A DNA stretch of 62,126 nucleotides, the filler included, from Platydemus manokwari (Eukaryota): NCBI GenBank assembly GCA_037951405.1. It is 5 parts of 5 records of this genome, joined end to end, with 100 filler letters (N's around TTAATTAATTAA, not from the genome) between each part and the next. Parts side by side here need not be neighbours in the genome. Positions count along the whole stretch, not along the records: positions 1 to 9,488 come from JBBMOY011241874.1; positions 9,589 to 21,714 come from JBBMOY010295558.1; positions 21,815 to 30,719 come from JBBMOY011332094.1; positions 30,820 to 48,593 come from JBBMOY010811091.1; positions 48,694 to 62,126 come from JBBMOY011729175.1. One strand, 5' to 3'. The notes beneath the pieces are model-generated. The model was given only the letters and a program-made list of their open reading frames with translations, made no database searches and was not told where the DNA came from. Positions 1 through 62,126 of the stretch are shown here, one piece after another. Position 1 is the first letter of the stretch; each line of letters opens with the position of its first letter. A program made the translations under genes and the position numbers.

Positions 1-136
1 TTAAATTTATTCATTGAAATACAAATTTTAACTCATTTTTGTAAAAGCCGGAATCATACTAATACACCTAATAGCTCCACGCATAGCTGTTCGACTAGTA
101 ATTATAGTGATCAAGTCGTCTTTGATTTAGGATTTT

Positions 137-277
137 CAATGATTTAATTGTGAGCATTTATCCTTGTATCGATTGCAGAATAGTAATTATCCTCGTTTGA
201 TTTTTGTCAATGATTTAATTGAGAGCAATTATCCTTGTTCAGTTTGCTGAATAGTAATTATTCTCGTAATGATTTGT
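137..277. repeat. Two-copy ~71 bp tandem repeat
   Basis: caatgatttaattg(t/a)gagca(t/a)ttatccttgt...gaatagtaattat(c/t)ctcgt occurs twice head-to-tail. Confidence 0.8.
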
Positions 278-564
278 GGAATACTTATTTTTCAGAAATA
301 GTTTCCGGCGATTTAATTTAGTTCGTATTTTGTGTGTCTCCTTTAATTTTTGCTTCCTTTTTATATAACCATAGTTTCTTTTTTGATTTCTTCTATTTTT
401 AATCTTTTTTATTCCTATTTTTGCTTTAAAATTTCTCACATTTTCTATTTTGAATCGTTGTTCTATTTCTAGATTTATTTAATACTATTTCTGTTATTTA
501 TTCTATTTTTAGGTTTCTAGGGGAATTTGTTTTATCTTTCAGAAATGAAAAATTAATTATTTTC

Positions 565-765
565 TGGATTATTATTTTGTTATATGGATTATAATTTTAT
601 CTTGATTATTATTATTTTATATGGATTATTATTATATTTATGTGGATTATTTTTATTATATGGATTATTATTATATTTATGTGGATTATTTTTTATTATA
701 TGGATTATTATTATTTATCTAGATTATTATTATTATTATTATATGGATTATTATTATTATGTTAT
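565..765. repeat. Low-complexity minisatellite (tatatggattattattat...)n
   Basis: Repeated ATGGATTATT units with about 18-20 nt spacing. Confidence 0.85.
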
Positions 766-968
766 GTTATCCCAACATATGCCCTCCCCTTCAAGTTATC
801 TCGTCCCGAGAAATAATAATTAGTTTTCCAAGTTTTTTGTTTTCTCATAAAACTTTTTACAGTGCTATTTTGCAGACATTAAAGATACACATTTATAAAA
901 GATTCAAGATGAGACACATGCATCAGTTTTATAATAATAATGTAGTAATAGTGAAGTCCAAGTTTATT

Positions 969-2423
969 TTTATACAAAAGATATTTGATAGTCTTCATAT
1001 TTTTTCAGCTCCGGGTTGCTGTAGCTTTGAAGGAATTGTTTCCCCATTTCAGGCTTGCTGAATACCACAGGCGATATTATCGTTAGTAATGGCGGGAGAT
1101 TTGTTTCTTCTCTTGGTTCTGTCATCGGGTGGTCTTCATTTTCTTAATCTTCTGTTGCTGAGACGTATTTCCCTTCTGAGTCCTCTGGTTTATCTACTTC
1201 TGGGATTGCTTTGAAGACTTTGTAGCTTGGTTTGAATTGTTTTGTCAGATCTGGTGCTTCTTTCGGGCTAATTTTATTTTCGATTTCGATTGGGTCGTTT
1301 TCAGAGATTTCTTCTCTAGGAAGTATGAGATGATCCTGCCATCCATATTCCATGATGCGATATATTTCTAGTATATCGTATGCTTTTTGGCAGCTAACTA
1401 TTAGTTTTAGGTTAACAGGGTTATTTGGAATGAGTTTCTCTTTTAATTTTGTTAGTCTCTGGATTGCTTTGATAGCTCCTCCGTTTAGGTCGGTATTTGA
1501 ATAACTGATATCTCTTATTCCAAGAAGTCTGTGAGTAGGATAATTTAGAGCTTCTGGTGATTCGTTTACATTGTGCCCTATCACAATTCTTTTATCCAAA
1601 ACGGATATTATGTATCTTTTGATTGCTTGTTCATCCCAAGCGTCGATGATGCCTCTTTCTGTCAATTGATCCGTCCCTTGATTTCTCCAGTGTCGGATAT
1701 AATGTCGAGGTGTAACCATTGTATTGATTACAACTAGTCCCTTGTAAGTTAAAACGGTGACAACGCATACTGTCTTGTCAGATCTTTACTGCCTGTCATT
1801 TTGACGGTTTCCACTATTCGAGTGGCTAGGATTCTAATATTATTTCTGATTTCATCTGGAGGCAGATTCTTTCTAATGAAGGAATGCCTATTAAGGATGT
1901 CTTCTCTAGTATCTAAATATGTTAAGTCAGTATGGAGATGACTGTACTTTTCATCGGATGGAATGTCGTTACGACCGGATTCCAGGATTAAAGTTACTGG
2001 CATGGCTGAGAAGGAAACTCTTCCTTTCAGTATTTTTTCATCACATTGTTTGATGTCTAATGCATGATGTCTTGGGAGGAAGATTACTTCGGGAATTACG
2101 ATTGATATTTGAGCTACTGTAGTGTGTAGGTACACTTTTTCTGCTCCTGTAGCATTGTTGATATCGCTGAATAATTGTGATAAACAGGTAGTTCTCCTAT
2201 TATTAACGAATATGGCTTCTGAGGCTCTGTGACCTCTATTTGGGATTTTCATTTTGTTTGGTAAGTGTGTTTGGTCCTTAAAGGTTTGACTGTAGCAGGT
2301 TTTTTGTTCCATGTACGCATGGAAATTATTACTTATAACCGCATCTACAACATAACTTTGGAATTGTGGAATATTTGGTTGAGTGTGTTCCAATGAGTTG
2401 TGGATGACGTTGTATTGTTTCAT
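969..2423 (-). pseudogene. Accessory ORF-B: unknown N-terminal domain plus degenerate REX4/ISG20-like DEDDh exonuclease fold
   Basis: Track ORFs 1749-2447 and 1144-1719 join through a frameshift near 1785 (..ATRIVETVKMTGSK/DKTVCVVTVLTYKGLVVINTMVTPRHYIRHWR..SVLDKRIVIGHNV..LLGIRDIS). Reads on past one stop at 1144. Pattern matches REX4-like 'RVSIVNxxGxxxxDxYVKP..V.DYRT..LKGRILVGH..IRDTS'. Confidence 0.7.
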
Positions 2424-2755
2424 TTTCTGAAAATAAAGATTAAACATTTAAGGTTGATAACATATTGTATATAGTATTCGATATAATGCATATTATATTG
2501 AATATCATTAATAGATTGATTTTAGATATTTTAGACGTTTATATTTTATGCTTTGGTTATTTGTCATCCTTAAGGTGTGGTAAGTTTTTGATTTAAATTA
2601 TATCACTAAGAAATAAGTCATATGATAATAAAATGAAGACATAAGTTATATAACAAGAATGAAGACAAATTAATGATTACACAAAGTCATAAATAATCAC
2701 AATAATCAATCATTCTTGCTCGTCATTATCAGTATTTGGCTCTTTGTTTCACTTG

Positions 2756-4222
2756 TTATTTGTCTGTAGGCTTGTTGTCCGGCTTGAGTTTGGCTCTTGC
2801 TTGTTTCAAATCTGCATTACTGAAATCGAGACATAACTCATCTAAGTTGTCTTCATATGTATAGAGGATGGCCGTAATTTGCCATCTCTTATTATCGACG
2901 ATTATTGTTTGCAGAATTGTCTGTGGCAAATAAGGTGCCTTTTCGCCTCTTAGCTGTGGGATATCAGTGGTGATATCGGTGCTTATTGGTTCAATTTGAG
3001 CTCCTGTAGATGGGCTTGGCCCATACTTGCTCCTTTTCGACATAGGTTCTGAATTTCCTTCTTCTATTTCAATTTCTATTTCTCCAGCGTCCAAATCGAT
3101 GGATTCGTAATTTGATATTAGCTAAGTGGTGTTGACTGCTGGTATCCATTGCGCTTTCATAATGTTGTGGATTTCCTTTATTTGTTCCACTTGGTTGTTG
3201 GTTTCTAACTCGTGGATTTTCTTTAATGGGTTCGTCAGTAGTTTTTGTGCCACTTTTTCAAGTTTATATGGTTTTTTCTCATACAACTTGTACTTTGTTA
3301 ATAGTTCCTTTGTTGATATATCCTTTATTCCCATAATACGATATGTAGGGATTGCTAAAGCTTTTATTATGTCTGCCACTTGAAAGCCTATTAAGACTTT
3401 TTGATCGATTATTTCCTTGATTTTTTCATATTCTTCAGCTTGGTCCCATTGATTATTTAATTTTTCTTCATCCAATTTGTGAACATCTTTTCTGTAATGT
3501 CGGACGTAATTTCGAGGCTTAATTAATGAATTGATTAATAGTTGCCCGTTTTGATTGAGAATAGAGTTGGAGCAAATAGTAGTTATTGTAATTTTTTCCA
3601 AAGTATCCACATAGAATGCCGCTATGTATAACGTATTGGGTTGCTCCTCTTCTGGTGTGATATTTTGTTGCATGAACGATTCGCAAGCATCAAGTGTTTT
3701 GAGAGGGATTTCTTCAAATCCTCTGGTTATTGGATACGCTTTAGGTTCTTGTTCTTTTTTGATCATTTCCAGTTCCACGGCTGTTGATACATCTTAGCTT
3801 AGAAGGGTTATTCGTTCGACCCTTTCGTCATAATTTCCAAATTCTAAGCTGGTGTGAGGTGAGAGATGGATTGGTTCTCCTACTCCAGCGATGTAGACCG
3901 TAAGTGGCCTGTTAGATGTAATTAGGATTAGCGGGCTATAGTTTGTGTGATTTTGCAAAGCTGACATTAGCTGTATTAATTTTTGTACGTTTGTATAGGT
4001 CGGTAGAGCAGCTTGGATGTGTCTACTACCTGGTCCGCTATATTTGAGTTTGTTTGGGAGTCGTAAGTCATTTACGAAGGACACATATTTGGTGCCTTTT
4101 CTTGCTTTTATTGCTATATACTCATGATTTTGTAAGCCAACTGGTGCTTCGGTAGAGTAAGTATAGCAAGTTGCTTTACAAGTATAGGTAGACAGATAGC
4201 TTGAAACTTCGTATCTTGTCAT
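2756..4222 (-). pseudogene. Accessory ORF-A: paralog of ORF-B (N-domain, degenerate DEDDh fold, acidic linker, C-tail)
   Basis: Track ORFs 3794-4330, 3122-3778 and 2756-3094 are in one frame, separated by two stops. Contains SILNQNGQLLINSLIKPRNYVRHYR..IIDQKVLIGF..IMGIKDIS..YKLEKVAQKLL. Likely start MTRYEV at 4222 directly after a ttattacag acceptor. Confidence 0.7.
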
Positions 4223-4360
4223 CTGTAATAAACGAGTTAAATTAGCATAGCAGTAAATTGTTTTCAAGTTATGTTGATGATGTATTATAAATAATGATAT
4301 GATAAATATTAATATGATTTTTAGTCGCATAGTTAGTGATATATTCTGTGACTGTGATTG

Positions 4361-5377
4361 TCATAAAGTTGTCAATGTGTATGACCTATTATTATTATTA
4401 TCAAAATAGGTCCTATTGTTCACACGTTCCTTCTTCTCTTTCCATTTGCCGATAATCATTACCATAAATGGTGTGGTTATAACTAGTAGTATCATTGAGG
4501 CGGCTATTAGCGTAATCATTACTTCCACTCTATTTATCATTTCTAATTTTTCTATTGATAGCATAGAACTTAATAGTTTTTGCTTGAATGGTATTATTTC
4601 ATTATTTTCTTCGTTTTGGATATTTTGGTTATCCTGTGGTAGTATTTGGCTTTGGTCTATGTCATTCTTGTTAGCTTGCTTAGTGTGTGACCATAATTGT
4701 GGTGATATAGTTCCCATTATTAGTTTTACCTTTTTAGTTATTGTTGCTTCAGCAGCTGATGTATTTCTTCTTGTTGTTATTCTTTTTTGTGTAGTTATTC
4801 GCCAATCACAATTTATTGCAGGTTTTATATCGTGTCTCGTTTATTTGTGTATTACGTGTGGTGTATCTCGCATGGCATGTGTTATAATTATTATATATTT
4901 TTCACATGGATCTCGGAGTAGATTCATTATCTTAGGTTTATGTTCTAATATCGTTTAATGTTTGGCTTCCTTTTTATTTTCTATTACCGTGGGTCTTATT
5001 ATATTATAGCTACTTTCAGCTTTTATAATTGAGACGTATCGTCTGTCGGATTCTATTGTTATTCTTGTAAAATGTGGCATTAATTGAATTTCAACTATAT
5101 CTCTGTCTATTAATGTGTGATTATTTTTAACATAACACTATAGTTCCATTTTTTTGGTTGCAATTTTTTGAATACATGCTCTTAAGTTACTATTGCTGAA
5201 TCAATAAGTTTACTTTTGTAAGTATATCATTTTATTTTGTTATAAAAAGGTATCGGGTACGTGTATTGCTATCTAGAATTCTGCCTAATTTAAACTCCAG
5301 TTATGTCTAATGAGAGGTGGTTTAGTGTAAATGTGACAATTAGCTATTGTTAACATAATTAGTAAAGTGATCATCAT
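4361..5377 (-). pseudogene. Env-position type I membrane protein (signal peptide, ectodomain, TM, basic tail), disrupted
   Basis: N-terminal MMITLLIMLTIANC; C-terminal VMITLIAASMILLVITTPFMVMIIGKWKEKK; several stops and frameshifts in between. Confidence 0.6.
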
Positions 5378-6236
5378 TCAGGTATGTGATCTGAGTGGAT
5401 ATCTATGGCTGGTTGATATTTGCTTGCTTGTTGTTGGTCTGATTTCATTTTCTTCTGCTCTTATCGTTCTTGTCTGTGTTGGTGTATTTATCGTTTCATT
5501 TTCGTATTCATCGTATTTTTTACATCGCTCTGCGTAAGCCATTTTGGATCAGCTTTATTTTTTCTTCGTGGTCTTACTACTAAGTTAGTATCCGTCACTT
5601 TTCTACTATATATGGTCCCTTATATGGTCGTATTAATTTTTTTGATATCCCCTTTTTGCACGTTCGATTTTCTATCATAATTTTGTTTCCTACTCGAATT
5701 AGATGATTTTTCCGGTTTCTGTCATAGTAGTTTTTCATTTGTTCTTGTCTATATTTAATATTAAGATTCGCTCTTTGCTAAGCTTCCGCGAGTCTTTCAT
5801 TCATTAATACCGCATAATCTTCAACATCCATGTATTGGGATATTTTTGGTTCTATTACTATATCGACTGGCATATTCTGAAAAACTCCGTTCCCCGATCG
5901 GTTAGGAGGCATTTAAGTGCACCATACCTATATACGATTTCCTCTACGAATATTTTAGCCACTGTGCTTGCCTTCTTGTCTGGTATCACGTAGGCTTCGG
6001 GCCATCTAGTCATATGATCAATGAAGACTAAAATGTATTTGTCCCCGTTCTTGCTCATTGGGAGAGGCACGACTATATCCATGGCGACTCTTTCCATTGG
6101 TGCGCCTGGAATACGTAACGGTTTTAATGTATTTAGTTCCTGTATTGCGTCTGGTCTCACAGATTTTTCAAGTCTGACACCATTGTTTGACATCGATTTG
6201 CATTGTGAGCCAGAAGTATTTTTGTTTAATTCTTGA
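5378..6236 (-). pseudogene. Gypsy integrase (partial zinc-binding region, DDE core, GPY/F remnant, YPLR tail)
   Basis: KQKYFWLTMQIDVKQWCQT*KIC; PMERVAMDIVVPLPMSKNGDKYILVFIDHMTRWPEAY..LLTDRGTEF; tail ERCKKY..HRYPLRS. Confidence 0.92.
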
Positions 6237-6663
6237 CTATGATTATTATGATTATTATGATCACTATTATTTAACCGTACGGTTTCGTTACTCGTATTAG
6301 TATTTTCACTTTATGATTTTCCGTATCAATAAACCTAGCTACTGATTCACTTTTATCCTCGAAATCTATGATCAATGATTGACTTTTCGACTGACACCTT
6401 GTTATTCTTCTAGTACCGTGTGCTTTATTCAATATGTCCACTGTATTTCATATAAATGGCTTCTTCCCCGAGAGTTTGACTGAAAGTGTATTATACTTTT
6501 ATCAAAAATACGAAATATCATTTATGATTACGTAATCAATTAATATCAAAATACAAATATAACGTTTTGAAATACAAATATTATTATGACATATAAGTTT
6601 TTAATGAACAATTAATTTAATTAGTAAACATTTTTTTGCTGCATCTTCTCCTTTAAGAAAAAT

Positions 6664-6676
6664 GTTCGCGGCACCA
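6664..6676 (-). promoter_or_regulatory. tRNA primer-binding-site-like sequence (tRNA-His-like)
   Basis: Minus strand reads ...TTTAACA AAAAG TGGTGCCGCGAAC, resembling the TGGTGCCGTGAC complement of the tRNA-His 3' end, just after a CA LTR end. Confidence 0.55.
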
Positions 6677-6681
6677 CTTTT

Positions 6682-6850
6682 TGTTAAATAAACTTTTGGT
6701 TTTTTATTTTAACTGGCTCTTAAGGGGCTTCAATAACGGTTATGAAGACCTAGCTATTGGTAAATTAAAGGTTAGTATTATCTAAAGGTTTAAATCAGTT
6801 GATGATTTAGTCCTTTTTGATCATACCCAATACTGATCTCGAACGCTATA
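6682..6850 (-). repeat. LTR fragment sharing a ~70-nt core with 59440-59507
   Basis: Ends ..TTTAACA before the PBS; the homologous block at 59.4 kb lies a similar distance from its own ..ACA end. Confidence 0.5.
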
Positions 6851-7244
6851 ATATTAAATTGGTCAATCAATCAATCAATTTATGGGCTTAATTACTATTG
6901 CCATGCCCAATTTCTCAATTATTGGTGTACCGGTTCTTTCGGGTTTCTGTCTGGAGGGTGTTTTTGGTTTCTTGAACACGGGGTGTTTACTCGGTGATGG
7001 TTGTAGCAGTGTGTCCGGCTCTGATTTCAGCTTGGTATTTATACCGTGCTGTGCCGTCCTGCGCGATACTATTTTTAGTAGTCCGTTCGGCCTTTGTTAA
7101 CGTTTTGCATTTGCATATTCGTGTCTTATCTTGTTATTGTTTTTTGATATGATTTATATTATTATATTTTTTTCTTATTTGATTTCATTCTATTATAATT
7201 TTTTTTCTTTTATTTTATAATATTTTATTATACTTCTGACATAA

Positions 7245-7577
7245 TGTCATATTTAATTTTATTGTAGCTTTTTATATTTTAATATATATTTCATTATAAT
7301 TCGGACACAATATTATACTTATTTTTTGTTTAATATATCTTTTATTATGATTTTAGCGTATCATTACATTTATTTTTCGTTGTGTCGTTATTCTATTATT
7401 CCTATAATCTGCCAGCATTTCTCCTCTCGCTTCCTTACTTTGTAAAAGATAACATTATAAAAGATATCAAATGGTGTAAAGCATAAAATTGTCATTATTG
7501 TTAATCGTAACACATAAAACATAAAAATTGCCATGTCACATAAAACACTAGAGTTATAATTATCATAAAATTGTCAC
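7245..7577 (-). repeat. Putative LTR followed by a tRNA-Leu-like PBS remnant
   Basis: Minus strand TGTGACAATTT...AAATATGACA followed by TTATGTCAGAAGT, which shares TGTCAGAAGT with the canonical Leu PBS TGGTGTCAGAAGTGGGAT. Confidence 0.45.
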
Positions 7578-9488
7578 AAAAAGCAGCAATAAATTTTTTT
7601 GATAGTTTGATAATTGGGATTGAGGCCGGCTCTAATTCTGAATTGAACTGAATTTGGTGCATTTTCCATCCATAGTCAAAGGAAAAGACATATGTCGGTA
7701 TTTTATTAGATATCTTTCATGCACGTAATTGTGCTATATGCACTGTTAAAAGTAAGCTGTGTATATACAGGGTTAAATGCATGCGTGTACTTGTGCTATG
7801 TACAGGATTAACTCTATATTTAGGTTCGGGTGGGGTGCGACCTAACAATATAAAAACACAAAGGATCATGAAATAAATACATATAGGTAAAAATATAGTC
7901 TATAATAGCATCGATATTCGAAATAATAAGTACTAAGTTAAGGGAAATAAATATGTCCAGATAAACCAAGTATTAGATAGACAAATGGCACCAGTACATG
8001 AACAAAAACTATTTATTTAGAAATATAAGGAAAAAGAATTATAAAAACATAAAGTTATTATCGTACTAATTACAATCGCACAACAATATATATGGCATAA
8101 ATTAGTTTAAAAATTCTGAAAAGAGGTTTATTAGACATTATGAATTTTCAATGAAGTATATTACTAATTATTTTGTAAATAGATTATATCTTGTTTTTAG
8201 TATCTAATCACAACCTACCCAAAATGACTTTAAAAGCTTCATATAAAAGTAATAAACAACAACATAAAACTTGGCTCCTAACTGTGAGTTGGGCATCTAA
8301 AAGGATTTATTGATTTTGTGCACCCAGTGTAAGTCAATAACTGTGTTTGTTACTGTGTGGCTATTTCCATTTTTCAAATTATAATTTTCCGTTTAAGTCA
8401 GCTGTGACTGATTGACTGCTACGACTGTATGGTTGTGTAGGCATGCAAATACTTAAGGTGATGAAATGATCATTACATATGAAATGGTTTAGACGTGTAG
8501 AATCTTATCTCTACCAACATCTAAATTTGTTTCCAAAATTTTCATAACATGTTTTGGTACATCAAGAAACCTTAATTCAGAATTATTAAAATTCGAGACC
8601 ACTTGTGATTGTTAAAATTATTCATAATATTGTTCAGAATTTTGGTAAGCCTTGCCAATATTGTTGATATCCTCAAAAATCTCATTGATTTCATTTTTCT
8701 GAAAGTCGATTTTAACGAAAAATTTTCCATTTTGAAAATACGTAGATTTTTCGATGTTCTTCCAGCTGTAATTTCCTTGGTTATTTATAATATTATATTT
8801 AGCTTGACATTCTATTTACTCATAACAAGTACATTTGTCAACCAATCAAAGAGATTCATTTTATCTTTACTTAAAATTCTTACACTAAATTTATTTATTA
8901 TTTTTATTCATAATATATGAAATTTTATTCATGAAAATTCAATTAAAACGTCAGCAAAAAAAGTTTTAGCACCGAAACCGTCAAGTTTGGAGAAATCTCA
9001 TAATATTTTTCCTTTATTTTTAAGAATTGTACAAATCCATTACTTATAAAATCAAATAATTGATCTATCATTTCATTAGTCTATACATTGGCAACCGTAT
9101 AAGCTACGATATTATAGTTTACCAGATAACGCATTTGAGAAATTTGTTAAGTCTACCGTATATAGAACACAATAATTCTCGCTATTAATCTGACTGCAAA
9201 AACAAAACAATGTTTCACACTAAATTATATTTGTATAACAATATACAACCCTAATTTACACCAATAAGAGCGTAGCCCTATTAAAGTTACGTCACGGAAA
9301 TAAAATACGGATTAAGTCCGCTACACAAATCTGGAATACCGGCCGAGGAACTACTCCTGACCTGTACTACTTACTAGAGTGCAAGACTACAGTTATGAAC
9401 ACACTACACTAATGTACCAGGTGTGTCGGTAATTCCTTTCCGGTTTTTGTAACAGATGTCACTGGCCATAAGAAAAATGGTTTGTTGA

Positions 9489-9588
9489 NNNNNNNNNNNN
9501 NNNNNNNNNNNNNNNNNNNNNNNNNNNNNNNNTTAATTAATTAANNNNNNNNNNNNNNNNNNNNNNNNNNNNNNNNNNNNNNNNNNNN
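9489..9588. other. Assembly gap spacer (N..TTAATTAATTAA..N, 100 nt)
   Basis: Artificial six-frame-stop linker inside Ns; the same spacer occurs at 21715-21814, 30720-30819 and 48594-48693. Confidence 0.97.
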
Positions 9589-9740
9589 ATGTTTAAATGA
9601 TTTGGTAAAACAAAAACTTTAAACAACTAAAAAACATGAATAACTTTTGACTCAGCCTAATATAACACTAGCAAAATAGAATTTTTTTTAAAAAACCTAG
9701 AAATTTATAATTTTAAAATATTATTAAAGAAAATTAATAC

Positions 9741-10004
9741 TACATGTGACAAAAGTAACGCAAAATCTTTGGACGATTATTTTATATCTCCAATAATACT
9801 TTTACAGATCGTTCAGAATCTACAATTCATTTGAATTTCAAATTTGCTCTACCATTGGATTCAAAAGCAAACGTGTGACGTATAGTTGATCGACAATGGA
9901 GAATCGACTAATAGCAATTATGGTCATACAGCAAGGCAATTAAATACAAAGTATTTGAATGAAAACTTTTTAATTTTAGATTTTGTTACTTTTGTCACAC
10001 CCTA
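9741..10004. mobile_element. Tc1/mariner-type MITE
   Basis: Inverted termini TGTGACAAAAGTAAC(GC)AAAATC and GATTTTGTTACTTTTGTCACA(CCC-TA); no ORF. Confidence 0.65.
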
Positions 10005-13000
10005 TATACTACAGTCAATTACAAGATAAACGGTTGAAATTTGGAGCAAAACTCGTTATGCATCTCATTATCCCAATATTAATTTTCACTTTTGTTGTCA
10101 TTCTTTAAATAAACTTCAAGGCCACTGGGATTTTAAAAATATCACGATAACAAATAATCGTAATATTTCTAAATAGTTTTATTTTTGGAATACAAATATC
10201 CAAAACTGATTAATGTTTCCAAAATTTACCGAAATAACTTAATATTTTCAAAATAATTATTCGATCAGTGATAATATTAAATATCCAGTATCTTGTTCTA
10301 ACCAAATCAACTCTTAGGCAGAATAATTTTTCCCGATTTTTGTTCAAATATATTTGGCAATTCCTCATTACAATTTGAAAGATAGAATAAAAATCTTTTC
10401 CAATCAATCAGTTAAACTATCATTAAATTAAATTTCTTTGAAAGCTTCTGAGATCAATTAACGTCACAATGAAATAGAAATAATTGGAATTCGAACACTG
10501 ATATTACCGTTCGAAAAATGCTAATTATATTAGTAGGGAAATTTCTTGTAGTAATATTTTCTGTTGTTCAATCTTTTACTGTTATTTCAATTTTCTAAAT
10601 CAATGTGGCATTTTTAGATGAATTGCAAAATTTATTTTCGCCGTCACAATGTTGGAATTTCGGTTGATTGTCATTAAATAGTTAATGTTTATTGAATTAA
10701 CTATTAACGAATGAAAGTTAAATGTACTCGGCTAATATATTTAAACACCGTATTTTATTTTATGATGAATGTATTAATAATAACGAAGTATTAACAATTT
10801 GATTTAATTTTAAAATAAAACTAGTTGGCTTTAGTGTTCGTTAAATTTGTTAGTTAGAATATTTATAATTGTAAATAATCTTAAATTTTATCAAATGATA
10901 CTTTTATAACTGAATTAAATAAACAATTAAATTCATGTTAAACACACACACATGAATTCATAAGATAAACTGAAATACTTTTTACATTTGGTGATTTTTT
11001 AATTGATATTGCTTTTTATTTGAGCATTGTCTTTAAATTATTATAATATAAAATATTACCATTACAAAGTTTAAAATTTGATAATAAGAATTGAATATTC
11101 TTATCTGATTCCCTTATGCTAATATGATTACTCAATAAGAGAGTACTTCAAGTGAGTACTTCTTTAGATATATTACAAATCTATCTACACAACGGAAAAA
11201 TAAGTTAAAAATCTATAACCCAGATAGAGCTAAATTCTAGAATAATAATGTTCTAAAAGCACACATTCTTATTCTGACTATTCCTATGGTTACTCCCTAA
11301 TAGGTGAGGAACCTTCATCTACCGTACGCATTTTCAAATACAAATTAATATTACTTTATTCACTACATATTTACTGATAGACTTAAAAAACAAATATATA
11401 CCATTCTTACTTGTTTAAGTTCATTTTTGAATTAGTAAAACATTGGTTGCACTTGGCAATATTGAGGCTTTAGATAGTTCTTTTGTGACTTTTAAGTCTT
11501 TTCAAACCTAATGTAAGTACTTCAGTAAAATAGAAAATTGCATAAGACATACTAAGATGAAATTAAAATTCAATTCAAATAAATGCTCGTTACAGATATT
11601 AAAATGAATGAAATAAGCTTGGGGGCAAATTCCCTAAATGAGAGAATCATCGAATAATTTATTTGAGTTATTATCTGGAAATAATCAGTGACCAGGATCA
11701 TCAGGTTGGAATTGTAAATGATTCAACATTAGATGATTTGTAGTTTTCAAATGAATGCATACTATTACGTAACAATTTATGTTAACATTAAGTCAGTATT
11801 CTATTGATTTTAATTAAAAACAAAAAGTCGGACAAAAACTGTTCTACACACAAAACATAGTTTAGATATGAATTAGCACGCACATTGACTTTGCTAAGAT
11901 GAATTAAAATGAAATCTTGATTGTAAGTTAAATTAAGGAAGTTTCTGATTTCTTTTCTGGATAAATTAACTTGACTGCTACTTCAGATATTTTTATGTCA
12001 CGTGATTTTTTTTGGAATGCTGTTTATTTTATCTTTAGCAACTCTTAAGTGATTTGTTATGCACATTTTTGTCTTTTGTTTTTCGACCATATATAGGTTT
12101 GGTTTGTTAAGAATTTCTATTTTATGGTCAATTCCTTTGTCCTGATTCACTAAATGGAGGGCCATCCATTTGTTTTCAACCTTCAGAAAATCATCTTTAA
12201 TTGGAGCTAAATTTTCAGGAGCTAGTTTTTCTTTCTAGCAATCTACAAATGCTTATCAAAAACCTCTTTATAGGATTCATAATAAATGAATTGAAAATAT
12301 TTCATTTCAAAATGAATTTTATAAAGCGAAATAAAAATTCTAGAAATGTCAGATATAATATAAAATATTGATTAGAAATTTCTGCTTTAAAATATAATTT
12401 TCTAAAATTTTTCATTTTCGTTTTGTCAAAATAAAATGTCACATAATATGTTTAACTTGATTCTCACTTGACTCGGTAGCTTTTGTTTGTAAAATATTTA
12501 CTCAACAGTATGTTTTGCTGTAGGAAGACGTTTTGTATTAGGAAAAAAATAAAATTCATCTGTTTGTCGTTGGAATATTTTTCTGTAGTGATCAATAAAT
12601 CTCTAAATAAGGTAAAAAAAAGCATCTGAAAATTATAAAAAGAATTTGCCAAAATCTTTGAAACGTTTAATTTGGATCTTGGGAAGTTTAATAATTTGTT
12701 AAATGGAATTGGCATTGTTGATCAATTCTCAGTTTGGCAAAAGTAAATTATAAAATAATCAAATCGAATAGATTATGTTACAACAATCCAAGGTTAATTT
12801 CATTGATCTGGTGTGTATTATTTTTTCTATCTCACTGCTGACGCATATCTATGTTTCATCATAATTCTATACGTTTAAATAAAGGTCATAATGTCTATTT
12901 TTACCAACCGTTTATGAATCATTTCTTATCGTTGAAGTTTTAGAATTTTTTTCAACATTAGGTATATTTTATTTTTTAATTAAATTTTTGGACTAATAAA

Positions 13001-16000
13001 ACGCGTTGGAGTGTCTTCCATTTGTCGTTATGGTCTTGGACAGAGTTATTGAAAAATCAGAGTGAAATTATATTCCATTACAAATCATCAGGAGAAAAAA
13101 CAAATTTGATGCTTAAATTTTTCTACCAACAAAACAAAAATTATGAATCAAATAATGCTCCAGATTATCAGAAATCTTTCCTCTTAAACCAATGAAAATG
13201 GTGAAAACTTTGTTCAATTTACTGCGAAAATTGCACTAATATTTTCAGAATTAATCATTGAAGGCCAATAAATTCAAATTATTGGGTTCAAATTATTTAA
13301 AAATTCTGATAATTATCAGCAATAAAACCAGAATTTATGCAATCAAACACGTTTCAGTAAGCATAGATAACATTCTACAAATGAAGGGGGTCTCAATAAT
13401 AAGAGTTAATAAGCTTGATAAATCGTGGTAATTTCATGAATTGGCACGATTTCTTTCATCGTTAACAGAGACAAAATAAAGGCGTTGTTTAACGATTGTA
13501 TTTGCTTTAAAGAATTTGTATTTGATGAACTACCAATATCACATCATATAATAAAAATTTCTGATGAATTTAGTGAAATCAATGGCGGGAACTACGGAAT
13601 TGATTTTCCAAAACATTTATAGAGCAACTAAGATTAGATCAGATGGCAAAGATACATTGCTTGCTACTCCTCAATCCAATACAATGTCGAAAATGAAATG
13701 GAAAATTTTAAATTTTTATAAAAAGTTTAAAAAAATACAAAAATAATCCTGTTAAGCATTGTCATTTATATTAGATTATTTGTAACATGCTTTTAAAATC
13801 AGGGAAAATTTAATTTTTGTTTGTAACGGTCGTTTGAAATAATTTTTATATAATCTAATGTTAGTGATTGTAACTGTCATGTTTACTTTCCTTATGGAAG
13901 AATAACGCTACTATGGAGATTATCGGCCAAATCAATGGGCTTATTCCCAGAAGACTTTCGTCTTTATTTATATGGCAACTGAATTCATAAATTGCCTTGT
14001 CTGTTTGTTTGGTTTTTTCAAGCAATTACTTGTTATGGATGGATAATTGGTGTAAAAGATTTTATTTATTTTTTTTGAAAAATAACTGTAACATGAAAAC
14101 TCTCCAATGAATAAGGTTTATCGAGTTAATTTGATTTCCACTTGTTTCGACCAAGGCCATTTTGATTTCTTGTTTATTATTGGAGTTAAAATTCCAATAG
14201 TTTCCATTTATATTATATCGCAAAGGAAACTTCTTAATTTAGCTTTTTCTCTACTATTGATTTGTCCATATCAATCAATATTCAAATCAATCAATATTCA
14301 AGGACTATTTGGATTTATTCTTATTCTGGTGGTTTTTCAGATTTAAAGTTTACTTAAAAATTTTTTATTTGCTCTTAGAGAACCATTTGATTTTACTTTG
14401 TGGTTTAATTAAAAATATCCTTAATCAAACATTTAAAAAAATAGAATAATTATCTTTGTTTATACGAGTTATCTATCACATTATTTATTTAAGAATTACT
14501 CGGGTAATAATAATCTCAAACATCACAACTGTTCGAAGTTAAAAATTGAATAATTAACCATTATCTACACCACAATTCCACCATGGTAAAATATTCAGTG
14601 CGTGTGTTATCGAACTATTTTAATTTTATTATCAGCGGTTTTATTATCCAGTCTATTGGGAATCAATACAGCCTACAGGTAGATTGTGATACTTGCATTG
14701 TCAAACCATATTATTAATATAATGTGAGAATTGATGACTATGGCAAAAAAATAATTCATTTTTTATGTTCGTATATTTTTATGCTGGGTTGAATTTTATC
14801 TAATAAAAAATTCATTTTTCCGATACATAATAATAGATCGATATTAATTATAAAAAGTCTAATACCGGATATATCAGTCTATTTAATGTTAATCCCAGTT
14901 TGAAGATTTGATGTAGCAAAAAATATTTTAACAATTGACTGTGGTTGGAAATTTTCTTGTTAAAAATCATTCGTTATAAGCAAGATAAAACGTTCGTTAA
15001 CAAAATCAACTAACATACAATATGATAAATTCAATGTTTGACGAGAATGTGTAATTAGTTAAGGTGATTTATTATGTAAATAAAATACAAAATAAAATAC
15101 AAAAATAATTTTAAAAAACTTGGAAAAAATTTTAAAAATTAAGAGAAATTAAAAAATATTGAAAAAATTATGTAAAAATCATATTTATTAAAACAAAACA
15201 TCTCGTTGTCATTAAAAACCACGGAATCCCAAAAAAACAGGGGGAAATCGTTTATAAGCAGACGTCATAAATGTTTCATTTCCGTTTCCATTTATTATTT
15301 GTAAAATCTTTTTTTTTAAATTTCATTTCAAATTATTTTTTTTCCTGTTATTGTTACAAATCAATACAAATATTTCAATAATCGAAAAATCGATAAAATT
15401 AGGGTTGAAAGCAATTTAGAATCGTTTTTCTTGAACAGAAAAAAAAACTTTTCATTAATTTTTATTCATGTTTGGGATATGTTGGATTAATTTTCCCGTG
15501 GATATCCAATTAGTTTAAGCAATGTTCATTCTTGCTCGTTGTGGTTGGGATTTAATGCGACCATTGGGACGTCATCAATGAAATGAAAAGAAAATTTGAA
15601 TATAAATGGAAAGGAAACTGTTTCCGTATTGAATTGAACGATGTGACAATGAGAAACATATGTGTATTTGTCGATGTTTAATAGAAAATATAGTTTGCAG
15701 CGAATATTTGTCAAAAAAATAACTTTGCTTATATTTTAAGGTTCAATGAAAATGCACTGAAAATATTGTGGTTTTCGTGTTGTAAGGGATGATATGAAAT
15801 TGTTTGGGAAATAACATTATGACGAGACGGAACATTGTTTTAGATTTCGTACAATGTATAATTTTTGAAATATTGAAAATCATGAAAAGAAAAACTGAAT
15901 GTTTAGACTGACTTTATTTGCTTTGGTGTTTTTTGAAAAATCGTTTTCGAATAATTATTGTTTTGCAATTCTATTAGAATTTTTAATAATAAAGATAATG

Positions 16001-18489
16001 GCGAACAACGGATATTGGATATTCTTTGATTTTGAAAACTTTGAAATAAATGCTATCGTTAATTAACTTTTATTTGAATTAACTCGTACGATAAATTATA
16101 TATAATCAAGTTAAAATTATAAATAAAAATATATTAAATTAATTAAGTAATAAAATTAAAATTAAAAAAAAATTCATAATCTGATCAACCCAATCATAAG
16201 AAATGAATACAATGTAGATTGTTTGATGATTTTAAAGTTGTGATATTTAATTCTTAAATAATAAAGTAAAATAAAATATAAATATATTGAAGTAAATGAC
16301 AAGTTGTTTGAATACTTGTTTAGATATACTTTTCAGGTTGAGTTTCTAATTTCACTTTCAAAATGAATTTAATAAAATAATGACCACACATTTGAATTTG
16401 ATTATGAGAATATCAATACCAAAACAGTATTGAGCAGTGTTCTTCAAAAAGGAAGGACCGGAGAAATTTCATTTTCGACATTGGTTTATATAAAAACAAA
16501 ATATCATTCGAATTCTAAAGGTCAGGAAAGTACTGGGACCAGCCATCACCGAAATAGAGCCAAGATTTGATGTTTTGTGCCCAGAATATGCTAGATTATT
16601 GTTATTATTAAATACATTTTATTTTTTTGGCGTTAAAAAGTTTTTTTTTGTTAAGTTTTTTTTTCACACAAACGGCGTGGGGACCACTGGTATAGAGGTT
16701 AATGATTATGAAGAATATAACGATTTCATAGCAGACAGTGAAGATAGAAGATATAAAAATATTTTTACTAATATTATATCTAACACTAAAGATATATGAG
16801 TGAATATAGGATCAAATACGAAAATATTCTCCATAATGAAATTTTTTAATTTTTACCGAATAAAAGATATCGCGATCAATTTATGACTAAATAAATGAAC
16901 GCAGTAAATAAATGAATTCGGTGAATACAATCAAGTATATCTGATATCAAATTTCATCAAAATATCAAAGATTTGAGACATACAAAGTCAATAAAAAACC
17001 TCAGAAAATCTACCGCTGATGCTGCTTAACGACCGAACATCAGCTAAGTATAAGAGAGATAAAGGCATGGAATATAAAGAGAGCCATTTTACATTAGTTG
17101 ATTTTAGATGAATCAATTCAGCTTTATCTTAGAATCAACCTGTTTGAAATAAAATTATAAATATTTATTTGACTGATGGCATGATGATCATGAATTTGAT
17201 TCTAACAAACTATGTTTTGTGCTTCAAGTTCTGTAAACCGATTTGACTCTGAAAGTTGGTCTGGATTATTTAGTCAAATAAGGAAAATAATCGTAGATTT
17301 TCTCTGTTCCGAATGACACTGAGTTTGGAATTACAAAGGAAGATTTCCTAATTTGATTTTTCGATCAAAATAACTAGGAGTGAATTTTGATTTCTATAAT
17401 TAAGTTCTCACAATCGGTAAAACTTGTTACACATGTTATATTCCAAAATGACCCTAAACAGTCTTGTTATATAATCTGCCTGTTTTTGTCTGCGGTTTCT
17501 TTGCGTCCTGCTGTCTTGAGAAGAAAAAGCATCCTCTTATTTGCTGCTGAGCAGCTTTGTTATTTGATTCGGTTAGCTTTTTGCATCAATCATAGACAAA
17601 GTATTTCTTTATGTCATTAGTGGCTTTACGATGACTCACGGCCTTGTGTTGGTCCAAGTTTCAATTAAGTAGTGAAAATAAAGCCAAATTAAAAAAACTC
17701 TAATGTTTTTTAAAATTGTCTAACTTTTTTAAATCGTCATTTATATTTGATTTGGTGATGACAGCTCTACATATTTAATGAAATGGCAGCTAACGGGTTA
17801 GTTGTAAAAATGAGAGAGAAAATGCCATACCAAAACATACTGTGTTCCGGTATTATAACGAATAAATAGAATTCTTGATAAATCACAAATCTATATTTTA
17901 AAAACGAATCTGCATTTTCAAAATCACTTTTTCAAATTATACAGTCTCGTATTGCTGAGTACGTTTTTCGTCATTGAAAATTTTCAGCTTCGACTTTCTT
18001 TAATGTTGGTAGTTCAAAAGTGAGGAAGTATTTTTCAATTAATATTGATTTTTGAGACATGTTTCTCATTAGAGTTGACAAGATCAAGAAATTAAAGTAA
18101 AAAGCTATTAAAATAATCAAGCTAGAGTTTACATCTTACTCGACGGATGACTTGTCAATGTTTCTTTATTTTTTTCAAACAGAAATTAGTCTAGCCTTTT
18201 GCAGAGAGTATGAATTAAATCGTTGATGTCCCAGTAACATTGGAGATTCTAAATTTAAATGCTCAATATCGAATAATTGAGTATACGATTATAGTTGTTT
18301 ATAAAATATTTTTATCTATGTTTTTCTAAAATCAACTTTATTGTTCTCGGTTATTGACTTTACAACAGCACATTATGAAGGATAAATAATTTTTAATATT
18401 TGAGAGAATATTGAAGACCTCGATTTTTATACAAAATAGTGTTCTCTCACATTTTATTTTCTTTCTCTATGAATGATTGAATAGATGTT

Positions 18490-18610
18490 TTCTTAGAAGG
18501 TGGATGAGACTTTGTGGTCTCCAGGTGAATGGTCAGTCAAAAGTCTTGACTTAACACCTTTGTGACTTCTCTAGGGAGAGATTGGTCAAGGTAAAAAACT
18601 AGTCTATAAA
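18490..18610 (+). mobile_element. Highly decayed Tc1/mariner-superfamily transposase fragment
   Basis: Translates to EWSVKSLDLTPL*LL*G, resembling WPPRSPDLTPLDFFLWG. Confidence 0.45.
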
Positions 18611-20117
18611 ATCAACGAATTCAGAGGACATTTTGCACAATTACAAGAGTTTTGATAAAGAAAGAAGCAGCACGAAACTAGACGGCAATACTTACAATTT
18701 AAAGCATTACTTGCATTTGGTTTCAAGATTTTATCCATTTTTTTTCTGATAGCCTGTTTATCTGATGGCTATTGATGAGTAGATTGACTGGTAATGATAT
18801 TACTTAATAGATTACTACTTCAGTTTTCCCGAATTAATTGATTCTATCCAAATGGTTTGAGAATTTTAAGATTTCAGAGTTTATTACAGGTATCATTGTT
18901 GTGAAAGTGACGAAATGAATAACTTGAAAATTAAATTATAAAACAAGTATTTTAAATCATAACAAAAATTCATCGAAAATGGAATAATTTTGATTTATTG
19001 AAGCTTATTAAAAAAAATAACGTTCGTAAAATATCAAACTGTGAATTATCTAACTAGGAAATGTTCTGTTATCTCACCTTTACAGATGTTCTAATAAAGA
19101 AAAATGTAAACATTGATTATCCTTTAAAAAATCTTGAAATTATTTTCTTTGTTTTAATAGTGAGTATATCTTGAATTCTTTTTAACAAAATAATACAACT
19201 AGGAAATTTATTTATTAATTCTACAATGGGTTGTTGACAAAACAATTCACAAATTTAAACAACTGTAAAGTTATTGAAGATATTTCCTTTAATTATTAAT
19301 TACTAACCTAATGTAGATTAAAACAATGCGAATGTTTTTTCTAAATCCTTATTTAGCGAATGAAAAACAACTTTCACTGACAATGATATAATTAAGTGTT
19401 ATGGGGGAAAGGTAAGTGAAGTATTTATATCGTAATGATTTATGTGCTACTTTCTAAGAGCAATTCTAATAACGTTATTTTCTAAAAAAAAAGCAAGCAA
19501 AGCGGTCATAATTTGGCAAATAGATTAGAAAAAAAATAAAGAGTAAAAGCCAAATCCAAGTCACGAGTTAGTTTTTTTGGAATTGCCATAAATATGACAT
19601 CTGTTCTATTAAAAGATAATAGTTTGAAATCATTCTCCTGACAATGTTTTACAATGTCTTATCAACTTTCTCCAGTATCGATATAAATCAGGTTTTGATG
19701 TATTGGCATGCATCTGCAAAAAGCTCACAACATTCGTAGTTTTCTCATCATCACATTAATGAAAAAATAGAATCGACTGTTAAAATGATAATTGTTATTT
19801 ATTGTTCTTTTTTTATTGTTCTTTTATAAGATTAATTAATTCATGAAACAGATATCAGTGGCGCATCGATATATGTTGCAAAAAATATAAAATTACTTGT
19901 TAATATCATTATTTAACCATTGTGGGGTTTATTTTAAAAGAAACAAAATGAACTTAAATAATTAAAAATTATATGATATCAAAATTATTTAAAAATTATG
20001 TTTAAACTAAATAGACGTCATTAATATTCATGAAAGCCAAGCATCTTGATAAACAATCCTGTTAAACTCTCATCTTAAAAATTATTAAAATAAAATTGAT
20101 ATTTTTCTTAAAAACAG

Positions 20118-20871
20118 AATCAATTGAAGAATCCCCCCCTTTATTAAGCAATTGAAGCATTCCTTTCCCAAACATTAATCAATTGAAGAATCTCCACCCC
20201 AAAATTGATAAAAAAAATAAACCAAATATTAAAACAAAATAAGTAAAATATTAATCCAATTTATTTATTGAGAATATTGCAAACCAATGTGTTGGCATTG
20301 ATTTGCAAATCCATTTACACCGAATCAGTCTCTCCACATAAGTTCTGATATTTACGAGTGTAAAAATTCTCTTCGACACCCACGCATATTCTTTATTTGA
20401 GCCTTGCGCTTGTTCCAGTAAGACTTAACATGTTGTGCTTGAATTCCGTTTATTGAATTAACGAAGTTCACAGAACGATTAACTGTTCTGTGAGTCAATA
20501 CAAGACCTTGCAAATTCCTGTATGATCTCCATTCGATGATAGACCCAGGTCGTACAACTGCTTTAATAATGGCCGAAAATGTGTTGGCATTTCTTTTATC
20601 CACTATTTATGTATAACCCATTGCGGGTCTCACACTAATATCAACTATAGACCAAAACCCACAAAATCTAGGTAGGAATTCGTACACAATGATACTTTTA
20701 CTTGTGGGAAAAGCAAGATCTCCAGATCCGTCTAAAAAAATGGGATTGGATTTGAAATAATTCGTACACACCTCAGGAAAAAACTTGTAACAATCCACCA
20801 TTTTTTCTGACATGTTCAACAATCGAAGAATTTCCCTCTAAACATGACTGGGGGAGATTCTTCAATTGATC
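20118..20871 (-). mobile_element. Merlin (IS1595/IS1016-like) DNA transposon remnant
   Basis: TIRs ATCAATTGAAGAATC(C/T)CCCC at both ends plus a subterminal copy at about 20178. ORF 20352-20603 (IIKAVVRPGSII..W.SY..L..THRTVN.SVNFV..G.Q.QHVKSYW) is typical of Merlin transposases. Confidence 0.85.
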
Positions 20872-21814
20872 TAAAAAATATGTAATATAAAAGGTGGGTA
20901 TTTTATATTTTGATAAAAATGAAGACAAATCTGATGAAAAATTTTATTTTTGCAATTTTAAAACTGGGTTTTAGAATTCAAAAGTTGTTTGGAAATTGAT
21001 GTGATAAAATAATATATTATTATTCTTTGAAAAAATGACTTCTAATTTAAATCTCGAAGATGTAGAAATTTTGGATATTAACAACCATGATCATATTATA
21101 ATTAAAGATAGCTTAAGTTAAGAAAATGGTTCTTTGACCCAATTTTAAAGTAATGACTTCGTGAGCTATTTGATAATAAAATTTATTTGTAATAATATTT
21201 TATTGAAATTTTTCCGTAAAATTCAATTTTAGATTTAAAACCAAAAATCAACTGTAAGAATCAAAAACAATGTATTCGATGCCCGCTACTGAATTTGGCA
21301 CTTTAAACACATTTCTCGGCAATTTCTACGATTACATTTAGATCTTCAATGATATTTCTACGCCGAAATATTTCTTCATTGGTGAGAAATCTATAAATTT
21401 CGTTGTATCTCAATAAATAATTTTTAATTGATGGTTTTATTTTAATAAAAATTGTCAATATTTGTTGATGGTTAGTTTACTAATGGATTTGTAAATATAA
21501 TCTATTTTTAAATATAATTTTTTTGTGTGAGCCCCGTTCACCAAAAATACTTTATTCAGAATGTCAAAAAAGGACAAGCCTGAATTGTTGAACCAAGTTC
21601 CTATTTGAATTTCGAAACTTATATATTTGTGGCATCGTCACCTGTACGATTTATTTGATTTGGATCAAATCTTCATTTCATTACAACATCGACAGGTTTC
21701 GGATCTATGTATCCNNNNNNNNNNNNNNNNNNNNNNNNNNNNNNNNNNNNNNNNNNNNTTAATTAATTAANNNNNNNNNNNNNNNNNNNNNNNNNNNNNN
21801 NNNNNNNNNNNNNN

Positions 21815-21832
21815 TTATTATTATTATTATTA

Positions 21833-21890
<58 letters not shown>
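21815..21890. repeat. (TTA)n microsatellite at a gap edge
   Basis: About 25 near-perfect TTA units. Confidence 0.95.
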
Positions 21891-24800
21891 CTGTGCTTGA
21901 AAAATTCAATTTTAAATGTCAGATATACAAAACAAAAGCAATATAGTTCAATGTCTCCAAAAAATCAATTAAAGTTTTGTTTCTTAAGAGATCAATACAT
22001 ATTTCTTGGGCATTTTTCTAACATATGATCAACTGTTGTATATTTGATTGTCTCTGATTTTCATTATAAATAATTATAGATATTGTGCAGATTATAAACA
22101 CACTTGATCATTCTCACAAATGTCATTTAAATTTAAGTCTTGTAGATTTTATGCCTCATTTATAGCCTTTAATTTCTCCGAGTTATCTCTCGATTATAAC
22201 AAATATTTTATAAATTCAAAAACGAATTCGATTAACGCGATGAAAAATAGTGATTAGCGCTGGGCGATAATCAATATTGCAAGATCAATTCAGCGTTATT
22301 GATTTAGTTATTGATTTTTTCAAAAAGACAAATTCATAAACTTGTATATGGATGATATATGGATATGGAAGTTGATAGTGATAAAAAACGCAACGACTTA
22401 TCTTAAGAAAAAATATTCTTTTTTAAATAAATATATTCATCTTTTAATTAAAACAAAATTGGATCTTTTCCATAAAATTTAAAATTCATTCAATATGGGG
22501 AATATTAATAAATTAATTATTTCAAATACAATATTTTGTTATAATCAAGTCAATTGGACTCTATCGATTTCATGATGTTGTAATAAAAACATTGTTTAAA
22601 AGAAGTGAATTAATTTGATTCCTTTAAAAAAATATTTGAAACTAAATTACGAGACTAACTGGGAGGAATGTTTGAGGCACCAAGATATATGTTCCGAATT
22701 GTAGAGGCTATGCTGATACAAAACTAAAATCCAATTTCAACAGACGTCCACTTCTCAATCATAAATGAATAGTGAAGTTGATTGAATTGGCCGAATTATG
22801 AAATGGATCACTTCTAGGAATTAACAATGATTCGATCATCCTCTCCATACTAATCCTTTCCAATATGTATTATGTCAGATTATTATGGAAAATGAGAGAC
22901 AAAATAATATACACATAAGGTTTTCAGGGTGGTATCTAACAAAAAAGCCAAACACTTTTTCCCATAGTATTTGTAAATGGTTTTTTTTATCTTTAAATTA
23001 TCATTATCAAACTTTCCCCTATTTTTTATAGTTTTGCATGTCTTATTGGATTTGTTTGAAAAATGTGGTGATAAAAATCATCATTTGATAACCGATATGA
23101 GGTAGGAACAATTATATGCTTTATTAAATAATATATTTCCCCAACTAATTAAATCTATTAAGTAAAACAATTTCATTATCTATCTCAGGCTTTATAAAAT
23201 ATTAAGATGGCATATGAGATAAAATATTGAGAAAATATTATGGTTTCAAAATGCCATTCAAGAATTCTAAATATTATAATATATATTATGTTCTTGACTT
23301 TACTCTATTCACTGATTTCAATGGTTAAGTTTCAAGTATCTAGGTGAAATTATGTATTAATCATATTAAATTGACAAGAAATTAATGTTTAAAAGATATT
23401 CATTTGTTAGTGACTGTCATAAATCATTATCTGATAATCGTTACACAAATACCTCAGGACAAATTTCCCACCCTTCGACTCCACGATTTCTTAAATCATA
23501 TAAAATCAAATGTCTTGATAAGCAAGCAACGTTTTCCCAAGTTATTATCGATGTATATTTATCGATCTGCATTTCAATTCATCAATTTAATATTGATTTG
23601 GTGATTATATGAATAATTTCCCATCTACAACAAAATATTCATGAATAAAAAGTCTAGAAAATGATATATATTAGCCAAACAAATTAATATAATTTCCAGC
23701 TAAATAATGTGACTGACTTATTGAGAAAAATGGAAAGATTCCTGAATATCGATTATCATACGAATCTGAAAAACTATTGAACCACTGTCAATGTGTCAGA
23801 GATAAAATTGCTGAATATGCTATTTAGTTATTCAAATTAGTCTTTTCGTTAGATTAAAAGGTTTTGTCAAATATTTTATTGTTTTTTTTCTGTTGATAAT
23901 TTTCTTTCTTTATTAAAATAATCGAAAGTGAAAGTTTTAAATTTTTTGAGTTTTTATTGAAAACCCAGTGTTGAAGTTGTTCGAAATGCTGATATGAAAC
24001 TAAAATACAATAACAACAGATTGTCCGAGCTAAGTGATGAGTGATAATAAATGTGAACGAAATCACCAATAAAATTGGGTTGAAATCTGCTAATGAGCAA
24101 ATTATGAGATGATTAATTTGAGATATTGATTAATAGGACTATGAAATTGATCTATTGATAGATTGCTTGTAGGAATTTGCAAAGTTTAAATCATTAAACA
24201 ATCTCGACCCTTTCACTTCTCCAATATGAACCTTATTCGAAGCGAGAAACAATATAGTCAGCATTTAAGCACATTCAAGCACATTTTCCCATTTATGAAA
24301 ACCCATTAAAAATTGAACAAAAGATATAAATAAAGAATGACATCAAGTTTGGAAAGCAATCAGATCTATTTATGTCACTGTTTCCAAGAGAGATAACATT
24401 TAAGTGAAAAGAACTGTTCTGACGTTCTGAAACCCCAAGAGAAAAGAAATGGTAAAGAGGATTTATCATTAACAAACAATCAAATATAATATTTGAAAGT
24501 TATTCGTGAGATAGAGATTCGAAAAGATAGTGTTGAATGAAATTTGTAAATGGTACGTAATGATAATTGGTTACCAATATATTTCTCAAATATTTATAAT
24601 AATAATAAGGTCAGTTTTGTAACCCTGTGTAGATTAAAGTAAATTACTCTATCAAACGAAAATAATACCTTAATACAAAATACAATATATCTCTTAAATA
24701 ATTGACATTAGGTTGAATATATTTTTTATTTATTTCATTAAAAGCATATCACTGCATCATTAAATAAGCTACTATTCATCTTCTTGACTTGTTATCGTCA

Positions 24801-26075
24801 TTTGTCGATTTTAAAATTTCATATTTCGAAACAATCCTGTTAGTAATACGAAATCGAATGAGTATGCTATTTACTCTAACTTCAATCTCCTTCATTATCA
24901 AAAAGATTTAAGTGTAGGATTTAAAATTTTCAGTCGAATCTATATTTTGTAAGGATCTTCGCAATAAAACTCGGAAATGAGTTTGAAATCAGTTCATTGT
25001 TTTCTCGAGTTCACGACAATCAGTTAAGTCGAATCAACAAATATAATTAAAATTCAATATTCGTCCATTTAGGTTTTGGTATCGGAGTAAGAATTGTTTA
25101 CCAACGACACATGTTTATTAATTAGTTTACTAGTTCGTGAGAAAAGTAATTCATTGGGACAAATCGAAAAAATTCGTGCGGTTGACTAAAAATCCTATCG
25201 GTAACCTATAACGTACTTCAAAACTCTTCATTCAAATTATCGAGTCAATTTAATAAGATAATTTTATTTTAATAATATATATATATATAATCGGTTGAAG
25301 TAAAAAGTAAGTCGGGAATATTTTAAAATATATTTCTTTCATCAACGCTTCCTAAATCTATAATATTAATATGAACGCGTTTTAAAAGCATATTTTCAAT
25401 AATTTCTACTTAATTATCTTCAGCTGATATTTCTTGTTGTAAACAACAACTCATTGTCAATGTTTGCAAATAAATATTGAGTATTGAATACTGTAACGAT
25501 TGTTGTGCTACACAGATATACAATATATCAATTGAGAGATAGAAATGTAGCTATCAAAAGAACTAATTAAAACAAGCGCCTCGTTATCAATTGTTTAATG
25601 TGGCTTAAGTGATCTTTCTAGCAGATATAACCTGTCGGGAAATTTTTTATCAAGGTTTATCATATGAAAATCAACCTTGCTGTCAGTTATCATTTTATTG
25701 ATTTTCTACTGCTTTTTGGGTTTTATTAATTTTATTCGATTGCAAAGTAATATTCCAATCATTATTTCATGAAATATTGTCAATCAATCTTTGTTGTTTT
25801 TGTCGTTATCGAATGTACCGAAATGAATAATATGTTATTTAAATTAATAATAGGTTTTTAATTATTTTTTATTTTTAATAATCAATATTTTAGCGTTTTT
25901 TCTGAATCGGTTTTTAATTTTATGCAGCCAACAATGACATTTATTTTTCTTCTGACATTTATCTTGAATTCAATTGGATAAATAAATTAATACATTAGAA
26001 AAAGGAATTTCTTAAAATAACTTTTAAAAATTATTTAATTTATTCTTTATTGATACTTAATTACTGTAAGCCTGT

Positions 26076-26570
26076 GCTATTTTATAAAAAACGCATCGAA
26101 AACGAACTTTATACCAAAATTAAATTTTATATAAAATTCAATTGTAAATCAATTTAAAATGTCCACATCTCCCTTTCTTTAAAATATTTGATTTGATTTT
26201 TATTCTTTATTGACATTGTATCAAATGCTCACATTTCTATCTACATAAAAACTCTAGTAATTCTATCTGTTTTATTTCTTCTCTGCATCTTCATATATTC
26301 TCTATTTAGTCTCAACAGATTTTCCTTTTTCCATAATTTTCAGTCATTGATCTTCTCAAAATCGAATACCGATGCGTGGTCGCCATGTAAACAGCTACTA
26401 TTTATAAAAAACATACCGAAAACGAACTGAAAAAGACACAAGATCTAATTCTACTTAAATGCAATTATTTAACCAAATTAATTTGATTTTATATAAATAA
26501 ATCTTTATACCAAATTCAATTTTATATAAAATTCAATCTGTAAAAATTTAAATTCAATTTAAAATGTTTA
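26076..26570. repeat. Local direct duplication (~85 bp, second copy interrupted)
   Basis: tttataaaaa..cgaaaacgaac / ctttataccaaa.t.aattttatataaaattcaat..tcaatttaaaatgt at about 26080-26162 and again at about 26400-26570. Confidence 0.6.
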
Positions 26571-28442
26571 CAATTATTATTTATTGATTACTGGAAATTA
26601 AAATTTAATTATGTAGTAATATGAAAACATAGACAATTATTTTTAAAATGAATTTAATAATACAAATAACTAAACTATTTTATAATCCAAATAGTCTTAC
26701 AATTGCAGATTAGCAATGTTGTCCACCAAAGTACCATTTATTATAATATATATAATATTCTCGGAATGCTTATTCACGAGGCTGGTATTGATTATAAATA
26801 TGAAGATAAAGCGATATTTTAAAAAATTTATGGATTATTTATGACATGAGATAAAAGTCAAAAATTCAACCATATTCCAGCAATTAATGTGTGTTTACCC
26901 TCACAATTTTAGAATCACAAACATATTATCTGCCACATTTTGTCCAGTTCAATTACGAAGCTCCTTGCAAGTTCTAATTAAAATGCAACACCAACTGAGT
27001 ATTTTTACAAGTCATACTCTATGAAATTCTCTCGTGCGATAAAAGAGCTATTTTAATGTATTAGCAGTCACATTTGGACAATTTGATTGATTATTTAACG
27101 AAAGCCATTTACGATCTGTGAGAAATTTACTTATAAATGGGAACCAAAAGCTGCAGTATATTGGTGTTGGTGTTTGCTAAAACGGAAAGAAATGGGCAAT
27201 ATTTAGAGCTGTTTGATTCAGACCGTTATCAGAAAATGATGAGTTGCAAATTATAGCGAAATAGGACAGCTTAGTGTTGATGGAATGGTTCGACCAACAG
27301 TATTCTCATCTGTGGAATGTATTTTATTTTCAATTTCATGTCTAAATATTAGACAACCTCAATATTATTTTAATGATTAATTAATGATTTATCGAATTGT
27401 TTTGGTAATTGTTTGTATACAACTCATTGACACGAATTTGAAACTCATAGATGATTTCAATAGAAAGTAGGATATCCGTTTTGCAACTTCACGTTCTCGT
27501 AGCCAGTATTTCCTTTTCAGAAAGATTTACGTCAACTTTATCAAAAAATATTTAAAATTAATAACATAGTTATTCCTAATCAATGTTCTCAAAAAATATT
27601 ATTCATCGATTCAATTAAATATATTATATCAAAGCAAGACAGCTTCTAAAAATAACGATACAATTTCCATCACAACTTTGATAGCAGGCGGCACGGTATT
27701 CTAATGAGTGTCTTAAGATTCTGAGAGCATATTGAATTGTTGCTCGTTTATTTTATCAGTCAAGTGGTTCGAGAGTTCCTTTTGCGATTTTAGCAAGAAT
27801 TTCTTAGCCAATCGTATCAACTAATATTTAGAATCAATTGTGATACAATGACATATATATATTGAAGGATTTGTAAATCTGATGTCATTGATATCATTGA
27901 TCGAAAATTGAAGAAATTGGAAATTATTCGATAGCACCTGAATTGTATGGATATATATATACACACCCACACCACACACCCACCCACACACATAAATTTA
28001 ATAAATATTTTATTAAAATAACTATAATTTAGTGATTGTTGTAAGCTCACAAACTTAGTCGCTAGAGATTTATTATAAATAAAAAAATAAAATATTATAT
28101 TTCAGTATTAAATTTTAACGGCAAAAAATTATTTTATTTCGCCTGATTCTGATTTAATTTCCTGATTTCAATTAATTTTCATTGGGATTCGTATAATGAA
28201 GAGCTCAACAAATTTATTTCGATGTGAAAAAATTATATAGTTTGAGTTTTTATTGATTTTTTTTCTGCCAAAGTTTCTCAAATTTACCAGCAAAAAATGA
28301 TATAACTTAATTTATAAACGTATTTTTAATTTCAAGTATCGGTTCGATTCTACATTCGATCGATCTTATTTGTGTTTGTGTGGATTTATCAGTTTTAGAG
28401 TACTGACAAAAGGACTAATTTTCCAAAACATCATTTGAAATA

Positions 28443-29609
28443 CACTCAACCCTCATTAATCCGAACTTCAATAATCCGAAAACTTCATAGTCCGAAATAA
28501 ATTTGTTTGTTTCGTTATTTTCGAACGTTTCCAGACACATTTGATTCATTAAGCCGAAACTTCATGATCCGCCATCGGGAAGCTCTTTTTTGAATTAAAT
28601 TTATAATTTTTAAAAGTTTCGGATTAATGTTGTTTAAAAATTAAGCTTGTTTACAATTTTTTATTTATTTAAAATAAATATCCATATGGCTAGGTAAAGA
28701 ACAGAAATTACAATTTATCGAAAGGTAAAAATTTGTGCAATAAAGGAGTCAAAGAAAATGTCGCTGAGTGAATTGTCTCAAATTATCCGAAGAGAATTTA
28801 ATCTGGACCTAGGAATTTCAACGTTACCGAAAGTTTTGAAAAATAAAAAGAAATGATAAAATTGTGAAAGCTCAAACACTTACTCCTGACATTCTTCGAA
28901 AATTCATTCTCTACTTGAGAATTCATTGGTCGAACGGATATCTCGAATGGGTGCCATAAATGGTTACATGACTGATGAAATTATCATTACAAAAGCAAAG
29001 GAATTTGTTCACGAACTAAATGTTGATGACCTGCAATTCACCAAAAAATGGCCCTATAGATTCAAAAATCGATTTAATCTGAAATTGAAAGTTCTCCATG
29101 GAGAAGCAAATTCAATGAAAGATGTTGATGTTTCAGCCCATAAAAAATGGTTGAAAAATTTGCAGGAATTGACCCAGAGGTTATACTCAATATGGGTGAA
29201 ACTGAACTTTTTTTTCAACCATTTCATACAAGAACGATTTCATCAAGTGAAAGAAAAGACATAAAACAATCTAAAGTTAGAATAACCATAATTTCAAGCA
29301 ATTTATCCCATGCAATTGAAATTGTGATCAAAGCAAGTTCTTCTTCAAACAGCTCTACTCAAAAAATAACCAATGATACAATAAGAAATTTAAAAGAAAT
29401 CAAAGTTGATTCATCCAAAAGAAAACTTTTAGATTAAAAAATTTTAGATTATTTTTTAAATGAATAATTGTCTTTTTCTTAATATTTTCATTATTAATAT
29501 CATTTAGGTATGGTGATCATATAGATTTTAAATTCTTTCATTATTCGAATTAATTCACAATCCAAAAGTAAATCGATTTCTAATTATTCGAATTAATGAG
29601 GATTGACTG
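28443..29609 (+). mobile_element. pogo/Tigger-like DNA transposon, internally deleted, pseudogenised CENP-B-type transposase
   Basis: TA-flanked TIRs CA(C/G)TCAA(C/T)CCTCATTAAT(C/T)CGAA; IIITKAKEF..FTKKWPYRFKNRFNLKLKVLHGEANS and ILNMGETELFF motifs. Confidence 0.9.
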
Positions 29610-31140
29610 TAGTTTCATTATTCCAGCTTCTTGTATTCTTAATTTTTTAACTTCCGTACTAAATATTTTGTTTTATAAAGTAATAAAAATAAAAATAATA
29701 AATTCGCCTTCAACAGTTTTGTTTTGGTCCTTCATATGATTTATTAGTGTCTCAGATAAGAAACTTAAAGGACAAAAAAATTTAAAAATAGCCTCACGTC
29801 TCTGTAAAGAAAATAAAACAACCAGCTATAAATAATAGAAAAAGCAGAAAAATTAGAGAAACGGATTTTAAAAATTCCTGACAGCTAATATTTCACAAAG
29901 CATCTAGTTATAATTTGATATGTTAGGTAATGACGGTATAAGCAGTCGATTGTCTCGATCAACAGGATGTACCACGAAATAATGTTAGTTTTTAAAATGT
30001 CTTGTAAGATAAGTGGTGTCCGTCCATAAACTATTGGTATCCATCAATGTCACAATTAAATCTCATATATTTGATATTCGTGAATGTTTGTCAGTGAGCG
30101 TGATCGTTTCAATAAATTAATTCATAATTTTGAGCTTTTAAATTATTTGTAAAAATACTGTTTTTATTTCTGTCTTAAGAGCTGGATGGAAATGTTTCAA
30201 ATTATACAAATGTGTTCCCCATTGTTTGTTTACTCTTAAAGAAAAACGATTCACCGGTGAGTGTGGATCAAAACAGCTTTGGAACAATATGATCTGATCT
30301 TTATTTAGATTTATCAGTTTCTATTTTTATTTTATTTTACACTCAAATATTAACAATTATATCCAATAAACTACTTATATATTGTAAGCCGCCACTTTTT
30401 TATCAAATACTCATTAGAAATGAACTGAAAAAGCACAATTCCGAATCATTTATTTTAATACTGTTAGTAGCAGCCACTTCGCTTGAAATTGATGTTTCAA
30501 CAAAAGAAGTCATTATTATGATTTTCTTAATATTTATTTAAAAATCTAATTCATTTATACATTCTCAGATCCACATTTCTTTAAAATCTTTGATTTCCTT
30601 TGTATTCTTAATTGGGTTTTTATCGAACACTGTACATATTTATTTATATTGGGTGTATAACCTTAAAATTTCGATTTGATAAAAGATGTCGCTGGGAGTA
30701 TTGCTTGCATATAATGTCGNNNNNNNNNNNNNNNNNNNNNNNNNNNNNNNNNNNNNNNNNNNNTTAATTAATTAANNNNNNNNNNNNNNNNNNNNNNNNN
30801 NNNNNNNNNNNNNNNNNNNATGTTGTAACTTCCGATGGACATTACTTTGGATAACAGAATTGTACAAGATTTTCTTTAATAAACACTCAATTGTTCAAAA
30901 AAAATTCCGGTTTTTAAGTTATAGACCCAATATATGAGAATAAAAACTAGGATTTGATTAACCGGATTGATATTAGATCATAGAAAGTTGCTTGTACTAA
31001 TTTTTATTTTATTAGGCATTATTTAATATTTTTTTTGAAAGTAAAATAATTTAAATCAATGACCATGTGGGATTATATTTCTAATAAAACTAACATCAAT
31101 ATGCTCAAATTGCTTTCAAGTTGAATATAAAAAATATTAC

Positions 31141-31317
31141 CAGCCAGCAGTAAGATTCTGGTGTTTTGGTCATGAATTTCGATCTGTCTTGCTATATATT
31201 CTCCGTCAAAGTGTCCCCACCAATTACCACTTGTTGCTTTACCAGCTGGTGTTTTGAACGGCAGAGTGAAGTAACGCTGCTCATTCCTATTTGATGGAGA
31301 CGCTTTTGAGATAGTAG
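31141..31317 (-). CDS. Myo6: Myosin VI exon, cargo-binding domain
   Basis: QRYFTLPF..GNWWGHFDGEYIARQIEIH..ILLLAG matches the MYO6 CBD (QRFFRIPF..GWWYAHFDGPWIARQMELH..ILLVAG); AG/GT borders. Confidence 0.92.
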
Positions 31318-32903
31318 CTGAATTTTTAATCCAATTATATAAACTTATGTATTTGCACGAATAATCATAATATAATAAAATAATAATTAAAATTATCACA
31401 AAAATCGAAAACATAATTTTCCAAAGAAACTATAAACAGATTTTAAGGTGTATCTTAGTTAATACAATTTGCAGTCTTCTCTTCTGATTACCTTAAATCT
31501 AAAACTATTGAATTTGATGATTACGTACACGGATTGTACATTGGGTTGTCTAAGATCGAGAATATGTAGGAAAAGTTAAGTCGTTGAAGCATTCATTACA
31601 GGTTGAAATAATTATTAGAAATCTGAAATTTTGGAATTCATAAAAATATAGACAAATTGTCAAATGTGCCAAAAATTTTACAAAAAATTGGATTTTGTTC
31701 AAGACAAATTCAGGCCACAGATATCTCAAGATAAATCAAATTCGCTCAGTAAGCAAAAAAAATTTGGTTAAATGAAAGACAATTTCTCAGATAAAGGAAA
31801 ATAGAGGTCTTTGCCATCACTTAACAAAGCATCATTGACCGAAGAAAGTTTTACTATACAAGCAAACCGATCTGAGGAAGAAATCGCACAAATTTGAAGA
31901 GAGAAAGCGCCAACAAAGTATTTTCCTTTATTACAAATTCAAGCACAAAATATCACTCGTGTAATTTTTGTTAATTCAAGTACATTACCTTGGGACAAAA
32001 CTGAGGAGGAGATATCAACTGAAATCCAATTATATCTAAAGCTAACAAGACTAAGGTAGTGAACCCTCTAAAATACTGGCTATATCTGAACTAGTACCGG
32101 ATAAAGTCTCGTTCAGATCTATATCTGAGCATCGATACAAAAACTATATGAAACAAATCATTAATTATCACCAGCTCTAATACTTAACAATTGATATCCT
32201 AAGTATTGTAAAAGCACTCATCAAGTAAATATTTTACCTACTATATTGGATAGAATTATCTCTTATAAATCTGTGCCGTTCCCATTTAAATAAATAGGAT
32301 AAATTCATAATTTCACAATTTCTCAAATCTTTATTTTTGCAAAAGTAATTAGTACTCGGAGGTTAGGCAATAATTTTAACTGATGGAATACGAATCTTAA
32401 TATATTATAAAGCTTGGACAGAGAGAAATTCTCACTTATCTATTAATCAGTAATTATTATAATCATTGATCATCACTTTAAGTATAGGGAAAACTTCGAA
32501 CTACTGATATATCGTTGGAGTCAGATATGCCTACTTATGTCGAGAAATTGATTGTCATCATATTTTACAAATTGTGATTTATCTAGAATTCTGTGCTGGA
32601 ATTCGTGGTGTTAATATTAATCAGATTATTTATCTATCCGACTTTTCGCAACTGTTTAGCTAATAATTTTGGTTATGCATCCTATACCATCTTATTGACA
32701 TCTTGTTGTCTTATCCTTCTATCAACAAAAGTTTGACAACATTTTGCGGATTTCATTTTCACATCTTATTATGTCAATATTTAAGAGATAATTGTGAAGA
32801 AAAATGCCACTCAATTAGTTTGACATCAAAAATCCAATCCACATAAAGTTAAAGATAATAAATACTAAAGATTTTTCTATGAAATTGAAAGTTTTGTAAG
32901 TAC

Positions 32904-33077
32904 TTAACTTTGGAATATTTAAATTACTTTGAGGAGATTTTATTTGAACTGTATTTTCACCGAGTTCTACCACATTAGTATTTGTGTGTTTCTTTTCCTT
33001 TTGTTTGGCTTTCCAATTATTATAAGCATTAACACGACGATGAAATTCTGCCTGACATGCTTCAATCAATTTTATAT
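32904..33077 (-). CDS. Myo6: Myosin VI exon, tail (RRL-motif region)
   Basis: DIKLIEACQAEFHRRVNAYNNWKAK; splice phases match the neighbouring exons. Confidence 0.88.
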
Positions 33078-33130
33078 CTACAAGTCGTGACAGAAATATT
33101 GAATAACAATAACACAGACAAAATACAAAC

Positions 33131-33390
33131 CACATGATGTATTTATAAGTTTCCGTAATTCATCATAGGATTTCTCGGTTACATCATTGGGATTGACTGG
33201 AGATCGGGATCGATTAATTGTTGATTCTTCAATCACACCCGTATCTCCTTCAGCAATCCTTAATGCTAACTCCTTGTCTCTTTTTTCTTGTTCTTTTGAT
33301 AATTCTGCAATGTAATCCTCGGTTTCATTGTGAAGTTGTATAATTGGGGATGTCTTTTTCATTTTTTCTAATTTTTCTTCCTCTTTTTTT
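33131..33390 (-). CDS. Myo6: Myosin VI exon, MIU region and distal tail
   Basis: EQEKRDKELALRIAE and YDELRKLINTSC. Confidence 0.9.
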
Positions 33391-33447
33391 CTATTGAATA
33401 AAAATTTCCAAATCATCATCATTATCATCACTACAAAAATAACACAC

Positions 33448-33740
33448 CGTTTTTTCTCTAATTCCATTTTCAATTGCTTTTCATCATCCTCCAATTTTTG
33501 TCGTTGTTTTTCATCTTCCGCTTTTTGTCTTTGCAATTCCATTTCCATTTGAATCTTCTTCAGTTTTTCTTTCTCTGCATTGATTTTCTCCACTTGAACT
33601 TCGTTTTTGAGAAAACGTATATCGTTATCAAGACCGACCTGAAAGGTTTCGATAAGCTTTCTTACCGATGAGATTTTGCTTGGAGGTGTATTTTTGATTT
33701 CATTTTCCAGTTTAGTATACTTTTTCTTATTTTCTTCAAT
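33448..33740 (-). CDS. Myo6: Myosin VI exon, three-helix bundle and SAH region
   Basis: E/K/R-rich EKEKLKKIQMEMELQRQKAEDEKQRQK; AG/GT borders. Confidence 0.85.
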
Positions 33741-33918
33741 CTATAATGAAAGGAATAATCGATTCTATTTTATAAATATTTGTTTTAATAATCGATATGA
33801 TATAGAATACAATCAGTTTTCTTCACAAAGATATCACTGATGGTTTAGCAGCGAATTGAATTTTTTATATTTTAAAATCCAAAAATATTCCAATAATAAA
33901 AATAAAATCAAAATCTAC

Positions 33919-34112
33919 TATTTTCCGGCCCTTGTTATCTGGAGATTTCAATTGATTTGCGATTAACGATATTTTATCTATGAAACAATTCATTTCTCTT
34001 AGTTTCTTCAAACATTTGATTTTCGGTCCGAATTTCTTTTTTACAATCCACATTCGAATTGTTTTTTGAATTTTTATGATTTGCTGTCGGCGCCAGATGA
34101 TTTTATTTTTCA
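33919..34112 (-). CDS. Myo6: Myosin VI exon, IQ motif
   Basis: LKNKIIWRRQQIIKIQKTIRMWIVKKKFGPKI; donor position less certain. Confidence 0.85.
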
Positions 34113-35816
34113 CTGAAAAATATTTGATAAATTTTACATGTGATCAATAAATTTAAAAAAAATTTATATGAATTTGATTGAAAATTATCGATTTTTAAAA
34201 TCCACTGAGTTCAAAACAATAAGAAATATAATAAATCAATTGGATCATTATTGAGTGTGACAGAGAACAATAAGAATTTGAATTTTAAAATTTCATTTTC
34301 AATCTGGCGCATACCACAGAGAACTAAATCATACCAATTGTCAGGATTTATTGCTAGATGTGTTGAAATAATCTATTTAATGATGCATGAATAATCAATA
34401 CAAACGTAAATTAGGACGAGAATTAATATTTATTTGGTGACATCTATCTTAAGGTGATTTAAATCATCATCTGAAAAATGAATGGAATTTTTATGATTGG
34501 GAATAATTTGATCGAATATTTGAACTCGTATTGTGAATATCTACCATCAAAAAAATTTGACAATCACTTATTTTACAAACAATGATATAAATATTATATT
34601 TTAGAATTATAAATAATAATTAGTGATATTATTCTGTCCAAAACCTTGATATATTGAAAGAATGGACTAAATTTTATGATGATTGACCGAATAATATTAA
34701 ATTAAAAACACTAAAATTTACAAAACGACTTGTAAATTTTATTCCTAAACAAATAGTATTCAAAGCAGAATGTCTAATAATGAACCCCATAGTGGCAATT
34801 CGATGCACAATAATAATAAAAAATTCACAACATATCAGTCTCATAATACACATAAACACATGTACACAGAGACCCAATGAGAAATTCGTAAGGACTATTC
34901 TTCGATAGCAAGTGCTACTTCAATTATAGTGGCCGTAGAAATTTATGCAATGTTCGGTAATTATAAACAATAAATAAAACTTGACTCTACTTTGGAGGTA
35001 AATATATTTCTCGGTATAATGATCAATACACGAATAACAAAATCTCAACCCAAAATTGGTTTTCAACTTGCAGTTGTCCATCTTAACATCGATTTTTATA
35101 TTCGCGATCTGTGTATTTTTTATGTCATGTTGCATCGTACTTTGATTTGATATTTGTCTTTCTAAGTTCTTATTAGGCTTTTAAGTTTTAAAAGAGTGAG
35201 ATTGGTTAATCCCTATGTATGTGTTGTTATGTATCTATGGCTCTTTTTTCCATTGTAGTTCACCATTTAACTTCGCTATGATTGGCTGATTTCTATGTCT
35301 GTGTAGGCATGCAATTGTTTAAAGTGCCAAAACAAGGGTTCCAAGATGCAATTTGGTCTTTCTTTTTGTTGAATTTTATCTCACTCAACAGTATTTAAAA
35401 ATAATGTTTGCAATTTCGGAAATTACAGTAGTGTAGTACCGTACATAATAAAGATGAATTGGAGTACAGCCAGATATAGTTTCTAAGCTTACGTTTTTTC
35501 TTGTTTATCTTTGTGTAATTTACTGAATTGACGATATTTATACTTGGTCCTGGTGTGATATAAATATAAACTCTCAAAAGTGTTTAGACTTATTCCTCAA
35601 TGTGAACCAGATAGAGAAGTCGAATAATGGGATAAAGTTATGTTCTGCACAGTCCATAATTAACATTAATATTATCAATTAATCAATAGTTTAATCTAAA
35701 AAACTCAAATTTTAAATCATAAATTACTTAAATTAGAAATACAATTTCTCATATTAAATAGAATTATAATATTATCTATCTTATTATAAAAAACATAAAA
35801 TTCGAACTAAACCCAC

Positions 35817-36024
35817 GCTTAATAACTTCCCAAACGCCATACTGTGCCTTGCGCCAGCGATATTTAATAAGCCACTTTTTAACTCTGACAACCAAAATTT
35901 TTACATTCTCTGGATCTGATCGAATCAACTGATCGAATTCCGCCATTTTTCCTGGTCGAAAAAAAATCTTTGTCATACCAAACTGAAAATCGTTTTCATT
36001 GAGGCCAACAGCTTTGAAAAGTAA
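35817..36024 (-). CDS. Myo6: Myosin VI exon, converter and insert-2 (reverse gear)
   Basis: [43 protein letters not shown] is diagnostic of class VI. Confidence 0.95.
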
Positions 36025-37489
36025 CTGAAAACAATGATATATGTTTAATTCAATAATTACTACTTTATTTACAGAATAGTACACAAAGAGTCAAACAAGG
36101 TAACATTTATTCTCTTAAATATACCAAACATTTATCAGAAATATGAGAAATCTTAGCATTTTAAATAAGAAACCTCAACAATTAAATCTATTAAAATCAT
36201 GATCAGAAATTGATGTTATCTTCACTTCTATATTGATAGGTATCAATGTAGTTATAATTAATGAAATAATTTTTTATTATTGGTCTGTAACCTGAATGAC
36301 ATTGGGAGCTCATGATGATACAAAACTTCAATTCATATATATTGGTTGTCAACAATCACTAGTTTCAGTTTATACCACTCTCAGTTTTTAGGATTATTTT
36401 GATTTGTTTAGCTCATTTATGCTAATTATTGACAATGACTTGAGCATTTTACTGGATTCACAAATTTTAATAATTCTATTTGCTTCTAAAGAGATTGATT
36501 TTGAAAATAACATTCTGAGGTCTACAGAGACCCACAATATCGGGGAAGTAAAGGCAAGTAATTATTGTATTTTTAATCACCTTATTAAGATATGCTTGAT
36601 TATTCGATAAGGTGGAGATTTTTAATAACCCCGAAACGAACAAAGAATCAAGAATATTTATAAATTAGTTGATCAATTTGAAGATAATTTTTTCTGAATA
36701 TTATTTTGAATAAAATCAACTACTTTATATTTATAAATAGTTAATATGTGCTTAACTTGATTATATTGTTATCGCACAGTTATAAGTTCATTCTTTGAAA
36801 ATTTTCAGATTCATCTGAATGGTCCAACAAAACCCCATGCAAATTTTAATTTGCATATGTAATATAATAACAGACAATTAGATTTCGAAAATCCATATCA
36901 GACCTCGAAATATATGGAACTTGATTACAACCATTAAGCTGTAAAATTTATTCTCTATCTTTTTCAGTGTCTTCACTTTGATTCTGGATCTAATCCAAGA
37001 ATGACTAAGAATATTAAATCCTGTTCTGGTAATGAAATGTGGTCGTGAGACCACTTTTTAAAAAATGTATTCATGTATTGAATAATAATATATTATTTAG
37101 GGAAAACAATAAATATCTCGTCAAAGAATCCTCCAATTTTGTAATAAAAAACCACAAAATGTCAAATCTTCTCTTGTTATTCTTCAAAACGATATCATCA
37201 TCAAAATTTCAAATCCGTAGGTCTGCTATTAATGGAAAACAGCACAGAAATTTATTGATTTATGTTTATAACATTTCATTTGATATAATTTTCTGTTTGC
37301 TTAAAATAAGCGTTAATGAAGATTTGATTAATTTCAGTGATTTACCGTGCAAAAGGTAGATTGAAGTATTGATAGAAAATTTTCAGAAACAAAGTTAATC
37401 AATTAATAAAAAATCCTTTAAATTCTCTCAACTAATATAATAAAGTAGTATATTATTCTAGCATTATCTAAAAATTAAAATGAGCTTAC

Positions 37490-37714
37490 TTTACAAAATA
37501 ATCTTTGATCTAGTTTGGCTAAATTTGCTGGTAACAGCTTATAATAAATGTTGTATAAATCTATGAATTTTATTCGGCTTGGGTAACCCTGTTGCATCAG
37601 ATCTAAAACAACTGTCATTCCAGAACATTGAAGCTGACTGAGCACATTTCCACCTTCAAAAGATTTTGACACCATGGTAACGTTAGGCTTGATACACCTT
37701 ATAAAGTTGGTATC
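37490..37714 (-). CDS. Myo6: Myosin VI exon, motor domain (SH1/SH2 region)
   Basis: [33 protein letters not shown]. Confidence 0.93.
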
Positions 37715-37849
37715 CTATATANNNNNNNNNNNNNNNNNNNNNNNNNNNNNNNNNNNNNNNNNNNNNNNNNNNNNNNNNNNNNNNNNNNNNNNNNNNNNNN
37801 NNNNNNNNNNNNNNNNNNNNNNNNNNNNNNNNNNNNNNNNNNNNNNNNN

Positions 37850-37980
37850 GATTTCTGCAGCTTTTCCATCAAAACCGATAATTGCGATCTAAATTTACTG
37901 GCAACACTGATGAAAGTAAGTTTTCCCGTTGTATGGCCTTTTTTATTTGATGTCAATAAATTACTTTCCATTGGTTCTTT
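37850..37980 (-). CDS. Myo6: Myosin VI exon, loop 2 (runs into the gap at 37722-37849)
   Basis: GKLTFISVASKFRSQLSVLMEKLQK. Confidence 0.88.
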
Positions 37981-38031
37981 CTGTAAATCAAAACAGCTCT
38001 TTAAAATCATCACAATACATTTTGCTCAAAC

Positions 38032-38223
38032 CTCAAACATTTGTCGCATCAATGGAATAGTACTTGTTTCAAGAAGAGTTTTAAGAGAATCATGAAGTGC
38101 ATCATTGTTTTTCTCAATAAAACCTTCAGTGTGATAGCAAACAGCTCCGGCAAAATGGCGGATTAAAAAACCCTCGTTGTCTCTTAACTCTCGATGGGAT
38201 TTCAGTTTCGATTTTCGAGGTAA
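38032..38223 (-). CDS. Myo6: Myosin VI exon, motor domain
   Basis: [44 protein letters not shown] (not in the ORF track). Confidence 0.95.
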
Positions 38224-40652
38224 CTAGTAAAACAGTAGTAGTAAAACAGTAGTAAAACAGACAATTAATAAATTACGAACGAACGAACATATATATATAT
38301 ATATAAACCTAGTTTAGGTTCGATTCTAGTAAAGATTGTTATTGTATTGATTCGACCAACCTTTATTGAAGATTTATAACGTATTCTCATCATTGCTGCA
38401 TTTGTACATCACTTATTTTCTCAAGTGCTTGTTGTGAATTATTGTTATTATTATTTCATTATTTATATTATATTTGGATATTATAGTTCTAGTAAACCAG
38501 GAATTATATCGATATACTTTAAATTTAAACATTTTCAATTAAAATTTTCCGTTAATTATTAATTTTCCCCTTAGTTAAATATAATGAAATACTTTGTACG
38601 GATAGAACTGATTTAATTAAAAACATTTTTTGTTAAATAAATAATAATTTTGTATATATGCATGTTGAAAGTATTAGTTAATGTATTTTTCAAACTTACA
38701 ATTAATTCCGATATTTTCACTCTCTGCTGTATTGTAATGAAGTTATTTGCAAAGAATAAATATCATTAACTCATCAACATCAAGCTGAAATTTTTGTAAA
38801 TACACACCATCAGAAAATGATGCACACTAAATACTTATAGATTTTACATTAATGATAGATATGAGATTTAATATCGATAATTTACAACAATTTTATTACA
38901 ATTTTACAGCATAACCATCTATCGAATAAATCAGGTTCTTAAGAACCTTCATTGAACTTAAAATAAACCAATAAACAATGAGAATCGTTAAATCTAACAT
39001 TGTTTTGAACGGGGCATATTTTTAATGTAATATTTTGTCCACAATTTCATCATTGTAGAGTCCAGATGCTTAAATACTATTTCATTGAATTAAACTCTAT
39101 AAGAAACAAATTAATTTGTTCAAGGTTACCAATTGTATTTTCCAAGGCCACCATCAATTTACTCTATCTGCTTATGCATAAAATGATTTTAAATATAATA
39201 CTAGACAGACCACTACACATTAATATTATTCTGTAGTTATTTAAATGAAAAACATCAATAATTTAATATCGACTATTAAATTATTTTCCATTGTTTAATT
39301 TATTTTTGGTTTGCAACGAATTTTCTCGTAGTAAACAGAGAGCAATAATATCAAATATTTTCCTCAATAAAGATCGAGAACATTTCTGATTATACAAGGA
39401 TAAAACATTTCAAATTCGTTATTATGAATTTTTTTAATGAAATTTTTAAATTAGATTTGAAATATCAAACCGGATGTAATTTGTGCTCACAAATTTCGAA
39501 AATATTTAAGAAGTCGTCACAATGTAGATTACTATCAACTTTCTTATGACGGTCAGTTGCGCATTAATCGATTGCGACTCCTTTTGTGTTGTTCATTGAG
39601 ATTTGATTTCAGGTATTGTAATATAATCAATGCTATTTGGATTTCAATTGGTGAATTATCACTTGATTTTATGAGATTGTAATAATAATGTTTGAATAAA
39701 TTTAAAAGATATATTTGAAACAACAATCATAAAACCACGACTAATTTCATAAGAAGAGATCATTTCACATTCTCAAATTCCATATTTCTACCGGTGACTT
39801 TCAAAGAGAGTAAATTATATTTGACAAAGTATTACTGTGGTTGTTATGTAACACATAATTGATAATGGTAATGATCTCGTTATAATAATTGGTTTTCAAT
39901 TAATATTTCAGGTCCTGAATCAAATTTGTCCTGTGGTTATTTTTTCATTATTTACTTGAATTTCAAATGAATTTCAATTTAACGATATTATCTCAAGTAT
40001 TTTGTTCTTTCTCCATTCATTTATGTTTAGAAAAGTTAAAGGAGTGGAGAATAACTTACTATTTGATTTGTTTGTCAATATCTTCATCAAAGAGGTATTC
40101 GATAAAAAAAATTTCTTTAATAATTTTTTCAACAAATTTCCAATTTCATTTAAGAGGTAAAAACTCTATTAATGGCGATGCTAAAAACTAGCAAGTAAAC
40201 CAAAAGTATGAATTTTGTTTTAAATTATTATTTTAACTAATTAATTATTAAGATTTATATTGTAACTTTAAAATATTTATATTATATAAAATTAAATTGG
40301 AAATTACTCAATTTTTGATGTAGAGGATCCTATATTTTCTAAAATGTCACTCTGTATCTCATAAATCAAAGCTCCACTTTTCATATGGTCATGATAATTT
40401 TATAAGAATGTTAACTTTTAGAAAGTAACCAAGGCTCTAAAATAAGATTCTTGGCTTAAAAATATTTATATAAGACAGTCAGGGATCTGGAGAGAATTAT
40501 AGTGAAAACAGAAAATGGTTATAATAGAGTTCAAAAATGTTTAAAGCTTGCCTAAAGACTAACAAACAACCTTTGGTTTTCGATGTATCATAAACATTAT
40601 TAACATTTCCTAAGCTGATTTTGCAATTTTGAAAGGATAATTTATGTTTTAC

Positions 40653-40780
40653 CTGAAGTCGAAAATGATTAGGATTCACTGAAAATATGGAAGTTGTGAA
40701 ATGATCGGCACTGGGTTTTGGCAGTTTGCTCTCTTCGTCTAGAATATCTATAATTCCTGAAGATTTCTTTTCGATAAGAT
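40653..40780 (-). CDS. Myo6: Myosin VI exon, motor domain
   Basis: DLIEKKSSGIIDILDEESKLPKPSADHFT. Confidence 0.93.
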
Positions 40781-41568
40781 CTGAAATAGTAATAATTGTT
40801 ATTAAAATAATGTGTCATTAGTATAATAATAATTGTTATTATTAAAATATTATTAATAATACTATGATGATATCTGTTGGTTGGTATTGCTCATTTCTTT
40901 AATTGATGTAAGTTTATAAAATTAAATATATATAAAGTGACGTTAATGAAACATTCTTACCATGGTTTTACAGAACATTTTCAATCTATACAACTATATA
41001 AGTCAATGATAAATTTATGTCTAACACAATTGGTTTGGAAACATTTATCTACAATATTTTGGTATAAACATGTAAAATAAAATCACTAATTTATTATTTT
41101 AATTTAGGTAATGGACTAATGTTATAAAATATTTGAGCTCAATAACATAACAGTATAAAAAACTCTTAATTTTTACCCTAAAATTTAAAACAGGGAATTA
41201 TGAATTGACCTTTGATAAGATTGAAAGTCCAAGACAACCTTAAAGATAATAATAGAATTTTACAATAAAAATATATAAAATTTTGATCACATCGGTTATA
41301 TTTCTTAAAAATAGTATGTTTTAAAATATTATTGATGTACAAAGCAGAAACTGATTATTTTTCTATTAAAACTGATTGGCCAACAAAGAATCTTTTTAAT
41401 AGAAATTTTAAGTTGAAAAATAAAAATCCATGAAATGGTATTTATGAGATGCATTTCAGTTATAGATTTAGAATTTGTTAACGTAAAAAAAGAAATGCAT
41501 GGCTATGACCAATTAATACTCTTACGATTTTTTAGAGAAGCATATATGTGTTATATGTGAGATATCTA

Positions 41569-42883
41569 TTGGGTTGGTGCAAAAATTCGTGTGGTTTCAT
41601 TTGTTGCAAAGAAAACACCATTTTAATTGATTTGAATTATATTCTTTCAACTGAATTATCTATTTTATCTATTATTATCATTTTAGACTAACTTTCAATT
41701 TCATTACCTTCATTAAAATGGTATGTCAGGTAGATAAAAATGAACATTTCTGGTATCCTCTCCTTTTCTATTTTAATCAACATTTAAATGCTGCAGAAGC
41801 CACCAGAATGATTTATTGTATTTATGGAGAAAAGGCAGTCAGTGAAGGAACAGCACAAAAGTGGTTTTCGAAATCTAGCAGTTGAAATTTTGATTTAAGC
41901 GATACAACTCGGTCAGGCCGACCTAGTGACTTTGATGAAGATTGTTTGACCCAATTGATTCATGATGATCCGAGTCAATCGACACGAGCGCTTAGACAAA
42001 CCATAGATTGTGATCGCATCACTAATTCTCGATATCTCCAAAAAATGGGAAAAGTTCAAAAGCTTGGATCCTGGGTACCTCACCTTCTCAAAAAAAGTCA
42101 CAAAAATCAACGTGTTACGTATTCTACATCTTACTCGTTTGGTATCAATCTGCTGTGCAGCAACACTAATCTTTCCTTTCCAGAATCATCACAGGTGATG
42201 AAAAACAGTGCTTGTATGTAAATTTTAAACACAAAACAACTTGTGTAAGTCCTCAAAAGCAACCAAAATCACATGCAAAATCCGAAGTTCACCAACGCAA
42301 ATTCTCGTTGTGCATTTGGTGAAACCAAGCTGGTGTTATTCATTGTGAAATCTTGCCAGGAAACCAAACAATCAATTTCGAACTTCATTGTGGACAACTC
42401 AAGCGATTAAAGCGAAGAGGACCAATAAGAATCAGATAATTTTACAGCATAGCAATGCTCGGCCTCATGTCATCACAATGACAAAGTTGGCTATTAAAAA
42501 GTTTGGCTGGGAAGTACTTCCACATCCTCCATATTCGCCCGACTTAAGTCCAACAGATTTTCATTTTTTCCGCTCCATGTTGAACCATCTTTCTGGTCTC
42601 ACATTTAAAAACGAAGAAGCAATAACATCGTGGATTGAACTATGTTTGGACCACAAATCACCAAGCTTCTTCAAACGTGGGATTGACAAACTGCCACAAC
42701 GGTGAAAGGAAGTGATCGATTGTTGCGGAGAATATCTCACCGATTAAGACTGAGATATTTGTTTTTTCTAATGATTTCATAAATTCATTTTGTTATCTGG
42801 AATTTTTTACATGGTTTTTATTGTTGATCAGTATGCATTTTTCATAATTTTATAAAATCGCATGAACTTATACACCAACCTAA
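41569..42883 (+). mobile_element. Full-length but inactivated mariner transposon in a Myo6 intron
   Basis: TA-flanked TIRs TT(G/A)GGTTGGTG(C/T)A..; transposase at about 41718-42747 with WVPHLL and HPPYSPDLSPTDFHFF motifs, frameshifted. Confidence 0.95.
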
Positions 42884-43019
42884 TATTTATGCTAAATATT
42901 CAAAGTTATAATTATGAATCACAATTGTACAAAAATTGTTTAAGTAATATGTTTTACGAATATAATTTATGAAGTCTGCAATTGATATGCTTCTAATTCT
43001 GACAACCAAGAAATTAACA

Positions 43020-43430
43020 CTACTAACATGGCGACACGCACTTGGAATCGATTCTAAGTCGACGAGTACCGGACAAAATCAGAAATAAAGATAAAAATGA
43101 GAGACACTGAAGACGTGTCGAAGAAGAAGATGGTTGTAAAAATACAGGATACAATCAGAGAAAAGGAGAAAGAAGTGAACACAGTAGAATCAGATGGGTG
43201 GATATCAAAAAAGGAACAAATCAACGAGTAAGGAAATTGGGATTAAGACCAGAGATTAGGGTATGTTACAACTGCCAAAAGCCAGGTCACATATCAAGGA
43301 AGTATGAGACGAAGAAAATTATTATATACTATGCACTCAACAAAAGAGGACATACAGCCAGAGATTTTGCAAATTCGAAAAAGTGTAATAGATTTCAATA
43401 CAGAAAATAACACGAATTCGGACAGAAAAA
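43020..43430 (+). mobile_element. LTR-retrotransposon gag fragment (two decayed CCHC zinc knuckles)
   Basis: CYNCQKPGHISRK..KRGHTARD; upstream ..AACA TGGCGAC resembles an LTR-end/PBS junction. Confidence 0.65.
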
Positions 43431-44152
43431 GACAAATCGAAAATTTTACATAATTGTAATATTATATGATACAAACGAAATGTATTTGATTTGTTGGCTA
43501 AAGTTAAAAAACCGGTCCTAAAGTAAAATTTTAAATATGTTGAGTGTATTGGAAAAATTTATATAGTTTATTTAATTATATTATTTAAAACACTTTGAAT
43601 TTTTTATTTAAGTACTTAAGAAGAATTTTAGTTGTTTGAAATAGAATATTTAATACACTGGAGTTTAAAAATCTCCTAAAATTTGATTATTTGATAAACT
43701 CATCAAAGTAGGTCAAATTGGAATTTATTGAAAATTAGCGTGGGTCCCTTTTTTAACATTAAAAGCAAATTGAGATATATTCTCAATTTTTACAATAATT
43801 TTATAAAAATAAGCAATGATATTATTAAACATATCTGTAATTAACTAACTCGATTTATAATTATAAAAATTAAAATTTAAAAACTAAAACAATCACATAG
43901 ACACGTTGTGATTAGAATAGGAACTTGGTTTTAAAACTATTGTCACTCTTAAACATCCGAAAGAGTGAGATATTAACTGAATTATACAAATAAATCAAAC
44001 ATCGCAATTATATATAAAATTAAGTTACAAAATGCATTATTACAAAAGTAGGTCAAAGGACCCCGTCTCTTAACCTAAGCCGATTTATTTATTAAAGTTT
44101 TTAAATTTTCAAAATGCTCTCTTATTAATTCCAACATGAAAACAATAATTAC

Positions 44153-44317
44153 CAATGCAATCAGAATTGTCAACGAATTTGATTTTGGAAAGTCCAAGAC
44201 CTTCTTTTTCGTAAAGAATTTGTTCTTCAACAAGAACATGTTCATTGAAAAATTGTTGCAGTTTTTCGTTGCAATAATTGATACAAAATTGTTCAAAACT
44301 GTTCTTTTCGAAATACT
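44153..44317 (-). CDS. Myo6: Myosin VI exon, relay helix
   Basis: [41 protein letters not shown]. Confidence 0.95.
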
Positions 44318-45519
44318 CTGTAATTAAATGTTTTTAGATTAAAGTATTAATAGAATAGTGTGATTTAATCAATCTTTTAATGAAGTTTCATGATCTTAAC
44401 CTATTATATGAAAATAATCTAAACTAAATATTATCAGTGGGTATTGACATAATTTTGAGTATTATGATTTATAAGACTGTCGAACTCGATTAATATTGCT
44501 GCACATGTCACTGGGAAAATAGTAATATCAACAGAATTTAAGAAAAAACCTGACAAAAATTAATTCAAATTTAAAAATTAGTTAGGAATTTAAAAGAATA
44601 ATTCTTATATTATACTTCTGCAAGATTAACATTATAATCTTAACACAAAACTTAAGATTAAGAGGTGATAAATCTTAGATTTACATACGAATTTTTTGTC
44701 ATCACTGGCCGTTGATCTATCTTTGGTTTTATTTTTGTAAATTGTGAAGTTTTAAAAATTAAAAGTTTTTTAAAAGTTTTTAAAATTAACAACAAAATTA
44801 ACAACATCTTTGTACCGTCAATGCAGCCAATCAAATTTAACCACTTTTGTTATGTTTAAAGACTAAATTTTAAAATAATTTAGTGATATTAAAATTATTA
44901 CTAACATACTGTAAATGATGAAGGGATTTTAGATCAAGAAAGCTAAAAAATAAATCATCAGATTTTAATTTCTTTAATTAAAATTTAAAATTTTCATTTG
45001 AAATAATTTAAAATAAATAATGCGTTTTAACAAGTATAATTAAAAATTATTTAGTTGATAAACATTTTTCAAATATTTTTTAAACTTAATCATAAAAACA
45101 TTATATTTAAATTAAAAACAAATAATAATTAATTCAACTCATTATAATGAATAACTAACCCGAATTTATGAGTCATAAATCTATGTAAAATTTGTACCAT
45201 TGTTTACATCAAATTATATATTTTTTCAAATTAGTTTCAAACATTTTCTATAAACGGTAAAGGCTTAACTTATTTCATGTATTACTTAAAATTATTGTTT
45301 CCAATTTATTTACAATGTTTACTTAACTATGAACAGAACAGAAAACTTAAACCTTAATTAAGAAAAATTCCCAAATAGAGTTCCTATCGATAGTGTGACA
45401 AAGATAAATTTAAATTTGAAAATAGAGTCAAAGTAATAATAAATTATTAAAGTAAAACGTTTTCATATTTATACTGATTTCATTTTCCATATAAAGAATT
45501 TCTTTAGATGAATACCTAC

Positions 45520-45822
45520 CGAATCCAGCGATATCTAGAATGCCAACATAGTTAACAGAATCCTTAAACGGCAAGGCTCGATTTACAAAAGCTACAATCT
45601 CATCGAACAGACGCACGTATATTGCTTTGCTCAACGCATCTCTTGCACTCTGAGCGTCTTCTGGTTTCAAAGCAATTCTAAGAGCTGTATTTTGTGCTCC
45701 CCGACCAGCAGCACTAGTAAATCTATTACATAACGATTCTGCCAACGACTTAGATTCAAAACCCAATAATCGACAGGTGGATTGAAGAGCTGATTGGCTA
45801 CCAGCAGATATTTGACATCCAC
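45520..45822 (-). CDS. Myo6: Myosin VI exon, switch II
   Basis: ARDALSKAIYVRLFD..YVGILDIAGF. Confidence 0.95.
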
Positions 45823-46967
45823 CTCAATTAAATTTGGATTTTTATTAAAATGAAATACAGATAAATAACAATGTTCAATAAATTTGTTAATATTTCATTC
45901 ATACCTTATAATTTTTTAAATAGATAAAGAAATACCGAACGAAATAAATCAAAATTTATTTCAGATTCATGTTAGCCTAAAATGTTAAATCGAGATAAGT
46001 TTACAAGACAAATACATTTGGAAGATCCGCATATTGGTAAAAAGCAACGTTTTGTTGAAAAATGGTTAAAAATACCCCAAATGATGAGCACGATAAATTG
46101 ATAATAAATACAATTAAATAAATATTAAACTATTTCCATCTATTAAACACTAAGCCAATCCTCATAAACATTGCAATTTTTATTAAATCTCGAAATACAA
46201 CCATGATAACACAAAATAATATTTTGATGAGCTTCTTCATGGGGATTCTAAGCTATCTTTTGTTTTCTTTTACTATCTATTACATGTGATAGATTTAGAC
46301 AAAACCAGATTTCGGAAATAGATCTAACATTTTGTAAAATTAAAATTGAATATAAATAGTAAAGGAAATTCCTTCTTCGCTCACTAAACATGAAATTCTT
46401 TCAATATTATTAATCGTAACAAATATATAAAGACAAATTTCTGATAAGAATCTGATCGATAATGTTTTAAAATATAATATTGTGAAACACCATGTGTTCA
46501 TATAGCATTATTATCTTTCTAATAATGATATTAATGATGTTGAAATCAATTTTCTGGAAATTTTATATATTGAGTTTTAGATTCAATAAGTTTTTATTCG
46601 AGAACAGTTCCTAATTTTCATGCTCTTGTTGCTTGAATAATAAATGGTATGGAAACAAGTATTATGTCATTACTAATATTTTCATTAAATTTTGAAAATT
46701 TTTCGTTAATTGAATAATTTTCTTGATCTATAAAAACCAATCCCAGTTATCTTTAATTTCTAAACAAAGCAAATCATTTTTTATAATTTTATTTTTTAAT
46801 TTAATTCAATTTTTAATATTTTATTAACATAATCGACAAACGAAGTTCTATAATGCTTATTTTCTATAAAGACAAACCACCAAATGATCGCTCATGGCCA
46901 TCTCACCCCAAAACAAATTTGAAGCACATACATGATAACTATAAAAGGAAAGCAGGATCTTACAAAC

Positions 46968-47148
46968 CTTGAGAAGAATCGACCTCTTCAAATTCAATAT
47001 TTCCTAAGTGTAAAATAGCTGCCACAATGCCAAAGATATCCTGGCGTTCGCTATCATTAATTCCCATATCTTTCATGGCTTTGTTTGTCCGTGCATAATC
47101 GGTGATGTCATTTAATTGTATATCACTGAGACATCCCGATTTTAGAAA
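46968..47148 (-). CDS. Myo6: Myosin VI exon, motor domain
   Basis: AMKDMGINDSERQDIFGIVAAILHLGNIEFEE. Confidence 0.93.
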
Positions 47149-47883
47149 CTAAAGCAAACAACCCATTAAATAGCAATTTTTTAAAATAATAATTAAATAG
47201 ATATTTGAGAATAAAATTTATAGATTTTCATTGTTTCACAGATTCTATTTTATTCTCATCAACTCACATTCCAAACATTATATGGTTTACATATTTAGCC
47301 GGATCTCTTAATAGTTATTCGGTTATTATTACATGGTAGAGTTTTGATCTAAAAACTTTTTTTCATATAAATTCCTATTTGTTAGATTATCAATTAAATG
47401 AATGACTAAAATCAATAAATCGGAAATCACACTCAAAAAGTTATAATCACAAGATTCTATCTCATAAAACAAATAAATCATAAAACAATATCAACATTAC
47501 AGAATGCGTATAAGGTTACCGACTACTTCTACAAATAGCCCACTTGTTTTATAATCTTCATCTTGTGTGTATCAATCAATGATTATTGTTTCGTCATTAT
47601 TCTCTACCATTGGTCCATCTGATAGTTCATTCTTTTCTGATAGATGCCTTAATTGAAAGCTGAAGTCCAATCAAAAAGTGTTGATATAGAACTTTGTTTT
47701 GCCATTAGCGTTTTACCAATAATATTTCCTCTCAATTTACCCACGTAAAATTGAAAAATACGCATTTTACTTTAGTTATGTATTTACTACAAAATGCAAC
47801 ACCAACTGTGAATATGAATCAAACAAAAATATTTTTTAAATTAATAAGCTTAAAGCCAAGCAGCAACAAAGTAAAATAAATAC

Positions 47884-47964
47884 TTCATTAGATTTGACAT
47901 CACTGGCCACTTTAGAGATATCACTTTTGGAACAGAAATATCGAGTTGTTCCGTTTTTTAGATA
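47884..47964 (-). CDS. Myo6: Myosin VI exon, insert-1
   Basis: YLKNGTTRYFCSKSDISKVASDVKSNE aligns with MYO6 [27 protein letters not shown]; 81 nt with AG/GT borders. Confidence 0.88.
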
Positions 47965-49456
47965 CTTAATAGAAATTCTGATTATAATTTTGTGATAATT
48001 ATTTATAAATTATTTGCAATTTTATGTGAATAATTGATATCACGCACACAACATCTGCACAGAATGAATCACCAATTATGGACGCTATCATTTTTAGACC
48101 AAATCAAGATTTGATGATATTTTTCTGTAATTCAATAAAGAAATAAAGTTATCTTCTAATTTGAAAGAACTGCAAAAATATTAAACAAATTAAAAATAAA
48201 AATAAAAAAGAAGATAGATGAAGAAAAAACGGATCAAGTTTTGATAACTCAATTTTTATTATGAAAGAATTCTGATTACAACAATTATTATATATCATAG
48301 AACAAGTTTAGAATCAGATTTTTAGCTGAACTGTACTGATGAAAACTGTTTTGATTTGCTATAGAAATCCAGGAAATATTCAATGGTTAATAATAATAAT
48401 AATAATTATTATTATCATAATAATTTATATAATTTATTGCAGCAGAGATTGGTCATATATATAAATGTCTGCTTTTGAATTCAATTAAACAGATTAGTAA
48501 AGATTTGCAATGTTATTTGGTTCCAGATATATTTGCCATACTTCCAAAAATAATGTTAATGATATTATGAAGATTTTTAATAATCTCGTTCTTNNNNNNN
48601 NNNNNNNNNNNNNNNNNNNNNNNNNNNNNNNNNNNNNTTAATTAATTAANNNNNNNNNNNNNNNNNNNNNNNNNNNNNNNNNNNNNNNNNNNNTATTATA
48701 TTATATTATATATAATTATATATTACTAAATAATATTCCCGTCAACTACAAAATTCCCCTGAATTTTCATTAAAATGTTTTTCATGCAAAAATAAAAATT
48801 GTTCATGCAATTAATGTTAAAATTGTCATAGGCTTCAAAACCCAACACAAATATCAAATATCTTCAAATGTTCGTGTTTAAATAAACAACTATGAAATTA
48901 TTATTCTCTCTACTTTGATTCACTTGTCTGCAATGGAAATCGTCGTATTTAGATTTTTAAGAGTGAATTGTGATGGAAATACATCAGCTTATATAGATGC
49001 TGAGATTCGGTATTTTGTACCTAGGAATTTCTATCACTATCATAAATTTTAAGTCATATTTTGATCTTGGACCCTTAAAGTTTATGATTTTAAAAGTCCT
49101 AAAAACCTTAATAATTCTTAATAATTTATCTAACCTCAGAAATTTTATTGCTAAATTATTGACATTACTAATTAAATATTATTGAATTTCTGACATTAAA
49201 AATTAAATATTTTTGTTTCTTTTTCCACTCTTTGATTTATAAATAATAATATATACCAATTTTTATTTCCCATATTTTCTACATTACGTATTGACGATTA
49301 TTACAAAAGATAAATCATATAATTACAAAAATTCGAAATATCACTATCAAGATTAAAATATCAAGTCAACATTAGGATATCAATAAGTCATTATTGGATT
49401 GATTACTAGAGGGTCTTGTTTCGAATTCGCAGTTTTCTGCTGAATCCTTGCAGACA

Positions 49457-51289
49457 TCAAGTGTCTAAACCCACTCTCCAGCTTTTTGTGGCCCACGTTT
49501 CCCATTTTGGGTTTGGTTTGATGGTCTTAATTATTATTTCCGTGCCTGATCTCTCTATTATTGGTGTACCGGGTCTTTCGGGTTTCTGTCTGGAGGGTGT
49601 TTTTAGTTTCTTAAACATCGTGTGGTTACTTGGTGGTAGTTGTGGTTTCTGGGGTAGCAGCTTTCTTCATTCATTGTATGATTTGATAGAGTATGGGGTC
49701 TTTTCGCTTTCGTCTTTGCTCTCCTCACTGTCTAAGTAGAGCACCAGACGTCCCATATGGTCTTCCCAACCATTTGAAATGGACTCTTTGAAACTGCTGA
49801 AATCTTGTCACAGCTGTTTGGCGTCATCTCACAAAAGCATATCAAATGCAAATGATAGCTCCATTTGATTAAAGGTTGCAAAATCTTTGGTTGTTTGGAA
49901 CCATTTCTCAGCGTCTTGGATTGATGTATCGAAGAATGATGGTTTCGGAATGGTTTCCGAGGTCAATTCATATTCACTACATTCCATATCTTCCTGCTCA
50001 TCTTTTCCCATTATCATTGATATTTATTTCCTCTTGTGATTCTTCATCATCATAATGGATTATTACCTGAATCCTTTCTCCCCTCTCATTGTCTTTTAGC
50101 TTCTTGAATTCTGTAAAATTGTTCCTCCAGAATTTAGATCTCTTCTTTTCATGATATTGCTCTACTGCTGATTATAAATTCCATAGTTTATCCTTGGTTC
50201 TAATCACCGACCTTTCTGTTAGCATTTCTTTGTCTGCCCACTCAAAAATATTTGTTGCTCTGGCACCCTTTCAATTTCTTGCTCCTGCTATTTTTTCTAA
50301 GAAAATGGATAGAGCTTTAAACTTCTTTTTCAAGTCAAAGCCAATCAAAATTTTTCCATTGGGAAATTCTATCACTTCTCTACTTGCTTCCTCCGCATCT
50401 ATTACTTCTCCTAATCCTGCTTCTCCTAGCTTATTTTTGTTTTCTTAGTAGTGTTTTACTTCACTTCAAGGATAGCACGATTTCTCCCAGAATATTTTCC
50501 TTTTATAATCTCTCAAGAATATCCATACATGATACTCCTTATTATTGAAGTCTATGACATATTTGACATAAAAAATCTGATTTTCTTTATCGATATTGGT
50601 TCGTGTGTACGACATCTTATTCTTCGCCTCTATGAATGGAATAGACTTGAGATGATTGCCAATAAGCGGTTTTGGCTTTCCGAATTCCACTGGCTCTTCA
50701 CATTCTGGTTTAATAAATTCGATCATAATCGTAAAGGGTATTCTTTTTGCCCTTATGCGGATTTGAGTGAAGTCTTGTAAGGCATTAATTTTCTTTGCCG
50801 AGTGGGATAAATTTATAATGAGGTGAATGCCTCTAGGTTTATATCATCATTTGGGTATGTGACTGTAATATCCACTTGAGTGTTGTGAATATTTATCATT
50901 GTTGGAGAAAAGTCTAATTGTGGTAATACATCTTCGATTTTAAAGCTTTCTTGCTCTTGGGAAAAGAGAATAATTACGACTCTTTTCTTTTGAGAGGATA
51001 CTTTTAAGTTGTTGGGTAGGTCTGAAATATTATTGAATTTTCTTATCCCCATCCAAAGGGATGCTTTCTTAACAGTCGAATTTATTGCTAAATAGAACCT
51101 TCGTGGGTAAAACTGTATTAAGGATGTAGTTGGCTTCATAGCTAAATCATGAAAGATGAATTCTGAATAAATGAAGGGGTGCCTTACTCTTTTACGTAGT
51201 GATTGTGGAATTTCTGCTTTTAAATTATGGTTTTTAGGGGTTCTATAAGCGCTTTTATAGTTCTTAGTCGCTTGATAGTGATTGGTCAT
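49457..51289 (-). pseudogene. Accessory ORF-C: N-domain, degenerate DEDDh fold, capsid-NTD-like fragment, basic Pro-rich tail
   Basis: Track ORFs 50813-51289, 50466-50726 and 49829-50017 plus untracked reading: VWIFLRDYKRKIFWEKSCYP*SEVKHY*ENKNKLGEAGLGEVIDAEEASREVIEFPNGKILIGFDLKKKFKALSIFLEKIAGARN aligns with ORF-A and ORF-B. Confidence 0.65.
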
Positions 51290-51619
51290 TAATTAGGGGT
51301 ATTATTTCTATTGGATAATTGATTTTTCTCCATTATTTTATTCATTGGGGATTTTTCAGAGAATTTATTTACATTATTAATTATTCTACATCACATTTTA
51401 TATTTACAAGAATTGATCCTATTAAATATAATTTTATACACCGAATTTTGATATTTACATAAATTTATTTCTCCTAATTTCCTTAAATAATTATAACAAC
51501 TTTTTATATACAAATTGATTTCATATTGCCATTGGTATTTACAGAATTTTTTTAAAATTGAATAATTAAAAATTTTACAACAAATATTTTCTATGTACAA
51601 ATTGTTTTCATCCTGTAAT

Positions 51620-53645
51620 TGCTATAAGCTGACTTCCCATACACGAGGGTTGTCCTTACAATATTTTCTATACCGTTTATAACTTATGTACATCCCAATT
51701 ATGGTGGTCAAACTGGAAACTACAGCTCCTATTATCATTATGTTAAGGATGATTTCATTTTGAAGCTGTTTACTGCTTAAAAGTGTCATTTTCTTATAGC
51801 TTTTGTTGTTGTTTTAATGATGGGTTTTATTGTTTCCTTTATAAAAGATGGTTCTAACGTTATTTGTTCTCGATGAATTATGAACTTAGGGTTACTTTTT
51901 TTTAATACAGTATATGTTTATGGCATTCTTGATGTTAACATTCTGGGTGATGATTCCTTCATTCGAATTTATCTTAAATTGATGTTCGTTTAAATGTACT
52001 CTAACTTCAAAACATTTCAGGTCTTCCCAGATGATTTTTATTTGATCTAACAACCTTTCGATAAATATTTTACAGGGTAATTCAGGGGTTTGAGAAATCA
52101 TTGTTGTGATAACATTTCCTTTTCTTATTTCTATTTGATAAATAATTCCGCTATTTAAATTGTACATATTTATTGCTCCATTATAACTTTCACGAACTTT
52201 ATCATCTAATATTTGGCATTTTTTATTGCCTTTGACTTTTAATTCTTTCTTAAATTGTGCTGTAAATGATTTTATCTTCCTATCCTTATACTAGTTTTTT
52301 TTATTATCATTATTCGTACGTTTTTACTATAAATTTTAAATTCTTCTTTTCCTATGTTGTTAAAGGTAAACATCATCATTGGACTGTCACATGTTTGAAC
52401 ACAAGGGAAAACTATCATTGCTGTAACTAGAGTTGCCATTCTAGGAATTTTCTTCCTATATATTATTGGTGTTGCAGTGTCATTATTCCTCCTTTTTCTG
52501 GCATACATTATTATTAATGCTATTGTTATAGCTATAAATGTTATGGCTAAACTTGCTATTAATGCTGATTTTAGGTTCTTAATGTGTTGTTCGCAGTCTG
52601 GTAATTTTCATCATTTTGATTCTATCTTTTTCATTTTATCTCTCTCTATTCTTATAAATTCTAAATGCTTTTTTCCTTCATCATTTACTTTTCATTCCAC
52701 TACTTTCTGCCAATAGTTTATTATCTCTATCCAATTTCTATTTCCTATTTCACTTTCGTCATTTATCGTTTTTGTTAATTTCCATTCTGTTATATTGATT
52801 ACCAGTTTATCCTTATTGGTTGTACAGGATTTAAAACTTTTTTCACAATTGCATTTGATGTGTACGTGTCGGCGTAACACTATGTGAATGTCATATTATG
52901 AATTCCTAATTCCGGTAATATGATTGTCTTAGATGGTATGGTGTTATTTAATTTAATTTCCTTTTCTCCATTTATTCCAATTTTTGCTACTGTTCCCATT
53001 AATGCTATTAAATGGTATGTTAACATATTAGTATATGGCTTCCATGATATTCGTATTATTTCCTTTTTGCTTTTGGTGTCTTAAATTTCCATTCATTTCT
53101 GTCTAGTTTTGAATTTTTTATAATTGCTCTTAAATATCCTATAACTTCAATTGCCTTTTGTTTACTGCTTGTTAACTGTATCATTATCAAGAAATTGACT
53201 CTCCATTCTTGATTTATTAATTCTTCCCATTTCCTCTACTTCCCAATTTCTCTACTTTACATTTTTCACCATGTCCTCGATTACACTTAACTACAAATTC
53301 TATTTTATTTATTTCATTCTTAACCTGTATTTGACTTAAGTCTCTTAATTTTCTACAATTACATTGTTGTTGACAGCTTATTAAAGCTCTGTTATTTTCT
53401 ATTGTTATGAAATATGGTAGAATGAATTTCTTTATTAATTCACGTGTGGGTTCTGGAGCTTTTTTCACTATTATCGATGATGTTTTCTCAATATCTTTTA
53501 ATGTTATTATATTTTTCACTATAACTGATGTTGTAGTACTAAAGGTTTCTAATGTTACGGGCTTATTGATCAACATTCTATCAGATTCATTAAAATATTT
53601 GACTGGTCTTATCATCAAACTAATTATTATAGAGACTATTATCAT
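51620..53645 (-). pseudogene. Env-position membrane polyprotein with two tandem signal-ectodomain-TM modules
   Basis: MIIVSIIISLMI (signal), then SALIASLAITFIAITIALIIMYARKRR (TM1), in-frame MATLVTAMIVFPCVQT (second signal), and IILNIMIIGAVVSSLTTIIGMYISYKRYRK (TM2). Confidence 0.65.
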
Positions 53646-53796
53646 CTTTCCTATTCTCCTAATTGACTTTATTTTTCTTTCCTGTTTTATTTCACTTGTT
53701 TTTATAGTGTTAATATTTGGAACATATTTCCGAGTTTGAGTAGATTGCTTTCTTAATGTTTCCTTTCTAGCTATTGGCTGTACTTCTTCAGCTTTT

Positions 53797-54800
53797 TTAT
53801 GGTCTATTTACATGTACCACTGAAGGATCTTCATTCTTTTTCTTTCTTATAAACAGATTTGTATCTGTAACTTTTACCACCTCATAGGGTCCTTTATACG
53901 GTCTTTGCAATTTTGGCGATATTCTTTTTTTAACTTCAAGTGCATAAATCCTAACCTTATCTCCTATCTTAAATCCATGATTATATGCTTTCTTATCATG
54001 ATAATCCTTGTATTGTTCTTGCTTAAACTTTAAATCTAATGGCGCATGTTGATAAGTTTCTCCTAATCTTTCTGTCGTTGTCGTTACATATTCTTTCTCA
54101 TCCATTAACTGTGATGTTTGTGGCAAGAATTCTAAGTCTATAGGCAAACATGCATCTCTCATATACATTAGATAAAACGGTCAATATCCCGTTGCTTCAT
54201 TTATTGTGGTATTATATGCATAAGTACATGGTTTAATATATTCATCCCAATAAGTTTGTTTTTTATTAACAAAATTTGATAATATATTTCGGAATGTCTG
54301 GTTATATCGCTCTACTAATTCGTTTGTTTTGGTCTATATGGAGATGTATTGATTTTCTTGATTTTAAACAACTCAGTAGCTTCTCTTATTACATTGCTTA
54401 AAAAGTCATTCCTCTATCAGTTAGTGGTTTACTAGGTGCACCGTATTGAAATATTATTTTTTCTACTAATAACTTGGCTTTTGTTTCACTCTTATAATTT
54501 TTAGTCGGAAACACTAATGACATTCGGGTAAAGTAATCGCAAAATACTATTATGTATTTATTGACTTTTTCTGTTACTGGTAATGGTCCCATTACGTCTA
54601 TTGCACACATTTCCACCAGTCTTCTTACTGGTGGTAATGGCTTTAAAGGTACTTTCCTTACTTTCCCTGTATTTTTCCTTGTTGCACATAATGAACACTG
54701 CTTAAACCACTTATCTACATCGTTTTTCATATTACTCCAATAATATTTGCCTTTTAGTTTACTATATGTCTTTCTTTTGGACAAATGACCTCCTAATGCT
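53797..54800 (-). pseudogene. Gypsy integrase with GPY/F module
   Basis: GH..YYWSNMKNDV..CSLC; AIDVMGPLP..YIIVFCDYFTR..LTDRG; PKLQRPYKGPYEV..VHVNR. Confidence 0.95.
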
Positions 54801-54803
54801 TCA

Positions 54804-56500
54804 TCATGATATGAGATTTTTGGGTACTACTATTAAATTCTCTTCGCCATAAGTCAAGACATTTTTGTTATTTAACTTATATCCCTTTACTCTTTCACTA
54901 TCTTTGTCTCTTTCTATTAACCATTTTACATTTCTTATTTCACTGTACTCCTTTTGTTCTCTTTCTATTTCTCGTATGTCTGTTTTAACGTTAATTGTTC
55001 TTACAAATGTATTTATGGCATTGATCTCTAATAATCTCCCTTCGGATTTTTCAGGTATTCTCGACATTGTATCTGCGTTAGCATTAGATTTTCCAGTTCT
55101 ATATATTATTTTGATATTATGGTCTTGTAATTTTAATGCCCTTTTAATTAATCTACTGCTGGTATCTCGGTGTTTCATTAGACTCTCTAACGGCTTATAA
55201 TCTGTTTTAAGTATGATCTCAGTACCGTAAGTATATTGTCGCAATTTTTTCAATGCAAATATTATGGCTAAACATTCTTTTTTCTATAGTGGAGTAATTT
55301 TTCTCTGCTCCTTTTAATGATCTACTAGCGTATGCAATTACATGATCGGATTGTTTTTCTTTTTGCTGTCCTAAAACTGCTACTAATGCCTCATTGCTTG
55401 CATCCGTCATTACTATAAATAGTTTAGACATGTCAGGATATTTTAATATTGGCGCATGTATTAAATTATAATTTAATTTCTCGAATGCTTTTTGTTGTTT
55501 CTCTCCCAATTCTAACTTCATATTACTTTCTCCTTTACTTATTTTTCCTCTACTGGGTGTTTTATCTAACTTATCTTGCTGTCCGTATTTTTTCTTATAC
55601 TCAGCTGCTGCTTTTTTTGTAGCACTATATATGGGGATCGCAATTTGTGCATATTTTTCTTGAAATCTCCTATAATAGCCTGCCATTCCTAAGAATGTTT
55701 CAGCTTCATTTATTGTTGTCATTGCTGGAAAATTTTCAACTTTCTCTATTTTAGCTGGGTCAGGTGATATTCCTTTTGCTGATATTATATGACCTAAAAA
55801 TGGTACTTCGGGTCTAGTCCATTCACATTTAGTGGGTTTAATTTTAAATCCTGCTTTCTTTAATCGAAAAAACACTCTTCCTATGTCTATTAAATATTCT
55901 TCGAATGTTGGTGAGTACACTAATATGTCGTCTATGTATACCATTGCATTTGGTAAATCTGTTAACACTGTATTCACTAATCATTGAAATGTTACTGGAG
56001 CTCCGATTAAGCCAAAAGACATTTTTACAAACTCATACAATAATTCTCAAAGACAAAATGCTGTTTTTTCTATGTCATCTTCTTTCATCTTAACCTGATT
56101 AAATCCCTTATTCAAATCTAATTTGGTGTAATATTTTGCTCCATTTAATTTATCAACAATTTCTCTTATGTTTGGTTATGGGAAAACGTACTGTTTGGTA
56201 TTCTTATTTAATTCCCTATACTCTACATAGAGTCTTATTTCTCCTTCTTTCTTTTTAACTGGAACCATATATGTCTTAAATGGTGATCTCCTTTCCCTAA
56301 CTAGTCCAAACTCTTCTATGTCTTTTATTTGACTTTCCGCTTCTTCTAATAATTTATACGGCATTCTTCTAAATGGTAATTTAATTGGAGTGTTATCCGT
56401 CATTATTATTTCATGTTCTATTACTGCTGTTGATCCTACATCATATTCGTGTTTTGCCATTAAATCATTATATCTATCTATTATTTGTTGTAGCTTTTCA
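54804..56500 (-). pseudogene. Reverse transcriptase and RNase H
   Basis: PVKKKEGEIRLYVEYRELN, KLDLNKGFNQV, VYIDDILVYS, FLGHII, TDASNEALVAVLGQ, YASRSLKGAEKNYSTIEK, TDYKPL. Confidence 0.97.
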
Positions 56501-57039
56501 TTTTGTTCTGATGTTAAGTTTTCTTTATGTATCTTGACTTCTCATATTTCTTAATTCTCTCAGATATACTTAAGTCTACAGCCGCTATGATTTTAGCTTT
56601 AACTAATTTTCCTATTGTTTCTCCTTGATACAATATTTTATCCTCGGTATCATAATTTATTATATACACTGGAAAACATCCATCTTTTATCTGCACTATG
56701 ATGTTAATCGTTTTTATGTTCTCGTTTATTATTTTATGTTCTAGCATAAATGATTCATTTTCCTGGTTCTTTTCGACAGCTAAATAATATATTCTGCTAC
56801 TCCATTTCGGGATTACTTTATTTTCACTTGATTTTAACACTTTGGGTTGATTCATTTTATTATTTTGGTCTTTAATACTTTCAGTTTGAAAATCCTTTAA
56901 TTCCCCAGTTAGATAAAAAATGAGATTTGTTTAAATATTAGAAAAAACAAACAGTGTAATTTTGAAATATAATAAAATTTTATGGAAACGAGTTGTCTTT
57001 TTACTTCCCCTAATTCATCTCTTGATTTTATTCGTTAGT

Positions 57040-57358
57040 GTACGCAAGTCCAAATACCATCCTTTAAGCCTTCCTAACAAATATATTCCTATTAATACTG
57101 CAAATGATGCTTTTTCCATTGCTTTAAACATGTCATCTATTCTTATATTTCCGATTGTCAGATTTAACACTAACTTGTTGCTCCTGTTGCTCCTATGTCG
57201 GTGTCTACATGTATACTTTCTATTTCTTCTGTTTCTAATATTTTTGTGCTTATCATGGATGCATCTGCCCCGGTGTCAATTAATCCCTTACCATATCTAC
57301 CATTTATTTGTACTACTATAATTGGTCTTGTCCCCTTTTCAGGTGTAATTTGAACCAT
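57040..57358 (-). pseudogene. Retropepsin aspartic protease
   Basis: GLIDTGADASMIS; after a frameshift, FAVLIGIYLLGRL. Confidence 0.9.
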
Positions 57359-58125
57359 TTATACTCGATATAACTGTGTTCGTATGTCTGGGTATTATAT
57401 TAATTGCGCTCCCTCATCTTTATCAATTATTTGATTATCTATTAAATTTATCGTTGTTTGCAATGTTGTTATCATCTTTCCAGATGTTTTCTCTTTGTTC
57501 ATGGTATTTATAACTTCCTTTGTTGTTTCCTTGTCTGATATTTTATTGCTTATTCGATTTATCTCATTCTTATATTTACTCGCTCAATGTTCTAATGCCT
57601 TTATATGCAATTTCTCCTTTTTATCTAAAGCGCTGGCTTCACCAGTAAGTGCTTGTAAATAGTATTTAATTTTTTTCTTGACTTTCCCTTTCTGATTAAA
57701 CTCTTTTATTGCTTTTGCATGTATCTCATTTTTATCTAATGCGCGGATTTTGTCACCAAGTACTTGTGTTTTATATTTGATTCCCCATATAATTTTTTCT
57801 TCCATGTCGTTTTCGTTAAAGTTTGTGGGATCATCGTTATTTGTAATTTTAATTATGATTTTATTCTTAACTCCTGGTGGCCTTCATCTAGTTTTTCTTA
57901 TTGTTGCTTCTTGGTCTCTCATCTCCTTATTATCATTCATTTCTTCCTCTGTTTCAGTTCCTTTTTTTTATCTTATGTTCTTCTTCTCTTTTCCTAACTC
58001 ATTTTCTTCATTTCCTTTTCCTAACATATCTTCTTCTATTTTCTTTCCTTGAACTTCTTGTTCTATTATTTCTCCACTATCATCATAATTATATGTGATT
58101 AATTGATTTATTGGTTCGTTTATAG

Positions 58126-58913
58126 TGTTGGGATCCCCACTCATCATAAATTATAATTAACCCACTCGTCACGAATTATAATTAATTCACCCTTTACATA
58201 GCATACACACCCAATAGGAAACCCATTACGTAACGCATGTACATAACAAATAAGCCTTTAGCTATGGAAGCAGACATCCCAAAGCTGACCTATCATTTAT
58301 CCCAATCCAAAGTCAATTCAAATTCAAACTCAAAATGTCAACAACATGTTATCCCAATATTCACTTATCACATCGACTTATTATTGTTTGATATGACAAT
58401 CTATGACTGTTTATCCAATTTTATTATTGTTTGCTATAACAATTTATTATGTCCAATTCTATTATTGTTTGTTATGATAATTTATTATATCTTTGTAATG
58501 TATTATTTATCATTGTGAGGATTATGTATGAATAAAGGAATGCAGGGAGAATGCGGGTGATGGGGGATAACGACAATGAGTATAAAATAAAATGATAAAG
58601 GAAAATAATAATCTATAAGACAATGACAATAAATATGAAATGAATAATAAAGGAAAATAATAACTTATAATAAAACAAGAATAAAAATGACAAATAGAAC
58701 AATTATATAATAATATAATGTACAAATTAATAATTAATATGAAAAAATTACAATTGGAAAAAATCTTAAAATGTAGACAGTATGCAAATTACTGCCGGTG
58801 ACAAAAATGTGTTACCAAAAATAGTAAGTATCGTCTGGCTCAGCAAATATAAATACTGAGCCCAGTACAAGACAACACACAAGTTCACAAGTTCATAATT
58901 TCACAATCTCACA
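58126..58913. repeat. Cluster of LTR-like sequences interrupting the gag region of element 2
   Basis: TGTTGGGAT at 58126 with ATCCCAATA at about 58351-58359 (same terminal 9-mer as the element 1 LTR); TGTGAGGAT at 58514 with ATCTCACA at about 58913; no TSDs found. Confidence 0.35.
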
Positions 58914-58930
58914 ACGACAACTTTTAACGG

Positions 58931-59009
58931 ACGAAGATTTTCTGATTTGCACCAGATCCAGGATTTACTGGAGACATTCATATTGCGAGCACGAAGATTT
59001 TCTGATTTG
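58931..59009. repeat. Perfect 19-bp direct repeat, 60-nt period
   Basis: ACGAAGATTTTCTGATTTG at 58931 and 58991. Confidence 0.85.
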
Positions 59010-59544
59010 TCAAGAGTAAAAAATTTTTAGTTTGTTGTAGCATTTTTCATTTTTCATTTAACTTAATTAACAATTTTGCGATTAAATTTTTATAAAACAA
59101 TTTAATAGTATATGTCATTGTCGGGTTCTCTCCATCGCAGCGCGCATCTTTTCTTCGTCCGATTTCGAATTTATGCTTGCTACTTGCTGAGGCTAAATTT
59201 TTGTTGTTTGAAATTTCAAACGTTACTGTTCCTTTTTGTTTCACTTAATAAATCTTATTAAAACCGTTATTACTTTTTAATCATTAATAGCATTTTCAAC
59301 ACCGCAGGGGTTAACGTAAAGCTAATAGAAATTTTATTGATAATAATTTATTTATAATTACTCAACGTCGGGAGAATAATCAATCAACTTTTACAGGCCC
59401 ACAACGGTGTCATCGTCAAGGGATTCAGTCAATGTCTGACCTTTAGATAGCACTAACATTAACTTTTCCAATAGCGTGGTCATCATACACGTTATTGAAG
59501 CCCCTTAGGACCAGAGATAAAATCAAATCCCGCAACCGACACAT

Positions 59545-61825
59545 TAATTTAATAATAGCTTGAAACATTCTTGATGTTGATGGCATACATTCCTCTCTTA
59601 TCATGTTTCTATAATTATCATTTGGGACTTGTGGTATATAACTATAATTATTTTGTGGTTGATATTCAAGTGGAAATATTGGTTGTTGTTGTTTATGTTC
59701 CTCATCATAAATTATTTCTTCTTCTAATTTATCTTCTTCCTCATTATTCATTTCCGGTGTCGTTAAATTTATTTCTTCTCGGTATGGATAAATTATTTTC
59801 TTGATTTCAAAGCTATTTCGTTCACTTTTATTGTGACTTTGATTTCCAAAACATGGATCATGAAATTGTCCTTGTAAACATCCTATACAATTTCTTAACC
59901 CACCTTGTTGTTTTCTTATCAGCTTATTTACCTTATATGTTTCTGGTGATTCTATCAACTTCATGAAGTCTTTTCCCGATAATTCTGTATCTTCTGTATT
60001 CTTAACTTCTTTCTTCTTATTTTTTGATGTTTCTCTCTTTTCATCAATGATTTTATCATATCCACTTGCTACCTCATCTATTATTTCATCCAAGTCTACT
60101 GATCATTGCCTTTTAATTTTTCTTTCTACATTTTGCCATTTCTATTTATTTTCCTTTATTGTTGATTTTGTCGCTTCCTATTTCTTTTTCCTTATTATCC
60201 TCACACCTTATCATGTTTATGTTATTATATCCCCAAAATACGTCAAAATACCCCAAGGCATAGTTTTAGGCATATTTGGTATTGGTGTTATTATGTTATG
60301 TAACTGTCACTATATTTATTTCATCCTCTAAGAGTACATTTTTTAGTTCTTCCTCTATTAAGGTTCGTTGTTTATACTTCATGATTATTTTTTTTATTCC
60401 CCATTCTCTTCTATTTATATATTGTTCTTCTATCTTTCTTTTCAAATGTTTTACTCCCTTCTTTTTTTTAATTAACTTATAATCCCCTAAGTCTTCCTGG
60501 TAACTATTCAACACTTCTATTTTTACAATGTATTTATCTTCTTCATTTATTAAACTTATTTCTATACTGTTCCATCCTGTTGGGTCTAAACTATGATGCC
60601 AGAATTGATAATCATCATCTAATATTTTCCAAATTTTTCTTTCTTCCCCTTATGCTTATATTTTAATTCCATTCTTCTTAGTATACTTTTCCATCTTACT
60701 ATATATTTTTCTTGTAGTATTCCTGTTTATTTAGATGTCCAATTTTTAAACCACTTAATTTATGCAAGTCCGCTTATTCTAAATTCTTCAATTGTTTTCT
60801 TTCCCCTTATGTTCACTTTAAATTGATATACAGGTGCAGACAATAACCATATTGGTAATTTAATGTTACCCTTATTGCTAGTAATTCTTTCATCCCAAGT
60901 TCTCATGACTGCTATTATCCTATTTATCTTATTTGCACTTATTTTGTAATATCCTATTTATTGTTCATTATTTATGAATATTACTTTTGTTTTTAATTCC
61001 AATGTTATCCCTAATATAGGTTCATTTTCTCTAGTTAACTTTCCTACATCCACCTTATATGACATTTTCTAATTCCTTCTCTTTCTATCGTTGCTGTATA
61101 TTTTACTCTTATGATCTTTATTATTTAATTGCCTGTATTGTCTATCGTTTTAACTTCAATCTCTATTTTATTCTCCTGTTTAATTTCTTCTTCACAAGTT
61201 ATCATATTTATTTCATACTGACCCCAGGGAATCAATTTCGTTGTGTAATTATGTTTTTCCGTCTTGAATTTAACTTCTAATACGTTTATTTTGTCTACCT
61301 TGCACATGCCTTTTAATTTAACCTTATCCCCTATTTGTTCTTGATTATGGTATATGTTTATTTTTACATTCTCCAACTCTGTTTGGTCAATATACAGTTC
61401 CCTTATTGTTTTTAGCACTTCCTTTATTGTTCGATGTTTAATATTGACTCATATTTCTTAATTTTATCGATGTAATAATTAGGTTCTATTTTCATTTTAA
61501 CTATATAATGTGCCCATTCTTCTTTTATTAATCTGATCACTACCTCATTCTTATAATATTCGGTTAGTGGATGATACCATAATTGGAGTTCTTCATCTAA
61601 AATTTCCTATTTTCCTAACTCTATTTCTCTTTAGAGTGTACATCACCTTTCTTTCTTGCTACTATTTTCCGATTCACTATCACTGCTATAATTTTCAATT
61701 TCACTATTAATTCTTCTTTTTCCTAACTGCCTGTTCACTATATCAGAATTTTCTATTAAATTGCTTTTGCTTGCACTGCGTAATTGTCTATCAGATTTAT
61801 TCAATATCGAGTTTCTTTTATTCAA
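59545..61825 (-). pseudogene. Third decayed accessory or membrane-protein region ('element 3' remnant)
   Basis: Chain of minus-strand ORFs with the same A-rich bias as elements 1 and 2; FN3-like TKLIPWGQYEINM; decayed TM near 60200-60260; CxxC-x4-H-x2-C cluster. No pol motifs within the window. Confidence 0.5.
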
Positions 61826-62126
61826 ATAGATTTCGTCAATTTTGTGACTTTGTTAAGAAATAACTATATTTGTTATAAATAAATCTTAGATTTCACATGT
61901 TTTCATTTTTTCTATTTATTTATTTATAATTTTTATTGAAATACTAATTTAATAACAATGTAAACAATCAATTTGATTAAGGACAGGAACGACATTATTT
62001 CATTAAAGATTTAATTTGTACGTGTATCTTTTTTTAATAATTATTTGTAACAAGAAAGTTTACTATTAATAATAAATTATTGTATAAATATTTAAATATT
62101 GATTTGTGATCGATTATTCATTGTTT

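Follow-up and report, generated by a model that had tools for sequence, protein, structure and literature searches.

A 62,126-nucleotide stretch of the Platydemus manokwari assembly GCA_037951405.1, made of five parts joined by filler and referred to here as the window, carries the remains of two Ty3/gypsy retroelements, both on the minus strand. All that is left of pol in element 1 is a set of integrase fragments (5545..6236; Pfam rve, E 3e-10). They lie upstream of a decayed ORF in the env position (4361..5389), which in translation has a signal-peptide-like start and a C-terminal hydrophobic segment but no Pfam match, and of two diverged paralogues in tandem, ORF-A and ORF-B. In errantiviruses, the env-carrying Ty3/gypsy elements, an F-type or gB-type envelope gene stands at this place behind pol. 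Element 2 retains pol remnants in the Ty3/gypsy order protease-RT-RNase H-integrase (53797..57358), with Pfam matches to RVP, RVT_1, RT_RNaseH_2, RT_RNaseH, Integrase_H2C2 and rve, and a weak one to Integrase_p58_C. Between its integrase and ORF-C, the env position is taken by decayed ORFs (51622..53807) whose translations show hydrophobic N- and C-terminal segments; three pieces of them were tested and none gave a Pfam match above the cut-off. The integrases of the two elements are 41-46% identical. Self-BLAST and a repeat search found no LTR pair around either of these decayed elements, of which element 1 reaches the edge of the window and element 2 is followed by an N gap. ORF-A and ORF-B in element 1 and ORF-C in element 2 are all placed 3' of the integrase and the membrane-protein ORFs. 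The gene that they represent, described below, is probably a Ty3/gypsy accessory gene, its residence being seen in the two elements of the window only.

The first-pass annotation had proposed that the three ORFs share an N-terminal domain, and the motifs on which it relied can indeed be read from the minus strand. We compared the domains pairwise with shuffled controls by Smith-Waterman alignment. The A-B pair was clearly significant (score 87, z 11.6, 0/3000 shuffles), and the pairs involving C were only marginal (A-C: score 54, z 4.7, 5/3000 shuffles; B-C: score 47, z 3.1, 37/3000 shuffles). We built a profile from 43 outside relatives, leaving every window sequence out of it; run in six frames over the whole window, it matched C (51106-50801, 30.5 bits, with a tail in another frame at 50774-50703, 4.1 bits), A (4132-3752, 28.1 bits) and B (2330-1980, 21.4 bits), and nothing else. 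The real A, B and C domains scored 39.0, 31.2 and 37.0 bits against top values of 8.7, 16.2 and 13.2 for 2000 shuffles each, the score of A, but not those of B and C, being partly circular because the relatives were retrieved with A as the query. Among the shuffles reported, 0/1895 (A), 0/1977 (B) and 0/1989 (C) reached the real score. C, for which the pairwise evidence alone would be marginal, is thus settled as a homologue by a profile that contains no window sequence, and the N-domain copies in A, B and C are homologous. Their proposed collinearity from the very N-terminus holds for A and B; in C the first ~60 residues are not matched by the profile.

The ORF-A N-domain (3752..4222), delimited by the profile match, an AlphaFold2 model and fold searches, contains an in-frame stop (3794-3796) inside its last strand. 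That of ORF-B spans 1977..2423, on the evidence of its profile match and its similarity to A, and that of ORF-C spans 50703..51289, covered by the two profile matches, with a frameshift near 50800. The domain had been taken to stand alone; it proved to be the N-terminal half of a fusion to a DEDDh exonuclease. In ORF-A, an ISG20/REX4-like exonuclease domain that has lost its catalytic residues occupies 3143..3634, as judged from the exonuclease profile (120.9 bits) and the catalytic columns. It is followed, beyond a second stop (3122-3124), by a tail (2756..3124) that consists of an acidic linker and a beta-rich C-terminal motif of ~30 residues (about 2908-2822). This motif, placed by alignment and by its own profile (8.9 bits on the ORF-A tail; 1/845 reported shuffles equally high), also occurs in many relatives, and was not found in the tails of ORF-B or ORF-C. 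The rest of ORF-B (1144..1976) comprises a linker, an exonuclease-like domain (1788-1333; 85.5 bits and alignment) with a frameshift near 1780-1800, and a tail; its exonuclease region aligns with that of A at z 25 (Smith-Waterman against shuffles). In ORF-C, an ExoI-ExoII region interrupted by stops lies at 50250..50567 (47.2 bits and alignment; z 13.2 against A). ExoI-ExoIII homology holds for the family. Each of the three ORFs is a broken pseudogene that almost certainly makes no protein today, although the gene may once have aided the handling of element RNA or blunted host silencing.

A full HMMER scan with A gave 61 matches (best E 5e-38), whereas searching a word index for homologues of A by itself gave none; a search with the family alignment returned four proteins among 8000 scored candidates, three of them new. 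Both domains, the N-domain preceding the nuclease, are present in 46 of the 64 proteins retrieved, and the N-domain alone in none, in a search dominated by the nuclease that stand-alone N-domains could escape. Seventeen of the 18 exonuclease-only entries begin fewer than 100 residues ahead of the nuclease and look truncated. For the profile, the catalytic counts and the tree we used a 43-row alignment, leaving out 18 of the 61 matches as fragments or chimeric gene calls; when clusters were left out in turn, the N-domain was still recovered in 40/43 at 15 bits or more. The relatives are 15-36% identical, with a linker of 20-77 aa between the two domains and an acidic tail after the nuclease that often ends in the short beta motif.

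The nuclease belongs with the DEDDh exonucleases ISG20, ISG20L2, REX4 and SDN1 (PF00929), the source family of this second domain: the family profile matched ISG20L2 (E 1.3e-30), ISG20 (1.1e-18) and SDN1 (1e-14), and PF00929 was matched in many relatives. In contrast to the fusion described here, no DSBH (double-stranded beta-helix) domain was matched in the structures of these enzymes, and, unlike them, the copies in the window are without catalytic residues at every site that can be read. ORF-A has none of the D-E-D-D/His residues; ORF-B lacks those of ExoII and ExoIII, with ExoI, at the frameshift, read by eye; ORF-C lacks those of ExoI and ExoII, and its ExoIII was not located. Among the 43 aligned relatives the site is intact in 23, lacking in 19 and truncated in one. 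On a tree made by a quick method without bootstrap, A and B cluster with five nuclease-dead relatives (SH-aLRT 92), which places the loss of activity before the decay of the A and B copies. ORF-C forms a long branch among nuclease-intact rows of the same quick tree, and its nuclease may have been lost separately or simply through decay.

The N-domain could not be assigned to a family by the first-pass annotation, and indeed it has no Pfam family (0/33 members matched), while NCBIfam matched the nuclease part only. The accompanying guess of a double-stranded beta-helix is supported by three PDB fold searches and by an AlphaFold2 model of the N-domain (pLDDT 84.9, pTM 0.79); a fold built from the three window copies alone reached pLDDT 31. 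The guess also invoked cupins, and this part fared less well, with 2OG-Fe(II) oxygenases fitting slightly better and cupins close behind. All of the top 10 VIA-align rows are 2OG oxygenases, including ALKBH7 (Z 10.0, rmsd 2.9, 130 aligned residues), ALKBH6 (Z 9.9) and an algal P4H (Z 9.7), and a separate fold search matched ALKBH5 (Z 10.4, rmsd 4.0, 137 aligned). Oxygenases of the AlkB and prolyl-hydroxylase type align over 128-137 of the 145 model residues, and the model contains, besides the DSBH core, the N-terminal strand and helix by which they extend it. The link is structural only, at 5-13% identity and a moderate Z of ~10. As expected at such identity, sequence profiles gave no sign of kinship with AlkB or cupins: with an alignment of 31 of the 46 N-domain relatives, hhalign against E. 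coli AlkB returned a probability of 0.2-0.4%, and a PDB search gave seven unrelated rows at E<=10. The ESM Atlas held no usable match for the B domain or for residues 1-140 of the relative P0013. By prediction, the N-domain is therefore a 2OG-Fe(II)-oxygenase-like DSBH, a slightly better fit than the small cupins.

The iron-binding HxD/E...H triad of 2OG oxygenases is absent from the family as a conserved motif. With catalytic positions assigned from the order of the strands and a scan for the motifs rather than by residue-level superposition, HxD/E or HxH appears in the strand-II region (model positions 60-72) in 3/48 rows, at three different places, and strand VII has no conserved His. The basic residue that would hold the 2OG carboxylate is likewise missing from the last strand, where columns 129-139 contain at most three Arg in 46 relatives and the conserved residue is Glu/Asp137. 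Because the iron-binding motif is not conserved, we read the N-domain as a catalytically dead pseudo-enzyme. An active AlkB, suggested at one stage by what we took to be a resemblance of the last strand to the AlkB C-terminal motif, was rejected, as both metal and 2OG residues are absent.

The domain might instead descend from a small cupin of the RmlC/pirin type, in which case the conserved His86 and Glu137 would genuinely bind a ligand or a metal. Small cupins share the small beta-barrel fold of the model and align near their full length (HP0902: Z 8.6, rmsd 3.0, 96/98 residues; pirin YhhW: Z 8.8, rmsd 4.2, 107 aligned), the spacing of the last strands resembles the cupin pattern, and His86, the sole conserved His, is kept in 41/46 relatives and Glu/Asp137 in 44/46. 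However, the cupins cover only 89-107 model residues and trail the oxygenases by a little more than one Z unit. Cupin metal motifs consist of HxH...E and a downstream His, yet strand II has no conserved HxH (48 rows), and window copy A lacks His86. In addition, hydrophobic core positions alternate with His86 and Glu137, whose side chains therefore probably point out of the barrel rather than into its cavity. We consider a cupin origin unlikely, though not negligibly so, and prefer a dead oxygenase-like domain.

Such domains have a viral parallel. Poxviruses carry inactivated 2OG-Fe(II) dioxygenase domains, among them vaccinia C16/C10, C4, A37, F11 and A51, which, like the N-domain, combine a compact fold of ~140-190 residues, replaced iron ligands and a virus-like carrier, according to the accessible part of that study (10.1101/2022.11.22.517515). 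The N-terminal parts of C16 and C4 bind host PHD2 and filamin B in the portion available of another (PMC10949515). The domain described here differs in residing in retroelements and in its fusion to a DEDDh nuclease. No sequence similarity to the poxvirus domains was shown, and cellular oxygenases outscore the C16 N-domain (Z 8.3, rmsd 3.5, 123 aligned), which makes a separate capture no less likely. The C16 match and the shared poxvirus fold, together with the best two-way match in a viral structure library, an unnamed 140-residue viral protein (TM 0.64/0.65), could be taken to mean that the family consists mainly of host or DNA-virus genes, captured by chance by two retroelements. Against this, the two elements are distinct, and the gene lies intronless at the same 3' location in both. 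In addition, source data, available for four relatives, point to metagenome contigs of only 2.2-4.1 kb. Searches of GTDB genomes and of phages yielded no relative, and none of the 39 and 45 pattern matches in GTDB was confirmed. Chance capture is thus very unlikely in our judgement, and we retain the retroelement accessory gene.

We consider it reasonably probable that the family is a Ty3/gypsy accessory protein, built of a dead DSBH and a nuclease, with a putative role in counteracting silencing. The DSBH module would perform no chemistry but use a conserved patch, for which P41, N42, K45, R52, H86, S110 and E137 (model numbering) are candidates, to bind either RNA or a protein, and thereby aim the nuclease. 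Members with an intact nuclease would trim single-stranded 3' ends, and nuclease-dead members, such as the lineage of A and B, might serve as decoys or scaffolds that bind but do not cut. The element would most likely gain by interfering with host control by small RNAs or RNA surveillance. Inactive DEDD proteins do serve as piRNA factors, as Maelstrom and EXD1 are cited in the available text on rotifer elements (PMC5408684). A prediction of the N-domain in complex with the nuclease domain of the relative P0030, run without alignments and with an uncertain partner fold, scored 0.00, which speaks neither for nor against contact between them.

The same architecture could instead serve housekeeping, processing or protecting the 3' end of element RNA or cDNA or assembling a ribonucleoprotein, unrelated to host defence. 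Enzymes of the REX4/ISG20 type trim structured RNA ends, as far as the accessible text states (PMC9157404), and a like role was proposed for the DEDDy ORF3 of rotifer elements in the part available (PMC5408684). However, 19 of the 43 aligned relatives have lost the nuclease site, through no more than four changes on the quick tree, where one origin is possible, and the low identity among relatives, with tandem diverged paralogues in element 1, implies a turnover that would better suit a factor in conflict with the host. Housekeeping thus seems to us a minority prospect beside counter-silencing. A more specific version of the latter, which we regard as improbable, would have an AlkB-derived dead domain read modified RNA, such as element transcripts bearing m6A or small RNAs with methylated ends, and pass the target to the fused exonuclease against piRNA or epitranscriptomic silencing, widely among invertebrate retroelements and with ORF-A, ORF-B and other nuclease-dead paralogues as decoys.

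If counter-silencing is true, the gene would be a candidate for a suppressor of RNA surveillance that retrotransposons encode against their animal hosts, and would parallel the way in which poxviruses have repeatedly reused dead 2OG-oxygenase folds; if it is false, the domain would still be a useful new annotation for invertebrate repeat libraries. In either case the domain is now defined where no profile existed before; at least 46 relatives have both domains, and among those scored about half keep an intact nuclease site. Accessory genes beyond env are poorly catalogued in animal LTR retroelements. In a survey of 1512 env-carrying Ty3/gypsy elements, a term search of the accessible main text gave no AlkB and, outside a reference title, no 'nuclease' (PMC13524379).

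The dead oxygenase fold and the DEDD accessory ORF each have precedent, and the literature searched, which lay outside Repbase, Dfam, GyDB, CDD and most subscription journals, held no description of their fusion. Ty3/gypsy elements of Phalaenopsis likewise carry an additional ORF whose product has a 2OG-oxygenase fold (AlkB/2-ODD); this protein is, in the available part of the report, a recent capture near plant ALKB and an active m6A demethylase (PMC9289625). In contrast, the domain in the window is unrecognisable by sequence, has ~145 rather than the ~200 residues of AlkB, lacks the metal motif, is fused to a nuclease and resides in an animal element. The nuclease half has a parallel in a bdelloid rotifer ORF3, a DEDD-superfamily 3'-5' exonuclease accessory ORF located 3' of pol in Juno and Vesta LTR retrotransposons and in Terminons. 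ORF3, however, is DEDDy/RNase D-like, and no oxygenase-like partner is mentioned in the accessible text (PMC5408684), whereas the family described here is DEDDh (ISG20/REX4-like), DSBH-fused and often dead. ORF3 has a DEED variant of the motif in that text (PMC5408684); here, 13 of the 23 intact relatives carry Glu at ExoII.

The N-terminal domain of about 150 residues (N-domain) that the first-pass annotation had proposed for three broken minus-strand frames, ORF-A and ORF-B of element 1 and ORF-C of element 2, is confirmed as common to all three, and the motifs quoted for it are present in the sequence. In pairwise alignments against shuffled controls the A–B match stood clear (0/3000), whereas C was just marginal, as shuffles did as well in 5/3000 (A–C) and 37/3000 (B–C) cases. 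A phmmer search with ORF-A over 1.84 billion representatives retrieved 61 proteins with E-values of 0.001 or lower, the best being 5e-38; we aligned 43 of them, those that had the N-terminal region and were not fragments. A profile of relatives' N-domains alone, run against the six-frame window, matched only C (30.5 bits), A (28.1 bits) and B (21.4 bits), scores reached by no shuffle, and a leave-cluster-out test recovered the N-domain at ≥15 bits in 40 of the 43 relatives. The N-domain is genuine and present throughout the family. No window copy is whole: ORF-A carries stops at 3794-3796 and 3122-3124, ORF-B is frameshifted near 1780-1800, and ORF-C has a frameshift near 50800 along with several stops.

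C-terminal to each N-domain lies a nuclease-like domain (A 120.9, B 85.5, C 47.2 bits on the relatives' profile) of the ISG20/REX4-like DEDDh type, defined according to passages of PMC9157404. The family nuclease profile matches ISG20L2 (E 1.3e-30), as well as ISG20 and SDN1, and many relatives match PF00929. Both domains, N-domain first and 20-77 residues apart, occur in 46 of 64 retrieved proteins; this count has some circularity, since the profile was trained on 43 of the 46 and the nuclease drove retrieval. None of the 64 has an N-domain without the nuclease; 18 are nuclease-only, and 17 of these start <100 residues ahead of it.

Of the 43 relatives, 23 keep the nuclease catalytic columns (with Asp in 10 and Glu in 13 at the ExoII motif) and 19 lack them; the remaining row is truncated. 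The ORF-A nuclease is without any catalytic residues, and those of ORF-B and ORF-C lack them at every readable position. A quick tree built with IQ-TREE groups A and B with five nuclease-dead relatives (SH-aLRT 92), and therefore the loss is old in their lineage rather than recent decay; C is a long branch among mostly nuclease-intact rows. On this tree the nuclease-dead state may have taken up to 4 changes, and a single origin is also possible. In the nuclease-intact rows aligned for the linker (P0013, P0015, P0018, P0022, P0024, P0030, P0032, P0033, P0047, P0051 and P0057), an Arg and a Ser directly ahead of the nuclease are invariant (11/11), which suggests that the linker belongs to the nuclease working surface.

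AlphaFold2 gave no usable N-domain fold with three sequences; with 48 it reached pLDDT 84.9 and pTM 0.79. Foldseek against the PDB placed PHD2, ALKBH8 and other double-stranded beta-helix (DSBH) proteins on top (best E 9e-5). VIA-align over 48,161 chains ranked ALKBH7 first (Z 10.0, rmsd 2.9, 130 aligned), followed by ALKBH6 (Z 9.9), an algal prolyl 4-hydroxylase (Z 9.7) and seven further 2OG oxygenases, with pirin (Z 8.8), the cupin HP0902 (Z 8.6, 96 aligned) and vaccinia C16 (Z 8.3) lower; ALKBH5 scored Z 10.4 in a second fold look. Among viral models the best two-way match was an unnamed 140-residue protein (TM 0.64/0.65). Given the model confidence and the PDB searches, a predicted DSBH fold is well supported. 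The earlier guess of a cupin/DSBH is partly right, holding for the DSBH; the model favours the 2OG-oxygenase subclass over cupins by a margin only slightly >1 Z unit, plus longer coverage. No sequence method used linked the N-domain to 2OG oxygenases or cupins.

HxD/E or HxH in the strand-II region occurs in 3 of 48 rows, each elsewhere, the alignment columns hold no conserved His in strand VII, and the last strand carries Glu/Asp in 44/46 where Arg would stand. As an enzyme, the N-domain belongs to neither the 2OG-oxygenase nor the cupin family, but it would behave as a dead oxygenase fold of the poxvirus type. Its conserved residues (P41, N42, K/R45, R52, H86, S/T110 and E137 in model numbering) are kept in nuclease-intact and nuclease-dead members alike. 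From the alternating hydrophobic columns, H86 and E137 would point away from the barrel cavity and may form a structural or binding patch.

Both elements are decayed Ty3/gypsy elements on the minus strand, and no LTR pair was found for either in the window. Element 2 retains protease, RT, RNase H and integrase remnants (57358-53797) and, between integrase and ORF-C, frames with hydrophobic end segments (51622-53807), apparently two consecutive membrane-anchored ORFs, not a single env; neither has a Pfam match. In element 1, integrase fragments (6236-5545; 41-46% identity to those of element 2) are followed by a decayed signal-peptide/transmembrane ORF (5389-4361) and then by ORF-A and ORF-B in tandem.

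We regard the architecture, predicted fold, metal-site loss and place in two elements as established. DEDDy ORF3s are described in rotifer LTR elements (PMC5408684; also cited in PMC6338049 and PMC6431247), active AlkB in orchid gypsy elements (PMC9289625), and five inactivated 2OG-oxygenase proteins in poxviruses (10.1101/2022.11.22.517515), two of which bind host proteins via N-terminal parts (PMC10949515). The passages covered of two errantivirus papers (PMC13524379, PMC13172572) and an RNA-virus structurome (PMC11796362) show no DSBH–DEDDh fusion, and we found no description of one in the literature searched, although repeat databases, outside the search, may already hold such ORFs. This is probably a pseudo-oxygenase–exonuclease accessory protein family of Ty3/gypsy elements, uncatalogued in that literature. 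The DSBH domain would act as a targeting module without catalysis; nuclease-intact members would trim 3′ ends, and nuclease-dead members would bind without cutting. The protein could do housekeeping for the element, but we rank this behind counter-silencing: members are highly divergent, the nuclease is often lost, and element 1 has paralogues in tandem, a pattern that makes counter-silencing the likelier role.

ORF-A ends, after an acidic linker, in a beta-rich motif of ~30 residues (2908-2822, minus strand), as do many relatives. A leave-one-out test retrieved 14 of the 17 tails picked by hand; ORF-A scored 8.9 bits, reached by 1 of 845 reported shuffles, and the motif profile found none in the ORF-B and ORF-C tails. 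The motif is a possible third, interaction module.

The window is AT-rich animal DNA (per-kb GC mostly 21-35%) with assembly gaps. Host myosin VI exons (about 31076-47148, minus strand) encode motor, lever arm and cargo-binding domain; element 2 lies 5′ of those identified, in an intron or upstream. Downstream of ORF-B, in 3′ untranslated region position, are short tandem repeats (121-767), with units of 17-43 bp and one duplication of 71 bp. Upstream of the element 1 integrase, 6879-7004 is a 126 bp copy (85% identity) of 49518-49643, just 3′ of ORF-C, and is a leftover of another element-2-like insertion. Upstream of element 2, a further decayed stretch (59443-62126, minus strand), purine-skewed and ORF-rich, includes a 219-aa frame that contains a small Cys motif; four pieces tested gave no Pfam match above cut-off, and the stretch is probably another mobile element. 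An 89-bp piece (59439-59527) recurs inverted at 6702-6789 (81% identity), and 28926-29264 (plus strand) holds a Tc5/pogo-type transposase DNA-binding fragment (PF03221, E 8e-9).

Follow-up and report, generated by a model that had tools for sequence, protein, structure and literature searches.

Two decayed Ty3/gypsy elements of Platydemus manokwari with post-integrase membrane proteins that may be FN3-type helpers of an upstream gB-type fusogen

Results

The window (the whole 62,126-nucleotide stretch of Platydemus manokwari DNA analysed here, five genomic records joined end to end) contains two broken elements whose genes lie on the minus strand. Element 1 retains the integrase core and C-terminal part (5598..6310; Pfam rve, E 6e-10), followed by a type I membrane protein gene (4364..5377), which was recognised from translation, hydropathy, and a signal-like start judged by eye. 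This gene, interrupted by stops and frame breaks, encodes an ectodomain of ca. 276 codons with a T/Q/N-rich stalk at its end, a membrane segment (4451-4507, hydropathy), and a short tail. Downstream are gene A (3125..4340), encoding an N-terminal domain and an ISG20/REX4-like exonuclease, and its broken tandem paralogue, gene B (1147..2618; 27% identity over 186 residues, E 6e-14). Gene A had 52 relatives at E<=0.001, and its family profile matched ISG20L2 (E 7e-28); in the alignment, the first acidic motif of the exonuclease is substituted.

Element 2 has a broken pol (53800..57358) identified by Pfam RVP, RVT_1, RT_RNaseH, Integrase_H2C2, and rve and by its relatives, with the Ty3/gypsy order of protease, reverse transcriptase, RNase H, and integrase; in element 1, only the integrase is present. 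Two membrane proteins follow. Protein A (52506..53648; hydropathy, motifs, and translation) has a signal (53610-53648), a ca. 349-codon ectodomain containing IRISWKP and ITGI, a membrane segment (52506-52562), and several frame breaks. Protein B (51625..52439; hydropathy and motifs, with the second signal judged by eye) has a signal-like segment from 52439, a ca. 213-codon ectodomain containing YNLNSGIIYQIEIR and IKIIWED, a membrane segment (51697-51753), a short tail, and frame breaks. Both ectodomains are poor in cysteines. A broken accessory gene whose C-terminal part is exonuclease-like (50061..51292, upstream boundary set by open frames) resembled gene A of element 1 (E 3.5e-4) and, weakly, the intact locus L002 (E 0.046). 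L002 carries pol, a membrane protein, and two exonuclease genes, which is the order of element 1; it alone of 81 loci gave cargo-gene matches in the locus scan, for which the diversity of the exonuclease alignments was too great. No long direct repeat pair bounding element 1 or 2 was found, both copies being truncated. A sequencing-run search returned one run with the sequence, and no RNA run was listed.

The earlier note had counted three elements, each with an ectodomain; our count is two. "Element 3" (59555..61852, minus strand; delimited by contig joints and loose ends, twin pieces, and hydropathy) belongs to element 2, forming its pre-protease part, and is set apart from the rest by a 1,433-base insert (58122..59554, listed without a strand). 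Contigs of sequencing run X1 connect 59555 straight to 58121, bypassing these bases, which have CTAT on either side; the insert holds one of the two copies of this 4-base target duplication. With its ...CAACA end on the minus strand and an 81% inverted match to 6702-6789, the insert is likely a solo LTR from another family. "Element 3" has an internal duplication with copies ca. 330 codons apart. A ubiquitin-like nature of this repeat was considered and dropped, as a profile made from ubiquitin-like domains in the relatives gave no support. Hydropathy revealed no signal, membrane, or hydrophobic segment in 59555-61830, where decay could mask one. This part, joined to element 2, is likely cytoplasmic cargo of the element 2 polyprotein and not the ectodomain previously proposed. 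Judging from contig loose ends, the element 2 copy apparently stops near 61824-61852, while other copies continue.

In blastp with four pieces of integrase from elements 1 and 2, the 14 best matches of each piece all belonged to a clade carrying gB and FN3. In a FastTree analysis covering 46 of the 120 rows (those with long alignments at >=35% identity, or carrying gB or repeats), the reverse transcriptase of element 2 grouped with the gB-bearing clade (support 87, open fork), on a long branch outside the FN3-bearing subclade. A PF24664 match was present in 14 of 15 long relatives, which had been selected from the 120 partly because of their PF24664 annotation; every match lay upstream of the reverse transcriptase, and 12 exceeded the curated cut-off. 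A GAG-ENV-POL layout with gB-type env is described in the available text of PMC13524379 and PMC6431247. Judged from sequence, the post-integrase slot is not the env slot of this clade, whose predicted gB-type fusogen is encoded upstream of the reverse transcriptase. In P0012, ca. 570 residues of cargo separate the gB match from the protease. The earlier proposal that an FN3 protein takes the place of env is therefore not supported, as in this clade the gB-type env precedes pol and is found together with the FN3 protein.

In intact relatives, the integrase is followed by a signal, one to three repeats, a stalk, and a membrane anchor. Repeats of the C..L.P.T.Y.V.I type between the signal-like segment and the anchor were found in 11 of the 14 rows of one subclade, and at least seven relatives (six of these 11, plus P0191 of the P0008 cluster) have gB and repeats in a single chain. 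The model of the P0011 ectodomain from a six-row alignment (pLDDT 79.6) consists of two beta domains. Its Foldseek rows in the PDB were FN3 proteins (best E 1.2e-7), and comparison with collagen XX fn3 gave a VIA Z of 9.7 and an rmsd of 3.5 over 94 residues. Its BFVD matches were phage and giant-virus proteins of FN3 type, and none of those listed was a named fusogen. For P0010, the ten best family matches in the ESM Atlas were in the fn3 family or clan (top score 0.90). The model predicts a tandem FN3 fold for the post-integrase membrane protein of P0011; for P0010 the FN3 assignment comes from language-model neighbours, and for other relatives from alignment or motif. The contents of the slot vary, with an Ig domain in P0023, tails of other kinds in P0019, P0020, P0024, and P0025, and no repeats in P0009. 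The slot is swappable.

We searched the window proteins for FN3 and fusogen signatures. Pfam fn3 (PF00041), the profile suggested earlier for this purpose, gave no row for 38 window pieces at E<=1, and neither an fn3 nor a fusogen row appeared among 38 plus 16 pieces. Since Pfam fn3 also missed relatives with fold support, its silence on the window says little. Three purpose-built profiles were negative for FN3. The repeat HMM reached at most 3.2 bits in the window, inside the shuffle range, and gave only 3.7 bits for the divergent true member P0007 when this was left out. At P<=0.04, the bacterial FN3 HMM detected 8 of the 11 relatives and 0 of 12 window frames; P0011 was among those missed. 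In hhalign, window ectodomains matched the relatives' repeats with probabilities below 1%, and tblastn of 120 relatives against the window yielded two chance-level rows outside pol, neither within an ectodomain.

The single-sequence model of 51895-52290 in element 2 was uninformative (pLDDT 45); with this low-pLDDT model, Foldseek found no match at E<=0.001 and the best VIA Z was 4.7. A window piece had no usable match in the ESM Atlas, and PDB sequence searches with window pieces and alignments A1 and A6 returned nothing relevant. Word-index homologue searches with an element 2 ectodomain piece and alignment A1 found nothing; such blanks are weak because the A1 search missed P0008 and P0010, whose stretches formed the query. 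Aligning the candidate repeats within the window failed to bring their motifs into register, and the alignment was discarded. In a phmmer search of the element 1 frame against 1.84 billion representative proteins, none of the 52 matches had its best stretch ahead of residue 398, and no relative of the membrane protein was found. The proposal of FN3-like ectodomains thus stands at the level of the clade, by prediction for intact relatives, while for the window's own proteins all profiles were negative.

No viral fusion family matched the window pieces in Pfam at E<=1. The earlier view that the membrane proteins behind the integrase in elements 1 and 2 do not look like fusogens was supported: they had no fusogen match, and their ectodomains span ca. 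210-350 codons versus 653 positions in the gB model. No gB-type sequence is visible in the window, so for these two families we infer gB and do not observe it.

Most of the motifs quoted earlier were located, all on the minus strand: YNLNSGIIYQIEIR (52123-52164), TPELP (52075-52089), IKIIWED (52021-52041), IRISWKP (53036-53056), and YHL (53009-53017) in element 2; TKLIPWGQYEINM (61203-61241) and FRISGL (60766-60783) in "element 3"; and NLLRDPCEKYIIII (4883-4924) in element 1. ITGL was missing; ITGI is present instead at 52908-52919, in a frame different from that of IRISWKP. The tyrosine-corner pattern L.P...Y.[IF].V, on which the FN3 call had drawn, had 0 sites across six frames. A relaxed pattern, chosen post hoc once the motifs were known, had five sites in the whole window: one in the element 2 ectodomains (shuffle P 0.014), none in element 1, whose motif fails even the relaxed spacing, and two in "element 3" (0 of 1000 shuffles reached two). 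In an independent motif matrix, derived from 18 repeats found in intact relatives, the element 2 and "element 3" motifs scored ca. 1 bit and ranked 41st and 36th among 73,524 sites; left-out true members scored 12-27 bits. The window motifs have no cysteine ahead of L.P, whereas most relatives retain it. By eye, the Trp, Tyr, and L.[PS]...Y.I.I features of element 2 follow the FN3 order.

Discussion

Gene order, clade, membrane segments, and the presence of gB and repeats in one chain of relatives were observed directly. Alongside these, we find it reasonably probable that the two decayed Ty3/gypsy elements in the window belong to a gB-upstream clade and that their post-integrase proteins are FN3 proteins that supplement the fusogen as attachment helpers. 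Elements 1 and 2 share slot, layout, size (ectodomains of ca. 210-350 codons versus ca. 220-390 residues in relatives), and downstream exonuclease genes with the relatives; therefore, FN3 is likely. For the element 2 proteins, we consider this assignment quite probable; for the element 1 protein, to which slot and layout alone point, the case is evenly balanced. An internal signal behind the integrase would direct the ectodomain into the ER, where signal peptidase would separate it from the integrase, and the anchor would keep it in the membrane of the cell or particle. There, FN3 domains on a Ser/Thr stalk could attach to a surface molecule of the host, with gB performing fusion, and the second signal of element 2 would give two such membrane proteins. 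As a tentative extension, this clade of invertebrate retrotransposons may have evolved a two-protein entry system, in which one giant polyprotein would be cut to release a gB-type fusogen encoded before pol and a receptor-binding membrane protein encoded after the integrase, the latter being a swappable FN3 or Ig protein of host origin; element 2 would carry two of these in tandem.

The negative profile tests on the window would also fit an unrelated cargo in the swappable slot, with the motifs as chance look-alikes in A-rich sequence; non-FN3 tails do occur in the clade, the original tyrosine-corner pattern has no match, and the element 1 motif fails relaxed spacing. Divergent true members such as P0007 score low too (3.7 bits), however, and slot, layout, size, and downstream genes are those of FN3-bearing relatives, with the element 2 features in FN3 order by eye, so that we regard other cargo as rather unlikely. 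The version of the earlier note, in which these families gave up the fusogen for a captured FN3 protein as their sole surface protein, could draw on the ca. 1,020 codons visible upstream of the element 2 protease, which lack gB. However, this copy apparently ends where others continue, P0012 shows how much cargo can lie between gB and the protease, and at least seven relatives have both proteins; FN3 proteins are not known to act as fusogens, and replacement appears improbable.

The signal-anchor-signal-anchor arrangement of element 2 is reminiscent of bunyavirus precursors, and could be read as a Gn/Gc-like class II fusogen precursor with its FN3-like strands forming domain III. Domain III of Atlas virus Gc indeed has FN3 topology, according to the available text of PMC9094657. 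The ectodomains of only ca. 349 and 213 codons with few cysteines, the absence of any viral fusion family among the Pfam matches at E<=1, and the FN3-type BFVD matches of the relative's model, with no named fusogen among those listed, make such a precursor very improbable.

We return to FN3 attachment helpers as the preferred reading. Herpesvirus gB requires partner proteins for cell choice and triggering. A conserved second surface protein is a candidate for how gB-type errantiviruses choose their target cells, or for a receptor decoy. Transmission mechanisms are still elusive for most elements, as stated in PMC13524379. The window copies are dead and little informative alone; the clade carries the value.

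Like sDscam, LAR, Tie2, fibronectin, and collagen XX, P0011 is predicted to have tandem seven-stranded FN3 sandwiches, here on a stalk with one anchor. The relatives differ from these cell-surface proteins in having 5-16% identity, a conserved cysteine pair, no Pfam fn3 match, and, in most repeats, no canonical B-strand Trp. Because many structural matches tie, no FN3 donor can be named. Among the listings and text passages covered by the literature search, we found no description of an FN3 membrane protein after the integrase.

Among mobile elements, Chary and Hayashi (PMC13524379) describe GAG-ENV-POL errantiviruses of the HSV/gB type in Nematoda, Bryozoa, and Platyhelminthes; these have gB-type env upstream of Ty3/gypsy pol, like the relatives of the window elements, whereas the window copies are broken and show no gB. 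The main text of that paper contains fibronectin, FN3, immunoglobulin, and exonuclease 0 times, and the supplements seen contain fibronectin, FN3, and FNIII 0 times. The giant planarian retrotransposons Burro/GYPSM1 (PMC6431247), likened here by description only, have a very long polyprotein with an in-frame env between gag and protease and, as in P0012, ankyrin and ubiquitin-like cargo; an FN3 membrane protein after the integrase is unmentioned in the available text (0 occurrences of "fibronectin"). The same word is absent from the available text on the bdelloid rotifer LTR retrotransposons Juno and Vesta (PMC5408684), whose exonucleases are RNase D-like DEDDy, whereas those of the window are ISG20/REX4-like. 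For annotators, a signal and anchor after the integrase do not mean env in this clade, and in Juno and Vesta the ORF3s of the post-pol slot likewise encode exonucleases or small membrane proteins formerly taken for env.

Organization of the two retroelements

The window is AT-rich animal DNA. Its middle contains exons from the host's myosin VI gene (31076–45823, minus; Myosin_head, MYO6_lever, and Myosin-VI_CBD by Pfam), which show that the host is an animal, and decayed retroelement genes occupy the minus strand at either end. By Pfam, element 2 (50061–61852) retains protease, reverse transcriptase (RT), RNase H, and integrase in the Ty3/gypsy order, and the integrase is the sole pol domain kept in element 1 (1147–6310). 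Each family is represented by many diverged copies in run X1, the one sequencing run that contained this DNA. Element 2 is followed by a gag-like piece of a different high-copy repeat (49450–50023, minus), and 126 bases of this piece recur with 85% identity upstream of the element 1 integrase (6879–7065, minus). A remnant of a Tc5/pogo-type transposase DNA-binding domain lies at 28890–29264 (plus). The gaps at 9489–9588, 21715–21814, 30720–30819, and 48594–48693 read N44-TTAATTAATTAA-N44 and are artefacts; the pieces on either side are possibly not true neighbours.

The earlier note counted three elements. However, the contigs in run X1 connect 59555 directly with 58121 and show two more joints at near-identical places, and CTAT stands on each side of the skipped 1,433 bases. 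Therefore, 'element 3' (59555–61852, minus) is the region of element 2 upstream of protease, and there are two elements. Neither a signal nor a membrane segment was found in 59555–61830, contrary to the ectodomain proposed there; were it an ectodomain, the downstream enzymes would lie on the wrong side of the membrane. Part of this region is duplicated within it, the two copies being about 330 codons apart and 41% identical across 46 residues; the twin of TKLIPWGQYEINM retains WG and INMI.CE and lacks the L.P and Tyr that a fibronectin type III (FN3) reading requires. A second FN3-like pattern, LLSAPVYQFKV (60814–60846), keeps the probability of an FN3 reading of this region above zero, although that reading is unlikely.

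Position of env and the post-integrase protein in intact relatives

The RT–RNase H of element 2, searched against long polyproteins, retrieved relatives at 41–47% identity, and the best 14 matches of each integrase piece of elements 1 and 2 were all from this clade. In the RT tree, element 2 joined the clade at an open fork (support 87), outside the FN3-bearing subclade. The viral fusion glycoprotein gB (PF24664) matched 14 of 15 scanned relatives, selected from 120 partly for this annotation, and was upstream of RT every time. The window yielded no gB, but the element 2 copy appears to end near 61824–61852, with the upstream part missing, so the element 1 and 2 families may still carry gB.

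One subclade has 14 rows, and in 11 of them the polyprotein extends past the integrase. The extension begins with a signal-like segment, followed by one to three repeats of roughly 100 residues that end in C..L.P.T.Y.V.I; a stalk rich in Ser/Thr, a membrane anchor, and a short tail come after the repeats. Six of these 11, plus the polyprotein P0191, carry gB in the same chain, and the remaining repeat-bearing records start downstream of the expected gB position. The ectodomain of relative P0011, folded with five relatives, was predicted to form two beta domains (pLDDT 79.6). This model matched FN3 proteins in Foldseek (best E 1.2e-7), an fn3 domain in VIA (Z 9.7, rmsd 3.5 over 94 residues), and FN3-type proteins in BFVD, with no named fusogen among the matches listed; ESM Atlas neighbours of relative P0010 were fn3 clusters. 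The Pfam scan missed these domains of the relatives. These results support the FN3 reading for the clade. The proteins after the integrase in elements 1 and 2 are not known fusogens by profile or size, as the earlier note had inferred, but the idea that an FN3 protein replaces env is not supported, because in the relatives a gB-type env sits upstream of RT and co-occurs with the FN3 protein.

Other cargo in the clade includes an Ig domain after the integrase (P0023, 2481–2554) and, by Pfam, a PHAX RNA-binding domain, ankyrin repeats, and extra aspartic proteases (P0025, 3328–3405; P0012; P0016).

The intact locus L002 has the order pol, membrane protein, and two exonuclease genes, which is that of element 1. 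This accessory family, an N-terminal domain plus an ISG20L2-like exonuclease, occupies 1147–4340 and 50061–51292 (minus) of the window, P0122–P0173, and L002 7268–10374. Its exonuclease profile matched ISG20L2, and the two-part family had no Pfam match. FxD[AC]EF is kept in some members, including one of the two L002 genes, and is lacking in the other and in element 1 copy A. A further accessory frame of L002 (10906–11517) appears by eye to be TFIIS N-terminal-like, then ubiquitin-like.

Possible FN3 fold in the window proteins

The window proteins belong to the same clade as the FN3-bearing relatives and resemble them in slot, layout, size, and the genes that follow, and element 2 also shows the motif pattern. 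Overall, an FN3 fold is probable in the post-integrase protein of element 2 and evenly balanced in that of element 1. On the other side, tblastn, HMM, hhalign, and matrix comparisons gave no sequence link between the window ectodomains and the relatives' repeats, and 51895–52290 folded alone reached pLDDT 45 with no meaningful structural match. A bacterial FN3 profile passed eight of 11 relatives and none of 12 window frames, and also missed P0011. Non-FN3 tails after the integrase exist in other clade relatives.

The motifs cited for the fold were found in place except ITGL, which reads ITGI in another frame. The window held no match to their strict pattern. A relaxed pattern, picked post hoc, was over-represented in element 2 (P 0.014) and in 'element 3' (reached by 0 of 1000 shuffles) and had no match in element 1. 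With an independent matrix of 18 repeats from intact relatives, these motifs scored about 1 bit, which placed them 36th and 41st of 73,524 sites and far under true members. Therefore, the motifs are real letters yet weak evidence. The FN3 proposal holds for the clade and is at best probable for these copies.

Proposed role and comparison with known elements

An internal signal after the integrase would direct the ectodomain to the ER, where signal peptidase would cut it from the integrase, and the anchor would retain the FN3 domains, displayed on the stalk; in element 2, repeated signal and anchor would yield two proteins. Herpes- and paramyxoviruses use two-component entry, and by this analogy the favoured role is that of a putative attachment protein, which would bind a molecule on the host surface and act together with gB. 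The main alternative is a decoy or receptor-blocking role. Structural matches to FN3 proteins were 5–16% identical and tied, so no host donor can be named.

In the literature covered, including word searches of PMC13524379, PMC6431247, and PMC5408684, we saw no report of a membrane protein with FN3 domains in the slot behind the integrase. Cargo after pol is already known (PMC5408684). GAG-ENV-POL elements, as described in PMC13524379, and planarian Burro with the same layout (PMC6431247) resemble the window's relatives in placing env upstream of pol.
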